Virus record (IMG/VR): IMGVR_UViG_3300028805_000054 | Source of the DNA: an uncultured virus (IMG/VR IMGVR_UViG_3300028805_000054) | Taxonomy: Duplodnaviria; Heunggongvirae; Uroviricota; Caudoviricetes | Reading direction: 5' to 3' (one strand) | Length of the DNA: 64,000 nt | Part shown: positions 1 to 64,000 of the stretch, one piece after another | How the letters are laid out: each line of letters begins with the position of its first letter | How positions within the stretch are numbered: the stretch's first letter is position 1 | The notes under the pieces: model-generated | What the model saw: the letters and a program-made list of their open reading frames with translations, nothing else | The model's database searches: none | Told to the model about the DNA's origin: nothing | Position numbers and translations under genes: made by a program

Positions 1-2230
1 ACCAAGAAACAAGCACAACATTTCCGGAGAATGCTTTCTCCTCTATATTCTCTTTCTCTGAGAATGTTGCTTCCTGAAGATCACCTTCTTGACCCTCTAC
101 GGGAGCTGCCTTTGCATTAAGAATTGCGGCTTCTGCTTCTGCTGCAGCTGCTTGAATCTGCTGAACGGCTGCTATTGCTTTATCTTCAATAGCCTCAACG
201 CTTGGCATTTCCTCTTGTTGTGCTGCTTCTTGTCCTGCAGGAGCTATAGGGTTGCCGTTCTCATCGATTACAAACTCCATAGTAGGAACCTCCTGAGGAG
301 CTACGGGTTGAGCATGAATACCAGCAGCTGGAACTACGGCTTCTGCAAACCACTTATCAAGAACGGTGTTAGAGAATTTCTTTTCTTCCTTCTCTTCCTC
401 ATCTTTTTTCTCCTCTGCAGGTTTTTCAGCCTCTTTCTCAAGGTCTACCTCCTCTACTTTCTTTTCCTCTTCAGAAGTAGTATCTTCTTTGAGTTCTTTA
501 GCCTCTTCTTCGCTGATAGGAGAAAGCTCAATCTCTTCCTCGGTCAGAACAGCCTTAGTAAGCTCACCATCGTTCGTCTTGTCTTCAACAATAGCGGTTT
601 CAGCGTCTACGGGAGTAATCTTAATATCATCATTATCAATCTGATTACCACTCTCAATAGACTGCTCAATTAGCTTTTCATCCTCCTTGTCAGAAAAGAG
701 ACGAATCATGTACTGAGTCATGCTCTCGTTTTCCGAGAAGAATTTTGTTTCTGCCTCATTAGTATAGATATCAGAAAAATCTTTCTCTTCGTCTTCCTGC
801 TCAATAGCATCTTCCTCAGCTTGCTCAGCAGTATCTTCAGCATCTTCAACTACATCCTCTACCTGCTCATCCTCATCTACTTCTTCCTCGGATACAGCAA
901 TATCATCCATAAGGTCATTCGCTTCATCTTCAGTAAGAGCATCGAGTTTCATGTTGTCGTCGTCAATAGTAACTTTAGTATACTCACCATTATCCTTACT
1001 TTCAACAACAGCTTCAGTAGCAGAAATTGGAGTTACAATCTCTTCCTCAGTCTCGATTTCATCACCATTTTCAAGAGCATCCTCAATTTTAGCCTGGGAT
1101 GTTTCAATACCTTGTGAGGTTTCACTGAATAGACGGTCCATGAATCGTGTATTGTTTGAATAATACTTTGTTACATAAACACCACACTCAAACCCATCTA
1201 CATCAGAGAAAGTAGCTTCAGTTGGCTCCTCAATATTCTCTTCAGACTCAACACCAAGATTCCCAAGAAGTTCAGCTGCATAGTCACGAGCTGCTGCCTC
1301 ATCCTCAAAGATCTCAACAGCATCAACACCTGCTTCCGACAAACGAGTAGCAATATCATTAGCTGCTTCCTCGTCAAATACAGAAGTATCTACGAGCTGA
1401 TGGTTACCTGCATCTACACCTACTACGTGGAGTGGCTCAAGTTGCTCATTACTTTCAACAGGCTGCTCACCTTCCTCTGAGAAATTCTTTGAACCAAGTT
1501 CCTCAACCTCCATCTCCTCGTCAGTCAAGAGAACCTTAGCCTGATCACCAGATTTAGTATCAGATACGATCAGAGTATCACCATCTACCTTCTTAATCTT
1601 AAGGTTACCTACCTTAGCAACATCTTCAGTCTCCTCTGCAATAATCTCAGAGAATAACATTTCACAATATTCTTGCTGGCTGAAAATTTTCTGAACCACG
1701 GTATTGTCAGAATAAACAGAGAATTCTTTCTGTTCATCTTCCTTCTCCTCAGGACACTCGCCTTCTGCACACTCAGCTTCTTTACCTTCCTCTGCGTGCT
1801 CCTCGACTGTCTTTTCACAACCAGCTTCAGGATTCTTACCACCACACTCAAGATTAGGAGAAATTACACCTTCCTCAAGATGCTCTTCTACCGTATCAAC
1901 GGGATTTGTCTGATTGCCTGGGATTACCTCATCCTCAACTTCCGGATGAAGGAAACCGTCCATCTGTGGAGCATCAGCATTCATCTCGCTTTCCGGATTG
2001 TAAAGATCGACATTCCCATCCTCACTAATCTCTGCGATAGTGGTTTCATTATTTCCTTTATCGGTGACCATAATTTGGTTATCACCTACTTTTTCATACT
2101 TAAGCTCATCTGTATCAACAGCTTCGCCTTCCTTTGCCTTTTGAATGTCACTAAATACCATCTGAAGTACATTCTCTTCTGCCTTTTCAGTGGCCGCAAA
2201 CATTCGTTCCATAAATCGTGTATTAGCCAT
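1..2230 (-). CDS. Very acidic repeat protein, probable prohead scaffold/core protein (runs off window start)
   Basis: Missing from the ORF track. Hand translation from ATG at 2230 (MANTRFMERMFAATEK...) stays open to base 1 (>=743 aa). E/D-rich, with ~4 internal repeats starting NTRFMERMFA / EYCEMLFSE / NTRFMDRLFSE / TQYMIRLFSD. Lies downstream of the prohead protease. Confidence 0.7.
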   Translation of the reverse strand, partial: MANTRFMERMFAATEKAEENVLQMVFSDIQKAKEGEAVDTDELKYEKVGDNQIMVTDKGNNETTIAEISEDGNVDLYNPESEMNADAPQMDGFLHPEVEDEVIPGNQTNPVDTVEEHLEEGVISPNLECGGKNPEAGCEKTVEEHAEEGKEAECAEGECPEEKEDEQKEFSVYSDNTVVQKIFSQQEYCEMLFSEIIAEETEDVAKVGNLKIKKVDGDTLIVSDTKSGDQAKVLLTDEEMEVEELGSKNFSEEGEQPVESNEQLEPLHVVGVDAGNHQLVDTSVFDEEAANDIATRLSEAGVDAVEIFEDEAAARDYAAELLGNLGVESEENIEEPTEATFSDVDGFECGVYVTKYYSNNTRFMDRLFSETSQGIETSQAKIEDALENGDEIETEEEIVTPISATEAVVESKDNGEYTKVTIDDDNMKLDALTEDEANDLMDDIAVSEEEVDEDEQVEDVVEDAEDTAEQAEEDAIEQEDEEKDFSDIYTNEAETKFFSENESMTQYMIRLFSDKEDEKLIEQSIESGNQIDNDDIKITPVDAETAIVEDKTNDGELTKAVLTEEEIELSPISEEEAKELKEDTTSEEEKKVEEVDLEKEAEKPAEEKKDEEEKEEKKFSNTVLDKWFAEAVVPAAGIHAQPVAPQEVPTMEFVIDENGNPIAPAGQEAAQQEEMPSVEAIEDKAIAAVQQIQAAAAEAEAAILNAKAAPVEGQEGDLQEATFSEKENIEEKAFSGNVVLVSW

Positions 2231-2234
2231 AAAC

Positions 2235-3044
2235 TTATTTTATGATTTCTAATTCGTCCCCTACTTCCTTGATAATGCCTTTTTCTTTAAGCATAGAAAT
2301 TAGATCATCTGGAGCATCGGGGTATCTATCATCAAGAATAGTTTTGAACTCTTCCTTCGGTTTCTTCTGTCCACCAAATTCAAGTACAATATCATTCTTA
2401 ATTCCAGAATCTGTCATCCAATCCTCTTTAGAGTTAGAATCCGTTCCAACACCATGAATCTTCTTGATTATGGCCATGCTTTTTGGGCAAAGATCACTAA
2501 CCTCTTCCAATTTTTCAATACCAACCTCAGGCGCACTCATAGTCACGGCCGGGTCTAATTCAAGAGTTTTAGTAACAGATATAATAATTTTCGAGAATAA
2601 TCTAGACTGCATAAAAGAGTCCTCATAAATTTTCACTGATCCATCTTCCATAGTTTCAGCAAAATTCTTCTCTTCAAGTTCTCCGGCCGTAATTCCCAGT
2701 ACGCCAAATTCTTTTTGAAAATCCTCTGCACTAAGTGACGAACCTGAAAACTTTTTAAGCTTGAGTTCTACTTTATCCTCAGTCTCATTAAATTCTTTTT
2801 GAAACAGCTCTTCCTCACTAAACGTTTTCTCTACCTTAGGTGTTTCCGAAATCACATTAAACCTATGACCTCCACACTTTGGGCATAATAGGTTAGTAGT
2901 TGCAGCAGTTGTCTCAAATTTGTATCCGCAGTCTTGGCAACGAACCCAATGCGGAAATTCTTGTGCGACTCCTCCAGTATTATCACAGAATAACTTAATC
3001 CTAGGAGAGGAGTTAGTCTTGCTAAATAACTTAATTCTGTCCAT
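2235..3044 (-). CDS. Zn-ribbon head-module protein with multiple K-x-F-S motifs
   Basis: Likely start MDRIKLFS at 3044; CQDC...CPKC; motifs KLFS, KTFS, KKFS, RLFS. Confidence 0.6.
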   Translation of the reverse strand: MDRIKLFSKTNSSPRIKLFCDNTGGVAQEFPHWVRCQDCGYKFETTAATTNLLCPKCGGHRFNVISETPKVEKTFSEEELFQKEFNETEDKVELKLKKFSGSSLSAEDFQKEFGVLGITAGELEEKNFAETMEDGSVKIYEDSFMQSRLFSKIIISVTKTLELDPAVTMSAPEVGIEKLEEVSDLCPKSMAIIKKIHGVGTDSNSKEDWMTDSGIKNDIVLEFGGQKKPKEEFKTILDDRYPDAPDDLISMLKEKGIIKEVGDELEIIK

Positions 3045-4284
3045 CTTTCTCCTCCTCTTCTTCTCTAAGATTAACTGTCGTAGGAGTCTCAAAGACATAT
3101 TGGAGTATTGATTTAACAAACTCTGTATATGCTTCTTGAATCTTCTGATATCTCATTTTAGATACAAACCCAGATTTTTTGTTCTCCATAAGAGCCATTT
3201 TATATGGTATCATAAGATTTTGACACGACTTTCTAACAGAGACACCTAAAGATGATGCGCCGAGGAGAGCATTAAGATTCTTCCCACTCAAAATCTGTCC
3301 GGTGATTTCTTGCATGATTCCAAGAAGATCCGTAGTGAAAAGAGATTTCATTATTTTAAGAGCCTCTGGTGAAATTTTTTCTGGACCACCCTGTGATTTA
3401 AGAGCTTGACGATAATCCATAATGAGACGTCTGAAACGAATCCTAGGACTAAGCTTTCCAAGTCTTGTTCTTTCAATAATATGAGCCTGTGAGAATTCCT
3501 TCTGCTCTACTTTTTGAGTTTCATCATTAATAACTTCTACATCTTCAAAAGTACTATAAGATTTAGCTTTCAAGATCGTAAATTGGTTATTAATCTTTGA
3601 AGTTTTTGGTGTGTTAATTTCAAGACCAAGTTCATTAAGATTTGAGAAGGTCTTTACTTTATATCCATCAAATCTATCTCCAGCATCTACTTCACTAAAT
3701 GATTTTTCACCAAGCAAAGAACTAACAACATTTCCATCATCATCCATTACTTCAGTTACATAACTACCAGGAAATGATGGATTTAGCGTAAAGTCTACTC
3801 CTTTACATGCTACAAGTTTCTCCAGACGATCTTCTCCATTTTTCATTCCACTCCATAAACCAACAAGAACGCAAGATATACCTATACTACTGTGTTTTAG
3901 AAGGCCCTTAATACGGAGAATTGCCTGTTTTGCTTTATCATCAAAATCATTTTCATCATAAATCTGAACTTCTGCCCACCAAGCCCCATTCTCAATCCAC
4001 ATTTTATCAATATAGTGAGTAGGAGGACAGCCGCCGTTTCCAGTGGTTATCAAAATGCCATCATCCTTACCAATTGTTTTAGAAAGATTAGATGCTACTG
4101 ATTCAGAAAAATCTTGAGCCTTTATATTTCTAACTCTATGTGTAAGAGAGCCAATCATTCTATGTGCTCTAATAGATTCTTGAGCTTCGGGAGAGTCTAG
4201 ATATTGTTTAACCACATCAGAAGAGACTACTGAACCGTCGCTTGCATGTGATCCGAATTTTAAAATTCTTACTTTTACTCTCAT
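3031..4284 (-). CDS. Prohead (maturation) protease, T4 gp21/HK97-like fold
   Basis: IGSLTH (His), IGISCVLVG (Ser), GVDFTLNPSFPGS motifs; located between portal and scaffold. Confidence 0.75.
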   Translation of the reverse strand: MRVKVRILKFGSHASDGSVVSSDVVKQYLDSPEAQESIRAHRMIGSLTHRVRNIKAQDFSESVASNLSKTIGKDDGILITTGNGGCPPTHYIDKMWIENGAWWAEVQIYDENDFDDKAKQAILRIKGLLKHSSIGISCVLVGLWSGMKNGEDRLEKLVACKGVDFTLNPSFPGSYVTEVMDDDGNVVSSLLGEKSFSEVDAGDRFDGYKVKTFSNLNELGLEINTPKTSKINNQFTILKAKSYSTFEDVEVINDETQKVEQKEFSQAHIIERTRLGKLSPRIRFRRLIMDYRQALKSQGGPEKISPEALKIMKSLFTTDLLGIMQEITGQILSGKNLNALLGASSLGVSVRKSCQNLMIPYKMALMENKKSGFVSKMRYQKIQEAYTEFVKSILQYVFETPTTVNLREEEEEKDGQN

Positions 4285-4401
4285 GTTAAGTAAATCTAAA
4301 TAAAGTTAATCACGCCAGGAAAATATCTCTGACTAACCAAAAAGTTCCCTATGCTGCATCGAAGCATAAAGTCATATTTCAACTTTGCATAGGGATATAA
4401 T

Positions 4402-6132
4402 TTATTTATTATTTTCATTTTCAGAATATGGAATATAGTCTAATGGTCTTTTAAATAAAGATTCATAGTCTATAAAAGTATAAGGATCGATACCTTTAGT
4501 TATTACTTTTTCAAGAAATTCAAAAATGGACTCTCTAGTATTATAAATATACGGTATTTCTATTAGAGATATATTGTTTTTTCTACAATACCATTTTACT
4601 TTCTCGTCTCTCATAAGTTGATCTTTAAATTTTTCTATATTTCCCCTATGAAAATAACTAAACTCATAATGTTGTAGACCATTATATTCCAGAAAAATGA
4701 TAGAAACTGTCCCATCAGATTTATAAATAATAATTTTATAATCAATTATAATATTATTTATTTTCTTTTTTAAATCTGGAATTGTATATCGATGTATATA
4801 TTCTAATTCATGACTAGATAACCAGTCTTCTACATAATTTTCACAAATATTTGTAGAAAATCCACAATCAGGGCATCCGCATCCTGATAGGTGGTTTGAT
4901 GGAACCTGCCAAAATTCACCGTGGGTTGGGCAACTAATTTTTACCGGTGTATTAATATTTATATATTTTACTTCAGAGTAATCATATTTATCTCCATGGA
5001 TCTTTATTGATCTATCTATAAAATCTTTTGTAGATAATCTGTGAGATTCCCCACCAATTAGCATACCACATCTAGGACATCCATGACTATTTAAATGGTT
5101 GTATGGAGTTTGCCAAAATTCTCCATGTTCAGGGCATATAATTTTTACTTCAGTATCAATATCAATATAGTTAACTTCACTGTAGTCAAATTTATTTCCA
5201 TGAGTCTCAATAGCTTTTTCTATAAAAATCTTCTTTTGTGACTCTCTTCTTTCTTCTTTTCTACATACGGGGCAGCCCAATTGATATCCTAAAAGAAAGC
5301 TTGGTACTGTTTCAAAATCTCCATGTTTTTTACAGGTTATTTTTACTGGAGTATGACAGTTAATATATTGTACATTACCATATTCATATTTATCACCAAA
5401 AATCTCTTTAGATTTTTTAATAAATTCTTCTCTACTATTTCTAAGCTTGTTAGCAATGCTTACTTTTATTTTACCACAAATAGGACATCCGCTACCTTGT
5501 AAATGAATATATGGCACCTGCCAGAACTCTCCATGTTCAGGACATATAATTTTAACTTTAGTATCAATATTTATATAATTTACTTCATTATAATTATATT
5601 TATTTTGATGAACTAAGTTGGCTTCCTCTATAAATTTTTCAACGGTTTTCCTATTTGCATTAGCAGACTTTTTCTTACCGCAGTTAGGACAACCACCTCC
5701 TCTTAAATGAATAGCCGGAGTTTGCCAAAAGAATTCATTACATTCTTTACAAAAAATTTTTATCTTAGTATGATTATTTATATAGTTTACTTCTGAATAA
5801 TCATAAACTTCCTGATGTATATTTTTTGCTCTCTTAACAAATTCTTCTGTATTACTAGATTCTTTTTTACTAGTAATTTCTTTTGAACATACTTTACATC
5901 CTTTTTTCATCAAATGATTATCTGGTGCCTGCCAAAATTCTCCGTGTAATTTACAAAGGATACAAATTTTATCTTTACTTCCTATATATTTGACAAATCT
6001 GTAGTCATATTTGTCACCTTGTACTAAACGCGCTTTCCATATAAATTCGCGTGTTTTCTCATCTTGAAAAGGAATCAACCACTTTCTATAATGACTCAGT
6101 GGTACAAGCATTAAATTATTTTCAATCATCAT
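4402..6132 (-). CDS. Free-standing homing endonuclease-like protein: six Zn-binding repeats plus C-terminal PD-(D/E)XK/Vsr-like nuclease
   Basis: Six repeats of F..HGDKYDYS.V.Y.N..T.VKI.C..HGEFWQ.P..HL.G.GCP.C; C-terminal IDY...LEYNGLQHY...RD..K..YC..NNISLIEIPY. Confidence 0.8.
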   Translation of the reverse strand: MMIENNLMLVPLSHYRKWLIPFQDEKTREFIWKARLVQGDKYDYRFVKYIGSKDKICILCKLHGEFWQAPDNHLMKKGCKVCSKEITSKKESSNTEEFVKRAKNIHQEVYDYSEVNYINNHTKIKIFCKECNEFFWQTPAIHLRGGGCPNCGKKKSANANRKTVEKFIEEANLVHQNKYNYNEVNYINIDTKVKIICPEHGEFWQVPYIHLQGSGCPICGKIKVSIANKLRNSREEFIKKSKEIFGDKYEYGNVQYINCHTPVKITCKKHGDFETVPSFLLGYQLGCPVCRKEERRESQKKIFIEKAIETHGNKFDYSEVNYIDIDTEVKIICPEHGEFWQTPYNHLNSHGCPRCGMLIGGESHRLSTKDFIDRSIKIHGDKYDYSEVKYININTPVKISCPTHGEFWQVPSNHLSGCGCPDCGFSTNICENYVEDWLSSHELEYIHRYTIPDLKKKINNIIIDYKIIIYKSDGTVSIIFLEYNGLQHYEFSYFHRGNIEKFKDQLMRDEKVKWYCRKNNISLIEIPYIYNTRESIFEFLEKVITKGIDPYTFIDYESLFKRPLDYIPYSENENNK

Positions 6133-6283
6133 AAGTATTCTGTTAAGTTTTTAGATCATGTGTTGTTCTGCCTTCGATTATCAATTTAAAGATAGGAGTC
6201 CCGAAGATATTGGCCAGTTCCGAGACCCTATCTAAATACTTATAATGATAACCGCTAAAGAGCCACATGACTTCTTAACGATG

Positions 6284-6336
6284 TTCCTGAGACCTAATCG
6301 AATAGTAAAGATCATATTTCAATCTTATCTCAGGAA
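6284..6336. repeat. Structured dispersed repeat, copy 1
   Basis: TCCTGAG..CTCAGGA outer stem enclosing invariant CCTAATCGAATAGTA; second copy at 30681-30736. Confidence 0.7.
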
Positions 6337-6487
6337 AAGTTTAGGCAAAATATTATCAGCCATATCACGTAAGGCCAGACAACTAAATATGTAATTTGAT
6401 TATGACAGAAGTCTTGTTCATCATTTTCATATTCTATTCTTTCCCACATCATTTTCTTTCTCACAGTACAGGATTTTTAGTTCCCGT

Positions 6488-6539
6488 ACTTATATAAGGA
6501 AGTGTGACATTTTTTTACGCATTTTGTGGGTCTTTTTCG
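6488..6539 (-). promoter_or_regulatory. Extended phage promoter element, copy 1
   Basis: Minus strand CCCACAAAA-N5-AAAAAAATGTCRCA-N3-CCTTATATWAGT, four copies with identical spacing. Confidence 0.75.
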
Positions 6540-6552
6540 TTATTTTTGGGTT

Positions 6553-7236
6553 TTATTCCTCAATTCCGGCATCTTTTTTGAATAACTTCATAAAATTCTC
6601 CACGGCTTCTTTGCTTTCCGACGAGTTTATGCTTGAGTCATTTTTCTCATCAGCCAGTTTTTGTAGAATAGCGTCTGAGTCTGGTGTTGATGTGTCTTTA
6701 ACCAGTTCATCAATGCTTGCGGAGTATGATATAAGTTTTTCTATAACGAGGAACATATCTGGAAGGCTTAATCCATTATTTCCATCCAGGAGCCTTTTAG
6801 GATCAAGCACGTAATCAATACAAATAACCAATCTTCCAAGTATATGCATCAGGAGTAGTGGTTTTATTGATTTAAAGACTTCCGACACATATAATTCCAG
6901 TACTTTTCTTTGGTCTGGATCTGAAACTGCCACCATTGAATTGCTGATAGAGTCTAGATCAAGGCTTATATTAGTTCCGTATTTCTCATTATAGTTTGTG
7001 ATAATGGAGTTTAGTGCGAGATTAAATTCCTTAGCTTTTGCCTCCTTATCTTTTTTCAGGATTGCTGTTGAGTCTAGTATTACGTTTTTTGCTGATTTTG
7101 GGAGTTGAGGGGCAGAGGCTAGCATATCTTTGATGTAGTCTTTTTCTTCTATGATTTCCGGTTCTTCGATTCCCTCATTCCTTAGCAATTGTTTTTTAAC
7201 TTCCGGATCGTTAAATGGGTTACTTGATTCTATCAT
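6553..7236 (-). CDS. Hypothetical protein (head/packaging module)
   Basis: 227-aa ORF co-oriented with neighbours. Confidence 0.7.
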   Translation of the reverse strand: MIESSNPFNDPEVKKQLLRNEGIEEPEIIEEKDYIKDMLASAPQLPKSAKNVILDSTAILKKDKEAKAKEFNLALNSIITNYNEKYGTNISLDLDSISNSMVAVSDPDQRKVLELYVSEVFKSIKPLLLMHILGRLVICIDYVLDPKRLLDGNNGLSLPDMFLVIEKLISYSASIDELVKDTSTPDSDAILQKLADEKNDSSINSSESKEAVENFMKLFKKDAGIEE

Positions 7237-7345
7237 ATGAGTTAAAATAAATTTAAAAAGGGGATGGTCAGGGTGAATTGGGAAGTTGAGATAGAGAATG
7301 AGAGAATAGATATGTGAGTGAATCCAATTCTTTCCCCGACCCCCT

Positions 7346-7546
7346 TTATATTATCATTTGTAAAACCTGTCCAACCAATCCGAATCCTACTAGTGAGAAA
7401 GCCAGATTAAGATTAGCGGTTCCATTTTTTGCTTTTTCGTAATTATAACCCAGAACAAAAGCAGTAACTGGGCATATTCCTAAGAGATAACCTGCAACGA
7501 GAGCTAGCAAAAGATATCCCCCATAATTTATCCATAAGTTTTTCAT
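7346..7546 (-). CDS. Small membrane protein (holin-like size, function unproven)
   Basis: 66 aa, two hydrophobic segments. Confidence 0.55.
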   Translation of the reverse strand: MKNLWINYGGYLLLALVAGYLLGICPVTAFVLGYNYEKAKNGTANLNLAFSLVGFGLVGQVLQMII

Positions 7547-7902
7547 AATGTTCTGAGTTTAGGGTTAATGCGCTCTATTCTTTCCCGCTTGTTTTCTCGC
7601 GTTAAAGTTTTCTGCTCCGCGAAAATTTGATTTGGCGTTTCTATTAAGGTGTTATTTTCTTGCGTTTCGCCTTTCCTTCACACCTTTTTCTCCACGCCTA
7701 ATTTTCCACACTATCTTCTTTCGAAACGTTTTATTTATCTCTACGTTTTTATTTTATAGTGTGTAGAAGAATACGCGAGGAATGTTCAAGCGGGTTATTA
7801 GTCAGAGCGCGGTGTAGTTAATTTTATATTAACGTAGTTCCCTGTGTCTTATCGAAAAGTAGAGACCATTAAAGACTCGCACAGGGATATGGTTTGTAAC
7901 GA

Positions 7903-8892
7903 TTATTTCTTGTTCTTTTTCTTAGAGCCGAAATTCTCGTTTATATCTTTTGTTGCTTTTTCTAGCTGTTCATCTGTAGCAGTTTTTAAAAATTTTTCAT
8001 CACCCTTCTTAATCTGCTTTTTGATTATAGCATTATTCATTTTGTATCCGGCAGTTCCCAATGCAGCAGCACCAAGACCAGCACCAATAGCGCCAGCAAT
8101 ATTACCTCTCTTAAGAGATTTATCTGTTAATTTTTTGAGTCGTTTGGAACTATTAACAGCACCCTTAGAGCCATTGACAGTTTCCTTAGCCCACTTATCT
8201 CTAGCCTTATCAATAACCTTCTCTAATTTTTTTCCTTTCTTCGTTTTTTCGGCTGCATCAAATCCTAATTTAGTACCAATAGATGCACCAACAGAACCCA
8301 TAGTAGCAGCTCCTAAAATACCTGCGGCTTTTCCAGCTTTATCCTGAACTTTCTTCGATGCATCTTTATAGTCCTTTTCCAGATCTTCGCGGGATTTTTT
8401 CTTTTCAGCAAATTCTTTCTGATCCTTCTTTTTCTTGAGAGCTTTATAGGCAACCGCACCAGCCACTGAAGCACCTACACCAGCGATACCAGCTTTTGTT
8501 CCCTTCTTGCTAACTTTTTCAAGAATCTTATCGGCCTTCTTAAGTTTCTTCTGAGCTGCTTTATTAATCTCAATATCCATTTGTTGATTTTTAGTCAGAG
8601 TAGGAATAGCTTTACCTCCAGCGGAAGCTTTCTTAGCTCTATCATAGATATTAGCATTTTCCATTTCAAGCTTACTAATAGCCTTCTTAACCTTCTTTCG
8701 GCCAATCTCAGCACCCAGACCTACAGTACCAGCACCAAGGCCTACAGTTGCGCCGCCGATTGTAGCAGCTTTAGCAACTTTCTCTTTCTTAGACTCTTCC
8801 TTCTTAGCGGCAAATTCTTTCTGAGTCTGAAATTCTGTTGTACTAAATGTTTTCTCTCCAATCTTAGAGAAAACTTTACGTCTAATATACAT
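7903..8892 (-). CDS. Lys-rich protein with four glycine-zipper hydrophobic segments and an N-terminal leader
   Basis: MYIRRKVFS...; GATVGLGAGTVGLGA, GIAGVGASVAGAV and similar segments; internal QKEFA repeats. Confidence 0.75.
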   Translation of the reverse strand: MYIRRKVFSKIGEKTFSTTEFQTQKEFAAKKEESKKEKVAKAATIGGATVGLGAGTVGLGAEIGRKKVKKAISKLEMENANIYDRAKKASAGGKAIPTLTKNQQMDIEINKAAQKKLKKADKILEKVSKKGTKAGIAGVGASVAGAVAYKALKKKKDQKEFAEKKKSREDLEKDYKDASKKVQDKAGKAAGILGAATMGSVGASIGTKLGFDAAEKTKKGKKLEKVIDKARDKWAKETVNGSKGAVNSSKRLKKLTDKSLKRGNIAGAIGAGLGAAALGTAGYKMNNAIIKKQIKKGDEKFLKTATDEQLEKATKDINENFGSKKKNKK

Positions 8893-8894
8893 AG

Positions 8895-9155
8895 CTAATT
8901 TTTAACATTCTTATCGGACTTCTTTTTACGTTTAGGTACAATACCTTTGAGTCCAGAAATAATATTCTTCGCCACCCTAGTCTTCTTTTTGACAGGCATG
9001 GTTTGTCCTATTGCTGTTTGATCGATTTTAGACACTACACCTTCAGCAGTATCCATCGTATCATGCAATGTATCTCCTACTTGAGCGGGAATGTACTTGA
9101 CTCCATTAATGGTTACTTCTCCATACCCGCTAAAGCCTTTTCTCTTAATAATCAT
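8895..9155 (-). CDS. Leader-family small protein
   Basis: MIIKRKGFSG start. Confidence 0.65.
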   Translation of the reverse strand: MIIKRKGFSGYGEVTINGVKYIPAQVGDTLHDTMDTAEGVVSKIDQTAIGQTMPVKKKTRVAKNIISGLKGIVPKRKKKSDKNVKN

Positions 9156-9259
9156 TTTCCTTCAGTGGGTTATAGTTATCATCTTGACTACTCTCCCAAC
9201 TCTGCGGACCATTTTCGACATTCTTAGTGAACGTCTTTTCTTTTAACTCTTCCATAATT

Positions 9260-9607
9260 TTAAACTTTCATTGGTACTGGTTGAACAGGTTTGGATCTTG
9301 TTTTATAGAGTCCAACATTTTTAGCCTCCTCACGTTGATCCTGTATTTTTGCTGTCTTGATTTGATTTTTTGTTTCCTCCTGATTTTCTTTGGCTGACTG
9401 TTTTTGTGCATCTGCCAAATTTTTCATAGAGTCTCGTCTTTCTTGAGCAGCAATTTTTTCACGAAGCCTTTGAGTCTGTAGAATTTGTCTCTGTTGCTTC
9501 ATTTGTTCAATCTGTAGGTCCCTTGAAGTTATCATTTGCTGGTTAAGAGCTTCCTGTTGTTCTGCCTGATCCGTTACTGCAAATTTTTTACTTCTTAAAA
9601 TCCTCAT
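9260..9607 (-). CDS. Leader-family Gln-rich coiled-coil protein
   Basis: MRILRSKKFA start; overlaps portal stop. Confidence 0.65.
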   Translation of the reverse strand: MRILRSKKFAVTDQAEQQEALNQQMITSRDLQIEQMKQQRQILQTQRLREKIAAQERRDSMKNLADAQKQSAKENQEETKNQIKTAKIQDQREEAKNVGLYKTRSKPVQPVPMKV

Positions 9608-11291
9608 CGTCTTCTGGATTTAGGTTGGGAGGTTCTACTCCTAGCTGTTCATATTGCGCATTAACTTTAGCCTGGAGGAGTTGCATATACTGTTCGAGAG
9701 ATTCGTCAGTTATGATTGCCTCTGTGTTCGGGTCAATGCTCTTAATTTGTGTCTGAATATAAGATAGATAAGCTTTTCCATCAATGAGTGGAGCAGCTGT
9801 TTCAATAGTTTGGATAGCATTTTGGATAATTGAAGTAACACCCTGTACCAAACCGTTGATAGATTCAGACTGGTTAATTTGGTTATTATATTCTACACTA
9901 GTCTTCTCTGATATATGAAGTTTTATGAGAGCGGGATCTAGTTCTTCATCATAGATTACCTTATAGATTGTACATACTAAGGCGACTACTGATGATTTGA
10001 TTCCATTCATAAAACCTGAGACTCTTGAATTAGCACGTTCCGATTGCTGAAGGACTTGCCATTTATTTCCGGAGGTTGAATCCATAAGAGTAGTAGGAAG
10101 TCCAAGAGGTCCTAGAATATTAGCCTTACAGTTATCTAGGGTTTGCATAATATCCAGGAGCTTGTCGGTCAGTTTGTCAAGAGGAAGCATAGAATTTTTA
10201 CCTCCTAGCGTTGAATTATAGTCTGGGACGAACTTAGCGCTTTGAGTGAGAGTGTTTTCAATGAAGGAAATAACATCAAACTGAGAGGACAAGAAAGATC
10301 CTAACTCATTTGTATTATTTGCCAGTTTAGTCGCACGTGCACATAGTTCGTTGGCGCTTTCTAGAGGAATGGATTTGTCAAACTGGAGAAGGAAAATTTG
10401 TACAGAGGAAAGATCACGAAGACTGATAAGAGATACTAGAAGCTCTTTAATTACCAGCTCTTTCACCTTAAGGATGATTGGATAGAGTAAAGGTTCAGAT
10501 GCCATATAGGATTCTTTCTTGAGTACCTTTTGTCTATTTTCATCTTTATTCTTAGTCCCTGATATCTTAGCTTGTTCCTTCTTATTCTTTGAAGCATTCC
10601 ATTCATCAGATAGGTCATTAATCAAGCGTAGGTTTTGTGATGCTATATAAACAATTTCTTCGGTAGGGATTTCATACATAACGCCATCATCTCCTTTGGC
10701 TAGATATATTTCTTCCATTTCCCCATCCTCATTCTTTTTCTTTTTGGTGATAACGCATACCGGATCGTTAATTTCCTCAATTCTAAACTTAAGGTGTCCA
10801 GTATCATCCCTTGACTTCTGAAGCATTCCGAAGTATTCACCAAAGAAAACATAATCTTGAAGATGATCTCTAATCCAGTCGAGAATCTTGAGATCTTTTG
10901 TTAGGATGTCATTTATACGTTCCGTTACTTCATTGTCTATTTCATCACCTTCCTCATTCATAATGGTTACTATCTGTTGACCAGTCCCATCTACGAGGAA
11001 GTTAGTAATATAATCTGCAAAAAAGTTTACCGCAAGTTTTGATATATCCAAGAGCTGATATCCTTTAAGCTCTGAAATTCTATCGAGGTACCCAGAAATT
11101 CGATTACTAGGACTTGCATTACCTAAAAGAGGGGATTTTCTATCATAACCATCGAAAATACTGTTAGTTGTTCCTCCGATAGGTTGATATCCTCCTCCAG
11201 TTCGGTATACATTTGATCTTATGGGCACTCTCGAGGAACCTATAGCAAATGAACCGAACATCTTTTGAGTGATATTTTCTGGTTTCTTCAT
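9588..11291 (-). CDS. Probable portal protein
   Basis: 567 aa, helical, portal-like LQDYVFFGEYF segment; in module with protease and terminase. Confidence 0.65.
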   Translation of the reverse strand: MKKPENITQKMFGSFAIGSSRVPIRSNVYRTGGGYQPIGGTTNSIFDGYDRKSPLLGNASPSNRISGYLDRISELKGYQLLDISKLAVNFFADYITNFLVDGTGQQIVTIMNEEGDEIDNEVTERINDILTKDLKILDWIRDHLQDYVFFGEYFGMLQKSRDDTGHLKFRIEEINDPVCVITKKKKNEDGEMEEIYLAKGDDGVMYEIPTEEIVYIASQNLRLINDLSDEWNASKNKKEQAKISGTKNKDENRQKVLKKESYMASEPLLYPIILKVKELVIKELLVSLISLRDLSSVQIFLLQFDKSIPLESANELCARATKLANNTNELGSFLSSQFDVISFIENTLTQSAKFVPDYNSTLGGKNSMLPLDKLTDKLLDIMQTLDNCKANILGPLGLPTTLMDSTSGNKWQVLQQSERANSRVSGFMNGIKSSVVALVCTIYKVIYDEELDPALIKLHISEKTSVEYNNQINQSESINGLVQGVTSIIQNAIQTIETAAPLIDGKAYLSYIQTQIKSIDPNTEAIITDESLEQYMQLLQAKVNAQYEQLGVEPPNLNPEDDEDFKK

Positions 11292-11330
11292 GTCACATAT
11301 CTTTTAAAATGTTAGTTCTATTGTTTCATC

Positions 11331-11382
11331 ACTAATATAAGGCCCTGCGACATTTTTTTGCTGTTTTTGTGGGTCTTTTTCG
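11331..11382 (-). promoter_or_regulatory. Extended phage promoter element, copy 2 (upstream of portal)
   Basis: Same consensus and spacing as 6488-6539. Confidence 0.75.
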
Positions 11383-12174
11383 CTATTTTTGCCTCTTTAA
11401 GCGATAATATTCAGTTTTTAGCTTCAAACCATACCCATTCTTAGCATATCCTGGTCCATTGTAGATTCTTGCCATCCCGTTGAAGTCCTTGGAGATCATT
11501 AAGGGTACAATTCCTCTGCTCTTAATAAATTCTATACCGAGCGAGAGTTGGGAGAATTCATCTTTCGACATTTTAGAAACAAAATCCCCTACACTCTTTT
11601 CTCCTGCTAGCTTATAATTAGATCCCAGTATTTGTAAGAGTCCCCAAGAAGCCGACATCTGAGCTGCTTCCTTATTGATCTGACTTGCTTTCTCTAATCT
11701 TAACCATTCCTTCTCTCCGCCCTGATAGTTCTTAATCCACTTATCTGTTATAATGTCTGGATATTGTCTCATATATTGGTAAGGATCGATTCCCATGTTC
11801 CTCAGATTTTTAAAGAACTGATAGGACTCGAATAGAATGACGGGTCGATGAGAAGGCAAGAAACCAGAACTCCCAGACTCTATGGAAACGAAGGCCTTCA
11901 ACATCTCTGGTTCACAATCTAAGAGCCATCCGAAGAGAGGGTAATCAGATTCTACTACTTTTCCTTTTGGGTTATTTGAATATCTTTCTTCGACCAGTAT
12001 AGTTTTCCAAGATTTATATCCAAAAATCCCATCATCAACTAACCCTCTTGACTTCTGATACCCCTTTATTGCCTCCACTAATTCTTTATCACAGGTAATT
12101 CTAGGGGATAAGCCAAACATGATGGATAACTTTTTGACGTCCTCCCCAGATCTACCTTCACGTATTATAGTCAT
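11383..12174 (-). CDS. Endolysin: peptidoglycan-binding domain plus N-acetylmuramidase (DUF3380-like)
   Basis: YQKSRGLVDDGIFG PG-binding motif; ES.G.GF..RPVILFE, SASWGLLQILGSNY, ARIYNGPGY. Confidence 0.85.
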   Translation of the reverse strand: MTIIREGRSGEDVKKLSIMFGLSPRITCDKELVEAIKGYQKSRGLVDDGIFGYKSWKTILVEERYSNNPKGKVVESDYPLFGWLLDCEPEMLKAFVSIESGSSGFLPSHRPVILFESYQFFKNLRNMGIDPYQYMRQYPDIITDKWIKNYQGGEKEWLRLEKASQINKEAAQMSASWGLLQILGSNYKLAGEKSVGDFVSKMSKDEFSQLSLGIEFIKSRGIVPLMISKDFNGMARIYNGPGYAKNGYGLKLKTEYYRLKRQK

Positions 12175-12175
12175 T

Positions 12176-13612
12176 TTAACCTTGCATTTTAAGTAATTCC
12201 CCAGTCAATTTTCCATATCCTGAATCCGCTCCCTTATTTATTACTCCCATTACATAGGTTGAGAATGCCGTCTTAAGAGCATATTTAGCATTGGTCAGGT
12301 CTTTCTCTGTGGCCCCTAATTTCTTCATTAACTGGAGACCGTAATAGGATGCCATAAATTCGGATTGGAGGAGCGGAAATTTTAAGAGGAGTGATGTAAC
12401 ATATGAAACAACCTCAGGAACTGCACTCTTCGCCATTGATCCCATAAAACCTAGGAGGAACGAGGATAAAGTAACAAATTCATCTGAAAAAATGCCACTA
12501 TGGGAAGCTCTTTGAAGGGAACCTAGATACTTTTCGTTGTTCTGGAAGAAATGTCCAACTTCATGAAAAACGGCGGGAACAGGGTCGAGGTCAGAAATAA
12601 GAATCACGTCCCTTGGTTTTCCGTCATTATCTATTCCCTGAGCTCCGTATGCCCACCAATCCATCGCACATCTTTTTCTGAGAGGGTCGATATTATTCAT
12701 GGCTAGAGCTTTCGGATCACACAACATTTTTCTTAGTTTCTCTGCATCCTTTCCTTGTGTTAAGTTTAGGTAATAGGAGAAAGGTGTACAATCGGCTACC
12801 ACTAGTTTTGTCTTATATTCCTTCTCGATGTACTTGGTGAGATTAGGAATTAGAGCTGGAGTATAGGAAGCTCGATTTGCCTTGTCCCATTTCATCTCTA
12901 CCCTCTTTTTCATGATAGGTTGGATGATTAGTTTATATAAGGCAGAAGCGATAGAGGGAATATACTGTGTTATCTTCTCTATTACTGAAAAATTCTTAGC
13001 TTCTGTAACATCTTCTTCCACCAATCTAATTTTGTAGATATTGCCGGTGAAAAGTTTAAGTCCTACCAAAAATTCTGTAAGAGCCATCACCAAAGCTTCT
13101 ATCCCAGTTTTATCTTTGGGAACAGTTATGATAGGAGCTGGAAAATTGGAACCTCTCTCAACAAACTTATAATCAAATTCACCATTACAATATTTCGAGA
13201 GCGTGTAAAGGGAAAGTAAGTATTGATCAAACTCGGGGGATACAATCAGACCATTTTTGCAAACCCTGAAAACTAAGTCGAAATCCTGGTCTACGTTTTT
13301 TCCAATCTTTTTGTCAACACTAATCCAATCACGAGAAGGATAGTCGCGGTGAGATGCAGGGTGATTAATCATGGCCGTTCCTATCACGCTCTTAAAATCC
13401 GCAGGCTTAAACTTTCCCTTCTTAAGTCTCCCAAATTTTGTATTGGAAGGTTGAGTATTAAAGATCTCGTTTTGATACAAGTCCTTTCCCCTAAACTTCA
13501 TAAACTGGTAGATAGACTCCTGAGGAAAATCTTTGAGCGTGTGAACTTCGGCCATATCTTCCTCCCTGCCAATTTCCGCGAAGCTTTTCTCGTTAAATTC
13601 TATCATAAACAA
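12176..13612 (-). CDS. Multidomain protein with C-terminal HExxH zinc metallopeptidase
   Basis: VFHEVGH, downstream EFMAS and hydrophobic helices; EKSFA and KNFS motifs. Confidence 0.65.
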   Translation of the reverse strand: MFMIEFNEKSFAEIGREEDMAEVHTLKDFPQESIYQFMKFRGKDLYQNEIFNTQPSNTKFGRLKKGKFKPADFKSVIGTAMINHPASHRDYPSRDWISVDKKIGKNVDQDFDLVFRVCKNGLIVSPEFDQYLLSLYTLSKYCNGEFDYKFVERGSNFPAPIITVPKDKTGIEALVMALTEFLVGLKLFTGNIYKIRLVEEDVTEAKNFSVIEKITQYIPSIASALYKLIIQPIMKKRVEMKWDKANRASYTPALIPNLTKYIEKEYKTKLVVADCTPFSYYLNLTQGKDAEKLRKMLCDPKALAMNNIDPLRKRCAMDWWAYGAQGIDNDGKPRDVILISDLDPVPAVFHEVGHFFQNNEKYLGSLQRASHSGIFSDEFVTLSSFLLGFMGSMAKSAVPEVVSYVTSLLLKFPLLQSEFMASYYGLQLMKKLGATEKDLTNAKYALKTAFSTYVMGVINKGADSGYGKLTGELLKMQG

Positions 13613-13623
13613 ATTCTTATATA

Positions 13624-13992
13624 TTATTTATTCTTTTTAGAGTCTTTCTTTTTCTTGAGAGCATATAGACCGGCTCCAACAGATGCAGCTCCTAATGCAA
13701 TACCTGCTTTTCCTAATTTCTTAGAAGCATTTTCGCTCTTTTTAATTGCCCTATCCACCCTTCTGGTATATCTTTCTTCTAGCCCAGGTGTTTTATCAAA
13801 TCTTTCATCCAATACGGCAGGACCAATATCTTTATGAACAAAAGTTAAATAATCTGCTTTATTTTTTAAATACTTAGATCCTAACCCAGCTGCAATAGAC
13901 CCAGCACTACCAACGGCAGCTACTTTACCTGCAACTTTAGCTTTCTTCTTATCTTTCTCTGATTTTTCAGAGAATAAACGTTGTATAATCAT
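13624..13992 (-). CDS. Leader-family Lys-rich glycine-zipper protein
   Basis: MIIQRLFS start; GIALGAASVGAGLYALKKKK. Confidence 0.75.
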   Translation of the reverse strand: MIIQRLFSEKSEKDKKKAKVAGKVAAVGSAGSIAAGLGSKYLKNKADYLTFVHKDIGPAVLDERFDKTPGLEERYTRRVDRAIKKSENASKKLGKAGIALGAASVGAGLYALKKKKDSKKNK

Positions 13993-13998
13993 AATTCA

Positions 13999-14787
13999 TT
14001 AATGTTTATTTGAATGATAGGCTGCCAACATTTTCTCACATTTTTCCTTACTATCACTCTTAACATCCCAGAACGTAGGAGGATTAGTTTTCATGCTGAC
14101 AATTCTCCAAGACCCATTATACTTATGAATCACTCCTTCACCGTTTTCTACCTTCTTTACGATCGAGGCAGGAACTATTTCACGATTCCCAGGTTTCTTG
14201 TTTCCTTTCTTTGGTGGTTCTTTATCCCCAAATTCCTTCTGCTCTTTTCCGTCAAGATCCTTTATGGCACCTTCAATCACCTGTACTTCATCCTTCGGTA
14301 TTTTCACAGTCAGATAGAAAACATCATCTAAGCAATCATTCTCAAGTTTCACCACATAAGCATCAGGATAACGGAGCTCAACCTGATACATAAATTTGGC
14401 CAGAGTTTCGAAATAATTACTCCAGATACCTCTTCCATTAAGTCCACCAGAAACACATACAGTATCTCCCTCCGACTTATCTTCCATAACCACAAACTTA
14501 CCGATCTTCATGGTATCGATGTGGTTTACGATTTTTTCTATAACTGCCTGAAGATTCTCGGAGTATAGTTTTTCCTCATTGGCAGCTTCTTCGGCAATCT
14601 CTGGAACTTCGGCTTTCATTTCTTCCACCTTATCCATCATCTCCTTAATTGCCTTTCCATTTTCCTTCACCTCCGGAACTTTGAGAGCATCTGTCAAAGA
14701 ATCATTCAAAGCTTGTTCCGCCCCATCCTTATAACCTTCAATATATGCTTCTCTCTCCGAATGGCATTTTGTTCTCAGTATTAACAT
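13999..14787 (-). CDS. Leader-family multidomain hypothetical protein
   Basis: MLILRTKCHS start; internal KLYS, KEFG. Confidence 0.65.
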   Translation of the reverse strand: MLILRTKCHSEREAYIEGYKDGAEQALNDSLTDALKVPEVKENGKAIKEMMDKVEEMKAEVPEIAEEAANEEKLYSENLQAVIEKIVNHIDTMKIGKFVVMEDKSEGDTVCVSGGLNGRGIWSNYFETLAKFMYQVELRYPDAYVVKLENDCLDDVFYLTVKIPKDEVQVIEGAIKDLDGKEQKEFGDKEPPKKGNKKPGNREIVPASIVKKVENGEGVIHKYNGSWRIVSMKTNPPTFWDVKSDSKEKCEKMLAAYHSNKH

Positions 14788-15266
14788 ATTATCTATCTGT
14801 TAACGACAAAATCAATCTCCCGTAAAGTTCCAACCACTCTATTCCGTGTCTCGAGTTCCTTAATCTTTACAGGTCTTCTCCAAACTCCTCCTACTCTCTC
14901 AATCCCCTTTAAGTTTTTCATTCCGTTACCATTGAAATTAAGTGTTCCATTCCCTGACTCGTTTCGGTTAGTCTTGGAAATATATGGCAAGTGAAGAATA
15001 ACAAGAGAGCAGTAAAAATAAGATAACCAATTGTGTTCTTCATTCCGGTTTTGGTTTATCAGAGTGGGTTCTTCCTGGCGTGTTTTTAATTTATGCGTAT
15101 TTTCCTAAGGTTGAGAGAAAAGTGTAAACAATAATTCTAACCTTTCTTTTCACGCATGTTTTTATACACTAGAAGAAAAGGCGTTGATTCTAAAAGTTCG
15201 AATTTTGATTTCACGCCCCTCTTTCCTAGTGTTTCTTTTCCTCACGCCAGACCTTTTCCACTCTAT

Positions 15267-15836
15267 TCAATCCTTTTTCTCAGACTCTTTCTTAGCCTTT
15301 TTCTTGTCGACCAGTTTCTTTGCGCCAATACCAGCTGCAACAACTCCACCAGTAGCTAAGGCGATCTTACCCTTATTCTTCTTAGCTAACTCTATGGCAT
15401 CTCCGATTCTAGCATCTCTTTTTAAGTTTTCTACCTTACGCCAATTTTTAGAAAACTCTTCAAAATTACTGCTGGTTGTTTTTCCAGATCTAGTAAATCT
15501 TTCAGATACTCTCTTTTTAGCCTCTGGATTAGTCCCCATCGGAGATGCTGAATTAACAATATCTCCCGGCTTTGCTTTATTAATAGAATCGTGAATAAAA
15601 TAGGCTCCTTTTCCCTTTCCAAGATTAGATCTTTTAGAAGTCTCTAATGGCATTCCCAAATTATCTTTTCCTGTTCTAATGGCTTTTCTGCCTTGTCGAA
15701 TTTTATCTGCTTCATTCTGAATTTCAAACTTATCTGGAATAAAACTCGAACCCTCAGCCTTTTTAGCCATATCTAGATCATATTTATGTCTTCTAGCTTT
15801 CTGTTCTTTACTAGAAAATAAACGTTGTATAATCAT
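15267..15836 (-). CDS. Leader-family Lys-rich glycine-zipper protein
   Basis: Start re-called to MIIQRLFS at 15836; C-terminal GKIALATGGVVAAGIGAKKL. Confidence 0.75.
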   Translation of the reverse strand: MIIQRLFSSKEQKARRHKYDLDMAKKAEGSSFIPDKFEIQNEADKIRQGRKAIRTGKDNLGMPLETSKRSNLGKGKGAYFIHDSINKAKPGDIVNSASPMGTNPEAKKRVSERFTRSGKTTSSNFEEFSKNWRKVENLKRDARIGDAIELAKKNKGKIALATGGVVAAGIGAKKLVDKKKAKKESEKKD

Positions 15837-15927
15837 GATCGTATCACTTTTTTTAGATAAATTATTTTTATCATACTCCACTAAAAAGATGATAAATTTA
15901 AATCCTATCAGTCAATTCCTTATATAT

Positions 15928-16872
15928 ATGAAAAATATAATAAGTAAAGACGAATTATTAAAGAAAATAAGAGGTAAAGAAGAGGTAATACAAGATTCTA
16001 GTTCATCTGTTGTAATATCCGGAGTATATAGAATGCCCAAATGTAAGCCAATAAGACGTTTCAGATTACTTCCAGAAACTCCTAAAATTAAAATGGAGCC
16101 AGAAAAATATCCTGATCTTGAAGTTAAACTCACACCAGGTAGTTTCTTAGTAGGAGCAAATCGATTATATCATATATTAGAAGTCAATATAGAAAGCGAA
16201 ATAGTTAAGGCCACTCTATTAGGATATGATAGTAATAAATGCATGTACTCTTTTACCCTAGGAAATACTCACGAATTTAGACTCGAGGAATTTACCTCAG
16301 AGTTTTGGACGAATTACTATAAATGGAGGACAGCACATCACGAAGACTTCATTCAATACAGTAATCCATACAATTTTATACACCCAGGAACTGTAATATA
16401 TGATTCTAGTATTAACGGCTATTTCAAATTTATAGATTATGTTTCTCCATTAAAACTTGCTAGTGGAAAAGAACATTGGATTCTTAAGGCTTTTTTATTG
16501 TATACAGAAGATAATACCCTAAAGCGTCAATACAGAGATCATCTAAAATCTTATTATACTGAAGATACCGTTATGAAAAGATATCCATACATAATAAGTT
16601 ATAAGAATATTAGACAAGTTGGTGAATATGAATATCGAGAGTTAGTTACAGGAATTAAAAACCTAGAACTAAAAACTAATAGTATTCAAAAAACGCCAAT
16701 GAACTTCCTCTTAAAAAGTTTATCAGACTCCGGATCATTTGAAGTAGAAGGTAAAACCTACTATATAACTAGATTAGATGAAACAGAAGTCAAGTGTATA
16801 GAAATAACTGAAGACTTTTCTATAATCCATCATACGTTTAATCTAGACAACCTCCCTATAAATCATGGATAA
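15928..16872 (+). CDS. Hypothetical protein, opposite-strand insertion in the structural module
   Basis: Start re-called to MKNIISK just after a TCCTTATATAT promoter core; AT-rich. Confidence 0.65.
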   Translation: MKNIISKDELLKKIRGKEEVIQDSSSSVVISGVYRMPKCKPIRRFRLLPETPKIKMEPEKYPDLEVKLTPGSFLVGANRLYHILEVNIESEIVKATLLGYDSNKCMYSFTLGNTHEFRLEEFTSEFWTNYYKWRTAHHEDFIQYSNPYNFIHPGTVIYDSSINGYFKFIDYVSPLKLASGKEHWILKAFLLYTEDNTLKRQYRDHLKSYYTEDTVMKRYPYIISYKNIRQVGEYEYRELVTGIKNLELKTNSIQKTPMNFLLKSLSDSGSFEVEGKTYYITRLDETEVKCIEITEDFSIIHHTFNLDNLPINHG

Positions 16873-16892
16873 TTAATTCCGTGATTTTATTT

Positions 16893-17342
16893 TTATCTCA
16901 TTATATTATATGTGGCATGGATTTCGTCTCTCCCCTCATCGTTAGATTTGTGATCTAACTTATAGCCCTTCCAAATCTTGACTATCGGAAACTCACCACC
17001 ACTAAAACTTCCCGTAACTTCCTCCTTTGTGATCTTCCCGTTTGACAATTCCTCTACTTTCTTGGCGATTATGTCGGACGGAATTTCACTATATATCTCG
17101 GTCCCATCATGGCTAACGTCTCCGGGGTCATCAATCTCCCAAAATTTTCTGAAGACATCGTAAGTGCAGAGAGACGAACACCCTATCTTCGGATCTGCAT
17201 AAAGCTTCATAATTCCATAGAGCTTCAAGGCAAAATCGGAGAGGATGTGATCAATAATTTCTCGATCAGTGGTACCCGGAGGAAATCTAAACATACCACC
17301 AATCTTATGATCACTGAAAAATTTTGAACGTATTAGTATCAT
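16893..17342 (-). CDS. Leader-family protein, paralog of 19285-19713
   Basis: MILIRSKFFS start; near-identical to the 19285 protein. Confidence 0.75.
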   Translation of the reverse strand: MILIRSKFFSDHKIGGMFRFPPGTTDREIIDHILSDFALKLYGIMKLYADPKIGCSSLCTYDVFRKFWEIDDPGDVSHDGTEIYSEIPSDIIAKKVEELSNGKITKEEVTGSFSGGEFPIVKIWKGYKLDHKSNDEGRDEIHATYNIMR

Positions 17343-17545
17343 CTTTCAAGCTTTAATTTTCCCGCTCGTATTTTTCAGGCGTTTTTATTATTTGTGCGTA
17401 TCTTTAAAGGTTGGATCTTCATGCTCGTTATTTATTTTTAAAAATAACTTATAGCAATTTTCTTTCAACCTTTTCTTTTCACGCAAATTACGATACTCTT
17501 TCGATTTTTTAGCATTTTTCTCTACCCACTTCTTCTCAAGATCCT

Positions 17546-17599
17546 TCATTTCTTTGAGAATTTTCCTTTCTTTTCAGAGAATAAACGTTGTATAATCAT
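17546..17599 (-). pseudogene. Leader-only mini-ORF or truncated leader-family gene (17 aa)
   Basis: MIIQRLFSEKKGKFSKK*; first ~29 nt identical to the start of 13624-13992. Confidence 0.55.
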
Positions 17600-17628
17600 A
17601 ATAACATTTAAAAATAATATTATGAAGC

Positions 17629-18159
17629 TTATTTCTTCAATTCACTAAGAATCTGTTCTTTAGATTCTTTTTCCTTCTTCTTCTCCTTGGCTTTCTTTAC
17701 TCCAGCATCAATTCCATCAATCGCCAAAGATCCGCCTAAAGCACCGGCCCCTATCAATCCCCACTTCTTTGTTCTGGGATTCTTTAAAATTTCTTTTCCC
17801 TTCCCTGTGGCTTTCTCTAAGATTCCCTTTTCAACCTCCTTTGGTTTTGGAGTTCTCTTAGTTGTATCACGAATTGAAGAAGACCAATGATCTAAATCTT
17901 TCATCTGTGACTTATATCTTGACTCTACCTCTTCAGCAGTTATACGTTTTCTTCCGACCTTCTTGCCTTTATCATAGATGTCTTCAAAGTTTTCTCCAAG
18001 TCCAGATTTTCTAAGTCCCTCTGCTCTTTCAGCCTGTATATTATCACGACGAGCATTAATCTCTTGCCTAGCCGCTTTCAACTCCTCAGCCTTTTTCTTC
18101 CTGTCCTCTTCTTTTTTCAGATGTGTCCAGGTTCGGCTAAATAGACGCTGTATAATCAT
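17629..18159 (-). CDS. Leader-family Lys-rich glycine-zipper protein
   Basis: MIIQRLFS start; WGLIGAGALGGSLAI followed by a basic tail. Confidence 0.75.
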   Translation of the reverse strand: MIIQRLFSRTWTHLKKEEDRKKKAEELKAARQEINARRDNIQAERAEGLRKSGLGENFEDIYDKGKKVGRKRITAEEVESRYKSQMKDLDHWSSSIRDTTKRTPKPKEVEKGILEKATGKGKEILKNPRTKKWGLIGAGALGGSLAIDGIDAGVKKAKEKKKEKESKEQILSELKK

Positions 18160-18647
18160 AGTCTATCAATCTTAGAAATAATTTGCTTTTCTAAGGATGC
18201 AATTTGTTTATAATTCTTGTCATCCTTATAAGCCTCTCCTATCTCATCGTCCTCTATAAGCTGTTTTTTCAGATAATCTTTGAGCTCATTTATTCCAATT
18301 TGTTTGAAGGATTTAAAGATTATTCCAGATTTTCTATATAGATTTCCACTCTTATCATACCAGATATTTGCAGAACCTAAATCAATATCATCTAAACTCC
18401 ATGTAAAAAGAGATTTATATATTTGATTATTCTTCTCCTCAGTAAACATCCCAATACAAGGAATAGGACCAACCATATATTCACCAGAATTTTGTAGTTG
18501 TTCTAATTTATAAAAATCCTTATTAATTCCTTGCTGGTAATACTTTTGAATTGGCTGAGGAAGTTCTTTTAGATTAGAGGGAGATGCCATTATTTTCTCC
18601 ACACGCTCTGCTCTCATCGAGAAAGCTTTTTGTCGTATTATAATCAT
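18156..18647 (-). CDS. Leader-family hypothetical protein
   Basis: Start re-called to MIIIRQKAFS at 18647. Confidence 0.7.
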   Translation of the reverse strand: MIIIRQKAFSMRAERVEKIMASPSNLKELPQPIQKYYQQGINKDFYKLEQLQNSGEYMVGPIPCIGMFTEEKNNQIYKSLFTWSLDDIDLGSANIWYDKSGNLYRKSGIIFKSFKQIGINELKDYLKKQLIEDDEIGEAYKDDKNYKQIASLEKQIISKIDRL

Positions 18648-18782
18648 AATTGTATTGTTATGGGTAAACTGTTTTTTATTATTATTATCCCCCAGCTTAC
18701 CCATAATCAGGATAATAAATAGAGTATTAAACTCCAAATCAAAATTCCAAATCAATTAAAGAATAAATAAAAATAATCCTTT

Positions 18783-18825
18783 ACTAATATAAGGGGATGT
18801 GACATTTTTTTGATGATTTTGTGGG
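18783..18825 (-). promoter_or_regulatory. Extended phage promoter element, copy 3
   Basis: Same consensus and spacing as copies 1 and 2. Confidence 0.75.
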
Positions 18826-18951
18826 AGAAAATGAATAAAAATAGTATTAAATCCTGGCTTTTGTTACAGCTTTTATTCCGGCATTTCAACGGCGGTAACT
18901 TAGTGAAAAAAAGAAGATCACACCTCTTATCGAAATGTGGTCTCCTAAATA

Positions 18952-19266
18952 TCACACACTATTTAAGAATTTCAGAATCCTATCTTTTGCTGAATCTGCC
19001 TCTTTTATTTTTTGTTTCAAGAGTTCAGAATCAATGCCAAAAACGGAAGAGCTATTTAATTTTCCTTTTTCGGGAACGGGTAAAAAGCTAAGTTTATTGG
19101 AGGATATTAATCTCAACTCCTTACTTTTTCCAGATATTCTTTTATTAGAACGCGCTGGGATCCAAAAACTCAAATAATCTCCAGAAGGCATAGTAACATT
19201 ATATTCAATATAACTTTCTTTTCCTATTCTATAATAATCTGCTATTATTCTTATAAGTTTCATCAT
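18952..19266 (-). CDS. Hypothetical protein
   Basis: ORF directly after a CCTTATATAT core. Confidence 0.55.
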   Translation of the reverse strand: MMKLIRIIADYYRIGKESYIEYNVTMPSGDYLSFWIPARSNKRISGKSKELRLISSNKLSFLPVPEKGKLNSSSVFGIDSELLKQKIKEADSAKDRILKFLNSV

Positions 19267-19284
19267 ATATAAGGAATTGAAAGT

Positions 19285-19713
19285 TTATCTCATTATATCA
19301 TAGGTAGCATGGATTTCGTTTCTTCCCTCATGATAACTTTTCCATATCTTGACTATTGGAAATTCACCGCCACTAAAACAACCAGTCACCTCATCTCCTT
19401 TGATCTTACCTCCCGATAGTTCTTCAATTTTAGAGGCGATTATTTGGGATGGAATTTCACTATAGATCTCTTCTCCATCATACGAAACATCTCCTGGATC
19501 ATCTATCTCCCAAAATTTCCTGAAGACGTCGTAAGTACAAAGAGACGAACAACCTATCTTCGGATCTTGGTAAAGTTTCATAATTCCGTAGAGCTTCAAG
19601 GAAAAATCGGAAAGTATGTGATCTATTATTTCTTGATCAGTAGTCTTAGGAGGAAATCTAAACATACCACCAATCTTATGCTCACTAAAAAATTTCTCAC
19701 GTATTAGTATCAT
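19285..19713 (-). CDS. Leader-family protein, paralog of 16893-17342
   Basis: MILIREKFFS start. Confidence 0.75.
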   Translation of the reverse strand: MILIREKFFSEHKIGGMFRFPPKTTDQEIIDHILSDFSLKLYGIMKLYQDPKIGCSSLCTYDVFRKFWEIDDPGDVSYDGEEIYSEIPSQIIASKIEELSGGKIKGDEVTGCFSGGEFPIVKIWKSYHEGRNEIHATYDIMR

Positions 19714-20249
19714 ATTCCAAATGCTTTTTTAATTTTACCAATTAACTCATAGAACTCACTTTCTGATAGACTCTTACAAAAGGTATGATCATATTCATTT
19801 AAACTATCCTTAATATAATCTTTAAGATTCCAATAGTCCTTTTCAACATCAAATAAGTTTTTATTGTCATGATAAAAGACTTTCAAAAATTTCTTATTAG
19901 TGATGTCAAAACACAATAACCAATCGGAAACATTCCACATTAATGGATAAATTAAAGTTGAATCTGGATAGCTTTCAGCACTCATCGGAGGAATCAAAAT
20001 TTCATGATATACATGATCAGCATGTTTCGGATTTAGGTAAGGCTTAAAAGGGGTGTCATAAAACTTAAGTTCTTTTCCTAATAACCCCAACAACCTCTGT
20101 GTCTCTGGTTTCTCCCATACCTTTTCAACCTCTCTCAAACTTTGTTGCAGATTAATTGGCAAATCAGAAAACTTAGGACATTTATATTCTGGTTGTTTCT
20201 TTTTTCCAAAACCAAACCATCCAAATTGTTTCTGTCGTAATATAATCAT
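19710..20249 (-). CDS. Leader-family hypothetical protein
   Basis: MIILRQKQFG start. Confidence 0.7.
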   Translation of the reverse strand: MIILRQKQFGWFGFGKKKQPEYKCPKFSDLPINLQQSLREVEKVWEKPETQRLLGLLGKELKFYDTPFKPYLNPKHADHVYHEILIPPMSAESYPDSTLIYPLMWNVSDWLLCFDITNKKFLKVFYHDNKNLFDVEKDYWNLKDYIKDSLNEYDHTFCKSLSESEFYELIGKIKKAFGI

Positions 20250-20250
20250 C

Positions 20251-20907
20251 TTATCTATTTTCTAAAAACCATAAAATTCCTTCCACGTATGTTCTCTGAA
20301 GCTCGTGGAATCCAATGTCTGAGGTAAGGTATTGAATATCGTCGTGGTTATCTTGAAATAAATTCTCAACCAATACCGCGGGACATTTAGTTTTTGTCAG
20401 CACGTATAATCTTTCCTCTAAGTCATGATCACCATCTGTCATATTTTCTCTCACCGGCTTTTGACCTTTCTCCCATTTCCCAAAGTTCTTATAATGTCTG
20501 AGATTCTTGTGTGCTGAAATCCATAAAAACTCTGCTAACAAATCCGACACTGTTCTTCCCGGGCTAGTATATACGCTCCAACCTCTAGCTCCTAACCACT
20601 TACCTTGATTTCCGGCTGCATTAACGTGGGTGGAGATATAGTAAATGTTTTGTCCTTTCCTTTTCTCTACTTCGGTATTAACAATCTCCACTCGTTTGGC
20701 CAATTCCTGTGACGTTGTAGTATCTTTCTTCATCATTAGTTCTGGCCAATCAATCATAACTTCCAACCCATAATCTTCGAGGATAGATTTTAGGTCAGTC
20801 ACAAATTCTCTACTCCAAACTGCCTCTCTAAATTTGCCATCTGGACTTTGTTTTCCTGGTGTTGTGTCGAGATGTGCAGTTCCTAAGATTATCAATGTTT
20901 CTTTCAT
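20251..20907 (-). CDS. N-acetylmuramoyl-L-alanine amidase (Amidase_3, Bacteroidetes-phage type)
   Basis: ILGTAH..TPGKQSPDG.FRE, ISTHVNAAG, CPAVLVENLFQDN. Confidence 0.9.
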   Translation of the reverse strand: MKETLIILGTAHLDTTPGKQSPDGKFREAVWSREFVTDLKSILEDYGLEVMIDWPELMMKKDTTTSQELAKRVEIVNTEVEKRKGQNIYYISTHVNAAGNQGKWLGARGWSVYTSPGRTVSDLLAEFLWISAHKNLRHYKNFGKWEKGQKPVRENMTDGDHDLEERLYVLTKTKCPAVLVENLFQDNHDDIQYLTSDIGFHELQRTYVEGILWFLENR

Positions 20908-21024
20908 ATTCTCTATCTCTTTTAGGTTATTCCCCTGCTTAGTGAAAATCTCTTAAAATGGAAGGGACTAGTTCTCGAGTACTAGAACCCCTCCTCATAA
21001 ACAATTTTATTTATGCAAAATTCA

Positions 21025-23451
21025 TTAAAAGATTTCTTCTACCATTCCCTGTAAGCGCTGTCTAGTAATCTCTCTAGGGTCATCTACAGCTTGTTTTTCT
21101 AGTCCCTTCATAGTCATCGTATATCCAGGACTAACACCTAATTCTGTTCCTTCTAGCATATCAAGTCTAAGACCCCAACAACATTGTTCAATGGAGTCAA
21201 AGATATCCTTACTTCCTATACCATCGTTGGAATCAAAACTAGAAATATCATCATTTCCGGTTCCATCTGCTTTCCAAGTCCCCGAAGAAGCTTTAACAGG
21301 GTGATCAACTTTGATTTTACCACCAGGAGTTGATACATATCTTAGATCATATGCCTCACGAAGAAGTCTGTGATTGATTGGTATCTTAATTAGCTCCAAG
21401 TTTATAAGACTCTTTAAATATTGAGCTGGTTCTGGAAGACGATCAGTGCTAATGTTTCTACAAGGTATCATATCCCTCTCCAAATCTTGTTGTAGCTGTA
21501 TACTATGTGAAGAATCTGATGAAACCCTTACATCGTAGTATTTATTTAATTCTTTGATTAAATCGTAGAAATGAGAGATACTAGTTTGTTGTCCTGGAAT
21601 TCGTGATATTCCTATATTAACTAATGATTTTATTAGAGGAAATTCAACTTTATTAACTGTCTTTTTCCCTTCTAGCATTACTATACTTAATCCTGAGAGG
21701 TCATGTTTACTAGATAAATCTAATCCTACCCATAAAGGAGTGCGGTATGGAACTAATTCTAAGGCTTTTTTAATTTTATCGTAGAGTCTATCCTTAAGAT
21801 CAAAGAAATCAACGGCTATAATTTCAGGAAGTTTGTTTTTATATCCAGACATGCAGTTTACCAGATGACTTATATCTCCATTGAAAAACAACGAAGACCC
21901 AGCCAAAGGAACACCGGCTTTATCCATAAGGCATTTCCTCAGATCCATATTAGCCTCTGGAAGAAGCGATATTGGCATGTTAATGATTCTATCTGGATCA
22001 AACTCAGGAGATACTCTACCATTCTCATCAGGATAAATTTTCTGAGGTGGGGTTTTAGGATCTCCCGCATAAACCATGAAAGTATTATTCCCTGGTTGTT
22101 TGAGCTCTGGGTATAATTCTGGTCTTACATTCCATTGTGGCTCCGACACTGTCAATAGCATCTTTTTATCTGGAATCATCTCTTTGAATCTCTCAGTCGG
22201 TTGTGCGTCACCGTTGGCAGAGCTATCTAAAACAAATCCTCCAACAAGTTGAAGTGTTTTCTTACTAAAACGGCTATGTACACGTCCCCAAATTGTATTT
22301 AATGTATCTATAGCTAAATTATCTTGATTGTTACCTTCTAAGCCATTTCCCCAAAAATTAATTTCAGAAAAAAGCGCCCAACGTTTTATATTCCTTAGTT
22401 TCCTAAAGCACTGACTATATCTTAACTGATGTGAATATACATCAGCAAAACCCATTTCGAATGACGTATCAATAGTCACTCTACTCTCCCGATACGGAGA
22501 TAGTCGATACAGGTTCCCATAAAGGGCTTCCCACGGGGTTACCATGTCTTTATTTAAAAGATTTAGGCTTCACCGTTAGCCTTCATTATCTGAAGACCCG
22601 ATTAATGACATCGTAAAGGTTTAACAGGCCTGAGCTAACTGCTTGATTATCAGCCATATACGACCAAATCGGTACCCAATCCAGAACGTCTAGATCTTGG
22701 ACTTCCTACATATACATTAAATTTAAGTTTTGGATTTTTTGTTGTTCTAAAGAAAGGGGATAATTGTAATACATCTTTTTTAAACCAATATACAAAATCT
22801 CGCTCTGCTAATTCAGTATTGACGTGAAAGACAATTGCTGAGAGAGGGCGTCTCGCGATACCTAATGTTTTTGCCGGATTAGAAAGGCAGAGAAGGCGAC
22901 TAAAATTATAAGATAACTGTATTCTTCCAATTGTGCTCTTACCTACAACTATCTGATTGTCAGGTAGTTACGTCATTATATCTCTATAATGTTAAGACTA
23001 TATTATCATTTAAATGTCACATCTAATTAGTCGTTGAAGTTATCATACTTTTATAGATAACTAGCTGATTTTCCTTAAGGAATTTCCAGCTTTTAATGTG
23101 ATTATATAGGACTAGGTATAAGTTTAATCCTATGGCACCACTCAGGATTTGATATGGTTTTGCCGTTAATATACAAGAGGGGTAAATTTCTTTTAATACC
23201 TTCTTCCAATAGTTAAAAACACTAGACCCTCCATTGAAAAAGAATTCATTACCAAGATAAAAATCGTCGGAATAAAACTCTTCAATCTCAGGTGGTTTTC
23301 TAGAGTAGCCTAAGGCTTTAAGGGCGACCCAAGTACGCTCCTCATCAGTTAATTTACTATACTGTACCTCTAGACTAGCATTTTCGATCTCCCGTGCATT
23401 GAAATCTTTACTATTGCTATGATCTATAAAATTTCTCTCATTCATACTCAC
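21025..23451 (-). CDS. terL: Terminase large subunit, three exons (23451-23127, 22945-22663, 22381-21025; 654 aa spliced)
   Basis: Splicing restores Walker A SGAIGLGKST and Walker B region GTDLVWALFSEINF; C-terminal nuclease VGLDLS...SKDIFDS; exon lengths sum to 1965 nt (in frame). Confidence 0.85.
22382..22662 (-). ncRNA. Group I intron (IA-like, 281 nt, no ORF) in terL
   Basis: P AACGGTGAA, Q AACCCCGTGG, R GTATCGACTA, S AAGATATAGTC; extra hairpins after P7; 5' exon ends in U, intron ends in G. Confidence 0.85.
22946..23126 (-). ncRNA. Compact group I intron (181 nt) in the terL Walker A codons
   Basis: P1 ATAGGAT/GTCCTAT with U-G at the splice site; P10 TACCTA/TAGGTA; P3 TCACAT/ATGTGA; R TTCAACGACTA; S ATATAGTCT; terminal G. 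Confidence 0.85.
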
Positions 23452-23459
23452 GATCTCCT

Positions 23460-23651
23460 TTACTCTTTATCACCCTCTGAAAATAGACTTACTCGTTTGG
23501 TAGTCTTTTTCCTTAGTAGTCCTGGATCAAAGGGGTGTGTTTTAATCCATTCTGTACTTTGTCTTACTTCCTTAGCTATTTCTTTCCTTATTGCCTCATC
23601 AGAAATAATTTTGGCAGCGGAAGCAAATGTTTTCTGTCTTTTTATTTTCAT
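23460..23651 (-). CDS. Leader-family small protein
   Basis: MKIKRQKTFA start. Confidence 0.6.
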   Translation of the reverse strand: MKIKRQKTFASAAKIISDEAIRKEIAKEVRQSTEWIKTHPFDPGLLRKKTTKRVSLFSEGDKE

Positions 23652-23921
23652 ATTCCAGTCTCCTTTACTTTAATTATCCCGGCCTATTTTTTTCACGCGT
23701 ATTTTCAGGCCAGTTATATGTCAAAAAAGAAAATAGAACTTGATGTTATTTATTATTCATCATTCTATTCCTCCGTATTATGTATCTTAGTCTTATAGTT
23801 CTTTTCTAGATATTCGTTTAAAGGCATTACTACAGTTTCTTTGTTAGTAAGCTCTGATTCATCGGGATATTCTACATACCTGCTGACTAATTTATTCCGA
23901 CTTTAATCGTCTTCATGATTA

Positions 23922-24248
23922 TCAAGATTTATAGTATCCGTCATTATTATTTTCCCTTTTCCCTTCTTCCCACCAATCATCCATTTCTTGTTCCTCCTCT
24001 TCCACTTGTTTCCTTAGTTCTTCCGGAGTTATACTTATGAACTCTAAATAACCAGGGCCATAATTTCTCTCAACAAAACTTTTCAAGGACTCAGCAATAA
24101 ATGTTTTGATAGGGTCTGGATTAGGTTCATCATCTCGGAGGTAAAAGGTTGTGTATTCCCATTCTCCAGTTTCTAGATTCATGAGCTTAACTTTCCTTGC
24201 TCTCTTCTTGATTGCTTTCTTCCCTCTTCTTGCCATTATCATTAACAA
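23922..24248 (-). CDS. Hypothetical protein
   Basis: Basic N-terminus, acidic C-terminus; overlaps upstream gene. Confidence 0.55.
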   Translation of the reverse strand: MLMIMARRGKKAIKKRARKVKLMNLETGEWEYTTFYLRDDEPNPDPIKTFIAESLKSFVERNYGPGYLEFISITPEELRKQVEEEEQEMDDWWEEGKRENNNDGYYKS

Positions 24249-24432
24249 ATAATTTCTGCTCTTCAGGCGTCATTTCAGAAAAAGATTTACCTTTCATCCC
24301 CTTGTAAGCTCCCATCGCTAGCTTTTGTTCTCTAGTATGTACAACTGTTTCTACGAGAGATGGATCAGTTTGTACAGGGTCTTCTACCCAAGTACCTGTC
24401 AACTTATCAAAAACTTTTCTATATATTAACAT
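24187..24432 (-). CDS. Small protein, paralog of 30385-30609
   Basis: KVFD..T..W.E.P and KSFS..T.EE..LF shared. Confidence 0.65.
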   Translation of the reverse strand: MLIYRKVFDKLTGTWVEDPVQTDPSLVETVVHTREQKLAMGAYKGMKGKSFSEMTPEEQKLFVNDNGKKREESNQEESKES

Positions 24433-24550
24433 AGCTATTAATATTTAAATTATTAATTATAAGGGAATTATTTCTTTGTTATACCCCTTTTCATCAGTTC
24501 CCACACCCGAATCAAATTGTAGTCTCAAAGGACAGTGTGGGATTTATTTG

Positions 24551-26305
24551 TTACGGATTAATTACTAAATCTTCTTCCGGATATAAGTACCAGTCTGTGC
24601 TTTCTATCATATTCCTTCCCCAGTTTCCAAAGAGAGGGTAGGATTTATCTATTCTTACTTTTTCTTTTGACCATTTGAAATCGTAGGGGATCATAATACC
24701 GTGTGGATCTTCTCCAATTTTACTAACGTATACTTTATTCCCTTTAGTTCTGTTTTCAAGATATGGTTGGCAGTTAGGATCAAGAAACGAGAATCTAGAA
24801 GAAACAGTTACCAGATCTTCTATATAAGGATAGTTTTTGGTTTCTGTATTAATGAATCCTCGACTATCACTTCCAAAGATCTTATGAACTTCTACATTCT
24901 GATTAATAACATTGCCATTTACCTGATGTAGATATAATTCATCGTTTGCTCCGCTTGCCATAAGAATATACTTAACATGCGTATTGTCCTCTCTAGTGGC
25001 CTTGATTACACAGTCCTGTAAATCAAAATCGCCCTGCTCAGTGTCCTCGAATAAGAATGTATAAAAATTCTTTTCGATGTAAGGAGGAATATCAATTGCT
25101 TCTAGGCTTCCTTCCACAAGTACCCAAATATCTTGTCCGTCGGCATCACTACAACTTTCTATACATAAAATGTTTTTCCCGTTGACAGTAATCCACGCCA
25201 TTCTAGGATCTCCATCTCCAAGACCTGAACTCTTAAAATGACCATACTTATTTATTTCATTATTCATTCTACCGTCACCCCAAGATTCTCCCTGCTTCTG
25301 ACCATTATATTGAGTTAAATTGCCACGAAGCATAAAACCAATCTTATAACCGGCCGGGAATTGGAAACTACCATTACCATTTTCATCCCAGTAAATCAAA
25401 GCATAAGCATGAAATCTTGAAAGTACATCATTAGCTTTTATAGAATTTTTGAGGGTAATAGCTCTATAGCATTTTAGGTTTTTCAGGTCAGGTTCTTCAT
25501 TTGCCTTAAAGTAATAATAGTAAAGCTCTGAATTTATAACCTCATTAGAAGTACCATCATTCCTATAAATTGGACAAACCAGAATAGGATCAGTTTCGCC
25601 GGTGGTAATAGGATAAGCATTTTCATTATAAATTCCAGTTTGCTTCACTTTCTCCAAATTTCTATATGCTCTACCGTTTTTGAAGTAAGATAGAATTATA
25701 GTTTTTAAAGTATTAGCAAAGTCAGGATCAAAATCGGGAACCTCCATAATCAGTTGTTCTTCATTGGCTGGAGCATAGAGGGTTACATTATTCCATCCTC
25801 TCTGTTTACCGTACGAATCAAAGGGTCCAGTCAATGTTAGTGTGGAAGTAGGCAGAGTATAAGGGAAGTCAATATTAGTAGCAGCTCTAGTTCTTGCCTT
25901 TGATTCTCTCTCAAAATTTACTTCTCTATCTCCGTGCTCAAATTGTTTTAGATTATAATATCCGTTTTCCGTTATACAAGCAACATAAAGGCCTATATAT
26001 TTATCAGGGGTATCATAGTTTAGAGTCACTTTCTGGTCTCCGCTTATAGAGTTTAGGACCTTCAGTGATGTGCTCTCCTCCGAATCCATTGAGTAAACTA
26101 GAACTTGGATTGTTTTTGTTCCCGGCAATGGATTGATCGTTATTGAGCCATTTTTAGTCATACACCAGTCATGATTCTTGTCAAACTGGTATCCAAATGT
26201 CTGTTCTGCTTTCTCTTTCTGACTTGGTTGTGTTTGCTCAGGAAAAGAATGTGAACAACTAGCCAGGATCAGAGTTAGCATTAAAATTTTCAGTGTGTTT
26301 TTCAT
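24551..26305 (-). CDS. Bacteroidetes-type lipoprotein with DUF4842/LruC-like C-terminal domain
   Basis: Start re-called to MKNTLKILMLTLILASC (lipobox); FEDTEQGDFDLQD.V, PHGIMIP.DFKW..EK.RI..SYP.F..W, DWY..P. Confidence 0.75.
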   Translation of the reverse strand: MKNTLKILMLTLILASCSHSFPEQTQPSQKEKAEQTFGYQFDKNHDWCMTKNGSITINPLPGTKTIQVLVYSMDSEESTSLKVLNSISGDQKVTLNYDTPDKYIGLYVACITENGYYNLKQFEHGDREVNFERESKARTRAATNIDFPYTLPTSTLTLTGPFDSYGKQRGWNNVTLYAPANEEQLIMEVPDFDPDFANTLKTIILSYFKNGRAYRNLEKVKQTGIYNENAYPITTGETDPILVCPIYRNDGTSNEVINSELYYYYFKANEEPDLKNLKCYRAITLKNSIKANDVLSRFHAYALIYWDENGNGSFQFPAGYKIGFMLRGNLTQYNGQKQGESWGDGRMNNEINKYGHFKSSGLGDGDPRMAWITVNGKNILCIESCSDADGQDIWVLVEGSLEAIDIPPYIEKNFYTFLFEDTEQGDFDLQDCVIKATREDNTHVKYILMASGANDELYLHQVNGNVINQNVEVHKIFGSDSRGFINTETKNYPYIEDLVTVSSRFSFLDPNCQPYLENRTKGNKVYVSKIGEDPHGIMIPYDFKWSKEKVRIDKSYPLFGNWGRNMIESTDWYLYPEEDLVINP

Positions 26306-26465
26306 GATTTTATTATATTTAGACTTTTGATATTTAATTAACCAAAAGATATTAAGTTTCTCCGCCATAGATAGGAGAGAGTAAGTGTGAAGAACCAATT
26401 TCAACCACGTATCCCTAAGCGTTTCCCAGGTCTCTCTCGAATCTTGCATCTTTTTCAGTTTGGTG

Positions 26466-26609
26466 TTACATCCAGAATCTTACGTACTTGATATTTTCCT
26501 CACCAAACATTCTAGCATAATTTTCAGCCGATGTTTCAATATACCACTTGAAGGGTTTTAGAATTAATTTACCGGCTTTCACTGTTGTTTTCTTAATCAA
26601 TCTACACAT
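26466..26609 (-). CDS. 47-aa small protein
   Basis: Hand translation MCRLIKKTTVKAGKLILKPFKWYIETSAENYARMFGEENIKYVRFWM with an A-rich upstream context. Confidence 0.55.
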   Translation of the reverse strand: MCRLIKKTTVKAGKLILKPFKWYIETSAENYARMFGEENIKYVRFWM

Positions 26610-27026
26610 AATTTTCTTGTTTTAAAGGTTATTACGCGCGGATTAAGTCACAAAAGGTTTAATTCTCAAGGTGTGTTTTTCAGGGCGGCACCAATCTCCT
26701 CGTTCGAACTTAAAAAATCCGCCCTAACATTTCTTACACCTTTCTCACTGTACGACCGAAACAATAGTAAGCGTGTGATAAAGGAGCTCCGCAGAAAGAT
26801 TCACGCTTAGGAAAATTCGGTCGTGATATTTTCCTTTTGTTTCTTCCCGCGCATTGTTCCTACGTCTGAATCAAATCAATAGCCTCAAAGAGCAACGTAG
26901 GATTTTGGTTTTATTTTTCCTTCCCCTTATCTTTTCTCCTCCTCTTTATCCATATTCTCGCAAGATCATCGACACGAGCTAAGAGAGGGGATATATTAGA
27001 GATTCGTTTCTTAGTTCTTTTTACTT

Positions 27027-27893
27027 TCATAACCACCTATTTAATTTCGGTTTCTCCCACTTTTCTAACTTCTCCTTCCAATCCCACCGCAATAAAGGAG
27101 AATCAAGTTGACGAGGACCATATTTATAAGTTTCCTTCTTGATTGGCTTTTTCGTCTCTACCTCAATGACCCCTAATAATTCTGGCTTAACATTTACTAA
27201 ACTCCAATATTCTTCCACCAGCAAACCATAAGGACAATCTGAGAGGCCCGGTTTTATTAAGCTTTCATTCCGGAGACGAGTAGCACGATAAACATACAAG
27301 AGTGGTTCAGGCGTTTCGTTCAAGTACTTTCCAGAGATTGCATCATCCACCGTTGTATAGAGTTGAAATCTTGGGAGTTGATGATCGATATATTTTTTGG
27401 AAGTCAGAAAATTACGTGGGATAATGGGATCAAGCAATTCACGTTCTAGTTTGGGGAGTGGAGATACAAAGATTAAGTTTTTCAGGATTCCAGTTCTTTT
27501 ACCAACTGAGACTGAGAATGATTTTTGCTTCATCTCTAATCTCTTTCCACTATCCTCGTTCACCACAAATCCCATCTTTTTATAGAGGTTTATGGCAGGA
27601 GTATTATTAGAGTCAACAGTTAAACTAGTACATCCAGAATCTAGGGCTCGCTTCACTAGATATTCACCATAACCTTGTCCCCTGTATGATTTGGTTATCT
27701 CTAAGGCTATGATCATTTCTCCTTGCCAACCAACATAACCTATGAGACTATTACCAGAGATTAACATAACGCCAGTACATCCTTTATCAGTTCTAGCATG
27801 TCGGAGAAGGTTGTCAAGAGATTTATACTTTAGGACATTCTCTTTGTTGTAGGGAATTTCCTTTACGTTATTTTTTAATCTTGGTATTAACAT
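27027..27893 (-). CDS. GNAT acetyltransferase fused to a second domain
   Basis: YRGQGYG and NTPAINLYKKMGF GNAT motifs, then a QKSFS linker and a second domain. Confidence 0.75.
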   Translation of the reverse strand: MLIPRLKNNVKEIPYNKENVLKYKSLDNLLRHARTDKGCTGVMLISGNSLIGYVGWQGEMIIALEITKSYRGQGYGEYLVKRALDSGCTSLTVDSNNTPAINLYKKMGFVVNEDSGKRLEMKQKSFSVSVGKRTGILKNLIFVSPLPKLERELLDPIIPRNFLTSKKYIDHQLPRFQLYTTVDDAISGKYLNETPEPLLYVYRATRLRNESLIKPGLSDCPYGLLVEEYWSLVNVKPELLGVIEVETKKPIKKETYKYGPRQLDSPLLRWDWKEKLEKWEKPKLNRWL

Positions 27894-27894
27894 A

Positions 27895-28269
27895 TTATAA
27901 CTTTTTCAGAATTGGATAATAATGTAGCCCTCCTTCACGGTCTTTCAAAGTTCGAAGGCAGCCAGTATCGGAAAGTAGACCATAGAGAATCCCGAATAAA
28001 TCTTCTTTCTCTTTCCAAGATTCACCACATGTTAGGAGGTAATGATTGGTTGGTATGTAGTCGATTATGGAAGATGCAAGAAACTTAAGCTCATCCTTGG
28101 TCAATTTTCCGGTTTCTATTGGGTGGAGATCATGGCAGTTAGGGTAGTCAAGGTCATCTGTCATTAAGATTTCTCCTGGTCTACCCTCGATGGAAAAAGA
28201 AGTAGCAATGTAGGACCTCTCTTTCAAGTCACGCCACCCTCTCTTCACTGTTTTTATATTCAGTTTCAT
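27895..28269 (-). CDS. Hypothetical protein
   Basis: Likely start MKLNIKTVK. Confidence 0.55.
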   Translation of the reverse strand: MKLNIKTVKRGWRDLKERSYIATSFSIEGRPGEILMTDDLDYPNCHDLHPIETGKLTKDELKFLASSIIDYIPTNHYLLTCGESWKEKEDLFGILYGLLSDTGCLRTLKDREGGLHYYPILKKL

Positions 28270-28495
28270 ATTCGAATTTTGTTCTTTGTTATTATCCCCG
28301 CCCGTTATTTTAAGTTGGGAAGGAATAAGGCGAAAGAAGATCGAAGCGTAAATAAAGAAAAGTGTTAACATAAAGATATTACGCTTCATTATTTTTCACG
28401 TTTGATTTTCTCATAGTTCGAACTATTTTTCTCCAAACGTTTTTAATTTCGCCTTGAAAATCCCCAACTTGTTCCTTTCGGGCGGATCAATCACA

Positions 28496-28987
28496 TTATA
28501 TTTCCTTTATATGCTTTAACCACTTCTCAACATTCCCTTCCACTTCTTTCCAGAGGAGCTTACGTTCGGAATAGGGGAATCGATATTTTTCCATCATCTC
28601 CCTCCCATATTCATAGAGGTAATAATTATTTTCCTCCTTGGCATATTCCTCTATGATGTAAGGAGAAGTGTAGTAACCGTCTCTCCATGATAAACAATAG
28701 AAGGATCCTACCAACATATCAAGCCAGTAAGAGAGGTAGAAAGTGGTCCAGCTAAAGTGTATAGTCTTTGCCTGATAGAGTCTAATATTTAATCTCATCC
28801 AGGCCCCTTTATCTTTGCCCCATTGTTCAAAATTCCCATGATGTACTAAAACGCCACACCACATCATCCAACCTTTCTTAGTGATTGGGAAATACTTCAT
28901 TACCTTAGTCTCCAACATTCTATTACGGGCCGGGAAAGTGAAAACTAAGAGGGACACAAGATATAAAATTTCTGTAATTAGTTTCAT
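28496..28987 (-). CDS. Hypothetical aromatic-rich protein
   Basis: 163-aa ORF. Confidence 0.6.
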   Translation of the reverse strand: MKLITEILYLVSLLVFTFPARNRMLETKVMKYFPITKKGWMMWCGVLVHHGNFEQWGKDKGAWMRLNIRLYQAKTIHFSWTTFYLSYWLDMLVGSFYCLSWRDGYYTSPYIIEEYAKEENNYYLYEYGREMMEKYRFPYSERKLLWKEVEGNVEKWLKHIKEI

Positions 28988-29032
28988 AGCATTAGAAAAT
29001 TAAATCTCTTCTGCTATCTCAACTTTATTTGT

Positions 29033-29082
29033 ACTTTAGAGGAGATTCGAACTCCTTGATTTGTCCTTTCACAAACTAAAGC
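29033..29082 (-). ncRNA. tRNA-like mini element (acceptor stem, one arm, T arm)
   Basis: GCTTTAG/CTAAAGT 7-bp stem and AGGAG-TTCGAAT-CTCCT T arm, with only 19 nt between them. Confidence 0.5.
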
Positions 29083-29119
29083 GTATTTTCCTTATTAGTA
29101 TAAATTATAAATCGTTAAT

Positions 29120-29686
29120 ATGAAATTAATGAACAAAGTAACGGAAGATATTGAGGAGACGATTATAAAGCAGTCAGATATTATCTTGAAGGGTGGAAGA
29201 TGTATAAAAATAGGAGAAACATTTAAGAAGAGTGATATAGCTGGAATTGTGTTGAAGTCCGGAAAAATTATATCACTAAAGTTTCATCAATCTCCATTCT
29301 CTGAATCCCAACTCACCGATTATCCTTCCTCGAGATTTATTGAAGACATTAATAAGGCCAAGCAGGAAATGGAAGGATTTGAGAATACCAATATCCTGGC
29401 CTTAAGTTGCTATGAGTCTGGGTTATCAATTTTAGATAGGCTCGGGGAAAACGAATATATTCCTTCGGTGGGTGAACTCTCAGAGGCATTTTCAGAATTT
29501 AATAGGATAAATCAGATACGAAAAGCTCTTGGTCTAGAACCCCTTCCTATTGGTTATTATTGGTCGTCTACAATCAGAAATGAAGAAACTATGTGGGTTG
29601 TGCTCAGTAATGGTCACACGGATTGGTGCCGCTGGGACTACTGTTCCAGGGACCACGATTACGTTTTGGCTTTCTTGAAAAAGTGA
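29120..29686 (+). CDS. DUF1566/Lcl-like protein
   Basis: YIPSVGEL and YYWSST motifs. Confidence 0.6.
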   Translation: MKLMNKVTEDIEETIIKQSDIILKGGRCIKIGETFKKSDIAGIVLKSGKIISLKFHQSPFSESQLTDYPSSRFIEDINKAKQEMEGFENTNILALSCYESGLSILDRLGENEYIPSVGELSEAFSEFNRINQIRKALGLEPLPIGYYWSSTIRNEETMWVVLSNGHTDWCRWDYCSRDHDYVLAFLKK

Positions 29687-29780
29687 CGAAGGAACGTATT
29701 GTTGATGAGGGAAGCTTGAAGCGGACCGATAAAGATCTAAACGTAAGAATAAAAACCTTACATATAGGTCTTTATTTTTT

Positions 29781-29878
29781 TTCTCGTGATAGGATTCAAA
29801 CCTATGACCTTCTCCTTAGGACGGAGCGGCTCTTATTATCGTTATAAGGCTAAACTTATAACTTTGAGCTACACGAGC
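29781..29878 (-). tRNA. Atypical or degenerate tRNA-Arg(CCT) with a hairpin inserted in the D loop
   Basis: CTCGTG/CACGAG acceptor, GCTC/GAGC D stem, CTCC-GTCCTAA-GGAG anticodon arm, ATAGG-TTTGAAT-CCTAT T arm. Confidence 0.55.
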
Positions 29879-29922
29879 AGAAAAATGAACAGATAAAGAT
29901 TAGCTCTCCTATCTGTCATTCT

Positions 29923-30381
29923 TTAATAATTATCTCCTCCATATATTTTGTGCTCAGCACATGTTTCTAATACAATTTTCTGAGTATAACTATAAGTACC
30001 GTCCCCAAGAAGTTTTAATTCTGGTTCGGCCACTATGTAATTAAATCTATCGTGATCATTTATTATCTTTGATAGACGGTGAAATTTTCTTATATTACTA
30101 GAATAATCTCCTAGAATATGAGTGTCTCCACCAGAAGGTCCGTCCTCATATAAATATCCCTGTCTCACCTCTTTTTCAAAATTATCAACTATCTTTTGAC
30201 TTGATGGCATAAGAGTTTTATAATCCTTTTGGAAAGTTGAAGTCTTCTGGATAATTCTTTTTGATATTACATCTGGTCTCTTCATTATTTCCTCATCCAT
30301 CTCGAACCTATCTTTCTTAACTGGCATAGGATCTCTCCTAAATATCTTTTGAAGGAAATTTAATTTTCTTAGTATAATCAT
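29923..30381 (-). CDS. RelE/YoeB-like ribonuclease toxin fold with leader-like N-terminus
   Basis: TFQKDYKTL...GDTHIL...RLSKIINDHDRFNYIV resembles the Txe/YoeB pattern. Confidence 0.55.
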   Translation of the reverse strand: MIILRKLNFLQKIFRRDPMPVKKDRFEMDEEIMKRPDVISKRIIQKTSTFQKDYKTLMPSSQKIVDNFEKEVRQGYLYEDGPSGGDTHILGDYSSNIRKFHRLSKIINDHDRFNYIVAEPELKLLGDGTYSYTQKIVLETCAEHKIYGGDNY

Positions 30382-30384
30382 AAT

Positions 30385-30609
30385 TTAGTCTCCTCCCTCG
30401 TAATAATCACTAAATAGCCACTTCTCCTCGTCCGTCCAGTCCGAAAAAGATTTTATTTTTAACTTTGAGACGTCTCCTTTGTAATGTCTCCTTGCTAACT
30501 CTTTCTTTACATCAATCACATATTCTTCTTGACCCTCTACATCTTCCGGAACTTCAATCCATCTTTTTGTTGCATGATCAAATACCTTAACAAATTTTAT
30601 TTTATCCAT
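30385..30609 (-). CDS. Small acidic protein upstream of toxin-like gene; paralog of 24187-24432
   Basis: 74 aa; 3-nt gap to toxin gene; own CCTTAT promoter core at ~30640. Confidence 0.6.
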   Translation of the reverse strand: MDKIKFVKVFDHATKRWIEVPEDVEGQEEYVIDVKKELARRHYKGDVSKLKIKSFSDWTDEEKWLFSDYYEGGD

Positions 30610-30680
30610 ATTATTATAAAAATTTTATTAAATTCTCACCTATAAGGCTTTCCGTGCTAATCTTTATCCATTCTTATAGC

Positions 30681-30736
30681 TCCTGAGGCCTAATCGAATA
30701 GTAGATACAGGGCTTCTTTCCCTTATCACCTCAGGA
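30681..30736. repeat. Structured dispersed repeat, copy 2
   Basis: TCCTGAGG..CCTCAGGA stem enclosing CCTAATCGAATAGTA. Confidence 0.7.
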
Positions 30737-30751
30737 TATCGAGTTTTGCAG

Positions 30752-31003
30752 TCACATTGTTTTTTCAATTCGTTTGGCAAAATCGGAGTCACTTAGTCTA
30801 TTTCTTTCAGTTCGGCTAAGTCTCTTTTTGAAAGCAACCTCATCGTTAACAACCTTTTCGGGATGTTCTGTGATTACCGTTTTCTCTAAGTTGCTCTTTA
30901 AGAAATTACGCTGTTTTTGCCTCACTCCTTTCAATCTCTTTTCGGCTAACTCTAAAGCATGTTTATCTCTAAGAACTTTTCCGAATAAACGTTGGATAAT
31001 CAT
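30752..31003 (-). CDS. Leader-family basic small protein
   Basis: MIIQRLFG start. Confidence 0.65.
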   Translation of the reverse strand: MIIQRLFGKVLRDKHALELAEKRLKGVRQKQRNFLKSNLEKTVITEHPEKVVNDEVAFKKRLSRTERNRLSDSDFAKRIEKTM

Positions 31004-31620
31004 TTCTTTTCTTCTTTTTTGGCTTTCTTTTTGTCAGCCAGTTTCTTAGCTCCAATACCAGCTGCCACCACACCGCCAGTAGCTAAAGCAATCTTACCAC
31101 CTTTCTTCAGGTTTTTCTTAAGTTGTTCGCCAGCATCCTTTTTAGCTCTCAGTTCAGCAGCTTTGGCTTCATGTTTAGCAATAGAGACTTTAGAGTCTTC
31201 AGCTTTCTTTTTAGCCGCCTCTTTTGCTTCCTTTAATGGTTTAGCCCTTTCTGACAGATTCTCCTTATATTTTTTCATACCCTCTTCCGTCATTTTATCG
31301 GCCAATTTATCCCCTTTTTGAAAAAGACGATAACTATTCTTCCCAGACTTTATTTGTCCAGACTCTTCTACCGGATTCTTTTTGAAAGCAGTCTTTTGAA
31401 GTTTATCTAAATCCTTTCCCCTTTTCTTGGCTGTTTTCTTTGTACCCTTATCTACTTTTAAAATAATACTAGCAGAATTAAGAGCGTTTGTTGATTCTCC
31501 AAGAGGACTTAAGGGAGTCCCACCACGTTTGTAATATTTTCTGAGTCTGGCTTTCTGTGTTTTTGAGTTAAACTCTCTTTGCTCTATCTCAGAGAATGTT
31601 TTTTGTCTTTTTATAATCAT
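31000..31620 (-). CDS. Leader-family Lys-rich glycine-zipper protein
   Basis: MIIKRQKTFS start; C-terminus nearly identical to the 15267 protein. Confidence 0.75.
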   Translation of the reverse strand: MIIKRQKTFSEIEQREFNSKTQKARLRKYYKRGGTPLSPLGESTNALNSASIILKVDKGTKKTAKKRGKDLDKLQKTAFKKNPVEESGQIKSGKNSYRLFQKGDKLADKMTEEGMKKYKENLSERAKPLKEAKEAAKKKAEDSKVSIAKHEAKAAELRAKKDAGEQLKKNLKKGGKIALATGGVVAAGIGAKKLADKKKAKKEEKK

Positions 31621-31698
31621 ATATCTTAAATTATAATTTAATTTTTACCACCTAAAATCGTCTAAACGCCTTATATATATATATAAATATATAATATT

Positions 31699-32076
31699 AT
31701 GGTAAGAACAAGACATAATAAAGAGGCATGCAATTGCGATTTGTGTGGCAGAGACATGTCTAGTACTACAGAAGAATTAGTACTAAACTCTAAAATTTGG
31801 GCAGATATTTGTAATAGATTTAACAATAAAAATAAACCTAAAGATACTCTATTGTGCCCAAAATGTATTGAAAAGTTATTAGGCAGATCCCCTACCATCA
31901 AAGACTTGACTAGTAATATATCAGGAACAATATTTCCTATAAATTATTGGTATCTAAAAAAGAACGGTATAGACACGAATGAATTTGAAAGGAGACATAG
32001 AGAGTGGAACAGTACACAGCCTAGATATAAAGCTATATATAAAAATGGTAGGATCTTATCATTAAAAGAGGATTAG
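31699..32076 (+). CDS. Zn-finger hypothetical protein
   Basis: CDLC...CPKC. Confidence 0.6.
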   Translation: MVRTRHNKEACNCDLCGRDMSSTTEELVLNSKIWADICNRFNNKNKPKDTLLCPKCIEKLLGRSPTIKDLTSNISGTIFPINYWYLKKNGIDTNEFERRHREWNSTQPRYKAIYKNGRILSLKED

Positions 32077-32266
32077 TTTATCTAATTCTCTTTTTTTTAT
32101 TAATAAAAAGATAGGTTGGATTCTTGAAGACCGGGAAATAGTTGAGAGCAGATTCCCTACACCACCTTATCCTCCAATCCCAAGATCCCAATCCTATCCC
32201 GAAAGTAAAAATATTAACCTCGACTTGTATATTACTTTCATCGTACGAGTTTTATCTTGTACTCAT

Positions 32267-32310
32267 ACTTATATAAGGAAGTGTGACATTTTTTTGGTAT
32301 TTTTGTGGGC
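32267..32310 (-). promoter_or_regulatory. Extended phage promoter element, copy 4
   Basis: Same consensus and spacing as the other copies. Confidence 0.75.
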
Positions 32311-32499
32311 CAATTTTCATGTTTTAACTGAAAAAGAACATTTTTGTAATGAAATGAAGAAAATGTGAAGATTCTGTTCCGTTTTGGTCTTTTTGATGAA
32401 TTAGCAGTTATTATAATGAAAATGAGAGGGCATGGAATAGCTCTCTTTTATTTTTTGTCCTCGAAATCCTTATACATAGAATAATGATTAAATTAAAAA

Positions 32500-32823
32500 A
32501 TGAAAAAGTATTATAAGATATACTATTATCAAACAGTAGAAAAAGTAGGAGATGAACTTGAAACTTTTACTTATCATCATATTCAACTAGAAACTATTAT
32601 TCTTAAGGTCAAATCTCCATGGCCGGGAAGTATATTAAAAGGTGAGGTTTCTGTGTTAAGACCTGATATTGGATTCCTTACAAAACTTCCAAGCTTTTAT
32701 TATAAATTAGAACTTAAAGAATACTTGGAGAAAATTAACACTAGTGAAGAAATAAACTCAAATGTTAAATATTTATTAAAGAATGTAGAACATGAGCTTG
32801 AAAGAATTAGTGAAAAAGGTTGA
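32500..32823 (+). CDS. Hypothetical protein, paralog of 39038-39349
   Basis: Shared FTYH.IQLETIILKVKSP.PGSIL. Confidence 0.7.
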   Translation: MKKYYKIYYYQTVEKVGDELETFTYHHIQLETIILKVKSPWPGSILKGEVSVLRPDIGFLTKLPSFYYKLELKEYLEKINTSEEINSNVKYLLKNVEHELERISEKG

Positions 32824-33340
32824 AGGCGAATTTAGGATAAGTCAAGTTAAGGATCTAGAATTTTCATTCATCAAGGAAATAACTGAAGGGTGGAATTTAG
32901 TGGCTGAAGATAAAGAAAATTGGAAAAGTAATGATCTGGTATCTTATGGTTGGAAAATCAGAAGTATAGAAAGATTATATGCCTCTGAACATCAAGACTA
33001 TATTCCAATCATGAATCGCTCTCTTCTTTCATACTTAGAGAAAATACCAAGAAGAAATGTTGTTATAAAAACTAAGGAGAGATTAAGAAGAAAAGGATTC
33101 ACGGAAGAAGAAATTGCTGAAGTTGAAGAATATGCTAGAAGAAAACTTGGATATTGTAGAAAATCATGGGAATCTGATTTTGAAGTAGGACAGAATTTTA
33201 AGGTTTATCTATTTTTCTATGAAGATCTTCCTAGTTTCTTCTACCGTGAACAAAAAGATGATGGAATTTTATGGTTTAGAATTTCTGGGGTTAATAATGA
33301 TGGGATTTATGTTAGATGTATAGATATTAAGTTAGATTAA
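32792..33340 (+). CDS. Hypothetical protein
   Basis: 182-aa ORF overlapping upstream gene. Confidence 0.65.
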   Translation: MSLKELVKKVEGEFRISQVKDLEFSFIKEITEGWNLVAEDKENWKSNDLVSYGWKIRSIERLYASEHQDYIPIMNRSLLSYLEKIPRRNVVIKTKERLRRKGFTEEEIAEVEEYARRKLGYCRKSWESDFEVGQNFKVYLFFYEDLPSFFYREQKDDGILWFRISGVNNDGIYVRCIDIKLD

Positions 33341-33409
33341 AGAGAGGTTACAAACTTCTCTTTTTATTTCATTCTTATTTTCCTTATATATGTTAAATGA
33401 GTTTTTACT

Positions 33410-33667
33410 ATGAATGAAGAAAGATTAGTAGAGATTGGTGAAAAGAAGTTGAGATTCACTAAGTTGGAGAATATAGGAGAGACCGAGTTAATATGTGATA
33501 CTAGATGCCCATATTCAAAGAACTGTTTTGAATTCCCGGACCCTAGAGGAATAGAGGGATCTTGTTTTGAGGATTTCTGTGCTTGTGAATTAGATTTATA
33601 TGTTGATCAGGAAGAAGCTAATTGTTTGGTTCCTGCTTTAGGGTCTTTGGAGATGCTAAAAAGTTAA
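33410..33667 (+). CDS. Cys-rich small protein, paralog of 38773-39060
   Basis: ELIC..RC.Y..NC..FPDPR...DFC..ELD...GSLE. Confidence 0.7.
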   Translation: MNEERLVEIGEKKLRFTKLENIGETELICDTRCPYSKNCFEFPDPRGIEGSCFEDFCACELDLYVDQEEANCLVPALGSLEMLKS

Positions 33668-33777
33668 CCGCCCCAGAAAGGCTAAAACCCTTATATATGT
33701 AATAGAAATGTACCTAAAGGAGCGGAAGAATTTAGGAGTTTCATTACATTTATTTTTTAACAAAAGAAGATAAAAGT

Positions 33778-34110
33778 ATGAATAATAAAGAATTAGCATT
33801 ACTCAGTATTATATGTTCTGGTATCATAAGTGTTATAGCCACTAACAAAATCATAGATTATTGGGAAAAGCAGAAAAGAAAAAGAGAGTTAAGAAAGTAT
33901 ATTATAGATAGACTCTACAATGAAGAAGGAAATCTAGAAAAATATTACAATGATTATCTAGAGAATAAAGGTTACATTTATGGCATAAATATAAAAAGAG
34001 AAAACTTAAATAAATTTTCGGAAGAAAAACTTAAAACTATTAAGATTGTGGTTGATTATATATTGGCCGAAAGATATGCAATTAGAAGAGTAAAAGAAAG
34101 GGAATTATAA
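33778..34110 (+). CDS. Hypothetical protein with N-terminal membrane anchor
   Basis: Hydrophobic N-terminus. Confidence 0.6.
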   Translation: MNNKELALLSIICSGIISVIATNKIIDYWEKQKRKRELRKYIIDRLYNEEGNLEKYYNDYLENKGYIYGINIKRENLNKFSEEKLKTIKIVVDYILAERYAIRRVKEREL

Positions 34111-34163
34111 ACTCTCTTTCTTTTTTCGTTCCTCAATTCCTTATACATGTAAAAATAAAAGAT

Positions 34164-34625
34164 ATGAAAGATTATAGAAATTTATTAAACATTAAATCAC
34201 AGAAACCAGCCGGAAAGAAAAATACATTAAAGGTTTGGATGAAGTGGGATTCTAATGATGCAGATTATATTGAGAAGACTGAGGAAATAAATCCTGAAAT
34301 TTTGTTTGGTAATAAAAAGCTGATCTATTGCTTGGCCTATATCACTCTGCCCTACAATTTCAAAGGAGCTGATTGGAATGATGCTGCGTTTTGCCATCAC
34401 ATTCCAGATAATACTGATATAAAGGGGTTATATGATATTCTGGCAGATAACGGTTTTATGATTTATTCAGATTGGGGAGAATGTCATTCATATAAGGGGC
34501 TAAAAATAACCTATTACAATGAAGAAGGAAAACCATTTGATGTAGAGTTCGGAGATATTTATAAGAGATGGGCGAAAATGACATATGAAGAAATTTGTAA
34601 AGAAATAAATGAGACTAAAGAATAA
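34164..34625 (+). CDS. Hypothetical protein
   Basis: 153-aa ORF after a CCTTATACATG core. Confidence 0.65.
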   Translation: MKDYRNLLNIKSQKPAGKKNTLKVWMKWDSNDADYIEKTEEINPEILFGNKKLIYCLAYITLPYNFKGADWNDAAFCHHIPDNTDIKGLYDILADNGFMIYSDWGECHSYKGLKITYYNEEGKPFDVEFGDIYKRWAKMTYEEICKEINETKE

Positions 34626-34656
34626 AAGGAAGGTAAATTAAATACCCTCCTTTCTT

Positions 34657-35670
34657 TTATTTTTTATCAAGTAGTTCAAATCCTGCTTTTTTATCCTTTG
34701 TCATAAGATCTTTAAGGACAAAATATTCTCCTAAATCAGATGCTTTAGCCGTTTTCTGATAATCCAACCTTTCGTATAGGTTTTTCAGTGTAATTTTAAT
34801 ATCAGATTTAGCATATCGGTTTCCAACCTTAAATAATCGATATATTTCATCCTTAACTTGATCTTCCTTCTGACTATTTCCACTAAGTTTTGTAATCTCC
34901 CGTTTAATTTCAGCTTCATTATATCTATGTGCCCGAATTCCATCAAAACCTAAAAAGTCATAATAATCCTTATATTTATCCGGAATTAAACTAAAAAATG
35001 CAACCAGTTCATCCTCTGTTAGCTTATCCTCGTCTTCACCAAGATTTACAATAGATTTAAGCTTAATTTCTTCATTCTTGAGATTATTAAACTCTATTGA
35101 AAGCTTTCTAATATTATTATCTATATTCTCTAAATTTGTCTTAGACTCTATATATTTCTTAACATCATCCTCTATTAATCTATATACGATACAAGCATTA
35201 CTAATCTGCTTTTTCGGACTATAACATTTTAAACTCTCAGTGATTTCTTCTCTTTTCAGTTGTTTATTAGATATATCCAATTCTTTATAATGTTCCTGAA
35301 GAATATAATCCACTAACCAGGGGCATACTGAATATCTTTTACTAGATTTTATAGTTAATGTAGAAAGTTTATTCATGAGTTTTTCTGTAGTATCATATGT
35401 ATCAAAGAAATCAATAACTTTAGGGCAATATTCTAGATATTCCCTGCCAAACAATATGCAATCTTTGAAATATTGCTTAAGTTTTGATTCATCATCTAAA
35501 GTAAAATCACCCTCATATAAATGCAACACTTCAACAGTTCTATGATATTGACCATAACCATATTTATTTCTGCTTTCTTTGAAATCTTTAGAATAACCGA
35601 TCTTTACCATATAACCTAACTTCCTATTCTCATCCATCTGAGGTAATAAAATAACATATAAGTTTGTCAT
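34657..35670 (-). CDS. GIY-YIG (T5orf172/MUG113-like) nuclease fused to the helicase-type C-terminal domain
   Basis: LYVI...VKIGYS.D...R...E..L...F; C-terminal EIYRLFKVGNRY...KTAKASDL. Confidence 0.7.
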   Translation of the reverse strand: MTNLYVILLPQMDENRKLGYMVKIGYSKDFKESRNKYGYGQYHRTVEVLHLYEGDFTLDDESKLKQYFKDCILFGREYLEYCPKVIDFFDTYDTTEKLMNKLSTLTIKSSKRYSVCPWLVDYILQEHYKELDISNKQLKREEITESLKCYSPKKQISNACIVYRLIEDDVKKYIESKTNLENIDNNIRKLSIEFNNLKNEEIKLKSIVNLGEDEDKLTEDELVAFFSLIPDKYKDYYDFLGFDGIRAHRYNEAEIKREITKLSGNSQKEDQVKDEIYRLFKVGNRYAKSDIKITLKNLYERLDYQKTAKASDLGEYFVLKDLMTKDKKAGFELLDKK

Positions 35671-35744
35671 AATACATTAAAATTTAAAATAAGAGAATAG
35701 TAATTATATTCTATTACGTTTATATAATCACTATCCTCTTTTGT

Positions 35745-37832
35745 TTATTGTTTTTCTAAGATTTCTACTCCATGTTTCTTATCTGAAGTATAAACCTTCT
35801 TTACCTTGAAATATTGTTCAAGATCTGATGCTTTCGCCGTTTTTTCATATTCAAGACGTTCATAAATCCCCTTTAAGGTTGATTTAATATCTTTATTGGT
35901 ATACCGATTGCCAATTTTGAATAATCGATATATTTCTTCCTTCAGCTGATCTTCTTTATGACTATTCCCACTAAGACTATCAAGTTTTCTTTTAACATAT
36001 GATTCCTGACATTTACAAGCTTTAATTCCATCAAATCCCAGAATATCATAGTACTCTTTATACTTACGTGGAATATAACTAAAGAAAAGGTCTAACTCAT
36101 CATTTGTTAGTTCCTCACCATCTTCTTTACAATCACCTAAAGCCACAATGAATCGAAGTTTAGAAACGACATCCTTTAGCTCCTTAAACTTATCTGCCAA
36201 CTCACAAATAGGCTTATTAATCTCTCCAGTAAGCCCTTTTGATTGAATTGTATTAATCACTGTAAAACGATCCGCATAATCTGTCTGTTGCATCTCAAAG
36301 GCTCTAATCTCTGAAACCTGCATTAGACGATTGAATACTGGGACCATATCTTTACCCATATGTTCATTAACAGCTACATAATCATCCTTATAGTGAAATG
36401 TTTTAGCCAACTTCTGATATGCCTCTGCTAAATTATGCTTATCCTCAAAAGATACAGAACTGTAAGATCTAAGAAGAGATATTGTTTTTCCCTCTTTCTC
36501 ATCCAACCTGGCTTTAAATTCTTCCCAGGTTGTTTTAAGATTAGCCCTTGTCGTTTTTACAAACATAGTAGCATGATTTTTCCAGGGATTTTCTTTAAGA
36601 CGCTGACGACCTAATATCTGCTCTAAGTCCATACTGATATCGACCGAAAGACATTCAATATTACTGTCACTAAAAATGAAAGTTCTAGCGCAATCCGAAT
36701 AGAAATCAGCACCTAAATAAACAGTGCGGGTACAGAAGGTAAACATTTTATGATCTTCTCCTCTTCTAGGTATTTTCCCTATAACAGGGCCTTTGAGCAA
36801 TTCAGGATCTTTAATTCCCTCCTGTTCAGCCTTCTTCTTAATTACATAGTTAAAGGCATCTCTTACTTGTTTTTCATTTTCAGTTCTCTTGGCACATAGA
36901 ATATTACACTGATCTATACTCAAGTTGTTTGTTGTAATAGCTTTGCAAATACCAGCTACTGAATTCAAAAAGAATACTGCCTCATCAGATTGAAAATTCC
37001 AGATCCTACCTACATCATCTTTTATATGAGCAATCTCAAAGTCTCCGGCCAAATAACTCTGTATAACCTTCGAGATACTAGCATTCAAGGACTTTGTTGT
37101 AAACTTAATATCAAGCTTAGGTTTTACAACCCTTCCAGGATCCATTGTTTTCCAGTCAAACTCATAATAGGGAAGATTACAGAATTCGGGGAGCATCTCT
37201 AAGTACTTATCTAGCATTGGAGTAGCTGATACAAAACACACTCTCTTAAGATCCCTAAGATTATTGACAAGTTCTAATTCAGCATCAGATTTAAATCTAG
37301 CATCAATAAAGATACTCTGAAATTCGTCTACTACAATTTGAAAATTTCTAATCTGACCTTTCAATGCCTCCTTAACATGCCTGAAAGAATCATAAGTAAC
37401 CATAATTTTAACTGGCTTACCCCAGACTCTACATTTTGCAACATGTTCAATCACCTTAAATTTTAGTTCCTCAATAGATTCCCTCTTTTTATCAGGATCT
37501 ACTTCTTTGTTTGACTTTCGATCCTCCCTATCCACATTGGTCTCATAATCCGTAATAACTTCCGTTTTATTCTCGGCATAGTAAATATTAGGGTCCATTA
37601 AATGTTGACCAAGCTTATTCTCTAAAAGGAATTTTCTTGGAGATATCAATACTAAATCCTGATCATTAGTAAGACAATACTCTGTATAGCCACATCCTGT
37701 AAGAACTTTGTTGACTATATGTGGAAAATCATAGTCCTCTAGATTATAACTATGTTCTTTTCCAAAATATTTTTCCCAATCCCCTAAATATTCAATTCCA
37801 TAGGGTACTACAATAGGTTTTTCTTTTTTCAT
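35745..37832 (-). CDS. SF2 helicase-like protein (possible origin-binding/replication protein), copy 1
   Basis: TGCGYT (atypical Walker A), SPR, TYDSF, VVDEFQ, SATP, FCTRTVYLGADF, QILGRQR. Confidence 0.8.
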   Translation of the reverse strand: MKKEKPIVVPYGIEYLGDWEKYFGKEHSYNLEDYDFPHIVNKVLTGCGYTEYCLTNDQDLVLISPRKFLLENKLGQHLMDPNIYYAENKTEVITDYETNVDREDRKSNKEVDPDKKRESIEELKFKVIEHVAKCRVWGKPVKIMVTYDSFRHVKEALKGQIRNFQIVVDEFQSIFIDARFKSDAELELVNNLRDLKRVCFVSATPMLDKYLEMLPEFCNLPYYEFDWKTMDPGRVVKPKLDIKFTTKSLNASISKVIQSYLAGDFEIAHIKDDVGRIWNFQSDEAVFFLNSVAGICKAITTNNLSIDQCNILCAKRTENEKQVRDAFNYVIKKKAEQEGIKDPELLKGPVIGKIPRRGEDHKMFTFCTRTVYLGADFYSDCARTFIFSDSNIECLSVDISMDLEQILGRQRLKENPWKNHATMFVKTTRANLKTTWEEFKARLDEKEGKTISLLRSYSSVSFEDKHNLAEAYQKLAKTFHYKDDYVAVNEHMGKDMVPVFNRLMQVSEIRAFEMQQTDYADRFTVINTIQSKGLTGEINKPICELADKFKELKDVVSKLRFIVALGDCKEDGEELTNDELDLFFSYIPRKYKEYYDILGFDGIKACKCQESYVKRKLDSLSGNSHKEDQLKEEIYRLFKIGNRYTNKDIKSTLKGIYERLEYEKTAKASDLEQYFKVKKVYTSDKKHGVEILEKQ

Positions 37833-37867
37833 ATAATATCATCAAATAACTGAGAGCCCTTAAACAG

Positions 37868-37940
37868 GTCTCTCGTAAAATCCACTGACGTGTATTTTAA
37901 AACCGTCAGCTCCTCTTTCTTATATTCACATTCATAAGGA
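37868..37940 (-). promoter_or_regulatory. Promoter core plus conserved 5'-leader hairpin of helicase cassette 1
   Basis: TCCTTATGAATG then GAGCTGACGGTTTTAAAATACACGTCAGTGGATTTTACGAGAGAC; conserved at 53798-53890. Confidence 0.7.
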
Positions 37941-38039
37941 ATTCGAGTCTTCTGAACGGAGTTTTTTGCATTTAAACTTCTAGTATGGAGCCATCCCCAA
38001 TAGGAATATAGTAAAATGGAAAAATTGCAAATCACTGTC

Positions 38040-38740
38040 TAGAAAATTAAGCCATATTCCCACACACTTTTCTTTCTTGCCTTCGGCGTAGTCTTTAGTG
38101 TGTATTAGTTCATGGCTTGAGGGAAAGACAGTGATAAGGAAAACCAGCCAGAAAGAGAGCGTTATGTGGGTGGGCAAAGTATAATAAAATCTCGCCTCCG
38201 GCAAAGAAGAACATACTTTGGGTGGCACATAACAAAAACGGTCTGGCTGGGAAATAATTCAACTAGAGAAGATATTATGTGCCACCCCAAACGTATTAGA
38301 TTTATTCCTTCGGAGAAAAGATGACCACGTTTGAACCCACCCACATAATGAAAATCCTAGTTGTCTTATCTTTCTGCCTTTCATAAGATCAAGCTATAAG
38401 AGAATACACAAGATGGCGTAAAGCCCTTGTGTGAATGGTCATAGCTTTTTCAAGATCAAGGCAGGAGTTATCCTTAAAGAGATTACAGATATATTCAGGT
38501 TTTCTTCAATTGAGAGTGAAACGAAAAATTGAAGAGAGATGAAGGGTCCAACATTTTTGTGATAGCAAAAATAGCGTAGCGGGTTGTGGCTCTGGGGAGG
38601 CTTCATCTCATCTTTTTACATTATGCGTAAGCGAATATAATGTGATAGCCTTTATGATAACAAGAGAGAACAAAAAGAAAGACCTCCTCGATTCACTACG
38701 TTCATCTCGGGGGGTCAGACTCTCAACTGGTCAAAAAAAG
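38040..38740. other. Highly structured non-coding region (candidate origin or ncRNA)
   Basis: Nested inverted repeats at 38133-38370; several TACGC/TACGT motifs; no credible ORF. Confidence 0.55.
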
Positions 38741-38772
38741 AGTGGGAATTTAATCTTCCACCCTAATTAACT

Positions 38773-39060
38773 TCAGACTTTCTCAATTGTAAGAAGTTTT
38801 TCAAGAGAACCTGCTACTGGAATATGTTGACAATTTTCAATCAATCCTTCTGCAGGAACTATATCTTCATCTAACTCTCTGCAAAAATCTGAAAAATCAA
38901 CGCCTTTTATACCCAACAATTTTTCTCTAGGATCAGGAAAATCCTCACAATTTTCGTTATACAGGCATCGATTACAAATTAATTCATCTATTCTAATCTC
39001 TGCCATAGGGATTGCCTCCATCTCAATTTCGATTCCTCTATAATTTATTGTTGTTTCCAT
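38773..39060 (-). CDS. Cys-rich small protein, paralog of 33410-33667
   Basis: Shared Cys pattern and FPDPR. Confidence 0.7.
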   Translation of the reverse strand: METTINYRGIEIEMEAIPMAEIRIDELICNRCLYNENCEDFPDPREKLLGIKGVDFSDFCRELDEDIVPAEGLIENCQHIPVAGSLEKLLTIEKV

Positions 39061-39349
39061 AATCCTTAACTTTTTCTAATAGATACATAATATTCTGATT
39101 TACTTTTTCATCGAACTTAACCTTCTTGAGTAGTTTTTCAATATCTACTTCATAATAAAAACTATTCAGCCTAGTAATAAATTTTACGTCAGGTCTCATT
39201 ACGGATACTGAAGCTTTATCCCCAAGTATAGATCCTGGAAAAGGAGATTTAACTTTAAGAATAATAGTCTCAAGTTGGATGAAATGATAAGTAAATCTCT
39301 CAAATTCATTTCCTTCTCTTTCTTTTGTAAAATAATAATAAATTTTCAT
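39038..39349 (-). CDS. Hypothetical protein, paralog of 32500-32823
   Basis: Shared IQLETIILKVKSP. Confidence 0.7.
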   Translation of the reverse strand: MKIYYYFTKEREGNEFERFTYHFIQLETIILKVKSPFPGSILGDKASVSVMRPDVKFITRLNSFYYEVDIEKLLKKVKFDEKVNQNIMYLLEKVKDYGNNNKL

Positions 39350-39379
39350 ATCATATATAAGGATTTTACATTTATGCTT

Positions 39380-39604
39380 TTAATATAATCTAAATCCAAC
39401 TTCTTCAATTCGTTTTTGTAGGTACCTGATTAAGAATTCTGCTTCATTTCTAGATGGACAGGTATGTGCAGATTCAGTTTTCTTAACAAACTCCACTCCA
39501 CTATAACCAACGCATCTATAATAGAAGATCTTAGATGTCCTTTTATTGCCACCTTTCACAGCCACTCTATATTTCTCATCACAGTAACAAGGAAACATTC
39601 TCAT
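39380..39604 (-). CDS. Hypothetical protein
   Basis: Overlap-coupled in operon. Confidence 0.55.
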   Translation of the reverse strand: MRMFPCYCDEKYRVAVKGGNKRTSKIFYYRCVGYSGVEFVKKTESAHTCPSRNEAEFLIRYLQKRIEEVGFRLY

Positions 39605-40395
39605 AATTTTCCTGCTACTAATATTTTTTGTGTTATGGTATTGAAAAGGAGTTCTTGTTTACCCGTTATCATATCGTGGGAGAGCCAAGTAATCATTATA
39701 ATCTGATCTCCTTCCATTGAGTAAACCCCATAACCGTTGAGTGTTTTAGTGATAGCGGTTAGGGAATTTAGGTTTAGGTAGTGTGATAGTTCTGAGTCCC
39801 CCGTGTTTGCTAGTTCTTTCAATCCTTCCCAAAGTTTCATCCTATCTTGTATCTCCAACTTCATTATTTCTTCTGGATATATAAATTGGCCTAGAAGTTC
39901 GGAAGAGAAACCTGATGAAACAAGGGAAGCACCGCCCAACAGATCTAAGACAACAGCTTCTTTTAGGTTTCCGGTGTATCCTCTATATCCTTTCCCACGT
40001 TTTTCAAATCTCTCCAAGTAATGTTCAGTAAAATGGATCTTGAATATATTATAGTTTTTCCCGTGATCCATTCCTTGTAAGAGCCATATTCGATCTGGGT
40101 TTTCGTCCTCCAGGTAATGAAAGCACATAAACATTGGACTTCCTTGGCTAAATTTTAGGATAGTGGTGAACAGGAACATTTTTAAGGAGGGGCATATTTT
40201 TGGGTTTACTCTTCCGAATATCCAAGGTAAGATCTCCGCTTGTTTCGCTTTCCTGCCTTCCTCCTCTATTTCCTTACTCCTGCCCGCTTGTTTCCCAATA
40301 TAGTATTGTTCTTTCTGCAGGATTACGCTCTCATATTTCTCTAGTAGTTTAAATATTTCTTCTCTTTCATTTTCCTGCCTTATATTCCCCATCAT
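39601..40395 (-). CDS. Hypothetical protein
   Basis: 264-aa coupled ORF; FTEHYLERF motif. Confidence 0.65.
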   Translation of the reverse strand: MMGNIRQENEREEIFKLLEKYESVILQKEQYYIGKQAGRSKEIEEEGRKAKQAEILPWIFGRVNPKICPSLKMFLFTTILKFSQGSPMFMCFHYLEDENPDRIWLLQGMDHGKNYNIFKIHFTEHYLERFEKRGKGYRGYTGNLKEAVVLDLLGGASLVSSGFSSELLGQFIYPEEIMKLEIQDRMKLWEGLKELANTGDSELSHYLNLNSLTAITKTLNGYGVYSMEGDQIIMITWLSHDMITGKQELLFNTITQKILVAGKL

Positions 40396-40987
40396 TTTTT
40401 ATAGCCTCTTCTTTTATCAATTCAAATGTTGCTTTACTGAATGGTTTATAAATGTCATAATCACTACCACAAGAAACGTCAACATATAGGTTTCCGTCTT
40501 TTCCTAACATAAACATTTCCTCTGCGCCTATATTCATTTCAGTTTGAGAGGTTAAGCACCATTTCAAGTATTTTTCTTCAGCGAATCTTCCTTTGGCGGT
40601 TTCTTGTAGCCATATATAATCCTGAGTGTGCCAAGTTCCATCATTATATTTTAAATATTTCTCATATAGGAATTCATTTGCATGATGATCAGCTTTATAG
40701 TACTTGTCATCATAGTCATCTCTTATCCCAACCACCTTAACTACTATACTTTTGTCCTCATTTATAAAGCAAGTCCCGATCAGTTTCTTATAATCTTCTT
40801 CCGTTGCTTCAAAATAAGTTTCTGTTCTTTCCTCAATATATTCTTCTATGCCCTTATCTGTTCCAATTGTATATGTAACTCCAATAGGTAAGTGTTCCAA
40901 GACATATTGAAGTGTTGATAGTTCCGTAATGGAGAGATCATCTATATGTTTATCCTCCCACTCTGCTAATAATTTTTCTATGTTCAT
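40367..40987 (-). CDS. Hypothetical acidic protein
   Basis: 206-aa coupled ORF. Confidence 0.65.
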   Translation of the reverse strand: MNIEKLLAEWEDKHIDDLSITELSTLQYVLEHLPIGVTYTIGTDKGIEEYIEERTETYFEATEEDYKKLIGTCFINEDKSIVVKVVGIRDDYDDKYYKADHHANEFLYEKYLKYNDGTWHTQDYIWLQETAKGRFAEEKYLKWCLTSQTEMNIGAEEMFMLGKDGNLYVDVSCGSDYDIYKPFSKATFELIKEEAIKNDGEYKAGK

Positions 40988-41205
40988 AATATACTAATTC
41001 TATGTGCGCTTTCTTTAATGTATGGAATAATCAGAGTCATTACGTGTTCTCCATATTTATTTTGGATTTGATTTAAGTCGTTGAGATCTTTTCGTAATAA
41101 ATATCCTTGTTTTTCGTATTCAGCATAATATCTGATCAGGTCCTTATTATCGGCAGAATGATTCCTAGCCCAAACCTGATAGAAAACATCAAATTCATTT
41201 TTCAT
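40984..41205 (-). CDS. Hypothetical protein
   Basis: 4-nt overlaps with both neighbours. Confidence 0.6.
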   Translation of the reverse strand: MKNEFDVFYQVWARNHSADNKDLIRYYAEYEKQGYLLRKDLNDLNQIQNKYGEHVMTLIIPYIKESAHRISIL

Positions 41206-41669
41206 AGATTTTCGCTCCTTTCCATCATTTTCCGTCTTGCTCGTTCTATAGCTTCAGTATCGGATTTTAAGCAGACTAATCCTCTTTGATGCCATACCTT
41301 GAAGCTTATTCCTTTATCTGTTCTCACTAATCTTTCTCGTGTTGTCCAGAAAATAGCAATACAAGGTTCCGTTACTCCATATACTTCTACCTCAAATTCT
41401 CCGTTAGCATGAATTTCGGTATGTTTATTATAGGAATCAACCTCTGCTTTATCTCCCGTTATGCTTTTCCATCTTAGTGTTTCTTTTCGGAGGTTGGGAA
41501 ATTCGGAGAGGTTATAGACAGTTGCTTTATCATATCCACACTTTCTTTCTAGTTCCCCATCCAAGTACCACCAGCTATTTCTATCAAGGTCTCCATTCTT
41601 TAGTTTTTCTTGGGTTACTATTTTATCATAATCTTTATCCCAATCACAAATCATTTTCAACTTTTTCAT
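41202..41669 (-). CDS. Hypothetical protein
   Basis: 155-aa first gene of operon. Confidence 0.65.
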   Translation of the reverse strand: MKKLKMICDWDKDYDKIVTQEKLKNGDLDRNSWWYLDGELERKCGYDKATVYNLSEFPNLRKETLRWKSITGDKAEVDSYNKHTEIHANGEFEVEVYGVTEPCIAIFWTTRERLVRTDKGISFKVWHQRGLVCLKSDTEAIERARRKMMERSENL

Positions 41670-41873
41670 ATATTAATAAGTCTTTCCGCCGTCTTATTCC
41701 TTCCGTGATATTTTTAAGGTTGGGGAGATCAGGCTTCGCAAAAATAAACAACCTTGAAATTTTACCAGCATGATTTTTACGGCCGTCTGAGATTATGCTG
41801 GAGAAGAGAAACGGAAGGAGAGATCACGGCGGAAAAAGAAGAGACAGGATTTTATTTCCCATCTCTTTTATTC

Positions 41874-42947
41874 TTACCACTTCTCTTCTATAGTCATTCT
41901 GGTCAACAATTCTATAGCTCCTTCAATATCTCTCCAGTCCATAGTTTCGATTGGGGTATGCATAGAGAGTAGTGGAAGTGAGAGGAGTGTAGTTTCGGCA
42001 TCGGTAGTTTCAAGATAGAATTCCTTCGTGTTTGTTCCTCCGATTCTTTCTGCTCCATCTTGTGTCTTTATACCTCCACTCCCCAATATTTTATTCAGGC
42101 GTATAGATTTATCCTGTCCCCATGTTATAACCGGTCCTTCTCCCAACTTGATCTCTCCATACTTTTTAGGTTCGAATTGTTTAGTATCGCACGCATGAAG
42201 AACATCTAAGTCTACGGAAATGTCGGGATTAATTTGTCGGGCTGCTTTATGTGCTCCTAACAGTCCAGATTCTTCTCCGACACATGCACAACCAATCACC
42301 GTATACATCTGTTTCCATTCCGCCTGTCCTGTATATTCTGCCAATCTCTCCATTACCTCTGACACTACAAATACACCTGCCTTATCGTCCAGTGAATTTC
42401 CATGAACGCGGTGTGATCCAAAGTCAAGGTTAATGATCCGGCCGTGAACTATTGGAGAGCCTACATGAATTCCTAAGGTTTCTACTTCTTCTTTTGACTC
42501 TGCTCCAATATCAATCCGAAGGTCATCAAAATCTAAGACTTTATTCTTCAATTTCTCTTCCTGGTACTCAATATGGATAGGATTTTTGTGTACTACTCCT
42601 TCTATTGACTCGAGGTTAGGTTCCCGAAGAATGAGCACGGCCGATCCAGGAAGAACCTTTTTATCCACACCGCCCATATTCTTAGGGATGATAAAGCCAG
42701 AATCTGTGATATATCCTACACTCATTGCAATTTCATCAATATGGGCTGAGAACATGACCTTAAGTGGACCTGAACCTATCGAGTAAGCCGTATTTCCCAT
42801 CTTGTCTTTATAGAATGGTGTTCCAATTCCTTTCACTCTCTCTTCCCATACCTTTAACCCTAACTCCTCAATACCAGAAGGAGAAGGTGTTTCCAACAAT
42901 TTCTTTAAAAATTCTTTGTTCATTTCATCAATAATTAATTTACTCAC
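41874..42947 (-). CDS. M42 family metallo-aminopeptidase
   Basis: SAHIDEI, SLDDKAG, GEESGLLGA, VDLDV, MHTPIE. Confidence 0.9.
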   Translation of the reverse strand: MSKLIIDEMNKEFLKKLLETPSPSGIEELGLKVWEERVKGIGTPFYKDKMGNTAYSIGSGPLKVMFSAHIDEIAMSVGYITDSGFIIPKNMGGVDKKVLPGSAVLILREPNLESIEGVVHKNPIHIEYQEEKLKNKVLDFDDLRIDIGAESKEEVETLGIHVGSPIVHGRIINLDFGSHRVHGNSLDDKAGVFVVSEVMERLAEYTGQAEWKQMYTVIGCACVGEESGLLGAHKAARQINPDISVDLDVLHACDTKQFEPKKYGEIKLGEGPVITWGQDKSIRLNKILGSGGIKTQDGAERIGGTNTKEFYLETTDAETTLLSLPLLSMHTPIETMDWRDIEGAIELLTRMTIEEKW

Positions 42948-43048
42948 TTATATATTCGTTAACTATTTTTCTCATTGTCTTGATTACTTCATCCTCCATA
43001 ATTCCGCATCGTCTGGCCAGGATAGGGATGATAGTACGAATTTCTTTT

Positions 43049-43372
43049 TCAATCATTGTCATCTTCTAAGTGCGGGTACATAGTAAGATCATCATCAAAA
43101 TTTGTTCTCTTGATCAGATCTTCTAATGATTCTAAATTAATCACTTCGGGTTCTTGTATTTGATTGCTATTTTTCTCTTCAAGGATTATTTCTTTTCCAC
43201 AGTTAGGACACAACACATATCTCTTTGAATAACCGTAGAAACCGGGGCCTATGATATTGTTACTATAGGAATAAGTTTTAATATCTCCATCAGTAAACGC
43301 AAACTCACACTCACATTCCGGACAGGTCTTTACGATTTCCTCTACCGGATTAGGATTTTTCAAGATTCTCAT
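43049..43372 (-). CDS. Zn-ribbon small protein
   Basis: CPEC...CPNC. Confidence 0.65.
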   Translation of the reverse strand: MRILKNPNPVEEIVKTCPECECEFAFTDGDIKTYSYSNNIIGPGFYGYSKRYVLCPNCGKEIILEEKNSNQIQEPEVINLESLEDLIKRTNFDDDLTMYPHLEDDND

Positions 43373-43920
43373 TTTCTTTTCAATAACATCTTAAGATTTT
43401 CACTAAGGAGATCACAGTTTGGAGTCCAGTCAAAACCTTCGGAGGCATAATTAGTAACTCCATCCTTGAAATCTGTAAAGAATCCAATCTTATGATCACC
43501 AAATTCAATACTAACAATTCCGTCTTCAATTTCCAGGTCTAATGTAATCGAACCATAAGGAGTTAAGTTCCACCACTCCGGATCTATGTAACGATTCTTT
43601 AGCCATTCTTTCTCAAACTCTAGAGCGGTATTCCAGACTTCTTTTCTTACACTATCATCTTCAGAAAACCAACTCTCCTGTAATGTATATCTTTTATTGT
43701 CCATATGTTTTCGTTTATGACCTTTCCACCTAACAAAGAAGGGTGTCCAATCGGTTTCATCCCAATAATGATTTATTCGATTGGTTAGGTCAGTGATACA
43801 TCCTTCCTTTTCGCTTCGGTAAAACTCTCCTTTTTTATAGACAAGCTCACCATCATCGATCATCCTAACGTCTTGGATGCATCGAAATAGATCACCTACC
43901 CGAACGTCTTTTGTTTCCAA
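43369..43920 (-). CDS. Tandem beta-barrel family member fused to a second domain
   Basis: FRCIQDV...YKKG..Y.SE.EGCIT. Confidence 0.6.
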   Translation of the reverse strand: METKDVRVGDLFRCIQDVRMIDDGELVYKKGEFYRSEKEGCITDLTNRINHYWDETDWTPFFVRWKGHKRKHMDNKRYTLQESWFSEDDSVRKEVWNTALEFEKEWLKNRYIDPEWWNLTPYGSITLDLEIEDGIVSIEFGDHKIGFFTDFKDGVTNYASEGFDWTPNCDLLSENLKMLLKRK

Positions 43921-44107
43921 TTACCTTAAATACAATTTTCCAATATTCATCATCAGGCCCGTCAAGCCATTCATGACATGTATTTCCTTCTTCGTTTGTT
44001 ATGCATCCTTCAACCTCACTCTTATAGATCTTCCCCTTTTTATATATGGTGGTTACTCCAAAAATAACATCTTGAATACACCTAAATCTCTTTCCTAGTG
44101 TTTTCAT
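43892..44107 (-). CDS. Tandem beta-barrel family member
   Basis: FRCIQDV...YKKGKIYKSEVEGCIT. Confidence 0.6.
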   Translation of the reverse strand: MKTLGKRFRCIQDVIFGVTTIYKKGKIYKSEVEGCITNEEGNTCHEWLDGPDDEYWKIVFKVIGNKRRSGR

Positions 44108-44306
44108 TTCTGTTCCTTTTATTAGATGGTAGAATAATGAAATGAGTGGAAAATTCTTCAGTGTTCATACAAAATCCAATACCATTCCCAAACTCATCAA
44201 TCAAAAGAATGTATGGAAAATCAAGAGTATGAATTTTATAGATCTTATCCTTATAGAAAATTTGTCCCATGTCTTCTAAACACCTAACTCTTCTTCCACG
44301 TCTCAT
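44082..44306 (-). CDS. Tandem beta-barrel family member
   Basis: VRCLED...FYKDKIY. Confidence 0.55.
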   Translation of the reverse strand: MRRGRRVRCLEDMGQIFYKDKIYKIHTLDFPYILLIDEFGNGIGFCMNTEEFSTHFIILPSNKRNRNENTRKEI

Positions 44307-44532
44307 ATTTAGATCTCCTTTTGATTGGTTGGTAGGGTATAAAATAATTTCTTATAGTAGCAAAAGTTATATATCTCCGACCCAAAACAATCTTTTTCTT
44401 TTCTTCATGATTTACCAGCCACCATCTCCCATCTTCAAGTTTAACGAGTGGATAGAGACGGCCTTTTTTGAACTCTACTATGAAGGTGCCGTGTTTAAAT
44501 CTACAATCTACTTTACAAATTACTCCCTTCAC
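44284..44532 (-). CDS. Tandem beta-barrel family member (divergent)
   Basis: ICKVD...FKKGRLY. Confidence 0.55.
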   Translation of the reverse strand: MKGVICKVDCRFKHGTFIVEFKKGRLYPLVKLEDGRWWLVNHEEKKKIVLGRRYITFATIRNYFIPYQPIKRRSKYETWKKS

Positions 44533-45374
44533 TTTCGGAAATCAATTCTAAATCCTCTCTTTCCTTTTTGTCGGCAAGGGAGAATAACAAACCACTCCTC
44601 TAGGTCCTTTGCCTTTGGGTTTCTCTCCACTCCACATTCTCGATAAACCTTTTCCAATCTATCTTTAACTTCTTGAGCCCCTTCTAAAAGAAATTCCCCA
44701 AGATTAAATTCAGCATAGATTCTTTCTCTAAGGCTTGGTAATTCTGGTCCTAGTTGTTCTTTCTTCTTGAATTCTAATCTACTCCTCTCCATACCAGCCT
44801 CCCCGCTTGAATCTCCAAAAATCATAAGTTCAGTTTGGGTTGAGATGGGAAGTAGGTTAAAAACATTCATCCAATTTCCAGAACGTGCTACCTCTATTCT
44901 CCTATTTGATCCCGCTAACCATACCCTCTTCACTAAATCTTGATCAGCGCTAGGAAGTATCATGAAATCCTTGAAAAGATTAGTCTGAGTAATTCCGTAT
45001 GCATCCTCCAGTGAATTCCAAGTATCACATTCATAGAGGATCTCATAATTGTCTGAAACATCTACCCAATCTAATCCCATCATCTGTGCTATTCTCTTAG
45101 TTTCTCCAATCACCCGCTTATGTTCTTCTTGGGATGTTGGGATAGGTATGTAATTAGAGTATAAGATGTCGGGGAGGTAATCTAGAAGACTTAGTTTGTA
45201 CATTTCCCTTTTCTTTTCGAATAATGCACGAAACGGTCTCAATACTCCCCTCAACTTGTCATCGTGGGAAAGATCTGGGAAAGTATATAAGAGTTGTGTA
45301 TTTTCTAGGTCATACTCTGTTCTCTCCTGTTCAGTTAAGTACAAGAGTTTATCCTTCTGTATTATTCTCAGCAT
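44529..45374 (-). CDS. Protein with a divergent copy of the helicase C-terminal domain
   Basis: RIYAEFNLG...VKDRLEKVY...NPKAKDLEEWF...KRGFRI. Confidence 0.65.
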   Translation of the reverse strand: MLRIIQKDKLLYLTEQERTEYDLENTQLLYTFPDLSHDDKLRGVLRPFRALFEKKREMYKLSLLDYLPDILYSNYIPIPTSQEEHKRVIGETKRIAQMMGLDWVDVSDNYEILYECDTWNSLEDAYGITQTNLFKDFMILPSADQDLVKRVWLAGSNRRIEVARSGNWMNVFNLLPISTQTELMIFGDSSGEAGMERSRLEFKKKEQLGPELPSLRERIYAEFNLGEFLLEGAQEVKDRLEKVYRECGVERNPKAKDLEEWFVILPCRQKGKRGFRIDFRK

Positions 45375-48300
45375 GATAATCTAAAAATTTCCCTCCAATA
45401 TAATGAAGGATTTTAAATTTATATCGATTTTTAAACTTTTCCTTAAGATAGTTATTCAAGGTTAGTTCTGCTTTGTAGGCCGAATTATAACAATAGGATA
45501 TCCAAGAGTAATCATCAACTTTACTTAATCTTTGAAGTCTGTGGTGAGCGTCTTTTTTATTAATCACCAACACCCAGAGATTATCCTTGATTCTCTTGTT
45601 TCTTTCCTTAATAATTCCTACTATCCAAAATTCCTCTGACATTCTCTTATCATAAGCTTTGTTTCTCTTATTTCCTGATTAGTCTTGGTGATTTCTTTTT
45701 TATAGATTTCCCTTTTCCTAATCATCTCTAGTCTCTTCTCCGTCCTCTCCAATTTTCCAATCTCTTCTTTGTAGGATAATGAATGACGGACTAAGAACTT
45801 GACATTAATTCTAAGATCTTTCAGCTTACTATACAAATCTTTATGTCTATTATTTTTCATCATAAATAAGGGTCTGAGGTTTAGGGAAGAGAAAAACATA
45901 TCCTCATCATTTGTAACATATACCTTGTCTGATGTAACATGGTGGATAAAATGAATGGTGAGGTGGACAAAATGAATCACAGGTGGACAAAACGATACTA
46001 TCAAATTTGTTTCATCCACTTTCAAAAATGTTTCATTATGTTTTCTATATGTCTCATCCTATTTTTCTGTATGTCTCATTAAAATAAAAAGATATAGGGA
46101 GCACTTAACCCTCTATATCTATCAACTCTAATCCACTATTTTTTCCTTCTCCTACTAAAAATTCAAGAAGGGATATTGGATCAACTTCTAAGCGATACCA
46201 AACATTTAAGCATCCTGGTTCACTCTCGTCATCAACTTTCACTAATATTTTCTCTAGGTCGGTGGTGTCAAGTCCGTAGTATTCAAAAGTATGATCTACT
46301 GAGTCTCTCATTATCTCGTTTTCTACTACTTCTCTCTTAAACTCTGTCTCTTTATTATCATGGCTCAGGAATTTAGGTTTTCCATCACCACCCATCACTA
46401 CAACTTGACTAATTGTTACTACCTTTTTCATTTTCCCTGATTGCTATAAGTTTAAAGGAAGTCTCAGGATCATCAAAAGGTTCAAGCCCATATTTTTCAC
46501 AGAACTTAATAGTAGCCTTCTTGAGAAACTCCTGATAGAATTCACTCAATTTGGTTGCTGACTCTTCCTGATCCCATTCCTCTACTCCATCAATTCCATA
46601 GATGTCACAGAATAAGAGAACTAGATAAGAACAAACTATAATAACAAATTCTGGTTCTCTTTCTATCAATCCTTGCTCTAGCTTCTCTGAATTCTTCTCT
46701 TTTAGGATTTCTTCCACCCTGAGATAGCTAGTATTACCGGTTTCACGTCCAGCCTTCTCTACTAGCATTATAAACAATTTTCTATATTCGTGTACAATGT
46801 CTTCGTATGTCATAGTTTAATCTCTTTCCAAATTTTACCAGTTTTACATTCTCCACACCTAACTCCACCATAAGGTCCAAATAAGCAGAGGTCATTACAA
46901 ACATGCTTAAGTTGTTCTGGATTAATAAAATGTCTATTTCTTTTGACTAACCTAATCTGATTCCATCTATAGTATTTATTCTCTACAGGATATTTTTCTA
47001 CCCTATATCGGACAGAATAAATTTGACCCTGTATTATATCATATCGATAATTTACTTTGAAATATGGACCATTAATGTTGTTCGATCTGAATAATGCTGT
47101 TTCTACAATTCTTCTTATTCTTTTCTCTGATGGTATCCAAACTTCATCTCCAGGTTCAAAATATCTCTTTCTCTCTTTTACTAACCTAGAATATTCACAA
47201 CCAGAGCATCCATCGGCCAAAGCTCCAGGATAACACCTTCCATCATGGCAAAACCAATCTTCACCTTCCAAAAGTTCTACTCCCCTAACTTTTCCAACCC
47301 TTTCAGTCGGGTAGTTTAAGAGCTTAAATTCTCTCCATGTCTCCCTCTCCGGAAATGCATATTGATTAGTAAGATTCATAAAGCTATAGAAACCACCAAG
47401 TTCCATCTTATAGACAAGCCACTCGAATCCTTCTCTGTCTTCGATTATCTCCCCGACGTAAACTCTAATTATGTTCTGATCCATTCTTCAATAGGGTTTG
47501 TCATAACGAGAGAGATACCAATAAGCATCTTTAGGATCAGGTCGTGTTAGGTAGATTGGGAAGGTATAATCAACGTTTTCCTTATCCTCTTTCACAGCTA
47601 ATCCTATTCCAACCTCCAGATATATGTCACAAGAGGAGTATCGATTTTCTCTTTGCTTAATCCATCTAATAACGTAAGGATGATCGGGGCCTCCATAATA
47701 GTCAATGTCATCTCTCTTCAGAAGGATAGTATTAGAGATATAGACAAGTTTTCCTACTTCAAAATAGGTGGGGTCTAATCTCTTCATAACAACTTTCCCT
47801 AATCTCGCAAAAGAATCCGACAGGTAACAAAGCTCTGCCAACTGATCTTTAATGGCATGAAAATCAAGAGTTACAAGTTCAAATTTCTTTTCAAATTCTG
47901 ACTCATCCATTTCTGTCGAGACTCCATCACCTCCTATAAATTTAACCTTACTCCCATTACTTCCATAAGATCTACAGGACAGGGTAACTATTTCATCAGT
48001 CCCTTTCTTTTTCCAGCTACTTTTCCAATATATCATAAAATAAAAAGCTCGTTCGTTTCAAGATTAATCTCCACATGTATTACTTCAAATTTAGGCTTCA
48101 AGAGATCAATTAGAAACTGCTTGAAACCGTTAAATGAGTTGGTGAAAAATTTTAGTACTTCTTCAGGATTATCAGTCTCTTTCCAATAGAGGGCGACATC
48201 AGAAACAGAGATGGAGTCAAAGTTCAGGAGGCAGAGTTCTTTATCTTTCTTCCCTAACACTAAAATTCCCTCTTCAGTCTCTGTAATCAACGTCCATCCC

Positions 48301-48810
48301 GAGACAAGAACTCCAGACATTCGTTATAACATTCGGTAGGTGTCTCTCCAAGTTTTTCCATCTTAACTCGACGATCCCCAACTTGTATTATACCTCTCCC
48401 CATTTCTCCTTCTGGTATGTTGTAAATCTTAAGACCCATCCCCCAAAGAAATTCTACTGCTTCAATAACGGACGGGGCAGGAATTGGATTTACTACTTTC
48501 TCTGCCCAAAATTTCTTCTCCCCATTATCATAGACATAGAGAGAAGGAGCATTATAGCCAAACCTTTCCTTTAAGAATTTACCAACACGAGGTGATACAA
48601 TCATTTTACGTACACATCTTTAAAGAAACTTCCCCAATAACCTGAATGTCCACACTTCTTACAATGTCCAGTAATAGCATTGTGATATTCAGTGCTTTCA
48701 TCATAATCATCGTCTTCCAATACTTCTTCACAATTAGGACATACACAAATACTTTTCTCTGTATATCCTTGCTGCTCCATATATTGCGATAGCTTCATTT
48801 CTTTTTCCAA
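45349..48810 (-). other. Run of small overlapping hypothetical genes (45349-45642, 45621-46025, 46105-46431, 46409-46813, 46810-47484, 47488-48036, 48033-48320, 48287-48604, 48601-48810)
   Basis: Dense co-oriented, overlap-coupled ORFs; 48601-48810 has CxxC/CxxC. Confidence 0.65.
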
Positions 48811-49463
48811 TCAATTTTCTGTATCTCGTCAACAAATCCTAGCTTCAAGAGTTCATCAGCAGTCATCCATCTATCACGAGGAGCCATTTCAGTTATCTCT
48901 TTTACTGTATGACCTGTTCTCTCCCCGATAAAACTGAACAGAACTTGCTTGGTGTGTTCTATGTTACGAGCTACAATCTGAATATCCTCACTAGTCCCCT
49001 GCACTCCTCCGCTTGGCATATGTAAGAGACCTTCGGAGTGGGGGAGAGCTACACGTTTTCCCTTCTTCCCGGCCACTAACAAAGCAAGACCCATAGAATA
49101 AGCCGAACTAATATTAACGGTTCTGACATCACTCTTAATTCGGCCAATCGTATCTATAAGACCTAAACCTGCTGAACATGAACCACCGGGAGACATGATG
49201 TTTATAGTAATATCCTCCTCACTCACAGTATCAAGGTAAAGAAGTTGAGCTACCGCAATACTACATGTCTCATCCGTAAACTCGCTAGCAAAGAAAAGCT
49301 GACGATCAATCATTAGGCGAGAGAAAATGTCGAGTTGAGTTGCATGAAGTTCTCGTTCCTCCAAGATATACGGGTTTTGATATCCCTTCTTCATCATATC
49401 ATCTACCACACTCATCCTAACATCATTCCTCCCCAAACAATACTTTCTAAAATCTTTTTTCAT
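48795..49463 (-). CDS. clpP: ATP-dependent Clp protease proteolytic subunit
   Basis: DIFSRLMIDR, INIMSPGG, AYSMG (Ser), LLHMPSGG (His), RDRWM (Asp). Confidence 0.9.
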   Translation of the reverse strand: MKKDFRKYCLGRNDVRMSVVDDMMKKGYQNPYILEERELHATQLDIFSRLMIDRQLFFASEFTDETCSIAVAQLLYLDTVSEEDITINIMSPGGSCSAGLGLIDTIGRIKSDVRTVNISSAYSMGLALLVAGKKGKRVALPHSEGLLHMPSGGVQGTSEDIQIVARNIEHTKQVLFSFIGERTGHTVKEITEMAPRDRWMTADELLKLGFVDEIQKIDWKKK

Positions 49464-49532
49464 GTATTCTAGTTAATTTTATATTAACGATTATATTCAT
49501 TACATCAATAAGGGTTTCACCTCCTTATATAA

Positions 49533-50036
49533 GTGAAGATAAAAGACGTTAGGTTAAAGACAAATGGAGAATATGTATGTCTAACTTTATGGCTTATGCT
49601 CCCAGACGTTTATACATTTTGGTGGGGACTGGGACAGGGAGATCGTGACTGGCTGGAACTCTGTTGGAAGGAAAAGAGACTAGAAGATATAGAAAAGTTT
49701 ATGGAAGGAACCAGGCTTAGTCTTTGTCGCGGGAGTATTAAGATCGGGGCAAGAGGGAGATTACCAAAGAAGAAATTTTCATGGACTAGATTTAAGAGGA
49801 GAACTTTTGGAATATGGACAGAACTTAATACTCCTAAACCTCCGATGAGAAATACCCGCGACGTTCTTATAAGCCGGATCACACGCTTCCTAACCCTTCT
49901 TGAGATACCTTCCAATATTATCATCCCAAACTTGAAAGATTATATTACACTCTATATACTAAAAAGAGATCATCAGCAACCCACGACTAACGATACCATC
50001 GGGTCGAGGGCATGTAAATGCCACTATGCTGATTAG
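49533..50036 (+). CDS. Hypothetical protein whose 3' end is replaced by the IscB element left end
   Basis: ORF reads into the element after ...ILKRD. Confidence 0.55.
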   Translation: MKIKDVRLKTNGEYVCLTLWLMLPDVYTFWWGLGQGDRDWLELCWKEKRLEDIEKFMEGTRLSLCRGSIKIGARGRLPKKKFSWTRFKRRTFGIWTELNTPKPPMRNTRDVLISRITRFLTLLEIPSNIIIPNLKDYITLYILKRDHQQPTTNDTIGSRACKCHYAD

Positions 50037-50330
50037 TCTAAGTGAAGTCTCTATGTGTCACGAGATGATAGAAAGAGCTGAACTACGTTATGTGTGAATG
50101 TAAGAATGTTATCTCGTATTTAACTTCTTATACAATAGGTACCTATGGATATTCTTCCAAGTCTGTAGCTCTACGATTTATGGTTAAAAGTTTCTGCTGG
50201 GTAGGAAACAGTGCTGTAAATAATAAACCACATAATAACATTGACGATGGGAGTACTACCTTTAAAGTTGTTGATCATAATAATATGATTAATAATAATA
50301 AAGTGTCTTATTGTTAAACAATTTTTAAAT
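49955..50330 (+). ncRNA. omegaRNA (HEARO-type) with guide derived from the 5' flank
   Basis: Typical blocks GATTAGTCTAAG, ACTACGTT, ATAGGTACC, CCAAGTCTGTAGCTCTACG, GTTAAAAG, ACAGTG, AACATTGACGATGGG. Confidence 0.8.
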
Positions 50331-51626
50331 TAAAATGAAAGTTTATGTATTAGATTGGAAAGGAAAACCAATTATGCCTACCTCTAGAGGAGGCAGAGTT
50401 AGGTGGCTTTTGAAAACAGGAAAAGCCAAAGTTGTGAGAACTATTCCTTTTACTATTCAATTATTGGAAGAGAATAGAAAATATTATACTCAAGAGATTA
50501 ATCTAGGTATAAAACCAGGATCTAAAGAATTAGGGATATCTGCTACTTCAGAAAAAGAAGAATTATTCTGTGCATCTGTAAAATTAAGAACAGATATAGT
50601 AAATCTTCTATCTACCAGAAGAGAGCAGAGGAGAACTAGACGGAGTAGACTTAGATATAGAAAGGCTAGGTTCTTAAATAGAGTTAAAACCAAAAAACCT
50701 GGTTGGATAGCTCCCTCTATTCAGAATAAGATACAATATCATATCAAGATAGTAGAATTTGTCAATAAAATTTTACCTATATCTAATATGATATTTGAGA
50801 TAGCTATCTTTGATATTCAGAAGATAAAAAATCCTAGTATTAGTGGAGCACAATATCAGAATGGACCACAGAAAGACTTTTGGAATGTACGTGAATATGT
50901 TTTACATAGAGATAATCACGTCTGTCAACATTGTAAAGGTAGGTCTGGTGATAAGATCTTAAATGTACATCATATTGTATCAAGAAAGACAGGAGGTAAT
51001 TCGCCAGGAAACCTGATTACTTTATGTAAGACTTGTCATAAGAACTATCATGAAGGTAAGATTAAGTTATCCATTAAAAAGAGTAGGTCTTATAAAGATT
51101 TAACATATCTTAATATAATGAGAGATAGATTATATAAAGAGTTATTCAAGAGATATGGATTTATCTATATTACCTATGGTTACCAAACTAAATGTGATCG
51201 TATATCTAAGGGTCTATTAAAGAGTATAGATACAGATGCTTATGTTATCAGTTCTGGTGATACTAATCCTTTATTAAGTGATACTATATATTGTATTAGT
51301 CAGGTTCGAAGACATAATAGACAAATACATAAGTTTAAAATTCTTAAGGATGGAAAGCTCAAAAAGAACCAAGCTTCTTATAAAGTCTTAGAATATCGTC
51401 TTAATGATGTAGTGAAGTATCAAGGAGAGAGGTATTATATAGGAGGCCGTAGGGAAAGAGGAGACTTTAATATTAGGTCATTAGAAGGAGATCGTAAGCT
51501 AGATATATCATATAAGAAGTTAAAATTTTTATATGAGCCTAGACGAATATTTATGTATATTGAAAGAAGGAATATTACTCCAATTCCTCCCACCTCTAAA
51601 TCAGTGGGTTCCCTTGGAGTGTAATC
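49972..51626 (+). mobile_element. Non-autonomous IS200/IS605-family IscB (OMEGA) element, no tnpA
   Basis: Left end ATCAGCAACCCACGACTAA; right end TTCCTCCCACCTCTAAATCAGTGGGTTCCCTT; omegaRNA plus iscB inside. Confidence 0.8.
50335..51624 (+). CDS. iscB: IscB RNA-guided nuclease; HNH intact, RuvC catalytic residues substituted
   Basis: PIMP (PLMP) N-terminus, RREQRRTRRSRLRYR bridge helix, CQHC..HHI..N..NLITLC..CH; RuvC-I reads LGIKPG instead of LGIDPG. Confidence 0.9.
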   Translation: MKVYVLDWKGKPIMPTSRGGRVRWLLKTGKAKVVRTIPFTIQLLEENRKYYTQEINLGIKPGSKELGISATSEKEELFCASVKLRTDIVNLLSTRREQRRTRRSRLRYRKARFLNRVKTKKPGWIAPSIQNKIQYHIKIVEFVNKILPISNMIFEIAIFDIQKIKNPSISGAQYQNGPQKDFWNVREYVLHRDNHVCQHCKGRSGDKILNVHHIVSRKTGGNSPGNLITLCKTCHKNYHEGKIKLSIKKSRSYKDLTYLNIMRDRLYKELFKRYGFIYITYGYQTKCDRISKGLLKSIDTDAYVISSGDTNPLLSDTIYCISQVRRHNRQIHKFKILKDGKLKKNQASYKVLEYRLNDVVKYQGERYYIGGRRERGDFNIRSLEGDRKLDISYKKLKFLYEPRRIFMYIERRNITPIPPTSKSVGSLGV

Positions 51627-51932
51627 ATGGTAAGAATATTCGGTGAGTCAGTGTTTGTTGGGGATTACGGACTGGCTATAAATGTGGAAACTGATCTTGG
51701 ACTTATCACAATTCTAACTACTTTCCCTAGACTTAATAAATGGATAGGAGTAAAATTGGTAGATACATTCTCAATTATGTCAGATGAAAAAATATATGGG
51801 ACAGGGGATACAGAGCTACATGTCAGAAATCTTCAAACTTTCTTACATCAAGTCATTATGAAAGTACAAACTTACGACTCGAAGACACAGGAGATCATAA
51901 AAAGATATAAGGAGGTTTATGCTGAAGATTGA
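51627..51932 (+). CDS. Small tandem-paralog protein
   Basis: NKWIGVKLV...LHVRNLQTF. Confidence 0.6.
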   Translation: MVRIFGESVFVGDYGLAINVETDLGLITILTTFPRLNKWIGVKLVDTFSIMSDEKIYGTGDTELHVRNLQTFLHQVIMKVQTYDSKTQEIIKRYKEVYAED

Positions 51933-52209
51933 TAAGGCGGGTTATAGATATCCAAACTTAGTATTATCCATAAACGATATAACCTTCTTACTCCTACTTA
52001 AATATGGGAGAGGAAAGAAATGGTTGAAGTGGAGAATGGTTTACTCGGTTTTTGCTTATCCTACTATAGAAAATGATGCTAAAGAAACTAAGCTCCCAAT
52101 CCGATCCTTAGAAAAATTTGTTATTAGCGTTCTCTCCAATTTTCCAACCAGATCAAATAATACAAACGAACCAGCCAGAGAATTTATTTGGAAATGGAGA
52201 CAAAAATAA
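51919..52209 (+). CDS. Small tandem-paralog protein
   Basis: KKWLKWRMV...LPIRSLEKF. Confidence 0.6.
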   Translation: MLKIDKAGYRYPNLVLSINDITFLLLLKYGRGKKWLKWRMVYSVFAYPTIENDAKETKLPIRSLEKFVISVLSNFPTRSNNTNEPAREFIWKWRQK

Positions 52210-52520
52210 ATCAGGTATATTGGTATAGGATTGGAATCGATGGTAATGGTAAACTAAGAATTAAAGTTGGGAAAAATACATTCTTAAATATAATTGTTAA
52301 AAGAAAAGGTAATAAGTTTGTAGGGTGGAAATTAGTTAGAGGAATTTATCTTTCTACCTGCCAAACTATTCCTGACAGTGATCTTGTAATTCCAGTGAGA
52401 GATGTAAATAAATTTGTCGATGATGTATTTTCCAACTGTGAACTTGATTCTGTACATATAACCCAAAAAGGAAAAGAATGGGTAGAGAGATGGAGGAAAA
52501 AGAAAACTACAAAGGTTTAA
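52188..52520 (+). CDS. Small tandem-paralog protein
   Basis: NKFVGWKLV...IPVRDVNKF. Confidence 0.6.
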   Translation: MEMETKINQVYWYRIGIDGNGKLRIKVGKNTFLNIIVKRKGNKFVGWKLVRGIYLSTCQTIPDSDLVIPVRDVNKFVDDVFSNCELDSVHITQKGKEWVERWRKKKTTKV

Positions 52521-52585
52521 TCCAATGTAGTCTCTTTTTTTTTTGTGTTATCTTAGTATTCGGAGTTTTAAACAAGAATACGAAA

Positions 52586-52987
52586 TTAAGATAACTTGGC
52601 TTGATGACTAGAGATTTTGGCCAGATAGACATAGCGATTCGTAGTGGTCCAAAAATCATCTATCAAATTCACTATACCACTCCAACACATATCCTCACAG
52701 TCTTCCTTAAGTCCTGATAAAGTTGCACGTACAGAACAAAGTAAAGATTCAAAGTCATCATCACTTGGCAAAACAGGGTTAAGGTCTCCAGGATATACGA
52801 AATCTAAGAGAGCAATAGAGTTTTCAGCAAGAGCATCTTCAAATTCGGCTATCTCTCCTGAATACTCGTCAATGATAATGTGAAATGAATGGCTGGGACT
52901 AGACCAATGTAATTCTTTCAATCTTGTCTTATATCCCTCAATCCGATTCAATACTTCTACTAATTTTTCTTTATTAAACATGATCAA
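52586..52987 (-). CDS. Ferritin/Dps-like four-helix protein
   Basis: LKELHW....FH..IDE...FEDALAE. Confidence 0.7.
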   Translation of the reverse strand: MIMFNKEKLVEVLNRIEGYKTRLKELHWSSPSHSFHIIIDEYSGEIAEFEDALAENSIALLDFVYPGDLNPVLPSDDDFESLLCSVRATLSGLKEDCEDMCWSGIVNLIDDFWTTTNRYVYLAKISSHQAKLS

Positions 52988-53123
52988 TCAATTTTTTAAC
53001 GTAATATCTTTAAACTCTCGATATTACTTAGAGCAGGTTCCATCCCGCTCTTTCCGTTTATAAGTCTTTGAGAGGTTCACAGCGGAGTTTTTATGGTGTA
53101 AGTTTTCAAATCCTTACTAATAT

Positions 53124-53378
53124 ATGAAAGAAAATGTGAAACTGGGAATAGCAATTGTAACGGCTGGATTGATTGGAGGTGTGGGATGGAAATATAGAAA
53201 GAAAATCGTGAAAGTGGTTGGTGAATTTTGTGGTGCCGTCCTAAAAGGTTATACTGAATATGAACTTGAAGATCCTTACTACTATACTCGAGTGGAAGGA
53301 CATTGGAGACTGGATCGACATGGAAATTTCACCTACGTCAGACCACATTACAGGAAAACATGGAAGAGGAGATATTAA
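53124..53378 (+). CDS. Small membrane-anchored basic protein
   Basis: TM segment plus VEGHWR..HGNFTYVRPHYR. Confidence 0.6.
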   Translation: MKENVKLGIAIVTAGLIGGVGWKYRKKIVKVVGEFCGAVLKGYTEYELEDPYYYTRVEGHWRLDRHGNFTYVRPHYRKTWKRRY

Positions 53379-53399
53379 AATCCCTCTTTTATTTTTGTC

Positions 53400-53760
53400 T
53401 TAGTTGAGAGCCTGAAGACCCTCAACATTGTTACCACTTTTATAAATAGCTATAACTGAAAGCTGAAACCAAAGGCTATAATAAAAGCTATAACAAGTGC
53501 CTATGCTTTTTACGTTACACAAAGCATTGTTCTGAGGTTAAGCCTTCCCGTGGCCACTCACCCGTTAACTGTAAATTACTCCCTCGTTACTGCGCAAGCT
53601 TGTAACTTAGTCATAATTTCAGCAAACGTCTTCGAACCCTTAACCTCTCAATTTCAATTACCCTACGCTAAAGCTTCGGGATTAAAATTGAAAGATTCCC
53701 TGGTTTATTATTTTGCCTTTTTTATAGAATAAATTCATTATAGTGATAAATATAATCTCT
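53400..53760. other. Hairpin-rich non-coding region upstream of helicase cassette 2
   Basis: GAGGTTAAG/CTTAACCTC, ATGCTTT/AAAGCAT and TTTCAATT/AATTGAAA stems with TACG/TGCG loops. Confidence 0.5.
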
Positions 53761-53797
53761 ACTAAAATGTGCAAAACTCTGCTGAGAAAGGCTGAGA

Positions 53798-53890
53798 TCC
53801 TTATGAATGAAAGGAGGATGATTCTCTTGTAAAGAGAGAGTAAAAAGAGCTGACGGTTTAAAATACGCGTTAGCGGATTTTGTGAGAGAC
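53798..53890 (+). promoter_or_regulatory. Promoter core plus conserved 5'-leader hairpin of helicase cassette 2
   Basis: TCCTTATGAATG and GAGCTGACGGTTTAAAATACGCGTTAGCGGATTTTGTGAGAGAC. Confidence 0.7.
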
Positions 53891-53944
53891 TGTGTTCGAA
53901 GAACCAGGCTTTCATTTGTTTCAACATATAAAATTATATTAACA

Positions 53945-56095
53945 ATGGAAAAACATAAAATTATTGTACCAGAAGGAGTAAGGTACATAGGAGAAGTAAA
54001 TCCTGAAACTGAAGAGAGATTATGGGATTATGAATTAAAGGATTATGACTTTCAACATATCCTAAACAAAAAATTGACAGGGTGTGGATATACAGAGTAT
54101 TGTTTAGGAAATAGACAACTCTTAATTCTGACTTCTCCAAGAAAATTCCTTTTAGATAATAAGTGGGATCAACACAAGGACGAATACAATATCTATTATG
54201 TGAGGAATGAATTAGAGACTTCTGTTGATTATGAACTTGACCTAACTAAGGATGATCTTAAGTCCATCAAGGAGAGAGCTGAGAAGACGGAAGCAGGTAA
54301 GAAGGAAACTGAAAAGAATCTTGATAAGTTGAAAACAGATCTTAGAGATGCTATTAGAGCCTGGGAAAAAGTTGATAATGATAAACCTTTCAAGATTCTG
54401 GTAACATATGATTCATTCCGTCATGTTAAGGATGCTCTGACACATTTCTATGAGGATGAAAATGATAGAGAGGGTCCAGAGAAAAACATCTTCCCGGCTT
54501 TTCAGGTAGTGGTCGATGAATTCCAAAGTATATTCATTGATTCACGCTTCAAGTCAGAGACTGAGATTGAGTTACTTGATCAGCTTAGAGGAGTGCAGAA
54601 GGTATGTTATGTATCAGCTACTCCCATGCTTGATAAGTACCTGGAGAAGTTAGATGAATTTAAAGACCTTCCTTATTATGAACTAGATTGGGAGACAAAG
54701 GAACCTGGGCGAGTAGTGAAGCCAAAGTTAGAAATTAGATTTGTAACGTCTTCTCTTAATCAGGCAGTTAATGGAATAATTCAAAGTTATCTTAATGGAA
54801 AATTTGATACTAGGATTGATCCTAATACAAATGAGTTTATTGAATCTAATGAAGCCGTTTTATTCTTAAATTCAGTATCTGGTATTTGTCAAGCTATCAG
54901 AACTAACAAACTTCATAGGGATCAATGTAATATCATTTGTGCTAAGTATACATCTAATGAATCAAAAGTTAGAGCAGCTTTCAATGATGTTCTAAAGAAA
55001 GAAGCAGAAGCGATTGGAGTTAAAAAACCTAAACTAATAGGAAGTTCAGAAAAAGTTATAGGTTCAATCCCAACTAAGGGCCAACCTCATAAAATGTTTA
55101 CTTTCTGTACTAGGACGGTTTATCTAGGTGCTGACTTTTATTCGAAATGTGCTCGTACTTTCATATTCAGCGATAGTAATATAGCATGTTTAGCAGTAGA
55201 TATTAGTATGGATCTCGAACAGATATTAGGGAGGCAGAGATTAGATGAAAATCCTTGGAAAAATTCTGCCATTATGTATGTCAAGTGTACTACTCTTAAA
55301 CATAAAACAACTAAAGAAGAATTTGAGGAGTTTATAAATGAGAAGTTAAAAAGATCCTCTATACTTCTATCTGGATATGATAAATGTGATGATGAGGAAA
55401 AGTTTGAAATTGCTAAAAAATACCAAAGTGACTCAAAAATCTCCCATTACAGAAGTGACTATGTAGCAGTAACGAGAATTATTAACCGGACAACAGGAAA
55501 AGTAGTTAAACTTCAACCTGTTTTAAATAAATTGGTTTTGATTACCGAGGAAAGAGCTTTTGAACTTCAGCAGGAAGATTATGCCGATAGATTCACTGTA
55601 TTTTCTTCTATACAAGCAGAAGGAATGGATAGTATTGAAGATGAAGTTGGTCAGAAGGTTGAAGAATTTGGTAAAATACGTTCTGTGATGGACAAGCTTC
55701 GATTTTTATTGAATTATTCTGATATTGCAAAGGCTGAAAATTTTGATAATTTTTTAGAGCTGATTCCAGGTAAATACAAAGACTATTATAAAATAGTTGG
55801 GCCAGAAATAATTAAAGCATGTGGATGTGATGAGAGTAAGATTAAAAAGAAATGGCAAGAAAAAGTATCTAATAGTGAAATAAACGACAATGTTGTTTCT
55901 GAGATCTATAAGATATTTATAGTTGGTCAAAGGTATTCAAAAGTCGATATAAAGAATAAATTAAAAATTCTTTATGAAAAAATGGGATATCAAAAGACAG
56001 CAAAAGCCACGGATCTTGAACTGTATTACATAATGAAGTCTGTGTACATAACCTCAGAAAAGAAGCATGGATATGAGTTGATTGGAAAACGATAA
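53945..56095 (+). CDS. SF2 helicase-like protein, copy 2
   Basis: Start re-called to MEKHKIIVP (aligns with MKKEKPIVVP of copy 1); same motif set. Confidence 0.8.
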   Translation: MEKHKIIVPEGVRYIGEVNPETEERLWDYELKDYDFQHILNKKLTGCGYTEYCLGNRQLLILTSPRKFLLDNKWDQHKDEYNIYYVRNELETSVDYELDLTKDDLKSIKERAEKTEAGKKETEKNLDKLKTDLRDAIRAWEKVDNDKPFKILVTYDSFRHVKDALTHFYEDENDREGPEKNIFPAFQVVVDEFQSIFIDSRFKSETEIELLDQLRGVQKVCYVSATPMLDKYLEKLDEFKDLPYYELDWETKEPGRVVKPKLEIRFVTSSLNQAVNGIIQSYLNGKFDTRIDPNTNEFIESNEAVLFLNSVSGICQAIRTNKLHRDQCNIICAKYTSNESKVRAAFNDVLKKEAEAIGVKKPKLIGSSEKVIGSIPTKGQPHKMFTFCTRTVYLGADFYSKCARTFIFSDSNIACLAVDISMDLEQILGRQRLDENPWKNSAIMYVKCTTLKHKTTKEEFEEFINEKLKRSSILLSGYDKCDDEEKFEIAKKYQSDSKISHYRSDYVAVTRIINRTTGKVVKLQPVLNKLVLITEERAFELQQEDYADRFTVFSSIQAEGMDSIEDEVGQKVEEFGKIRSVMDKLRFLLNYSDIAKAENFDNFLELIPGKYKDYYKIVGPEIIKACGCDESKIKKKWQEKVSNSEINDNVVSEIYKIFIVGQRYSKVDIKNKLKILYEKMGYQKTAKATDLELYYIMKSVYITSEKKHGYELIGKR

Positions 56096-56170
56096 ACAAA
56101 AGAGAATAGTGATTATATAAATGTAATAGAATATAGTTACTATTCTCTTATTTTAAAATTTAGATTAATT

Positions 56171-57658
56171 ATGGATTTAACAAGTTTTAATTATGAGAAA
56201 GAAGGTAAAGAATATATTTACCTAGTGATGGTAGAGTATAAGGATAAGACTCTATTAAAAGTTGGTTATACAAAGACTTTAGAAAACAGAATGGATACCT
56301 ATGAACTACATAATCCGGATTTTCAGTTATTGAAAATTAGAGAAGGTACCAGAGGATTAGAGGTTTATATGCATAAAAAGTTTGAAAAATATAGGTATCC
56401 AAAAAGAGAGGAATGGTTTTACTATAATGAGGAGATTGTTGAAGGGTTTGATACTCTAGAAGAGATGAACTTTTTAGATATTGGTAAACTTAAAAATAAA
56501 ATTATAAATCTATTAAAACCAAAATCTATAGAAGAACTTAAAAAGATTTATTATGAAAGATATCAAAAAGAGATAGAGGATGAAAATTTAAATAAAGAAG
56601 ATCTAGACTATACTATTACAAATGCATTTTCTTTTATTAACAAAAATATAAAAGACTTTATAGATGCTTTAGACTATTCAGGGATTCCATTAGAGATAAA
56701 CCCAGAGACTAGATATCAGGTTATAATACCAAATCCAATTTCTACAGTAGATATCAGCATAGACCTAGAGCAACTCCTAGGCAGACAGAGATTGATAGAA
56801 AATCCTTGGAAAGATTATGCTAAAGTATTTATTCGAACTTTATCTAAGAAAAATATTATAACTTCAGATAAATATTATGCGAAGTTAAATAGCAAAAAGA
56901 AAACTACAAATCAGCTTTTGGATACTTTTAAAGATGCTAAGTTTGAAAATAGAAAAGCTTTAGCTGAAACTTATCAAAGAGATGCTAAGGTTTCACATTA
57001 TAAGTATAATTATGTTTCTGTTACTGTAGTGAAGGATTGGGAAACAGGTGAAGTGAAGGATCTTATTCCAGAATTCAATAATCTAATGATGATCTCCGAC
57101 ATGAGAGCTTTTGAAGTTCAGCAAGTAGACTATAAAGATAGATTTACAGTATTTTCTGCAGTCAATCAAGGTGGAATTGAAGGGGCTACAATCAGATCCT
57201 GTGAAATGGTAGAGAAGTTTAACCATTTTGGGGATTCTACTGATAGATTAAAGTATTTAGCAGATATGAGTACTGATACTACATTAACTTCTCAAGATAT
57301 TTGTTCATTCTTAGAAATGATACCTAGTAAATATAGAGACTATTATGAGATTATAGGCCCTGAAAGAATTAAAGCTAACAAATATCGAGAATTAAATATT
57401 AAAAGAGAATTGATGAAAAATTCTTTAGGAGATGGTCCCGACGATAAAGTAATTTCAAGAATGGGCGATATGTTTAGAGTAGGTCATAAGTATTCAAAGT
57501 CTGGCATAAAGGAATCACTTAAGAAATTATATCAAGAGTTAGATTACAAGAAGACAGCAAAGGCAACGGATCTTGAGGTTATGTATGTTATGAAGGCTAT
57601 CAAACTACAGGAAGATGGTAAATGGGTAAATGGCTTTGAGATAATAGGTAAGCGTTAA
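56171..57658 (+). CDS. GIY-YIG (T5orf172/MUG113-like) nuclease fused to the helicase C-terminal half
   Basis: YIYLV...LKVGYT....R...YELHNP...LE..MH...EEWFYY; then VDISIDLEQLLGRQRL.ENPWK through KTAKATDLE. Confidence 0.75.
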   Translation: MDLTSFNYEKEGKEYIYLVMVEYKDKTLLKVGYTKTLENRMDTYELHNPDFQLLKIREGTRGLEVYMHKKFEKYRYPKREEWFYYNEEIVEGFDTLEEMNFLDIGKLKNKIINLLKPKSIEELKKIYYERYQKEIEDENLNKEDLDYTITNAFSFINKNIKDFIDALDYSGIPLEINPETRYQVIIPNPISTVDISIDLEQLLGRQRLIENPWKDYAKVFIRTLSKKNIITSDKYYAKLNSKKKTTNQLLDTFKDAKFENRKALAETYQRDAKVSHYKYNYVSVTVVKDWETGEVKDLIPEFNNLMMISDMRAFEVQQVDYKDRFTVFSAVNQGGIEGATIRSCEMVEKFNHFGDSTDRLKYLADMSTDTTLTSQDICSFLEMIPSKYRDYYEIIGPERIKANKYRELNIKRELMKNSLGDGPDDKVISRMGDMFRVGHKYSKSGIKESLKKLYQELDYKKTAKATDLEVMYVMKAIKLQEDGKWVNGFEIIGKR

Positions 57659-57823
57659 ATCCTTATTTATGTGCGTAGGGTTGGTCACCAGAATAAAAGT
57701 TGAACATTGTTACGTGGCTTAAGATATCGATTTGCCGACCAATTCCCTTGTACTGCACCTTGGACAATAAAAAGTCTGAGGTGCTTTAATTTCCTTATTA
57801 GTGTGAATAGAAGATTTACTTGA

Positions 57824-58207
57824 ATGAAGAAAAGAATATTGAAGTCAGAGGAGAAAGAATTATTGATAAAAGATCTCCTTCCTAGAATTCCCACCGGTTT
57901 ATTTGTTGATGTTCCGGATGAAGAGGAGCCAAAGGAGTTAGAGAAGGTAGTGAGATGGAGGATTGTAGATGGCCGATCTAGATCTTTAGAGGATTGTTTA
58001 GACGGATTAATCCCATATCTTCGTCCCTTATCTTCTATGACTGAGGAAGAAAAAGAAAAGTATCATGAATTATGTGATAGTTATCATGGTATCTATTTTG
58101 ATACCATAGATAGTATTGATTGGCTTAATGCTCATCATTTTGACTATCGTAGACTAATTGAAAAAGGTCTTGCTTTAGAGGCGAAGAAGGGAATGTATGA
58201 CTATTAA
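57824..58207 (+). CDS. Bacteroidetes-phage hypothetical protein
   Basis: PYLRPLSSMTEEE...DWLNAHHFDYR.LIEKGLA.EA. Confidence 0.65.
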   Translation: MKKRILKSEEKELLIKDLLPRIPTGLFVDVPDEEEPKELEKVVRWRIVDGRSRSLEDCLDGLIPYLRPLSSMTEEEKEKYHELCDSYHGIYFDTIDSIDWLNAHHFDYRRLIEKGLALEAKKGMYDY

Positions 58208-58481
58208 GAATATTACTATGGCAAAAATTAAAATAAAAGACATTTTCGATAAAAACGGGAATTTTATAAATCATATAGACCCGTATAGATGTGATAGAAA
58301 TAATGAAGTATATCAATATCTTTTTGATGAAGATGGATATTCATTACGTACAGAAGAAGCAAGAAAGTTTATATTGAAACATAATTGCAGCCCATTCTCT
58401 GATATTGTTAAATATTATTATTCTGAAAATATTGATAGTGGGTGCAAAGGTAATTATACTGCAATATTTGCTTGGAGATAA
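58197..58481 (+). CDS. Hypothetical protein
   Basis: Coupled ORF. Confidence 0.55.
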   Translation: MTIKNITMAKIKIKDIFDKNGNFINHIDPYRCDRNNEVYQYLFDEDGYSLRTEEARKFILKHNCSPFSDIVKYYYSENIDSGCKGNYTAIFAWR

Positions 58482-58499
58482 ATTACAGTTAAAATAACT

Positions 58500-58712
58500 A
58501 TGACAACAATTAAATCTTATACAGATATAGAACAAAGCCGTAAGTTGGCTGAGTTCCTGCCACTTGAAAGTGCTGATGGATTTTGGGAATATCACGATAA
58601 ATGGTATTCAGAGGGTGATGAATGGGAAGGAAAGGAAATAAGAGAGGTTAATCCTTCTCTTTTTCTTTTTACAGCGGGGATTTTCAAGTTGGGGAGATTG
58701 AATACACTTTAG
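58500..58712 (+). pseudogene. Probably truncated small phage gene
   Basis: MTTIKSYTDIEQSRKLAEFLPLESAD then runs into a terminator-like hairpin. Confidence 0.4.
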
Positions 58713-59130
58713 GAGATCAAGGCGTATTTTTTTTTCGGAACGAGGGGAATATTGAGACGCCTTGGAAATAAAAGTGTGAAGTGAATCCTGGCGTGATTTT
58801 TAAAGTTGTAGAAAAATTGTGAAGCACGGAAATTCCAACTTTTATTTTCACGCCTTCTCCACTTACCCAACTTATTTTTCCCGCTGTGAGTAAAAAGTCT
58901 AAAACGTTCGCAATTATGTTCCAAATTGCTAAAATGCGCTTCTCTGGCCCTGAACCCCTTATGTATGATGTCAGGGAAAACATAGAAAACTCCCCTGGCA
59001 AGACGTGAAAACCTTATAAACGAGAAATAAAATGGAGATTGTAGTCCTCTCTGTAGAAATCGGAGGGGACAAATAGAAAAGGTTTTATTACAAAAATTTA
59101 TTATTAACAAATTTAAAATTAAAAATTATT

Positions 59131-60366
59131 ATGGATTTTCTTACGAATTTTATGGAGAGACTTACAAAGCAGTCTGGTTCTCCCGCAACTCGCACATTCA
59201 ATCGTCAGACACGTAAGATTGATCGTATTAGTGTAAACAATCCTGAGACTTTGGGTCGTTATCAAGTATTGCCCATCAACTCAGCGGTAACAGAATTCCC
59301 TTTCATTTCGGGACGCGTTAGACAGATTTCATTGCCTCGTCGTCGTATGGATGAGAGTGGTGAAGAGCAGAATTACAACGCATGGATTCACATTCCCTCA
59401 TTTGAATTTTTCCAGATGAGAGATGCTACTGACCGTGTTGTATCTAGTCTTACTGCAGAGGATGAGAAGTTGTTATCATCGACTTATAATCTTTGGGAGG
59501 AGTTGTATTCTGAGGTTGACGGAAAAACTAATTATCCGGTTGTAAAGGATTTCATACGAGCAAAGAATATGACAGTGTTCTCGGCTTATTGTATGAATTT
59601 CTGGAAGTATGGTAGTAATAATCGTACTCCGGATCGTCAGAATTTCAGTGCCTTGTTCATGATTACCACCAAGAATTTTATTCAGAGTGTGGAGGCTAAC
59701 ATCAATGACAAGAATCTGACAGAAGGAGGTCCAGATTGGATTTACAATGTGTATAACAATCAGCTGAAGAACCGTGATGGATTCCTGATGTTCTCTGTCA
59801 ATAAGGATAAGACAGCGAAAGGATTTACAGCATCGGCGACTCATGAATTTGGTCGTTCTTCTATGTTGAGTGGAGTTGAGATTCCGCAGGAGGATTTTGA
59901 TGCTGGTATGGATGATCCTGTTTCACTGTTTCTCGGTTGGCAGGCTAATAGTGCTGAGCGAGAGAAGCCAAGTGGAAGTCGTCGATTGTTCAATGCTGCT
60001 CTGATGAAGGAAGCATGCAGTTATATGGGTACTCTCTTGTCTGCTATTCGTGCTGAGAAGGCGAAAGATCCTAGTACTCCGATTGACGTTATGTCTGTTG
60101 TGTCTAAGGTTGTAGAGGATTATTATAAGAATCTTCCTCCCCTTGAACCACGTCAGCAGGGTAATGGTCAGGAAGTAGCACAGGAAGCACCTCAGACACA
60201 GTCGGCTCCGGTTAACGATTCTCCTACTACCCACATTGATCCATTAATGGGTTCTCAAGAGCCTCAGAGTAATGGATTCGGTGGAGGTTTTGGAGGTTTT
60301 AGTACTCCGAGCTTTGGTAATGGTGGATTTGGTGGAGGTACTCAATCGACAGGGACTCCATTTTAA
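59131..60366 (+). CDS. Probable ssDNA-binding protein (gp32-like)
   Basis: Low-complexity Q/P/G-F tail ending in PF; first gene of the recombination block. Confidence 0.55.
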   Translation: MDFLTNFMERLTKQSGSPATRTFNRQTRKIDRISVNNPETLGRYQVLPINSAVTEFPFISGRVRQISLPRRRMDESGEEQNYNAWIHIPSFEFFQMRDATDRVVSSLTAEDEKLLSSTYNLWEELYSEVDGKTNYPVVKDFIRAKNMTVFSAYCMNFWKYGSNNRTPDRQNFSALFMITTKNFIQSVEANINDKNLTEGGPDWIYNVYNNQLKNRDGFLMFSVNKDKTAKGFTASATHEFGRSSMLSGVEIPQEDFDAGMDDPVSLFLGWQANSAEREKPSGSRRLFNAALMKEACSYMGTLLSAIRAEKAKDPSTPIDVMSVVSKVVEDYYKNLPPLEPRQQGNGQEVAQEAPQTQSAPVNDSPTTHIDPLMGSQEPQSNGFGGGFGGFSTPSFGNGGFGGGTQSTGTPF

Positions 60367-60442
60367 AAGATAACATAATAGAAGAGATAAGAGTTTTCAA
60401 TAGCTTTTGTCTCTTCTTGTGTTTTATGATGTTTTATAGAAA

Positions 60443-61450
60443 GTGATTGGAAACAACTATACATTAGTTTTAATTGATGGTTCTTTTCTCCTTAGTCGTG
60501 CTTTATTTGCTGTAACTAGGGGAAAGAATCCGGAGGACGTTAAGCCTGGTGAATTGATGAAGGTAAATATTCAGACTATCAACAGGTTAGCGCGTGATTG
60601 GAAGATTAACGGCTCCAAGGTTATTATAATTTGGGATAAGTGGGCTCCTGAGTATGGTGGTTATATTCGTCATCATATACTTCGTGATCGCTTAACTTAC
60701 AAAGGATCTCGGAAAATTATTACTGAGGAAGACTTAGCCGGATTAAAGGGTGAGGAGTTGAAGAAGGCGGAACGTGAAGTGAAGTTGAATGAGTTGAAGC
60801 AGGAGACTAAGGCGGCGATGATCAAAGAATTTCCGAAGTTAGGGATAGGTTGTTATTATTTCCCTGGTTACGAATTTGATGATATTGCTACTCTTGCCTC
60901 TTTCGAACTTAGTGGAAAAACTGAGCTCCCGAATGTTATAGTGACGAAGGATACTGACTTGACATATAGTTTAAGTCCTGGTTGTCATTTCTTCAAGTTA
61001 CCGACCTATGGAAGTGAGCCTAAGATTGTGACGTATGAGGATATGGTGCAACAAATCCCGGCCGGTTTAAGATCACGCGGGTTAGGACTATACGAATATG
61101 GTGCTATGTTAAATTCTTCTGGTTTCTTAGGGCATAATGATTTGGTGGTAACGAAGAAGAAAGGGGCTAACATGGAGAAAACATTGGAGGGTATATTGGA
61201 TGGAGATTATTCTGGGCTTAAAGATCCTGAACTTTACCGTCTTCAATATTCCACTTACAATATCCCCGCGTTTCCATCATACCCGGCCGTTTTAGAAGAT
61301 GTGCACCATTTCTTAACGTCTGGAAGTTCTGGCTCTACTTTCGAATTTGATAGAGTTGTTCGAGAATATGAGATGGAAGGTATAGATAAAGAATATTACT
61401 TGTCCATTATAGCCCGATTCGATGAGAGATATTTTAGTGATAAGATATGA
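60443..61450 (+). CDS. 5'-3' exonuclease / T4 RNase H-like flap endonuclease
   Basis: LIDGS, IWD, YKGSR, EFDDI, TKDTDL. Confidence 0.85.
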   Translation: MIGNNYTLVLIDGSFLLSRALFAVTRGKNPEDVKPGELMKVNIQTINRLARDWKINGSKVIIIWDKWAPEYGGYIRHHILRDRLTYKGSRKIITEEDLAGLKGEELKKAEREVKLNELKQETKAAMIKEFPKLGIGCYYFPGYEFDDIATLASFELSGKTELPNVIVTKDTDLTYSLSPGCHFFKLPTYGSEPKIVTYEDMVQQIPAGLRSRGLGLYEYGAMLNSSGFLGHNDLVVTKKKGANMEKTLEGILDGDYSGLKDPELYRLQYSTYNIPAFPSYPAVLEDVHHFLTSGSSGSTFEFDRVVREYEMEGIDKEYYLSIIARFDERYFSDKI

Positions 61451-61743
61451 AAGTAAAGATTAAAGAGAATATAGTTGACGTCCCTGATTATTTTGAAATT
61501 ATTGGAAACAAGTTGTACAATAATAATACTAAAAGATATGAGGGAGTTGACGGTGATATTGTGACAGTTACTGAGTTTGGAAAATCCACTAGAGGTCATG
61601 TTAAAGGTTATACAGAATATCAAATAATACCAACCTATGAATGGCCAACTAGAATCGTATCTGCACAGGGTCTTCATAATGGTTCTGCTGAAATAGAATT
61701 TATTCATCAGACTCCAGTATATGAGGTAAAGGTAACAAACTAA
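61447..61743 (+). CDS. Hypothetical protein
   Basis: Coupled ORF. Confidence 0.6.
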   Translation: MKVKIKENIVDVPDYFEIIGNKLYNNNTKRYEGVDGDIVTVTEFGKSTRGHVKGYTEYQIIPTYEWPTRIVSAQGLHNGSAEIEFIHQTPVYEVKVTN

Positions 61744-61988
61744 TGAAAGGAAACAGTGAAACTATGATAGAAATAGTTAGTTTTAAGGGAGAGACATACA
61801 AGTTTGATCCCGAGACAGAGAGAATCTTCAAGGGTGGTAAACTTTTAGACACCAGTGAAGCAGAGCCCGTATATTCAGGAGTGGATAAGAAGCCGGAGTT
61901 TGCAGGAATATTGTTGAAAACTTTGGGAGCAATTCTTTCGAGATCTGGTAAAATAAATGAGGTAACTGATATAAATTCTGTGTCATGA
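61743..61988 (+). CDS. Hypothetical protein
   Basis: Coupled ORF. Confidence 0.6.
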   Translation: MKGNSETMIEIVSFKGETYKFDPETERIFKGGKLLDTSEAEPVYSGVDKKPEFAGILLKTLGAILSRSGKINEVTDINSVS

Positions 61989-62464
61989 CGATTGGGGAGT
62001 TAATGAAGATAGATCCTGGCCGTATAGGAAAGGCGGGAGAGTGTGATGTTCAATTGGTGAAGACATTTCATGAGTTAAAACAAAAAAGTCTACTTGATCG
62101 TTTTAAGGCTTTATTTAGTGGAAAGGCTGTGGTAAATAGTTATCATGTTATTTTCAAATTCATCGTAACCTCAACCAGCGGAAAGCCTTACACAGTTTTC
62201 ATTCGGACTGACCCTGATTATGACTTGAAGAATTGGGAGGAGAATGAATGTAAGGTTTTTTGTGGATGTCCTGATTTCAAATTCAGGAGTGCATATTCAT
62301 TGTATCAGAAGGGAGCACTTTTCGTGAATAACAGGATAAGGATAGAATTGGGTCAAGCTATTACAGACAAACCAAAGCGTGAACCATCTCTCTTGTGTAA
62401 ACATTCATATGCTGCTCTTCTCTGGTTGGTAAAAAATTATAGCAATGTCATGAAAACAATCTAA
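61985..62464 (+). CDS. SWIM zinc-finger protein
   Basis: CGCPDF...LCKH. Confidence 0.7.
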   Translation: MTIGELMKIDPGRIGKAGECDVQLVKTFHELKQKSLLDRFKALFSGKAVVNSYHVIFKFIVTSTSGKPYTVFIRTDPDYDLKNWEENECKVFCGCPDFKFRSAYSLYQKGALFVNNRIRIELGQAITDKPKREPSLLCKHSYAALLWLVKNYSNVMKTI

Positions 62465-62465
62465 A

Positions 62466-62771
62466 ATGAAAAGAAGGTCAGATTTTTCTAGGAGGTATTT
62501 GTTTTATAGAATGATACCTTTTTTCGAACCTACTGATGGAAATAGTTTTGATCCTTCGGTAGATACTAGATTGACACTTAAAACGGTAGCTTTAGTGAAA
62601 CCTGAAGTAGTAAGATTCATTGGAGAGAAAGTTCTGAGAATAGTACAGAAAATACCAAAAGAACAACGTAAAAATGAATATTGGATAAAAGATTCCTTAG
62701 AGAAAGAAGCCATTCGTTTGTTTGAGAGTTTTCATCCTAAGGAGATAAAAATAGAGCTTAGTTATGAGTAA
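62466..62771 (+). CDS. Hypothetical protein
   Basis: Coupled ORF. Confidence 0.55.
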   Translation: MKRRSDFSRRYLFYRMIPFFEPTDGNSFDPSVDTRLTLKTVALVKPEVVRFIGEKVLRIVQKIPKEQRKNEYWIKDSLEKEAIRLFESFHPKEIKIELSYE

Positions 62772-64000
62772 AATATTGGCAATAGCGGACATACATCTAC
62801 ATGATTATCCGCAGCGTAATAGTTTTCAATTTCAACGATTATATCAAGGATCAAGAATTGTAGCTAAAAATATTATTGAAGTAGGGAAGAGGGAAGGAGC
62901 GAATTACATAGCGATTTGTGGTGATCTGATAGAGAAATCGATAATCAGACCGTACGTTATGGCAGAAGCATACAATTTCCTTCATACCATCATGTCAGAG
63001 TTCAAAGAAGGTTGGATTATCTGGGGAAATCATGATATAGATGCTAAGTCGTCAGATCAAGTAATGACAGATTCTTGCTTAGCTTTATTCCTTCCTCCCA
63101 ATCTTAAGTATATGCATCAACAGCAGATAGAACTGGAGGGAAAGATTTTGGGTTTTAACAATTGGCAGCCCGACATAGATCTGAGTTGGGTAAAAGGTGA
63201 GTTAGATATGTTATTTACTCACGCTAGGATATGTTATCAGGAAGGTTCAGACTTATATCAATCACAGTACTTAGATGAATCAAAGTTTAAGATTGCATTC
63301 TGTGGTGATATACATAGACCAGGACAACTAGGAAAATATGTCAGCATTGGTATCCCTCAAAGATGTAAGATGTCGGATGGAGAAAAATCGACCGGCGTAT
63401 TGATAGATCTTGAAACGGGAGATTGGAAATGGGTAGACCTGAATCCTAAAGATAATCTAATGAAATTCCAGTATGTGACAGTTCCGGAGCAAGAAGGATG
63501 GAATGAAGCTTTTAAGACCTGGAATATCTATAAGCCAAGTACCGATAACATGATAGATCCCTCTGCAAACATAAAAGTATCGGGGTGGGAGAAAATTGAG
63601 TCTTTGGTAGATGATGCTATAAAAAAGGCGTCTCTAGTAGAAGTTCATCAGCAAGTTTTAGCCTCCATCCCAAACTTAGATGCAGGGGAAGTAGATTTCA
63701 ATTTCACCCCAGTCCGTTTCTATTGTAAGAATTGGAGAAGTATAGACGAAGTTGAAATGTTTTTTGAAGAGGGAGATAAAATCCTGATTGTTGGTGAAAA
63801 TGGATCTGGTAAGTCTAGTCTCCTATCTGCCATTAAATATGCGTTCTGTGATGTTCGTTCTACTTCTGGTCTTTCCTCACTAAAGCCATTCATTCAATTT
63901 GGTACTAAGGATTGTGTAACAGAAGTAGAGTTTATGTATCAGGGAAATCGTTGTAAGCTGAGACGTGGAACAAAAGAATATGGTCTCTGGATAAACGAGG
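62764..64000 (+). CDS. Mre11/SbcD metallophosphoesterase fused to a Rad50/SbcC ATPase (partial)
   Basis: Missing from ORF track. Open frame from ATG 62764: ADIH, GDL, GNHD, FTH, GDIH, then FYCKNWRSI and Walker A GENGSGKSS. Confidence 0.85.
   Translation, partial: MSKILAIADIHLHDYPQRNSFQFQRLYQGSRIVAKNIIEVGKREGANYIAICGDLIEKSIIRPYVMAEAYNFLHTIMSEFKEGWIIWGNHDIDAKSSDQVMTDSCLALFLPPNLKYMHQQQIELEGKILGFNNWQPDIDLSWVKGELDMLFTHARICYQEGSDLYQSQYLDESKFKIAFCGDIHRPGQLGKYVSIGIPQRCKMSDGEKSTGVLIDLETGDWKWVDLNPKDNLMKFQYVTVPEQEGWNEAFKTWNIYKPSTDNMIDPSANIKVSGWEKIESLVDDAIKKASLVEVHQQVLASIPNLDAGEVDFNFTPVRFYCKNWRSIDEVEMFFEEGDKILIVGENGSGKSSLLSAIKYAFCDVRSTSGLSSLKPFIQFGTKDCVTEVEFMYQGNRCKLRRGTKEYGLWINE

Follow-up and report, generated by a model that had tools for sequence, protein, structure and literature searches.

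Why should a series of otherwise unrelated genes in one phage begin with nearly the same eight to ten residues? The question is raised by a stretch of 64,000 nt (the window) from an uncultured Caudoviricetes virus (IMG/VR IMGVR_UViG_3300028805_000054), in which a previous sequence-only reading had noticed about 18 genes sharing one N-terminal leader and had taken it for a T4-like capsid-targeting sequence (CTS) that loads a variable set of effectors into the head.

A shared leader on the portal strand

Scanning all six frames of the window with the strict pattern M-x-[IL]-x-R-x(1-4)-[FH]-[SGA], we obtained 15 matches, whereas 200 mononucleotide shuffles averaged 0.87 and never exceeded 6. All 15 are located on the minus strand between positions 8892 and 31620, and each heads an ORF, at a distance of 1 to 36 codons from the preceding in-frame stop. 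Thirteen of them have F at P1 and open ORFs of 63 to 329 aa. The other two are the start at 14787, in which His replaces Phe/Tyr (K-C-H-S), and the start at 17599, which belongs to a remnant of 17 codons that ends at a stop. The leader starts listed previously were all confirmed on this strand at the positions given; the leader is thus real, with solid cases numbering 13 to 15 rather than 18 (Table 1). In keeping with the earlier remark that the full leader was not seen among the early genes of the right half, no gene start right of 31620 has one, the sole looser match in this region opening an ORF of nine codons.

Across the window and 12 related IMG/VR loci, 106 tagged ORFs were found, compared with 0.43 in shuffled sequences, and all but one of them (105/106) lie on the strand of the portal gene. 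The 13 to 15 tagged genes of the window fall within 24 kb, and the relatives contain 2 to 11 per 21-kb locus; as these loci extend only 10 kb to each side of the portal gene and hence represent partial genomes, the notion of a variable cargo is founded on partial genomes as well. The usual tag, M-I-[IV]-L-R-x-K-x-[FY], precedes S, A, T or G, and a short form, M-I-I-Q-R-L-F, precedes S or G. Among the 86 tags of ten residues in the window and the related loci, P1 is Phe (66) or Tyr (20) and P1' is S (50), A (22), T (8) or G (6), and residues 2-5 (I-[IV]-L-R) are conserved just as strongly as the site. In the window, the codons for Arg5 are CGT, AGA and CGA, and those for the Ser following Phe are TCT, AGC, AGT and TCG; the 86 tags use all six Leu, six Arg and six Ser codons, and both Phe, both Lys and three Ile codons also occur at the conserved positions. 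This full use of synonymous codons indicates that selection acts on the peptide and not on the DNA.

The bodies behind the tag are, as proposed, largely unrelated. An all-against-all BLASTP comparison of 18 bodies returned a single paralogue pair (the genes starting at 17342 and 19713, 82% identity) and, in the genes starting at 15836 and 31620, an identical Gly/Ala segment of 14 residues. About six tagged proteins are Lys-rich, with a pI near 10 and Gly/Ala hydrophobic segments, and others are acidic or enzyme-like. For the bodies previously described as toxin-like, searches of Pfam, PHROGs, NCBIfam and PADLOC returned nothing, leaving this description unsupported. A PHROG match is absent for 29 of the 36 proteins in the left half of the window; nearly all genes of these phages are without known function. 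Our literature search found no paper on this leader. The phage is a large one, and its host is probably a member of the Bacteroidota from the gut or rumen.

Several tagged genes can be followed into the relatives. The protein encoded at 7903..8892 has a second site (EKTF/S) at residue 16, and its MYIRRKVFS start is found again in loci L001, L003 and L004. The product of 13999..14787 shares its C-terminal 62 aa with relatives, and its counterpart in L001 opens with the canonical MLILRHKFF/S. The metallopeptidase-like protein at 12176..13606 matches Pfam Zn_peptidase_2 (6.2e-8), and starts of the type MIEFKEKRF/S occur in L002. For the gene at 19710..20249, the tag is present in all 10 full-length homologues, down to 41% body identity; a structure model of its product shows a disordered stretch at residues 1-16 (pLDDT below 50), followed by a confidently predicted compact alpha/beta body that bears a weak resemblance to SMI1/KNR4-type immunity proteins. 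The tag is also found on the first gene after the portal gene (9260..9607), at the position held by gp67/gp68 in the T4 gene order; it has orthologues in all 12 loci, with M1, R5 and K7 invariant.

Table 1. Tagged genes and head-core genes of the window, with doubtful members of the tagged set; a slash marks the predicted bond.
Feature	Position	Strand	N-terminus	Remarks
Acidic scaffold-like ORF	2..2230	-		743 aa visible; C-terminal end beyond the window's left edge
Small head-core protein, zinc ribbon	2235..3119	-		Weak zinc-ribbon Pfam matches; homologues in 9/12 loci
Prohead protease candidate	3031..4284	-		N-domain 1-190, linker 190-268, helical C-terminal part 266-414
Tagged protein	7903..8892	-	MYIRRKVF/S	329 aa, 22% Lys, pI 10.1, four Gly/Ala-rich hydrophobic segments
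Tagged protein	8895..9155	-	MIIKRKGF/S	86 aa, pI 10.2
Tagged core protein	9260..9607	-	MRILRSKKF/A	115 aa, Gln-rich coiled coil
Portal candidate	9588..11291	-	MKKPENITQKMF/GS	567 aa; position and size; ESM Atlas Portal_T4 clusters 0.97; one site at N-terminus
Zn-metallopeptidase-like protein (HEVGH)	12176..13606	-	MIEFNEKSF/A	Variant tag
Tagged protein	13624..13992	-	MIIQRLF/S	122 aa, 20% Lys, two Gly/Ala segments
Tagged protein	13999..14787	-	MLILRTKCH/S	262 aa, acidic, P1 = His
Tagged protein	15267..15836	-	MIIQRLF/S	189 aa, pI 10.2, C-terminal Gly/Ala segment
Tagged protein	16893..17342	-	MILIRSKFF/S	149 aa, acidic; paralogue of 19285-19713
Tag-only remnant	17546..17599	-	MIIQRLF/SEKKGKFSKK	17 codons, then stop
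Tagged protein	17629..18159	-	MIIQRLF/S	176 aa, 19% Lys, Gly/Ala segment
Tagged protein	18156..18647	-	MIIIRQKAF/S	163 aa
Tagged protein	19285..19713	-	MILIREKFF/S	142 aa, acidic
Tagged protein	19710..20249	-	MIILRQKQF/G	179 aa
Terminase large subunit	21025..22545	-		tblastn matches to annotated TerL genes, including those of Vibrio phages (E down to 1e-20)
Tagged protein	23460..23651	-	MKIKRQKTF/A	63 aa
GNAT acetyltransferase	27027..27893	-	MLIPRLKNN	Half-tag without [FY]-[SAGT] site; doubtful member
ORF with first half of tag	29923..30381	-	MIILRKLNFL	Non-canonical P1'; doubtful member
Tagged protein	30752..31003	-	MIIQRLF/G	83 aa
Tagged protein	31000..31620	-	MIIKRQKTF/S	206 aa, 24% Lys, C-terminal Gly/Ala segment

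A cleavage-type motif in the head core

The presence of a terminase large subunit gene identifies the surrounding block as the head/packaging (late) module. Its gene order comprises the portal, small core proteins, the protease, the scaffold and then, in the relatives, the capsid protein. The portal candidate is 60-70% identical to its counterparts in the 12 loci and gave no match in Pfam, PHROG or a phage tblastn search.

The second half of the tag, [KR]-x-[FY]-[SAGT], recurs throughout this block. When its occurrences were compared with 500 residue shuffles per protein, we counted 13 in the scaffold-like ORF (0.59 expected), 6 in ORF 2235-3119 (0.63 expected) and 4 in the protease candidate (1.0 expected). 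Over the minus-strand genes left of 32 kb, there were 57 occurrences versus 21 expected, and over the genes further right 36 versus 27. In the scaffold-like ORF, which has homologues in 9 of the 12 loci (38-46% identity), Ser directly follows 13 of the 23 Phe residues (1.18 expected), and three repeat modules are each headed by a tag-like M-x-R-[LM]-F-[SA] (residues 7-12, 364-369 and 508-513). ORF 2235-3119 probably starts at the ATG at 3044 (MDRIKLF/S), which would give its product a tag-like N-terminus, too. In all six capsid proteins of the relatives, AKMF/S and QK[TL]F/SGY are found within the first ~65 residues, and an invariant stretch begins after them. The sequence of the capsid candidate does not resemble that of T4 gp23 (probability 2.1%).

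The N-domain (residues 1-190) of the protease candidate adopts the fold of T4 gp21 and herpesvirus assemblin, and two of its residues, H49 (72/72 sequences) and S137 (74/74), are invariant. In an hhalign comparison, which reached a probability of just 21.7%, they fell on the gp21 segments GELNHPPR and GVSSRGLG, which we take to contain its catalytic residues. The protease family lacks a Pfam match: Peptidase_S77/S80 gave none with nine members at E up to 10, nor did Peptidase_S77 with 40 distant homologues at E up to 0.1, and a sequence search of the PDB was likewise without a match. The family comprises 237 representatives at 50% identity. Four K-x-[FY]-S sites in the linker (residues 190-268) are kept in nine aligned homologues, and all 30 two-domain homologues, many of them just ~25% identical, have at least two sites right after the N-domain. 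Judged from these sequence patterns, the tag likely ends where the T4-like head protease encoded by the phage cuts.

Targeting, processing or docking

Taken together, these data make it reasonably probable that the leader is a propeptide akin to the T4 CTS that is clipped by a gp21-like protease and marks proteins of the prohead core together with their cargo. Here, we infer the cut and its exact bond, targeting by residues 2-5, presence in the virion and ejection. The late genes on the portal strand would yield tagged precursors, which the first half of the tag, with its hydrophobic residues and Arg5, would bring into an assembling core made of the acidic scaffold polyprotein, small core proteins and the protease. 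Once the shell has closed, the serine protease candidate of ORF 3031-4284 (H49/S137) would cut [KR]-x-[FY]/[SAGT] past the aromatic residue. Besides stripping the tags, this type of cut would split the scaffold at no fewer than 13 sites and sever the protease from its C-terminal domain; in relatives, the capsid protein would lose ~60 residues. The trimmed proteins would then remain in the head and exit with the DNA on infection.

The proposed link between a CTS-like leader and the head protease thus gains support from the motif enrichment, the sites in the capsid propeptide and the gp21 fold, whereas its restriction to effector cargo does not hold. Because the tag heads the conserved post-portal gene in all 12 relatives and the scaffold modules open in a tag-like manner, it appears to identify proteins that belong to the prohead core and undergo processing, the variable cargo being one subset. 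As the tag is thus found beyond the variable cargo, it may mark processing instead of targeting.

In this case, the tag would simply be the N-terminal-most protease site, for instance a pro-sequence that prevents membrane-active or lytic proteins from doing damage before the shell encloses them, and entry into the head would be determined by other parts of the protein. The identity of the tag's C-terminal half with the motif at 46 internal sites would fit this scenario, as would the tag-like units opening the scaffold modules, the tagging of conserved and variable proteins alike and the high Lys content of many tagged proteins, which the acidic scaffold could draw in electrostatically. However, I-[IV]-L-R is as conserved as the site in the 86 tags but missing from the internal sites: in six core proteins, none of the 46 has [ILV][ILV]-x-R upstream, and these positions are mostly acidic. 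Residues 2-5 must therefore have a role beyond site recognition. Moreover, a stretch of seven to nine residues is probably too short to silence many unrelated folds, and the tag forms a free, disordered end in the single model made. We therefore regard a function in processing alone as unlikely.

Less probable still is an uncleaved docking peptide, in which [KR]-x-[FY]-S binds the shell interior, the portal or the helical domain of the protease for retention. Repetition of the motif in the scaffold and its occurrence on cargo would also suit such multivalent binding. However, it clusters in disordered linkers beside a gp21-fold protease, including the protease's own linker, which argues against docking and matches the self-processing pattern described for gp21/gp175 in the available text of PMC9026906. 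It also directly precedes the invariant start of the conserved body of the capsid protein, and its P1' position is limited to small residues, as typical of a protease subsite.

Another conceivable agent is a host protease of the Prp/L27 kind, an enzyme whose normal substrate is the immature ribosomal protein L27. In the Staphylococcus phage 80alpha, Prp cuts between F and A, taking 13-14 residues off the capsid and scaffold proteins; according to the sections of PMC5744158 at hand, L27, CP and SP share an N-terminal sequence, and the same motif is present on non-homologous proteins of other phages. The two systems are alike in placing one N-terminal leader on non-homologous phage structural proteins and in the F/small-residue bond (predicted here), and the length of the tag is similar as well. 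They differ in that 80alpha depends on a cysteine protease of its Firmicute host, with one site per protein, whereas scaffold and protease linkers here contain dozens of internal sites without counterpart in 80alpha, with 13 counted in the scaffold-like ORF and 4 in the protease linker of the window, and there is a phage-encoded serine protease candidate of the gp21 fold, with whose family the motif travels. Peptidase_Prp (PF04327) was detected in none of three Prevotellaceae/Bacteroidaceae MAGs, which may be incomplete and were chosen as the clade containing the closest cellular homologues of one window gene (the host assignment being indirect), as compared with 3 of 14 control genomes; no Prp-like gene was seen among the scanned window proteins. 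In addition, most tagged genes lack a Shine-Dalgarno sequence, which would suit a Bacteroidota host better than a Firmicute. Cleavage by a host Prp is thus very improbable.

Finally, the idea that the common start is a translation-initiation or recombination element whose peptide has no function has hardly any credibility left: although the leader starts are A/T-rich and the first 24 nt of the MIIQRLFS subgroup are nearly identical, as after a recent duplication or cassette exchange, the AGA/CGT and TCN/AGY switches change two or three bases and keep the residue, contrary to the purely nucleotide-level conservation that the sequence-only reading had named as speaking against its own proposal, and the 45 nt upstream have no visibly common sequence (by eye only).

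Relation to known propeptides and wider significance

The propeptide reading finds its closest parallel in T4, whose IPI, IPII, IPIII and Alt carry a CTS that is removed by gp21. In both cases, mostly basic proteins that are not otherwise related share a propeptide of about 10 residues; its end is the predicted or known site of the head protease, which recurs in scaffold, core and capsid propeptide; and the gene for a gp21-fold protease lies between the portal/core genes and the scaffold gene, in the same gene order. The tag itself has no likeness to that of T4, in which IPII and IPIII (translated from the T4 record) both start with MKTYQEFIAE/A: P1 is Glu in T4, as opposed to an aromatic P1 with a basic P3 here. 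In contrast to T4, the repertoire is far larger, the tag is also borne by conserved core proteins and resembles the starts of scaffold modules, the candidate protease has an additional helical C-terminal domain and lacks a Pfam Peptidase_S77 match, and the host is probably one of the Bacteroidota. As far as the accessible text goes, the internal proteins of T-even phages are diverse, with only the CTS conserved (PMC3012670), and propeptides of 10-19 residues direct proteins to the core through residues distinct from those required for processing (PMC9026906).

Giant phages provide a second point of comparison. To our knowledge, those of the phiKZ type have no shared leader. In phiKZ, 201phi2-1 and SPN3US, a diverged gp21-type protease (gp175/gp245) processes many head-internal proteins, whose propeptides contain several redundant sites, and cleaves itself; the portions of PMC9026906 and PMC10052503 at our disposal describe N-terminal propeptides and a common cleavage motif and make no mention of a shared leader. 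These enzymes are reported there to cut after Glu (S/A-x-E), unlike the uniform tag of 8-10 residues before an aromatic P1 observed here.

If the propeptide reading holds, a gp21-type protease is predicted to cut after Phe/Tyr, whereas the enzymes of T4 and phiKZ are reported to cut after Glu, and CTS-type repertoires can be much larger than that of T4. The rule "starts M-I-I-L-R-x-K-x-F-S" would then flag, in uncultured phages of Bacteroidota, proteins that reside inside the head and are probably injected, so that the proteins delivered, their rate of turnover and the scaffold opening as the origin of the tag would become testable. Given a cultured relative, the tag could, like the T4 CTS, be used to load chosen proteins into heads. 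More tentatively, it may be a portable packaging code that is widespread in large gut and rumen phages of Bacteroidota. In such phages, a gp21-fold protease would have shifted from Glu to an aromatic P1 with Lys/Arg at P3, the scaffold would be a polyprotein of tag-headed modules, and new cargo would enter the head by gaining the scaffold's own opening of 8-10 residues. With its 13 to 15 tagged genes, each genome would encode a fast-turning arsenal injected with the DNA. This arsenal would comprise Lys-rich Gly-zipper proteins that affect DNA or the membrane as well as anti-defence proteins, for example the SMI1/KNR4-like product of 19710-20249, and the head and injected proteomes of uncultured phages could be read from sequence alone.

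A few genes lie at the margin of the tagged set. The muramidase (11383-12174) and amidase (20251-20907) genes are situated among the tagged genes, yet without a tag, and the tag-like starts at 14787, 27893 and 30381 have no canonical site; both observations speak against the propeptide reading. Of the weaker variants proposed earlier, the start at 24432 (MLIYRKVFD) is probably a false positive, as its KVFD recurs within the body of a paralogue (30385-30609, MDKIKFVKVFD), and those at 27893 and 30381 carry the first half of the tag only and are doubtful. The GNAT acetyltransferase, which had been counted as a member, thus has a degenerate half-tag; one of its two homologues lacks any extension (MVKEIEYNKEN), and the other opens with MILKRKGYK.

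The tag on late proteins

The start coordinates and sequences that the sequence-only reading had listed for the tagged genes proved correct on checking. A strict pattern for the tag, the shared N-terminal start of 8-10 residues that ends in a putative protease site, gave 15 matches in a six-frame search of the whole window (200 shuffles: mean 0.87, maximum 6). Every match heads an ORF on the minus strand, within 8892-31620. Phe occupies the ninth (or seventh) tag position in thirteen ORFs (63-329 aa), whereas the tag at 14787 has His where the others have Phe; the ORF at 17599 is a 17-codon remnant. Among three supposed weaker variants, those at 27893 and 30381 carry the first half of the tag only; the KVFD of the one at 24432 is found again within the body of a paralogue, which makes this variant probably spurious. 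The full leader had further been described as not seen among the early genes of the right half and as heading unrelated bodies. Indeed, the pattern search revealed nothing comparable at gene starts to the right of 31.6 kb, and the 18 bodies share only one paralogue pair and one 14-residue segment. About six of the tagged bodies are Lys-rich (17-24% Lys, pI about 10) with Gly/Ala-rich hydrophobic segments and others are acidic; Pfam, PHROGs, NCBIfam and PADLOC give no family for them except GNAT and a Zn-peptidase. A secretion or lipoprotein signal was rejected, given the shortness of the tag and its lack of a hydrophobic core.

The window and 12 related IMG/VR loci (10 kb on each side of the portal homologue) together contain 106 tagged ORFs, counting ORFs of at least 50 aa that start within 40 codons of an upstream in-frame stop (30 shuffles: mean 0.43, maximum 3), and 105 of them lie on the portal strand. 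Of the 106, 86 have a tag of ten residues; their consensus reads M-I-[IV]-L-R-x-K-x-[FY]-[SATG]. In the cargo family represented by the ORF at 19710-20249, the tag is kept in 10/10 full-length homologues, down to 41% identity. A ferritin/Dps-like protein in the head module of one related locus has the tag-like start MIVYRSKLF/T (a slash marks the proposed cut), and the early region of the window contains an untagged DUF5856-like ORF of similar size; these putative homologues are possibly one body with and without the tag.

Head module, candidate protease and putative cleavage motif

The window is a piece of a very divergent tailed-phage genome. Its head and packaging module takes up the minus strand from about 2 to 31.6 kb. 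The nearest ESM Atlas neighbours of the portal candidate are Portal_T4 clusters (score 0.97); Pfam and PHROG have no match to it, and tblastn against 50,697 phage records gave zero matches. In the direction of transcription, the portal gene is followed by genes for small proteins, the homing-endonuclease insertion, the protease candidate, a small head-core protein and the long acidic, scaffold-like ORF, after which the relatives encode a capsid candidate of 473-500 aa. This order of portal, small proteins, protease, scaffold and (in the relatives) capsid matches that of T4 genes 20, 67, 68, 21, 22 and 23. An hhalign comparison of the relatives' capsid candidate with T4 gp23 gave a probability of 2.1% over 21 columns.

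Features of the window and of one related locus (last row)
Feature	Coordinates	Strand	Basis or remark
Acidic scaffold-like ORF	2..2230		leaves window at base 2
Small head-core protein	2235-3119		
Protease candidate	3031-4284		
HNH-type homing endonuclease	4402-6132	-	576 aa; repeated treble-clef zinc-finger modules; PHROG 559/681, E 5e-87
Portal candidate	9588-11291	-	60-70% identity in 12 IMG/VR contigs (6.6 to 353 kb)
Muramidase with PG-binding domain	11383-12174	-	directly upstream of portal
Modelled cargo protein	19710-20249	-	
Amidase_3	20251-20907	-	adjoins terminase
Terminase large subunit (TerL)	21025-22545	-	tblastn vs annotated TerL of Vibrio and other phages, E down to 1e-20
140-aa ORF	23023-23445	-	directly upstream of TerL gene; kept in 10/12 related loci (37-49% identity)
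Predicted lipoprotein	24551-26449	-	632 aa; LILASC lipobox-like start; DUF4842 C-terminus
Small ORF	32500-32823	+	
Large ORF	35745-37832	-	695 aa
Small ORF	39038-39349	-	
M42 aminopeptidase	41874-42923	-	1.1e-52
ClpP-family protease	48795-49463	-	Pfam 1.8e-48
RRXRR + HNH protein	50335-51624	+	Pfam 6e-59
DUF5856-like ORF	52586-52981	-	
Large ORF	53945-56095	+	716 aa
T5orf172/MUG113-domain protein	56171-57658	+	
Ferritin/Dps-like protein	L002 13371-13784	+	PHROG 'starvation-inducible regulator', 1e-6

The last four residues of the tag, [KR]-x-[FY]-[SAGT], recur in the core proteins. With expectations taken from shuffles, the acidic ORF has 13 such sites (0.59 expected), the head-core protein 6 (0.63) and the protease candidate 4 (1.0), compared with 57 (21) in the minus-strand genes left of 32 kb and 36 (27) in the genes right of 32 kb. 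Ser directly follows Phe in 13/23 cases in the acidic ORF, against 1.18 expected, and its three repeat modules each begin with M-x-R-[LM]-F-[SA], which equals the short tag MIIQRLFS except for the first residues. The portal (QKMF/G) and the Zn-peptidase (MIEFNEKSF/A) have one N-terminal site each. The capsid candidate carries AKMF/S and QK[TL]F/SGY within its first ~65 residues in 6/6 relatives, directly preceding a stretch without any variation among the five sequences aligned. The four sites of the protease candidate are confined to a single linker, and nine homologues retain them.

The protease candidate has no sequence-family match, and a profile of its family gave zero matches among PDB sequences. 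Pfam did not find Peptidase_S77/S80 in 9 family members (E up to 10) or 40 distant homologues (E up to 0.1), so that the link to T4 gp21 rests on the fold and a weak hhalign alignment. Its ESM Atlas neighbours are Peptidase_S77/S80 clusters (scores 0.92-0.93), and hhalign (probability 21.7%) places the invariant H49 and S137 opposite the GELNHPPR and GVSSRGLG segments of gp21. The family comprises 237 representatives (E up to 1e-3) in a library of 1.84 billion proteins. Two-domain homologues, many of them only about 25% identical, have at least two sites right after the N-domain in 30/30 cases examined, indicating that the motif travels with the enzyme. This co-variation was read from the linkers of distant homologues; three single-protein queries for IMG/VR loci of more distant homologues returned at most a 34-residue contig end.

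Proposed mechanism and alternative explanations

Judged by its sequences, the system appears to work like the capsid targeting sequence (CTS) of T4, yet it is no sequence member of it. According to passages in PMC3012670, T-even internal proteins are diverse and the CTS alone is conserved; T4 IPII and IPIII both begin with MKTYQEFIAE/A. In contrast, the tag described here is unrelated in sequence, has an aromatic residue instead of Glu at the predicted P1 position, serves a larger repertoire, is used on core proteins too and belongs to a phage whose host is probably a member of the Bacteroidota. The protease candidate, unlike gp21, fails the Pfam S77 model and has an added helical domain. Excerpts on the phiKZ and SPN3US enzymes likewise describe cutting after Glu. 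Within the main texts of papers, our searches found neither the tag strings nor a prohead protease that cuts after Phe or another aromatic P1 residue, nor anything on the motif in the jumbo-phage literature; in the relevant passages of the Jug-phage paper (PMC12880540), portal and prohead protease are mentioned just as divergent marker genes.

The shared tag itself is a confirmed observation, and it may represent a variant of the T4 CTS kind. We propose that precursors would enter the prohead core via the first half of the tag and that, once the shell is closed, the protease would cut after the aromatic residue. The same cut would strip the tags, dice the scaffold, detach the protease's own helical C-terminal domain and trim the capsid protein, and the trimmed proteins would stay in the head and exit with the DNA. 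The initial interpretation of the leader as a CTS-like head-targeting signal stands in part: sequence and fold support it, while joining of the core, cutting, trimming and ejection are steps that we infer.

The main alternative is that the tag acts as a processing signal only, as suggested by its presence at the start of conserved core proteins and of the scaffold modules. Two findings are relevant to the question whether residues 2-5 have a role besides marking the site. The element [ILV][ILV]-x-R precedes 0/46 internal sites in six core proteins, the corresponding positions being mostly acidic, and the modelled cargo protein, for which Foldseek returned nothing at E up to 0.001, has 16 disordered N-terminal residues followed by a confident body. 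The proposed split of targeting and processing residues would mirror the T4 CTS, in which, as stated in part of PMC9026906, targeting needs residues 4 and 7 and processing residues 8 and 10. An uncleaved docking motif fits less well than a cleaved tag, because the motif occurs in the protease's own linker and directly before the conserved body of the capsid protein, and because P1' is limited to small residues. Cleavage by a host protease of the Prp/L27 type, for which an F/A cut on shared phage leaders is known (excerpts of PMC5744158), is unlikely: internal sites are abundant, and the Prp family was found in 0/3 of the Prevotellaceae/Bacteroidaceae MAGs that encode homologues of the predicted lipoprotein; these MAGs may be incomplete, but the same search recovered the family in 3/14 control genomes. 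Conservation at the nucleotide level, named at the outset as a result that would refute the proposed leader system, is excluded by the codon data, since Arg5 is encoded by CGT, AGA or CGA and Ser by TCT, AGC, AGT or TCG in the window, and since Leu, Arg and Ser each appear with all six of their codons at the conserved positions of the 86 ten-residue tags.

Neighbouring genes and host

The 140-aa ORF is possibly the small terminase subunit or, because TerL matches start near residue 56, a detached N-terminal part of TerL. Both the muramidase and the amidase stand within the block of tagged genes yet lack the tag; the amidase has one interior motif match (0.44 expected) and the muramidase none. 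Because the muramidase gene neighbours the portal gene, the enzyme may be a wall hydrolase that is associated with the virion and loaded by another route. The predicted lipoprotein in the late block could be a surface or exclusion protein. Three Prevotellaceae/Bacteroidaceae MAGs encode homologues of it with 39-42% identity, and no other feature of the window gives a better hint of the host. There are no tRNA genes in the 64-kb window.

The homing endonuclease gene, flanked by the genes for a 227-aa head protein and the protease, has no counterpart by tblastn in the 12 related loci, which suggests that it entered the head module recently. The RRXRR + HNH and T5orf172/MUG113-domain proteins are likewise of mobile-nuclease type, which brings the number of candidate selfish nucleases in the window to at least three. 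The ClpP-family protease and the M42 aminopeptidase sit in the non-structural block, distant from the head genes. The two large ORFs, on opposite strands and with no family match, have similar N-termini (MKKEKPIVVPYGIEYLGDWEKYFG vs MEKHKIIVPEGVRYIGEVNPETEERLWDYE) and are possibly paralogues. Finally, the two small ORFs of the early region share a Tyr-rich start and a common string (...ETFTYHHIQLETIILKV / ...ERFTYHFIQLETII) and appear to form a small paralogous family.

Follow-up and report, generated by a model that had tools for sequence, protein, structure and literature searches.

Can a group I intron of 181 nt hold a complete core and splice, and is a size this small exceptional? These questions are raised by the window, a 64,000-nt stretch of DNA from an uncultured virus, in which three minus-strand open frames (23445..23127, 22945..22663 and 22381..21025) are pieces of a single terL gene. 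The original prediction had placed an exceptionally small, complete-core group I intron between the first two of them. We hold with high confidence that this is a genuine, active, ORF-less and P2-less 181-nt group I intron in the Walker A codons of terL, in an uncultured phage of the ruminant gut that is probably a relative of the Jug jumbo phages. As part of the same explanation, we place it among the miniature group I introns of a prolific family found in many genes of gut jumbo phages.

Reconstruction of the interrupted terL gene

From its sequence, the interrupted gene is a distant large-terminase gene. Pfam and PHROGs searches of the gene pieces gave nothing useful, and the identification rests on tblastn to phages and on homologues. 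The largest piece is 23–27% identical (tblastn) to the large-terminase genes of cultured phages, and it has 49 homologues in a large protein collection, including an intact protein of 656 aa, P0002, with 82% identity. P0002 reads ILSGAIGLGKSTMGRIQ without interruption across the junction of exons 1 and 2, and GLGTDLIWALYSEINFW at the junction of exons 2 and 3. Since it is continuous at both frame junctions, the terL of the window must be interrupted twice. The parts of the gene are as follows; X9 is an RNA library and L205 a related metagenome contig.

23127..23445, minus strand: terL exon 1, from the first ATG onward, 106 codons plus 1 nt (open reading frame listing; aligns to P0002 residues 1–106)
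22663..22945, minus strand: terL exon 2, whose first six nt, TAGGTA (22945..22940), are complementary to the P10 guide of intron 1 (X9 RNA contig, P0002 alignment)
22382..22662, minus strand: second group I intron of terL, 281 nt (RF00028, 40.8 bits; X9 RNA contig joint 22381|22663; exactly absent in L205)
21025..22381, minus strand: terL exon 3, through the stop codon (open reading frame listing, tblastn, homologues)

When both introns were removed in silico, 1959 nt remained, encoding 652 aa with zero internal stops, and this spliced TerL aligned end to end with P0002 at 79% identity. Intron 1 is inserted in the codons of the Walker A motif (P-loop). In the unspliced gene the frame of exon 1 meets a stop within intron 1, leaving an open reading frame of 140 aa; excision restores both the G-x4-GKST motif and the reading frame. 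An intein and translational bypass were also considered for the insertion. Both were rejected, because 181 nt is not a multiple of 3, the frame of exon 1 stops inside, and the P-loop would be split. TerL is essential to tailed phages, and the prediction that the intron sits in an essential gene is supported at the Walker A site of terL.

The window is phage-like, with a GC content of ~0.29–0.43, an amidase lysin and terL. Its DNA turns up in metagenome runs of the sheep gut, and related DNA in runs from the gut of cattle and goats. In a search of GenBank phage DNA, the sole match was a 64-nt segment in two Enterococcus phages, upstream of intron 1.

Detection and anatomy of intron 1

The Rfam group I model RF00028 aligned with intron 1 over its full length at 28.7 bits, with an E value of 4.2e-5 in a 1.1-kb search. 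This score does not reach the gathering threshold of 50 bits, and intron 1 was unlisted in both whole-window RF00028 searches (64 kb). The Rfam comparison proposed as a check on the intron was therefore positive for the alignment and its E value, and negative for the cut-off. A second covariance model, R1, was built from 22 jumbo-phage introns of other IMG/VR contigs, the window being excluded. Across all 64 kb with filters off, R1 scored intron 1 at 69.7 bits (E 2.9e-12), the sole match better than E 0.5; the next-best matches had E values of 0.58 and 0.94. Since a model whose seeds lie outside the window recovers it at this score, intron 1 is a divergent member of the jumbo-phage miniature intron family, and it ranks 100th of the 148 R1 matches. 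Intron 2 is not recognised by R1 and is of a different type. On four related loci (16 kb), RF00028 listed only the intron of L076, at 34.7 bits; the 171-nt intron of L016 went unlisted, as did the insertions in L010 and L018. The Rfam model under-scores the whole miniature family. The anatomy is given below from the 5' to the 3' end.

22946..23126, minus strand: group I intron 1, 181 nt, ORF-less, without P2, ending in G (RF00028, R1, MFE fold, X9 junction 22945|23127)
23133..23127, minus strand: 5' strand of P1, the last 7 nt of exon 1, ATAGGAT (sequence reading)
23106..23126, minus strand: 5' segment of the intron (sequence reading; P1 in the MFE fold)
23126..23119, minus strand: P1 loop, TAAACTTA (sequence reading)
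23118..23113, minus strand: P10 guide, TACCTA (pairs with TAGGTA of exon 2; co-varies with exon 2 in L205)
23112..23106, minus strand: P1 guide, GTCCTAT (G23112 pairs with T23127, a T·G at the 5' splice site)
23105..23101 side, minus strand: J1/3, ATAAT, 5 nt between the P1 guide and P3 (sequence reading)
23095..23101, minus strand: 5' strand of P3, TCACATT (pairs with GATGTGA at 23023..23017; R1 alignment, MFE fold, family covariation)
23064..23090, minus strand: P4-P5 arm (RF00028, R1, MFE fold)
23090..23086 and 23068..23064, minus strand: P4, GCTGG with TCAGC (RF00028, R1, MFE fold)
23082..23079 and 23074..23071, minus strand: P5, TTCC with GGAA, loop TTAA (RF00028, R1, MFE fold)
23062..23056 and 23044..23038, minus strand: P6, a hairpin spanning 23038..23062, AGTTATC with GATAACT (7 bp) and an 11-nt loop (R1, MFE fold)
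22996..23037, minus strand: catalytic centre (matches RF00028 and R1 consensus blocks)
23037..23033 and 23032..23028, minus strand: J6/7, TCAAC, and the 5' strand of P7, GACTA, followed by J7/3 (RF00028 and R1 consensus)
23023..23017, minus strand: 3' strand of P3 (RF00028 and R1 consensus)
23016..23007, minus strand: P8, CAT with ATG, 3 bp, loop TTAA (consensus match; P8 co-varies across the family)
23006..23001 and 23000..22996, minus strand: J8/7, ATAATA, and the 3' strand of P7, TAGTC (P7 shows no variation among the 22 seed sequences of R1)
22975..22990, minus strand: P9 hairpin, ATTATA with TATAAT, with a GAGA (GNRA-type) loop (RF00028, MFE fold; identical in L205)
22946..22967, minus strand: 3' terminal hairpin, CTACCTGA with TCAGATAG and a single C·A mismatch, followed by TT and, at 22946, the terminal G (sequence reading)

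The structural hallmarks of a group I intron are all present. The exon sequence ATAGGAT pairs with the guide GTCCTAT, with the T23127·G23112 wobble at the 5' splice site. The intron ends in G at 22946 and has a P10 of TACCTA with TAGGTA. The core is full from P3 to P9, with 27 of 28 model pairs standard in the full-length RF00028 and R1 alignments. The MFE fold recovers P1, P3, P4, P5, P6 and P9 with a z score of -2.98, and 1 of 200 shuffles was as stable. Just 5 nt lead from the P1 guide to P3, and P2 is therefore absent. A second TACCT copy (22966..22962), which pairs with exon 2 in the MFE fold, was rejected as P10 since it is not conserved in L205. The RF00028 and R1 matches and the continuity of P0002 across the junction bear out the predicted 181-nt group I intron at 22946..23126, on the minus strand. 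Every helix that was checked by sequence reading and the MFE fold is correct as predicted: P1, P10 and P3–P9 can be identified, and P2 is missing.

Splicing and autonomy

The region 22250..23550 was compared with four runs, of which X9, a sheep-gut metatranscriptome (assembled contigs), is the sole RNA library. A 151-nt X9 contig follows 22804..22945 with 0 mismatches and continues with nine letters identical to 23127..23135, which is the predicted exon junction. Another contig of the same library spans intron 2, linking 22381 to 22663, and both junction contigs match the exons of the window with 0 mismatches. Cover of X9 within intron 1 is zero, whereas the intron is present in DNA contigs from X3, X5 and X7. 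The X9 contig thus lends some support to precise excision and exon ligation of intron 1. It is a contig and not a set of reads, its depth is 2.2 and its overhang 9 nt, DNA can occur in RNA libraries, and an intron-less DNA variant with identical exons may be present in that sample; splicing is therefore supported, short of proof.

A separate line of support for splicing is the metagenome contig L205, 87% identical to the window in DNA, which contains intron 1 (~179 nt) and is exactly without intron 2. Its exon 2 has two synonymous changes in the first codons, and the P10 guide has changed twice to match them (A-T to G-C and T-A to C-G). Such tracking of silent exon changes by the guide is as predicted by selection for accurate choice of the 3' splice site. 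The 3' terminal hairpin of L205 is kept via T·G and G·T changes, and the C·A mismatch becomes T·G. All other differences of L205 fall in loops and joiners, save one P5 change from T-A to T·G, which is wobble-compatible. Among relatives, the change at 23071 turns a P5 T-A into T·G, that at 23077 lies in the P5 loop, and the changes at 23048–23054 are all in the P6 loop. One further contig of the metagenome scan, the GC-rich L204, shares only 24 nt and was discarded as a chance match.

The insertion might instead be retained, with terL a pseudogene or expressed as fragments and the X9 contig derived, as DNA or RNA, from a variant phage in that sample that lacks the intron. Intron-1-less alleles do exist in relatives: P0002 is one, and contig 7 of X3 skips 325 nt with 144 letters between (325 - 181 = 144). 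The depth and overhang of the junction contig, and the possible contamination of RNA libraries by DNA, are also compatible with retention. However, the known intron-less relatives differ from the window by >10%, while the X9 junction contigs have 0 mismatches. The exons are under purifying selection and form a full-length frame once both introns are removed, in a gene that a tailed phage cannot do without. The P10 guide tracks synonymous exon changes in L205, which would be unexpected for a dead insertion. We regard retention as very improbable.

Another reading was suggested by the study of Jug introns, which proposed, in its available text, 'group I-like' internal ribozymes on the basis of their small mean length of ~206 nt (PMC12880540). 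Applied to this locus, intron 1 would be a small internal group I-like ribozyme of the GIR1 or lariat-capping type and not a splicing intron. Against this, the intron has a terminal G, a P10 and a P1 that includes the exon T·G, and the ligated-exon contig speaks for splicing. The element also stands alone in coding sequence and not inside a twin-ribozyme intron next to an endonuclease gene. The suggestion, as far as the available text sets it out, does not fit the data here, which are those of full splicing introns, and we consider this reading scarcely credible for intron 1.

The preferred reading is thus that intron 1 is spliced. The X9 ligated-exon contig, the compensatory P10 changes of L205 and the intact homologue P0002 make it very likely that the intron is active, in line with the expectation first drawn from its position in the gene. 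As a whole, intron 1 is real and well supported, and it is probably functional.

The steps proposed for this locus follow the established chemistry of the group I family. The guide GTCCTAT would pair with the last seven bases of exon 1, with the T·G where cleavage takes place. A free guanosine held in P7 would attack after T23127. The guide TACCTA would hold the first six bases of exon 2 (P10) and so align this exon. The terminal G at 22946 would then take the place of the free G, and ligation of the exons would restore the P-loop (G-x4-GKST) and the frame.

Splicing need not be autonomous. Intron 1 may be a real group I intron that is too stripped-down for self-splicing and that folds and splices in vivo only with the help of a protein, from phage or host, or of an RNA chaperone; this differs from the best explanation in autonomy only. 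The P2 hairpin loop that clamps P8 in Azoarcus-like introns has no counterpart here, with only ATAAT between the P1 guide and P3. Without P2 and with a P8 of 3 bp, an Azoarcus-type L2-P8 clamp cannot form; with P2 lost and P8 nearly lost, the contact of L9 (GAGA) with P5 is the only obvious clamp left. Tertiary clamps are thus reduced, and autonomous self-splicing is not assured. The intron is AT-rich (GC 0.26), its MFE structure has an ensemble frequency of 0.0027, and some phage introns splice in vivo and not in vitro, according to the available part of PMC11878797. On the other side, docking of the GNRA-type L9 loop on P5 is still conceivable, the core joiners agree with the consensus, and the 15 ORFs within ~6 kb included no maturase-like gene or other candidate for a cofactor. 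We consider dependence on a protein, which the original prediction had also raised, a serious possibility, at somewhat less than an even chance.

The miniature intron family and known systems

An alignment of 12 terL homologues led to 70 related IMG/VR loci, many on contigs of 200–400 kb, with TerL 38–48% identical to that of the window. At the Walker A site, 38 of these loci are uninterrupted and 24 carry a 171-nt insertion; in the remaining 8 the locus is cut off or the motif unmatched. The length of 171 nt is exact: loci that are otherwise equal match over 2263 nt with the insertion and over 2092 nt without it. Splicing after ...GCCAT and ...TTTG restores the P-loop, P1 has 7 bp with T·G, P10 has 7 bp, and P2 is absent. 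This intron sits 5 nt upstream of the intron-1 site of the window, in the same motif, and the core blocks are common to both. In three loci (L076, L103 and L106) a 7-bp P1, an 8-bp P10 and an open frame point to an intron of 176 nt. Lengths from the boundary script are reliable only at a high P1+P10 score (171, 176, 181, 212–213, 236 and 239 nt); 22 of 72 entries had no solution, and many low-score lengths are to be disregarded.

The core-block pattern matches at least 133 IMG/VR stretches, often several per contig, with 40 distinct core variants carrying obvious compensatory changes among the matches listed; 22 of these variants are the seeds of R1. An exact 23-nt core pattern had zero matches in IMG/VR. 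In alignment A2, 94.3% of cells pair and 143 cells are changed on both sides, a result reached by 0 of 500 shuffles; slid controls were 30–42% paired. In the model-fitted alignment A3 (148 matches, 75 distinct rows), 94.7% pair. Covariation is strong in the family helices P3, P4, P5, P6 and P8, and this was repeated on the 148-match alignment. Arrays of five introns occur within ~1.2 kb, their cores only 197–236 nt apart (L112, L121). Most family members among those examined have a P2 hairpin.

The presence or absence of intron 1 among close relatives marks it as a mobile element. Pfam found no homing endonuclease in the 15 ORFs within ~6 kb, and intron 1 holds no ORF. Since no endonuclease was found, we infer the mechanism of mobility from the patchy intron distribution: the intron may spread through the action of free-standing nucleases, or when co-infecting phages recombine.

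Standard annotation misses these miniature introns, whose Rfam scores lie below threshold. As a consequence, public protein sets hold truncated terL fragments, such as P0001, which begins within intron 2, and P0003, which begins just past the Walker A site. A family-specific model such as R1 remedies this. The apparently spliced, P2-less introns of 171–181 nt are candidates for the smallest complete splicing ribozyme, with possible uses in folding studies and in compact circular-RNA (permuted intron-exon) designs. The window also extends to a lineage of the ruminant gut the picture of jumbo phages with miniature introns throughout their essential genes.

The Azoarcus intron, a GC-rich member of subgroup IC3, is the natural measure of size. 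It is 205 nt long, as given in the available part of PMC13168695. Like it, intron 1 is compact and ORF-less, without large peripheral domains and with a GNRA-type L9 tetraloop. Unlike it, intron 1 is 24 nt shorter and AT-rich, lacks P2, has a P8 of only 3 bp, bears one more hairpin at its 3' end, and lies in a protein-coding gene and not in a tRNA anticodon loop. Self-splicing has been shown for Azoarcus, whereas intron 1 is known from sequence and an RNA contig. The predicted exceptional size therefore holds against Azoarcus and fails against the equally tiny relatives of 171, 176 and ~179 nt. The many equally short natural introns named in advance as refuting the size claim have largely been found: the 171-nt intron is present in 24 of 70 loci, and for the Jug jumbo phages of the gut PMC12880540 (Sci Adv 2026; preprint PMC12363816, August 2025) reports, in the text available, 2513 group I introns, of mean length ~206 nt, in 136 of 139 genomes. 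As that paper describes such introns, the kind of element is already published. Literature searches for a size record of group I introns gave nothing relevant, and the comparison of size covers Azoarcus, the relatives described above and the published Jug mean. Intron 1 is small, yet no singular record: with it, a family that was described recently gains a new and divergent member without P2.

A bolder reading is that the terL introns without P2 in jumbo phages of the ruminant and human gut (171, ~176, ~179 and 181 nt) are the shortest natural complete-core group I introns that splice in vivo, 12–17% shorter than Azoarcus, self-splicing free of protein and held together by little beyond the L9 tetraloop contact. 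We find this unlikely, though by no means as improbable as retention. If true, it would set a new lower size limit and provide a new minimal model ribozyme; the interest of the locus would rise if the 171–181-nt introns self-splice unaided and are the shortest complete ones on record.

Other phage introns in the same gene are far larger. The terL introns of Bastillevirinae (Bacillus phages) belong to group I, sometimes number two or three per gene and splice in vivo; they average 802 +/- 342 nt and usually carry homing-endonuclease genes, in contrast to the 181 nt of intron 1 and its lack of an ORF (PMC11878797, available part). Very small group I-type introns are cited in the accessible text of PMC3160393, and these are probably too short for a complete P3–P9 core, whereas intron 1 has every core helix.

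The closest known system is that of the Jug phages. The available portion of PMC12880540 reports that their terL is split into two or three pieces by group I introns, that RNA reads support 37 of 76 predicted introns, and that the terL of one Jug group is placed with huge phages of sheep and cows. Intron 1 differs from this family in its insertion site, which is 5 nt downstream of that of the 171-nt terL intron in the IMG/VR relatives, and in its lack of the P2 hairpin that most members have. It also differs in its R1 score of 69.7 bits, against 95–140 bits for typical members, and in its host TerL, only 38–48% identical to that of the IMG/VR contigs. As far as the published text available allows comparison, the two are alike in the core blocks TCAACGACTAA ... 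GATRATATAGTC, in their helices, in terL as host gene, in the splitting of essential genes, in the lack of an ORF, in a length of ~170–240 nt, and in their occurrence in gut phages. Moreover, a model whose seeds are exclusively introns of this kind recognises intron 1.

A second intron in terL

The gene that carries the 181-nt group I intron, terL, holds a second group I intron, detected with the Rfam group I intron model RF00028:

22382-22662, minus strand: group I intron 2, 281 nt, RF00028 score 40.8 bits

It is inserted between the codons for ...GLGTDLV and those for WALFSEINFW. One RNA contig passes directly from 22381 to 22663, skipping the intron, and in the related metagenome contig L205 (87% DNA identity) the intron is exactly missing. 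R1, a covariance model built from 22 miniature introns of jumbo phages, gave no match to intron 2; since R1 fails to recognise it, intron 2 is of a type other than the R1 family.

Two public protein clusters homologous to TerL contain gene calls of close relatives that start late. In P0001 (505 aa) the call begins within intron 2, and in P0003 (543 aa) it begins directly after the Walker A site. The introns went unrecognised, and public protein sets therefore hold truncated terL fragments.

Repeated motif in the 181-nt intron

The 181-nt intron carries TACCT twice on the minus strand, once in the P10 guide (23113-23118) and once in the 3' hairpin (22962-22966). In the minimum free energy fold, the hairpin copy is base-paired to the beginning of exon 2, and this predicted pairing may compete with P10. 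The pairing is not kept in L205.

Other Rfam matches

Two further Rfam matches were obtained:

49972-50259, plus strand: HEARO RNA (HNH endonuclease-associated RNA, RF02033), 88.6 bits, above the gathering score of 83
29781-29878, minus strand: tRNA-like match to RF00005 at 38.4 bits; its D-arm region holds an insertion of 29 nt

ARAGORN found no tRNA across the whole 64,000-nt window.

An insertion and miniature introns in IMG/VR loci

One IMG/VR contig (L010, about 2104-2274) carries an unclassified insertion of 171 nt at the second terL site, following ...GSDVL; it differs from the 171-nt intron at the Walker A site of related loci, and RF00028 did not detect it in a 16-kb search. In two jumbo-phage loci, R1 matched five times each: L112 (182-1189), where the cores lie 197-236 nt apart, and L121 (156-1196). 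Each cluster spans about 1.0-1.05 kb; in both, miniature introns stand in an array within jumbo-phage genes, with very short exons between them.

Follow-up and report, generated by a model that had tools for sequence, protein, structure and literature searches.

Two genes of an uncultured caudovirus, N1 and N2, are very probably free-standing homing-endonuclease-type genes that, in the manner of the mORFs of fungal mitochondria, have invaded the 3′ part of a multi-copy helicase-like gene family. Each nuclease ends in the same domain as the helicase-like protein encoded next to it (H1 or H2), and the comparative evidence makes it highly likely that this shared domain marks the way in which the nuclease gene inserts, not a partnership between the two proteins.

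A preliminary description of the 64,000-nucleotide stretch of DNA analysed here (the window) had placed in it two inverted cassettes of the same order, and we located the ORFs H1, N1, H2 and N2 and the non-coding parts as it claimed. Each cassette runs from a promoter-like motif through a hairpin leader, an SF2-helicase-like gene and a hairpin spacer of ~75 nt to a T5orf172/GIY-YIG-type gene, the C-terminal end of which is a helicase C-terminal region. The features are:

37929..37940, minus strand: promoter-like motif TCCTTATGAATG of cassette 1 (exact match)
37833..37928, minus strand: H1 5′ leader with two predicted hairpins, GCTGACGG...CGTCAG and GAGAGAC...GGCTCTC (alignment to the cassette 2 leader; fold)
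35745..37832, minus strand: H1, SF2-helicase-like protein of 695 aa (ORF; family alignment)
35671..35744, minus strand: hairpin and T-run spacer of cassette 1 (alignment, fold)
34657-35670, minus strand: N1 ORF (ORF call)
35119..35670, minus strand: N1 nuclease domain, aa 1 to ~184, divergent T5orf172/GIY-YIG-like (hhalign)
34657..35118, minus strand: N1 tail, helicase C-terminal region fused in frame (56% identity to H1 tail)
34624..34654, minus strand: terminator-like hairpin directly past the N1 stop codon (terminator scan)
44529..45374, minus strand: P0125, 281 aa, with an unrelated N-terminal part and last ~110 residues that resemble the tail end (HMM, 32.5 bits)
53798..53809, plus strand: promoter-like motif TCCTTATGAATG of cassette 2 (exact match)
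53810..53944, plus strand: H2 5′ leader with predicted hairpins (alignment to the cassette 1 leader; fold)
53945..56095, plus strand: H2, helicase-like paralogue, 716 aa from ATG 53945 (ORF, homologue alignment, repeat D7)
56096..56170, plus strand: hairpin and T-run spacer of cassette 2, putative helicase terminator (alignment, fold)
56171-57658, plus strand: N2 ORF (ORF call)
56171..56743, plus strand: N2 nuclease domain, aa 1-191, T5orf172/MUG113 (Pfam)
56744..57658, plus strand: N2 tail, in-frame helicase sequence running from motif VI to the C-terminus (41% identity to H2 over 304 aa)

The motif TCCTTATGAATG is indeed shared by the cassettes but does not serve as their hallmark: it is one instance of a genome-wide motif, CCTTATNNATG, which occurs 13 times in the window versus 0.8 expected and is oriented with the genes, and similar motifs also lie upstream of helicase paralogues in relatives. 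A scan for sigma-70 promoters found promoter-like sites no commoner than in shuffles. The GAGCTGACGG hairpin leader is common to both cassettes, as had been described, with predicted folds of -23.9 kcal/mol for H1 (z -3.1; unique within the window) and -33.5 kcal/mol for H2 (z -3.2). As a known RNA the leader was rejected, with no Rfam family matching there in a scan of positions 33000-59000; the sole Rfam match in that interval, HEARO, is placed elsewhere than the leaders. A megablast search of the 24-kb region against deposited phages gave no match.

Over their full length, H1 and H2 share 52% identity. The open frame of H2 (53882-56095) opens at GTG 53882, and ATG 53945 is probably its true start. 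Motif I of the family, TGCG[YF]TE, has no Lys and does not vary among all 25 members aligned, in agreement with the Lys-free Walker A variant TGCGYT noted earlier; across the wider family it reads TGCG[YFAMI]T[ES], and the Walker A form GxGK[ST] is absent from the first 140 residues of ~270 members. Motifs resembling II (DEFQ), III (SAT), V and VI (QxxGRQR) likewise occur without variation in the aligned members. The earlier designation as SF2 helicases is suggested by this motif order, by weak matches in distant members (DEAD in 2/18, at E 1.2e-5 with 25.5 bits and at E 1.5e-3; ResIII in 1/18; all below cut-offs) and by a hint from the Atlas, where 11% of one neighbouring cluster matches DEAD. 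However, no library names H1 or H2: searches of Pfam, PHROGs, NCBIfam, PADLOC and PDB, the last by sequence or profile, returned no match, none of 25 close family members matched a helicase Pfam model at E<=1, and an Atlas search with the tail alone returned nothing. Five of the 18 distant members scanned are fused to BT4734-like_N, one of them also to PriCT_1; these primase-type fusions make a role in replication plausible, and the family is probably replication-linked. It is multi-copy, with at least three paralogues per genome. The loci of relatives were retrieved with an alignment query, a single-sequence H1 query having given no relative. The last part of the tail also occurs on an otherwise unrelated protein, P0125, whose aa 165-277 match H1 577-691 (hhalign against A3, 92.8%, E 4e-7). 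An intron or intein was rejected as a source of the ~3-kb tblastn matches, which merge a helicase with the downstream nuclease tail and are not insertions within the helicase.

For the nucleases, the GIY-YIG assignment holds at two levels. N2 scores above the curated Pfam cut-offs for T5orf172 (32.4 bits, cut-off 20; E 1e-7) and MUG113 (34.4 bits, cut-off 22.3; E 3.5e-8). N1 has no Pfam match at E<=0.1 and is therefore a divergent T5orf172 relative by profile-profile match only, its N-domain profile matching the N2-type profile in hhalign at 96.6% (E 5e-10). That alignment pairs KIGY (KxGY), an Arg (N1 R34 / N2 R40) and Glu residues (E61/E64, E77/E81), positions with a catalytic role in GIY-YIG enzymes. 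The related L097 matches MUG113 at E 5e-4, and among 20 downstream ORFs T5orf172/MUG113 is found in 17 at E<=0.01, with 11 reaching the curated cut-off. Both N1 and N2 have their own ATG after the helicase stop codon and hairpin, in phase with the downstream tail. As the preliminary description stated, N2 retains the helicase region from motif VI onward.

The preliminary description had further claimed that each nuclease tail matches its own neighbour best, and had read the cassettes as a co-evolving two-component system, such as an origin-binding helicase with an origin-targeted nickase that keeps a copy of its partner's recognition or dimerisation domain. Several observations fit such a pair: the same gene order in both cassettes with conserved leaders and spacer, the primase-type fusions of distant family members, and the tails of H1 and N1, which are mutual best matches within the window and sisters at 98 in a tree without close relatives. 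Among the four window proteins N1 does match H1 best (56% vs 39%), and N2 marginally prefers H2 (41.4% vs 39.8% for H1); neither preference survives the addition of relatives. The N1 tail is 76% identical to the tail of helicase P0009 vs 56% to that of H1, and forms a clade with P0009 and the nuclease tail of locus L081 (95). The N2 tail is 75% identical over the last 150 columns to helicase L113 vs 41% to H2, and 64.5% identical to helicase P0114 over 304 aa, in a clade with helicases L113, L117, P0114 and L121 (99). AU tests reject the within-cassette clustering that had been predicted, for H1+N1 (p 2e-5) as for H2+N2 (p 4e-36), and with it the co-evolving pair. Clustering by protein type fares no better, six nuclease tails as one clade being rejected at p 1.5e-47. 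Nuclease tails are instead scattered among helicase tails, each window nuclease tail nesting among the helicase tails of other loci: in a 194-row tree, 24 nuclease rows need 20 label changes vs a shuffled mean of 22.9, and in a 79-row tree HEL needs 17 label changes and NS 14. The N1 and L081 nuclease tails differ by a dS of 0.98, vs 0.36 for the adjacent helicases, and so were not simply co-inherited with them.

The nuclease domain and the tail are decoupled. Locus L081 carries a 96% orthologue of H1 followed by an N2-type nuclease, where the window H1 has the N1 type. In successive 30-aa windows, the N2 and L081 nucleases are 93, 86, 93, 93, 66, 70 and 73% identical in the domain and 30, 40, 58, 60, 10, 27 and 53% identical in the tail. 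Among 22 N2-type relatives (nuclease domain 64-85% identical), the five of full length (489-494 aa) find their best tail matches in five different helicases (P0069 91.6%, L099 86.3%, P0062 81.2%, P0041 78.2% and H1 66.4%), and their tails are 38.5-47.3% identical to N2's own. The N2-type domain, in copies 64-93% identical, thus stands on tails of at least five helicase lineages. This mixing, the rejected within-cassette pairings and the exchange at L081 all speak against a co-functional pair, as do the empty alleles described below, and we regard that reading as very improbable.

Four pairs of related jumbo-phage loci, one member of each with the nuclease gene and one without it, reveal the geometry of the insertion. 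Their downstream flanks are 94.6-99.1% identical. In L046 vs L019, the upstream DNA is 98.4% identical and the helicase with 1.2 kb upstream of it 81.8%; positions 7567-12992 of L046 then correspond to 6549-11974 of L019 at 98.4% identity, so that from the L046 nuclease tail onward the sequence is that of L019's own helicase tail and the DNA beyond it. L021/L055 repeat this pattern, and identity runs at 90.4% and then 99.1% in L070/L027 and at 90.7% and then 94.6% in L065/L020. Across the pairs, occupied and empty helicases are 76-91% identical, and identity jumps at the junction from 82-91% to 95-99%. Each nuclease tail shares 97-100% identity with the partner locus's helicase tail, vs 44-92% with that of the neighbouring helicase (40-aa windows). 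The junction in these pairs is precise and in frame, 14 codons past QQIDYKDRFTVF. The insert thus consists of a foreign helicase tail and a nuclease domain, and the native tail, now further downstream, has been joined to the nuclease in one reading frame.

Insertion falls at either of two sites. Site A, used by the N2 type, lies directly before the invariant VDISxDLEQxLGRQR (motif VI), near 36648 in H1 and near 55194 in H2; site B, used by the N1 type, lies 3-14 codons past DY(A/K)DRF(T/S)V, near 36248 in H1. In every intact case, at both sites and in several nuclease lineages, no stop precedes the junction and the tail is read in frame; the N1 and N2 tails, though old, are still open. For the window cassettes themselves the mORF-type geometry is indicated indirectly, by the nesting of the N1 and N2 tails among helicase tails of other loci. 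The closest sampled helicase tails are 76% (N1) and 75% (N2) identical, and we found no recent empty allele for either cassette; the insertions are therefore old or their source lineages unsampled.

Over the whole set, we judged 135 of 160 loci, many of them near-copies, so that the counts are not of independent events: the nuclease gene behind the helicase is absent in 70 and whole or fragmentary in 65. The latter include L081, whose nuclease ORF runs off the contig. Split or truncated nuclease copies occur in L006, L043, L050, L091 and L100, short-type and long-type nuclease genes stand in tandem in L044, L046, L047 and L053, and T5orf172 ORFs of 134 aa without a tail lie nearby. Part of the presence/absence pattern could stem from loss instead of gain, by recombination of one tail copy with the other.

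These loci also bear on a one-off origin, in which a helicase gene would have been duplicated in tandem in situ and a nuclease domain would then have replaced the 5′ part of the second copy, with no mobility. The nuclease tail is in effect a direct repeat of the helicase 3′ region, as such a history would give, and the family is multi-copy. Yet no two full helicase genes stand in tandem in any of the 160 loci, and a duplication would leave unexplained the identical junctions in many genomes, the empty alleles with precise boundaries, the near-identical nuclease domains on unrelated tails and the sharp change of identity exactly at the junction. We consider this origin highly unlikely. The alternative of a selfish homing module, which the preliminary description had also named, agrees with the nuclease presence/absence, the precise junctions, the recombination boundaries located there and the finding of one domain on many tails; homing itself we infer from this comparative anatomy.

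Under the homing interpretation, the mobile unit would have three parts: a new 3′ end for the helicase gene, the terminator hairpin of the helicase, and a nuclease domain that has no stop codon of its own. The unit would enter at one of the two fixed sites, A (before motif VI) or B (after DYADRFTV), leaving the helicase with a complete but foreign tail and displacing the resident tail downstream, where it would serve the nuclease as an in-frame C-terminus. The likeness of the nuclease to a helicase tail would come from its reading into what was formerly the tail of that locus's helicase. Presumably the nuclease cuts alleles that lack its gene, and double-strand-break repair copies the unit.

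The hairpin spacer fits this scheme as the predicted terminator of the helicase, moving along with the replacement tail. Its stem also lies 3′ of the helicase stop codon in L082, a locus devoid of a nuclease gene, and it is on this ground that we assign it to the helicase; it is found at the same place in L081, L086, L088, L095, L097 and L120, with compensatory changes in L097. Being AT-rich, it escapes the GC-rich rule of the terminator scan. The two spacers, found at these two sites only in the window, are ~92% identical over ~70 nt (predicted folds -20.5 and -20.9 kcal/mol, z -5.5 and -5.2), vs 52% for H1 and H2, and in this respect the preliminary description was right that the spacer is near-identical and better conserved than the proteins. 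Between cassette 2 and L081, the tail end, the spacer and the N2 domain form a stretch 82.9% identical over 824 nt, with flanks at 68% or not alignable. Repeated homing between phages and paralogues would spread the terminator along with the final 45-125 nt of the tail, and this would be why both are far better conserved between the cassettes than the proteins. The high-identity foreign tract of the window cassettes vs L081 covers only those last 45-125 nt, where the stretch from site A or B to the helicase stop would be expected, so that later recombination must be assumed.

The tail may also be more than a scar. With the same selfish origin, the captured tail could be a working part, for DNA binding or for docking to the helicase or replisome, that is renewed at each homing event. 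The nuclease ORF is always in frame with the tail, at two sites and in several lineages; the last ~110 residues form a discrete domain, also present on P0125; searches of Pfam, PHROGs and other family libraries revealed no further DNA-binding domain in N1 or N2; and there is a precedent in Odn, the origin-directed chimeric nuclease of ICP1, in which a T5orf172 nuclease with a RepA_N-like domain cuts the RepA-bound origin (PMC8263062). The in-frame reading, the intact old tails and their dN/dS of 0.14-0.42 would fit a used tail and are unneeded by a pure scar, although dN/dS does not separate constraint before capture from constraint after it, or the helicase from the nuclease context. Against a working tail, 14 of the 22 N2-type relatives (312-333 aa) end near site B and lack the terminal domain, tail-less T5orf172 ORFs of 134 aa lie nearby, and tail identity tracks the locus, not the nuclease lineage, so that any specificity given by the tail would change per insertion. 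We hold a working tail to be possible but not probable. On a still more tentative view, which we think rather doubtful, the nuclease is built without a stop codon so that each homing event supplies it with the resident helicase's C-terminal domain, as a self-updating module that would compete with the helicase or dock the nuclease on whatever DNA or partner the local helicase works with.

The preliminary description recognised no equivalent of this arrangement. One exists in mitochondria: mORFs are described in Glomus atp6, atp9, cox2 and nad3, with LAGLIDADG endonucleases or, in atp9, GIY-YIG, and Allomyces macrogynus atp6 is cited there as a further case (PMC3630166). In both systems the endonuclease ORF lies within the 3′ part of a conserved gene, the element's replacement C-terminus keeps the host gene whole, and the original C-terminus is found downstream as a displaced duplicate; this native copy groups with those of close relatives, and the inserted one groups elsewhere (PMC3630166). 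The phage cassettes differ in their host, in their T5orf172 nuclease, in their two insertion sites and tandem arrays, and in a multi-copy helicase-like target, which means that homing can run between paralogues. They also differ in reading: the phage nuclease starts at a codon of its own behind the terminator hairpin and shares its frame with the displaced native tail, whereas in mitochondria the mORF shares the frame of the upstream gene and the native tail is often untranscribed (PMC3630166). N1 and N2 thus appear to work like mORFs while standing outside the mitochondrial set. As for phages, the statement held in a limited literature search on phage homing endonuclease genes, which turned up no precedent for a design with a spare end.

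Among phage genes, T5orf172 genes of ICP1 and others are treated as homing endonuclease genes (PMC10448857), and share with the cassettes the T5orf172/MUG113 domain, variable presence in close relatives, frameshifted copies, domain swapping, and a position in or next to essential genes and at boundaries of genetic exchange (PMC10448857). The ICP1-type genes differ in bearing their own CapR/zinc-finger or other DNA-binding domains (PMC10448857), and a search of that paper turned up no instance in which a nuclease reads a displaced host-gene end as its C-terminus. Odn likewise combines a T5orf172 nuclease with a domain that shares homology with a portion of a replication protein, but there the borrowed domain, RepA_N, lies at the N-terminus, derives from a hostile satellite and has been shown to set the cutting specificity (PMC8263062), whereas the tail in the phage cassettes comes from the next-door gene by the geometry of insertion and varies with the locus. 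A tail that varies by locus on a constant nuclease domain argues against a fixed, Odn-like borrowed specificity, as far as sequence comparison can tell.

The cassettes and their relatives offer a clean phage example, sampled repeatedly, of a homing endonuclease gene bringing a spare end for the gene it interrupts, a design known from fungal mitochondria. It would explain how non-homologous genes come to share a domain, why the nuclease looks 'matched' to its neighbour and why a hairpin is better conserved than the proteins, and it carries a warning for annotation, in that a shared domain on adjacent genes need not imply interaction. It also suggests a route by which selfish genes may cause a multi-copy gene family of uncultivated jumbo phages, one that is probably replication-linked, to become mosaic and to evolve in concert. 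Should the nuclease use its tail, it would amount to a natural chimera that exchanges its targeting part with every move; and if the tail is self-updating, a selfish gene would continually reshuffle the 3′ ends and terminators of a whole paralogous family of replication genes and make them more alike, within and between jumbo phages.

The window appears to belong to a large phage genome. Its genes include those for ClpP, an M42 peptidase, a muramidase, an amidase, a flap endonuclease and an Mre11/Rad50-like protein, next to many ORFs that match no family; we found no tRNA genes in it and no close match among deposited phages. The layout given in the preliminary description holds for both cassettes, and we located the ORFs, motif, leader and spacer of each. 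Cassette 1 comprises the helicase-like gene H1 and the nuclease gene N1, and cassette 2 comprises H2 and N2, with H1 and H2 sharing 52% identity over their full length. These and other features discussed below are as follows:

37929-37940, minus: cassette 1 promoter-like motif TCCTTATGAATG, followed by a hairpin leader
35745-37832, minus: H1, 695 aa (motif I region at aa 45-53, ~37674-37700)
between H1 and N1, minus: cassette 1 spacer, 74 nt
34657-35670, minus: N1, 337 aa
53798-53809, plus: cassette 2 promoter-like motif TCCTTATGAATG, followed by a leader
open frame from 53882, plus: H2, start probably the ATG at 53945
between H2 and N2, plus: cassette 2 spacer, 75 nt
56171-57658, plus: N2, 495 aa
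44529-45374, minus: P0125, 281 aa
49972-51624, plus: HEARO RNA and RRXRR/HNH ORF, at a gene-orientation flip
4402-6132, minus: 576-aa ORF

Immediately upstream of the 429-aa RRXRR + HNH ORF is the HEARO RNA (Rfam RF02033, 88.6 bits, gathering score 83); the pair is an IscB-like nuclease with its guide-type RNA inside a phage genome. The 576-aa ORF contains five repeats spaced 204 nt apart, with matches to DUF723/DUF4379 treble-clef zinc fingers. Because repeated DNA-binding arrays of this kind have been reported on T5orf172 homing endonucleases, this ORF may be another mobile nuclease relative. Further paralogous gene segments, 80% identical and unrelated to the cassettes, lie at 16962-17261 and 19333-19632, and at 15286-15381 and 31013-31108.

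H1 has at least 4970 homologues at E<=0.001 among 8000 candidates scored, and 2325 clusters at 50% identity; all come from metagenomes, on contigs of up to ~400 kb. Their alignment reveals the invariant motifs DEFQ, SATP, TRTVYLGADF and QILGRQR, arranged in SF2 order, and a conserved lysine lies four residues upstream of motif I (ILNK). Motif I itself aligns as TGCG[YF]TE without a lysine, and family-wide the Walker A GxGK[ST] position reads TGCG[YFAMI]T[ES], with lysine in 0 of ~270 members. The family is predicted to be either a non-ATPase or a non-canonical ATPase. Five of 18 distant members scanned (P0225, P0226, P0245, P0259 and P0275; 937-967 aa) carry a BT4734-like_N domain behind the helicase-like part, and P0225 has an additional, weak PriCT_1 match; the BT4734-like_N fusions point to a replication role. 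Neither family libraries nor solved structures supplied a family name, and DEAD (2/18) and ResIII (1/18) matches were weak, below cut-offs and confined to distant members, so the earlier label of SF2 helicase is not established. Given the SF2-order motifs, these weak matches, the BT4734-like_N domains and the lack of a family name, "helicase-like, probably replication-linked" is a fair label for the family. Genomes carry at least three paralogues, as seen in one half-complete 184-kb record with three and in several ~360-400 kb contigs with three loci each. P0011, an H1-type helicase sharing 72% identity with H1, possibly represents a third paralogue that lies beyond the window.

As proposed from the sequence, both nucleases end in the helicase C-terminal region (the tail): N1 shares 56% identity with the H1 tail over its last ~165 residues, and N2 keeps the region from motif VI onward, its last ~305 residues matching H2 at 41%. 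N2 carries a T5orf172/MUG113 domain. N1 gave no direct Pfam match, but a profile of its N-terminal domain aligns with that of the N2-type domains (hhalign 96.6%, E 5e-10), bringing the KxGY, Arg and Glu positions into register.

The preliminary description, which also offered a selfish replication or homing module, viewed each helicase and nuclease as a co-evolving pair and predicted, before any tree was built, that tails would cluster within cassettes. In the tail-domain tree, nuclease tails are scattered among helicase tails. Among 120 helicase homologues, the N1 tail is nearest to P0009 (70.7% by BLAST, versus 56% to its neighbor H1), and the 305-residue N2 tail is nearest to P0114 (64.5%, versus 41% to H2). 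When metagenome loci are included, the N1 tail groups with the tail of helicase P0009 (76% identity) and with that of the nuclease at the related locus L081 (support 95), and the N2 tail groups with helicases L113 (75%), L117, P0114 and L121 (support 99); H1 pairs with the L081 helicase and H2 with P0075. AU tests reject both H1+N1 (p 2e-5) and H2+N2 (p 4e-36), and with them the co-evolving two-component system by its own test. A grouping of all six nuclease tails together is also rejected (p 1.5e-47).

L081 is the most telling relative of the window cassettes. Its helicase shares 96% identity with H1, and at the DNA level the locus matches the window at 91% from leader through spacer. The gene behind this helicase nevertheless encodes a nuclease domain of the N2 type (86-93% identity across its first four 30-aa windows), which at motif VI gives way to an H1-clade tail. 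We examined 22 further N2-type nucleases: each of the five full-length ones (489-494 aa) has a different helicase as the best match for its tail (66-92% identity), and these tails are only 38-47% identical to the N2 tail, three (422-429 aa) have tails distant from every sampled helicase, and 14 (312-333 aa) end near site B, the N1-type insertion point just after DYADRFTV. The joining of the same domain to differing tails, in L081 and in these relatives, shows that nuclease domain and tail have separate histories. Short-type and long-type nuclease genes stand in tandem behind one helicase in L044, L046, L047 and L053 (about 7018-9470 in each). Together with the 14 nucleases ending near site B (proteins P0280-P0296 are listed with these observations), this arrangement suggests that nuclease tails are themselves targets of further insertions.

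With the window's domains we scanned the ORFs of 160 loci, 80 each from viral and metagenome contigs. Some helicase genes have nothing behind them; others are followed by a short nuclease (about 312-355 aa, a T5orf172-like domain plus the last ~155 helicase residues), by a long nuclease of about 475-490 aa whose tail starts at motif VI, by one of each in tandem, or by fragments. In the 135 of 160 loci that could be assessed, the nuclease gene is absent in 70 and present, whole or fragmentary, in 65 (these include L081, where the ORF continues past the contig end), many loci being near-copies, so that these counts do not represent independent events. Several nuclease tails share 97-100% identity with a helicase tail from another locus, and DNA comparison identifies those loci as insert-free versions of the same genomic place. 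For L046 and L019, identity is 98.4% upstream, falls to 81.8% over the helicase and the preceding 1.2 kb, and returns to 98.4% from the L046 nuclease tail (equivalent to the L019 helicase tail) onward; L070/L027, L065/L020 and L021/L055 follow the same pattern. The exact junction lies 14 codons past the conserved QQIDYKDRFTVF and keeps the reading frame. These empty and occupied pairs and their junction display the anatomy of the insertion directly: the insert brings a foreign helicase tail together with a nuclease domain, and the nuclease then ends in the native tail of the locus.

The two spacers share ~92% identity and have no other copy in the window. Each folds into a long, AT-rich hairpin with a T-run behind it (z -5.5 and -5.2). 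The hairpin also follows the helicase stop in L082, an 82% H1 orthologue without a nuclease gene, and lies behind other paralogues (L086, L088, L095, L097 and L120), where the L097 copy shows compensating changes; helicases that lack a nuclease gene mostly end in some hairpin and T-run. Because it occurs without a nuclease gene and behind other paralogues, we assign the spacer hairpin as the predicted terminator of the helicase gene. Cassette 2 and L081 are 82.9% identical over 824 nt, from the helicase tail end through the spacer to the N2 domain, with flanks about 68% identical or not alignable, and the two window cassettes are 85% identical over 112 nt at the tail end and spacer. Thus, the nuclease gene carries with it a short helicase 3' end and the terminator, which explains why this stretch is better conserved than the proteins.

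The promoter-like motif is not peculiar to the cassettes: CCTTATNNATG occurs 13 times in the window versus 0.8 expected, oriented with genes (for example at 19264, 33382, 33689, 34139, 39352 and 57661). Related motifs precede helicase paralogues in relatives, followed by hairpin leaders, which show strong conservation between paralogues from the same genome. A longer repeat family, CCCACAAAA..TGTCACA..CCTTATAT, lies upstream of several genes (6453-6530, 11296-11373, 18748-18825 and 32232-32309). The two are probably phage promoters of two classes.

The terminal part of the helicase tail has a homologue in the C-terminal ~110 residues of P0125 (hhalign 92.8%, E 4e-7), whose N-terminal part is unrelated; therefore, the terminal module exists beyond helicases and nucleases. 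This recurrence speaks for a use of the tail by the nuclease itself, on top of a selfish origin. Also in favour, the reading frame is kept in every case, old tails are still intact, we found no other DNA-binding domain in the nucleases, and Odn offers a precedent (PMC8263062). However, the tail differs by locus and many relatives are without its end, and dN/dS does not discriminate; overall, we regard such a use as rather unlikely.

T5orf172 genes are described as phage homing endonuclease genes at genetic-exchange boundaries (PMC10448857). The closest described design is the mORF of mitochondria, which carries a foreign copy of the C-terminus of atp6, atp9, cox2 or nad3 (PMC3630166); a limited literature search found no phage case of this arrangement in print. 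We consider it likely that N1 and N2 are free-standing homing endonuclease genes that carry a replacement, exon-like end. In this manner, a nuclease gene would enter a helicase gene at either of two conserved sites (site A, just before motif VI, or site B), presumably through cleavage and break repair, and would spread both between phages and between paralogues.

Follow-up and report, generated by a model that had tools for sequence, protein, structure and literature searches.

Why do two adjacent hairpins, lying in a non-coding stretch of ~740 nt upstream of a helicase-like gene that belongs to a huge phage of sheep-gut metagenomic origin, carry internal loops that are complementary to one another? 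The sequence-only reading of this locus had proposed a selected tertiary fold or two-state switch, in which the loops of the two arms pair in a paranemic or double-kissing geometry. We re-examined the block in the window, i.e., the whole 64-kb stretch of DNA analysed, and found all claimed strings in place between 38133 and 38370. The cross-arm complementarity is real, with both 13-nt word pairs perfect, and a small G+C tip hairpin is present at the apex of each arm. A repeat search returned the underlying inverted repeats at 38162-38174 / 38336-38348 (13 nt, 100% complementary) and 38217-38232 / 38275-38290 (16 nt, 94% complementary); no other copies of the 13-mers occur in the 64-kb window at 0 mismatches. 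The block consists of the following elements:

38133..38370, no strand assigned: twin-arm block, with outer GATAAG (38133-38138) and CTTATC (38365-38370)
38144..38250, minus strand: arm 1 hairpin module (CM R1 match of 88.5 bits; DNA fold z of -5.32)
38144-38152 / 38242-38250: closing stem of arm 1, CCAGCCAGA / TCTGGCTGG
38162-38168 / 38226-38232: middle stem of arm 1, TTATGTG / CACATAA
38169-38174 / 38221-38225: internal loops of arm 1, GGTGGG / GGTGG
38175-38182 / 38213-38220: inner stem of arm 1, CAAAGTAT / ATACTTTG
38260..38363, minus strand: arm 2 hairpin module (CM R1 match of 92.6 bits, read on the plus strand; DNA fold z of -3.30)
38260-38266 / 38357-38363: closing stem of arm 2, CAACTAG / CTAGTTG
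38275-38281 / 38342-38348: middle stem of arm 2, TTATGTG / CACATAA
38282-38287 / 38334-38341: internal loops of arm 2, CCACCC / AACCCACC
38288-38294 / 38327-38333: inner stem of arm 2, CAAACGT / ACGTTTG
38162..38174, plus strand: word A, TTATGTGGGTGGG, outer helix of the four-way junction, partner at 38336-38348
38220..38232, plus strand: word B', GGGTGGCACATAA, central helix of the four-way junction, partner at 38275-38287

Read on the helicase-sense (minus) strand, arm 1 has the C-rich loops CCACCC / CCCACC and the apex GCC-GGA-GGC (38194-38202), and arm 2 the G-rich loops GGTGGG / GGGTGG and the apex TCC-GAA-GGA (38306-38314). The two strings said to close the whole block, GATAAG and CTTATC, do exist, but the closest relative, L084, has no counterpart and the outer 6-bp pairing is therefore unsupported as a conserved helix. 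A 454-nt DNA contig from run X1 covers 37967-38420 with no differences, so a second assembler, possibly working on the same sample, arrived at the same arrangement. Run X1 also holds an 'opposite strands' joint between 37912 and 38436 (depth 18, side 34, a single short-sided contig), and run X4 holds joints from 38232 to 38403 and from 38232 to 38498 (side 23, one short-sided contig each); these joints could reflect an inverted variant and relatives lacking arm 2.

Both strands of 38125-38380 fold far below shuffled sequence. The plus strand reaches -84.0 kcal/mol (shuffles -53.3 +/- 4.3, z of -7.07) and the minus strand -89.7 kcal/mol (z of -7.41), with 0/200 shuffles as good in either case. 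No kissing or paranemic geometry is needed to accommodate the cross-arm pairs, which form two plain nested 13-bp helices, an outer one (A/A') and a central one (B'/B), and no pseudoknot. On both strands the minimum-energy fold is a perfect four-way junction, 6-12 kcal/mol below the twin-arm form. Constrained RNA folds gave -84.0 kcal/mol for the four-way junction vs. -71.9 kcal/mol for the twin arms on the plus strand, and -87.6 vs. -81.0 kcal/mol on the minus strand (minimum -89.7 kcal/mol); constrained DNA folds gave -39.2 kcal/mol vs. -33.1 and -32.5 kcal/mol. If the region were made single-stranded, its most stable fold would thus be predicted to run through the outer helix, hairpin 1, the central helix and hairpin 2. 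The loop duplexes amount to -13.4 and -10.2 kcal/mol as RNA, and in this model the twin-arm form plus both duplexes would sum below the four-way junction when no strain penalty is applied, so that kissing would be energetically allowed.

In metagenomic contigs of huge phages, a conserved three-tier hairpin module of ~105 nt sits upstream of related helicase-like genes, and both arms are copies of it. The plan of the module runs from a closing stem through a spacer loop, a 7-bp middle stem and an internal loop to a 7-8-bp inner stem, which is topped by a small G+C tip hairpin. CM R1 identified nine instances and one fragment in 99 sources: two in the window, one each in L084, L085, L086, L089, L090, L092 and L096, and the fragment in L100, where the contig end cuts the module and only the 3' word is visible. 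That the arms are real selected hairpins is borne out by covariation of the stems across the nine instances. In a model-fitted alignment, i.e., one fitted to the structure, of these related and non-independent modules, 14/25 pairs change on both sides and 98.2% of cells pair; 0/500 shuffles reach 14/25, and slid controls yield at most four such pairs. RNAalifold on a MAFFT alignment still reports 10/25 covarying pairs. 

The related loci in viral contigs were recovered with the family alignment A2, a single-protein query having given none. Blastn of 37800-38800 against phage records returned no match, and neither the G-type nor the C-type module pattern had an exact match in the viral and genome contig collections. 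No comparable inverted repeats precede the genes of the distant helicase relatives L001-L003, taken from GenBank phage records, and in the phages Phab24 and D'Alembert the ~0.9-1.35 kb upstream is AT-rich (26% G+C) with no recognisable module.

The loop words are a property of the family. GCCACCC and CCCACCC stay the same beside TTATGT / ACATAA in both window arms and in L085, L092 and L096, and L090 has the same words beside CTATGT / ACATAG, while the inner stems next to these constant words vary (AAAGTAT, CAAACGT, TAAGCAT, TCAAATGT). The strict constancy of the internal-loop words is not accounted for by the explanation that we favour below. The G-rich and C-rich loops might be read as a G-quadruplex or i-motif; AT-type modules are devoid of such tracts. 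A reading of the CCACC direct repeat in the loop strands as a target-site duplication was dropped, as the AT-type modules of L084 and L089 have no such repeat.

A comparison with the relatives separates the hairpins from their complementarity. All six relatives with a complete module region (L084, L085, L086, L089, L092 and L096) have a single module, including L084, whose protein is 96% identical and whose flanks are near-identical, yet whose one module has AT-type loops. No second twin-arm locus was found among the relatives, the window being the only one, and a G-rich partner is absent anywhere in the single-module loci L085, L090 and L100. Identity is 57% between the two window arms, 67% between arm 2 and the L092 module and 69% between arm 1 and the L085 module; each arm resembles modules from elsewhere at least as much as it resembles its neighbour. 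The core of arm 1 is near the L092 and L085 modules, and the 3' half of arm 2 matches the cut module of L100. These comparisons speak against the proposed tertiary fold or switch and against selection on the cross-arm pairing.

The complementarity has a potential source in layer polarity, since every layer of the module is seen in either orientation. Read on the helicase-sense strand, five modules have purine-rich and three pyrimidine-rich spacers, and six have pyrimidine-rich and two purine-rich loops. The tip on that strand is GNA in 8/9 modules and TTC in L086. Both arms would carry the family-wide 13-nt words (middle stem plus internal loop), with the layer bounded by the middle-stem inverted repeat lying in opposite polarity in one of them, and a hairpin-mediated small inversion would give exactly such a layer flip. 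A flipped copy of a shared conserved word is complementary to the original by construction. The cross-arm complementarity would then be a by-product, and the two-arm junction an accidental extra of one phage. With the kissing or paranemic reading unsupported, the finding as first stated becomes an ordinary one, a flipped repeat. A sister element type, represented by 80 IMG/VR loci, carries a conserved 15-nt word in the sense polarity only (33 loci), in both polarities (17) or not at all (30); its sense variants TATG and TATA both co-occur with the same antisense variant, and hence there is no compensation.

The twin arms are the middle of a longer arrangement, a row of four hairpin units at 38031-38464 with a start-to-start spacing of 113-116 nt. 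All four share one fold plan (z of -3.2 to -5.3), fold about equally well on both strands and are capped by a small G+C hairpin, which is a C-GNA-G mini-hairpin in three of the four. On the minus strand, CCGAAGG occurs in arm 2 (38313) and in hairpin (e) (38086), and arm 1 has CCGGAGG. The two remaining units and the other hairpins of the non-coding stretch, all on the minus strand, are:

38374..38464, minus strand: hairpin (c), the first unit on the helicase-sense strand; three-tier, apex GGC-TTTAC-GCC, z of -4.61
38031..38135, minus strand: hairpin (e), the fourth unit; three-tier inverted repeat, apex GCC-GAA-GGC in helicase sense, z of -4.34
38504..38534, minus strand: hairpin (b), small and conserved, stem CTTCAATT / AATTGAAG, loop likewise conserved
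38536..38609, minus strand: conserved long-range hairpin (a), an inverted repeat also found upstream of a paralog at 53534-53647
38734..38765, minus strand: putative terminator-like hairpin plus seven T, from a reading of the sequence (fold of -11.7 kcal/mol, z of only -1.1)
37870..37916, minus strand: conserved leader hairpin GCTGACGG...CGTCAG, upstream of the helicase-like gene (z of -3.12)

Hairpin (c) is kept in L084, L085, L089 and L092, and its core is flipped in L091; hairpin (e) was seen in the window and, of the relatives compared, in L084 and L100 only. The leader hairpin is common to the leader of the paralog. The terminator-like hairpin lies just past the stop codon of the upstream gene (38773-39060).

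RNA-library runs X7 and X22, both from one sample, contain contigs identical to the window over 37000-37914 and contigs at 38772-39511, of which some are identical and some derive from relatives. The part between, 37957-38739, has no depth in these RNA runs and is covered by the DNA runs X1 and X4. The contigs carry no ends or strands and the uncovered part is itself no evidence, so this pattern is no more than a hint that the row is not an abundant RNA. The stretch bearing the row is probably not transcribed. A promoter scan was uninformative (five promoter-like sites vs. 3.3 expected), and a terminator scan flagged one site, the tip of arm 1 (vs. 0.8 expected).

Several explanations other than a flipped repeat were weighed. 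Selection could have acted on the complementarity itself, with the closing stems kept and the loops pairing with each other, or with a switch between twin-arm and four-way forms, the structure being a substrate or sensor of the helicase-like protein. Both matches are perfect over 13 nt, the energy sum of twin arms and loop duplexes rivals that of the four-way junction, the sister type tends to both polarities around a central hairpin (17/80 loci), and four-way architectures recur upstream of paralogs. We nevertheless consider such selection very unlikely: one arm is the rule in the six complete relatives, L085, L090 and L100 have no partner, the arms are only 57% alike, and the words are conserved family-wide whether partnered or not. 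The sister type, moreover, changes one side uncompensated and has a single copy in 33/50 word-bearing loci, and half of all pairs should be of opposite polarity if layers flip freely. It is just as improbable, in our view, that the twin arms are a selected Holliday-junction-like device, for which this phage would have coupled a module with a flipped copy and in which an unwound strand or cruciform would adopt a four-way or tight double junction and serve the SF2-like protein as a loading or recognition site or switch, with huge gut phages carrying several such pairs of helicase-like gene and structured DNA element on a four-way theme. A structured RNA, which could be an extended helicase-like mRNA leader or an ornate ncRNA of ~700 nt in its own right, would be in keeping with the strong covariation of the stems, with at least six conserved hairpins in ~740 nt of non-coding sequence, and with tips and a G-T pair that favour the helicase-sense strand; large ornate RNAs do occur in phages and rumen samples. 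This seems unlikely in light of the variable module number among close relatives (0 to 3) and of layers and cores that flip relative to the gene (L086, L091 and the window), which would turn C-rich into G-rich loops on one RNA strand. The tips are triloops of the GNA kind, which is stable as DNA, and not the tetraloops common in stable RNA; upstream of the row stands a terminator-like hairpin with seven T; and 36500-40000 has no Rfam match at E up to 1. In the whole window the Rfam gathering score is reached only by HEARO and a tRNA, both elsewhere.

The hairpins may also be selfish or neutral palindromic insertions of a MITE- or REP-like kind, whose stems are kept by palindrome mutation and spread rather than by benefit to the phage. 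Near-identical flanks enclose variable numbers of units (four in the window, three in L084, two in L089, L085 and L092, one in L093 and L091), module types are swapped between loci with 96% identical proteins, and polarity flips are tolerated. Such elements are, however, expected to disperse, and CM R1 finds only two adjacent copies in the 64-kb window, the next match having an E of 0.84. The modules always occupy one slot, upstream of the helicase-like gene family, their internal-loop words stay invariant as adjoining stems change, and the GNA tip remains on one strand in 8/9 modules, which together make an insertional origin unlikely. As the row sits between two co-directional units, it might instead terminate or insulate transcription between the upstream operon and the helicase-like gene, and T-rich blocks do follow soon after the module in L085, L089, L092 and L096. 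We regard this as extremely unlikely: no T run follows the closing stems of the window arms, large loops separate those stems from the G+C tip, the site flagged at the tip of arm 1 barely exceeds expectation, a canonical-looking hairpin with seven T already stands behind the upstream gene, and termination does not need conserved loop words.

Overall, we favour, with moderate confidence, a tandem row of hairpin modules that act as single-strand DNA signals and whose cross-arm complementarity arose as a by-product of a layer flip. The modules may act as DNA, on the strand that carries the sense of the helicase-like gene; this choice of strand follows from the C-GNA-G tip being kept there even where outer layers flip, and draws only on the GNA tips and one G-T pair in nine related, non-independent modules. 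They would be cis-acting hairpin signals, bound by a protein once the strand is unwound, and could be used in priming, loading or another protein-DNA step.

Two known systems share parts of the module plan and were set aside. Integron attC sites are single-stranded hairpins in which an unpaired central spacer separates the outer from the inner stem and the tip varies, and thus resemble the succession of outer stem, spacer, inner stem and tip seen here. The attC core triplet is missing from the modules, a G precedes the middle-stem TT in 1/9 of them, and no integrase or tyrosine recombinase was found in the window. The bridge RNA of IS110 elements lies upstream of a gene and forms two stem-loops with specific words on both strands of their internal loops, like the two stem-loops with internal loops upstream of the gene studied here. 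In contrast to the bridge RNA, the loops here are complementary to each other and not to target and donor; there is no IS110-type recombinase among the window ORFs and no Rfam match, and the relatives have one arm.

The proposed single-strand DNA role of the row finds closer parallels in replication and transcription signals. Among DNA mini-hairpins, extra stability is attributed to GNA triloops only (PMC13037366; PMC4496689), and the C-GNA-G tips make a single-stranded-DNA reading plausible through their resemblance to ssDNA initiation signals and N4 hairpin promoters (PMC13037366). The oriV of the IncQ plasmid RSF1010 contains ssiA and ssiB, two 40-nt inverted repeats (PMC8567376) that form a pair of hairpins with the same words in inverted polarity. 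According to PMC13037366, ssiA has the mini-hairpin CCGAAGG, identical to the tip of arm 2 and of hairpin (e), and both elements work as single-stranded DNA after helicase unwinding, as proposed for the modules. The likeness is one of description, and the ssi elements differ in being 40 nt long rather than three-tier modules of ~105 nt. The loop words are inverted between the twin arms, but both GNA tips lie on the same strand, and instead of a pair the relatives carry a lone module or rows that reach four units. A RepB'-type primase, iterons and an initiator as in RSF1010 were not recognised among the 76 ORFs or in the sequence of the 64-kb window.

Promoters of the N4 virion RNA polymerase are likewise small DNA hairpins capped by GGA or GAA triloops, which act on one strand only and are extruded from double-stranded phage DNA, according to PMC4496689 and PMC13037366. 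They have 5-7-bp stems (PMC4496689) and conserved flanks and stand alone, unlike the tips described here, which are of 3-4 bp and sit atop a long three-tier hairpin. No virion-type (T7-like) RNA polymerase family is represented among the ORFs of the 64 kb, and N4-type use of the helicase-sense strand as template would send transcripts away from the gene. For the flips, a parallel is found in plastids: in PMC12371153, hairpin-facilitated small inversions are described as pervasive in chloroplast DNA, in whose non-coding parts segments bounded by short inverted repeats flip repeatedly and independently, as do the three layers of the module. These minute inversions are a mutational process rather than a function, are described in plastids and not in phages, and are quoted there at 4-50 bp, slightly below some flipped segments of ~60 nt here.

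The gene downstream of the row encodes a protein that the sequence-only reading had called a helicase, a name with weak support:

35745..37832, minus strand: 695-aa helicase-like (SF2-like) gene; its family has multiple copies in contigs of huge phages

DEFQ, SAT and GRQR motifs are visible in the family, by our own reading of the sequences, and one distant phage homolog (24.5% identity) is annotated as a DEAD-like helicase, but 0/30 members match a Pfam helicase domain, and the 695-aa protein has no sequence match in Pfam, NCBIfam or PDB. The nucleotide-binding loop is TGCG[YF]T in all members; judged from these residues, the nucleotide-binding lysine is replaced in this SF2-like protein. The protein of L084 is 96% identical but accompanied by the other loop type, which makes it improbable that this protein specifically recognises the loop words. 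A Pfam scan of the 76 ORFs in the window, which is 64 kb of a larger genome, detected no primase, initiator, recombinase or phage RNA polymerase. The sign of the GC skew is constant across 36-42 kb and the genes on both sides lie on one strand, indicating that the row is not a bidirectional origin.

Less ordinary than the flipped repeat is the unit beneath it, a covarying three-tier DNA hairpin module with an ultra-stable mini-hairpin cap. In huge phages of the ruminant gut, one to four such units line up in front of the genes of a multi-copy helicase-like family. The module has no Rfam entry, and no description was found in literature searches, which did not cover every possible name. The twin arms also give reason for caution, as adjacent hairpins can come to have complementary loops with no selection for it. 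Nested layers that flip independently also provide a clean natural case of hairpin-mediated inversion outside plastids. If the modules are single-strand DNA signals, they would offer a handle on priming, loading or control at several sites in genomes of 350-400 kb.

The sequence-only reading had described two arms whose internal loops are complementary across arms, and all the strings it listed are present in the window, confirming the observation. A repeat search returned two inverted repeats, one complementary at 13 of 13 positions (38162-38174 / 38336-38348) and one of 16 nt at 94% (38217-38232 / 38275-38290); the 13-mers have no further exact copies (0 mismatches) elsewhere in the window. 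The region 38125-38380 folds at -84.0 kcal/mol on the + strand (z -7.07) and -89.7 kcal/mol on the - strand (z -7.41), with 0/200 shuffles as good on either. The proposed kissing-loop twin arms did not emerge from these folds: the predicted minimum-energy structure on both strands is instead a perfect four-way junction, in which the cross-arm pairs plus the TTATGTG / CACATAA stems form the outer 13-bp and central 12-13-bp helices, while the inner stems of both arms remain hairpins. Forced folds gave -84.0 for the four-way junction vs -71.9 for the twin arms (RNA, + strand), -87.6 vs -81.0 with a minimum of -89.7 (RNA, - strand), and -39.2 vs -33.1 and -32.5 (DNA). Taken alone as RNA, the loop duplexes come to -13.4 and -10.2 kcal/mol. 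With the closing stems retained and the two loops paired as well, a structure would compete energetically if it carried no strain cost.

The arms are the middle two of a row of four units that share one three-tier plan and a small G+C tip hairpin; on both strands their folding z-scores lie between -3.2 and -5.3. Relatives carry one to three such units. The coordinates of the four units, with the helicase-like gene last, are:

38031-38135, hairpin (e)
38144-38250, arm 1
38260-38363, arm 2
38374-38464, hairpin (c)
35745-37832, (-), helicase-like gene, 695 aa

Unit starts are regularly spaced, 113, 116 and 114 nt apart. Two further conserved hairpins lie upstream of the row, and a hairpin trailed by seven T comes immediately after the upstream gene. 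Downstream lies a conserved leader hairpin common to the upstream region of a paralog in the window, a region with no modules. A 68-aa ORF (37829-38035, -) that abuts the helicase-like gene and overlaps the conserved leader and the paralog-shared hairpin is probably not a real gene. One contig from a DNA sequencing run (X1; depth 18, shorter side 34 nt) joins 37912 and 38436 on opposite strands and may represent a variant in which the segment with hairpin (e) and both arms is inverted.

Each arm is one instance of a conserved hairpin module. In metagenome contigs that hold closer relatives, a like hairpin occurs at a like position, 230-480 nt 5' of the gene: in L084, L085, L086, L089, L092 and L096, and as cut copies in L090 and L100. 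Eight copies were used to build a covariance model, which, searched against 99 sources (750 kb in total), gave no convincing modules beyond the known copies. Across the nine copies that are complete or almost so, 98.2% of pairing cells are paired and 14/25 pairs have changed on both sides in an alignment fitted to the model; none of 500 column shuffles came near this value, nor did slid registers. RNAalifold on a plain MAFFT alignment gave 10/25. Closing stems vary (CAGCCAGA, CAACTAG, CAACCAGA, CAGCCAA), as do inner stems (AAAGTAT, CAAACGT, TAAGCAT, TCAAATGT), and TTATGT / ACATAA and the C-type loop words GCCACCC and CCCACCC are invariant.

How, then, did complementary loops arise? A selected tertiary fold, as first envisaged, is at odds with the relatives. 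All six with a complete module region have a single module. One of them is L084, which has a 96% identical protein and flanks that match the window nearly base for base. L085, L090 and L100 hold no G-rich partner anywhere. Nor are the arms a recent duplicate: identity between them is only 57%, and for either arm there are modules on other contigs that resemble it as much or more. What the two arms share perfectly are the conserved words of the family. On the helicase-sense strand these have C-rich polarity in arm 1, as in L085, L092 and L096, and G-rich polarity in arm 2. Each module layer was found in both polarities, independently of the others: L084, L085, L086, L089 and L092 have purine-rich spacers, L096 and the two arms of the window pyrimidine-rich ones; purine-rich loops occur in L086 and arm 2; GNA is the tip triloop of 8/9 copies, with TTC in L086; and the core of hairpin (c) is flipped in L091. 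A known mutational process flips segments bounded by hairpin stems in plastid non-coding DNA (PMC12371153). Any conserved word is by its nature complementary to a flipped copy of itself, hence the complementarity of the arms; with free flipping, complementary words would be expected in half of neighbouring module pairs. The complementary-loop geometry is thus a by-product, and we regard this structural and evolutionary account, a module family with flipped words, as very probable.

What the modules do is more tentative. On the helicase-sense strand, a C-GNA-G tip is present in three of the four units (CCGAAGG in two, CCGGAGG in one), and tip polarity stays on one strand even where outer layers are flipped, so we read the modules as possible single-strand DNA hairpin signals on that strand. 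In this view the tip would be displayed by the long stems, and the conserved loop words could contact a protein. According to PMC13037366 and PMC4496689, extra-stable DNA mini-hairpins are restricted to GNA triloops, CCGAAGG is the ssiA mini-hairpin of the RSF1010 origin, and GGA or GAA caps the promoter hairpins of N4 virion RNA polymerase; ssiA and ssiB are described as two inverted repeats of 40 nt (PMC8567376). Several observations count against signalling through single-stranded DNA: the window yielded no recognisable primase, initiator or polymerase, neither GC skew nor gene direction changes at 38 kb, the tip stems are short, and L084 shows that the helicase-like protein does not dictate the loop type. 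Rivals to this reading, which we hold to be doubtful, are a structured RNA, selfish palindromic insertions, terminators and the selected tertiary fold. Rfam has no entry for the module family or its variable rows, and a non-exhaustive literature search found no description of them.

The adjoining gene had been called a helicase. Helicase-like motifs (by our reading, DEFQ, SAT and GRQR) are visible, but neither the 695-aa protein nor any of 30 relatives matches Pfam, NCBIfam or PDB sequences; a distant homolog in a phage carries the annotation DEAD-like helicase. A TGCG[YF]TEY loop is invariant in the 30 members of the protein-family alignment (A2), with Tyr/Phe where we would expect the nucleotide-binding lysine, and by sequence the protein may bind nucleotide but not hydrolyse it. 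The family comprises 4967 proteins at E <= 1e-10, with several copies per 350-400 kb IMG/VR contig; the window paralog (53882-56095, +) is 51.5% identical. Directly behind both helicase-like genes stands a gene that ends in a copy of the helicase-like protein's own tail:

56171-57658, (+), gene with helicase-like tail copy
34657-35670, (-), gene with helicase-like tail copy

One copy covers residues 396-695 (40% identity) behind a T5orf172/MUG113 domain, the other residues 529-695 (56%). Distant homologs in the cultured, about 90-kb phages Phab24 (Acinetobacter) and D'Alembert (Psychrobacter) are preceded, at a divergent-transcription point, by an AT-rich non-coding stretch of 0.9-1.35 kb, which in D'Alembert extends across one boundary of the annotated terminal repeat.

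By its gene content the window appears to belong to a huge phage, encoding ClpP, muramidase, amidase, SbcCD-like, 5'-3' exonuclease and HNH nuclease genes among ORFs that mostly lack a family; DNA runs containing the stretch are labelled sheep gut metagenome. At a switch of gene direction, a HEARO RNA (Rfam; 49972-50259, +; 88.6 bits, gathering 83) directly precedes a 429-aa RRXRR + HNH protein (50335-51624, +); together they make up a phage-borne IscB-like nuclease and its guide RNA. A 98-nt Rfam tRNA match (29781-29878, -; 38.4 bits), not reported by ARAGORN, may be intron-bearing or unusual.

Nearly all IMG/VR paralog loci carry, at the matching relative position, a very stable sister structure of outer helix, left arm, central hairpin with AT-rich loop, and right arm, the last with an unpaired 15-nt word. 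This word (CTCTCACTATGTTCG and variants) lies in sense 5' of the gene in 50/80 loci, about 230-270 nt before the gene start (L018-L081, locus 3228-3272) and without exception just 3' of a G+C hairpin; it may resemble a T7-class promoter core. Related words occur in L141, L148, L152 and the leader of L090, and at a single IMG/VR locus the entire element is inverted relative to the gene (L038 3000-3260 vs L024 3040-3270). Among the 80 loci, 33 have the word in sense only, 17 in both polarities and 30 not at all. TATG and TATA sense variants each co-occur with the same antisense variant, and therefore the "cross-arm" duplex changes one-sidedly, uncompensated. The sister element is a second, independent illustration of complementarity through a flipped word.
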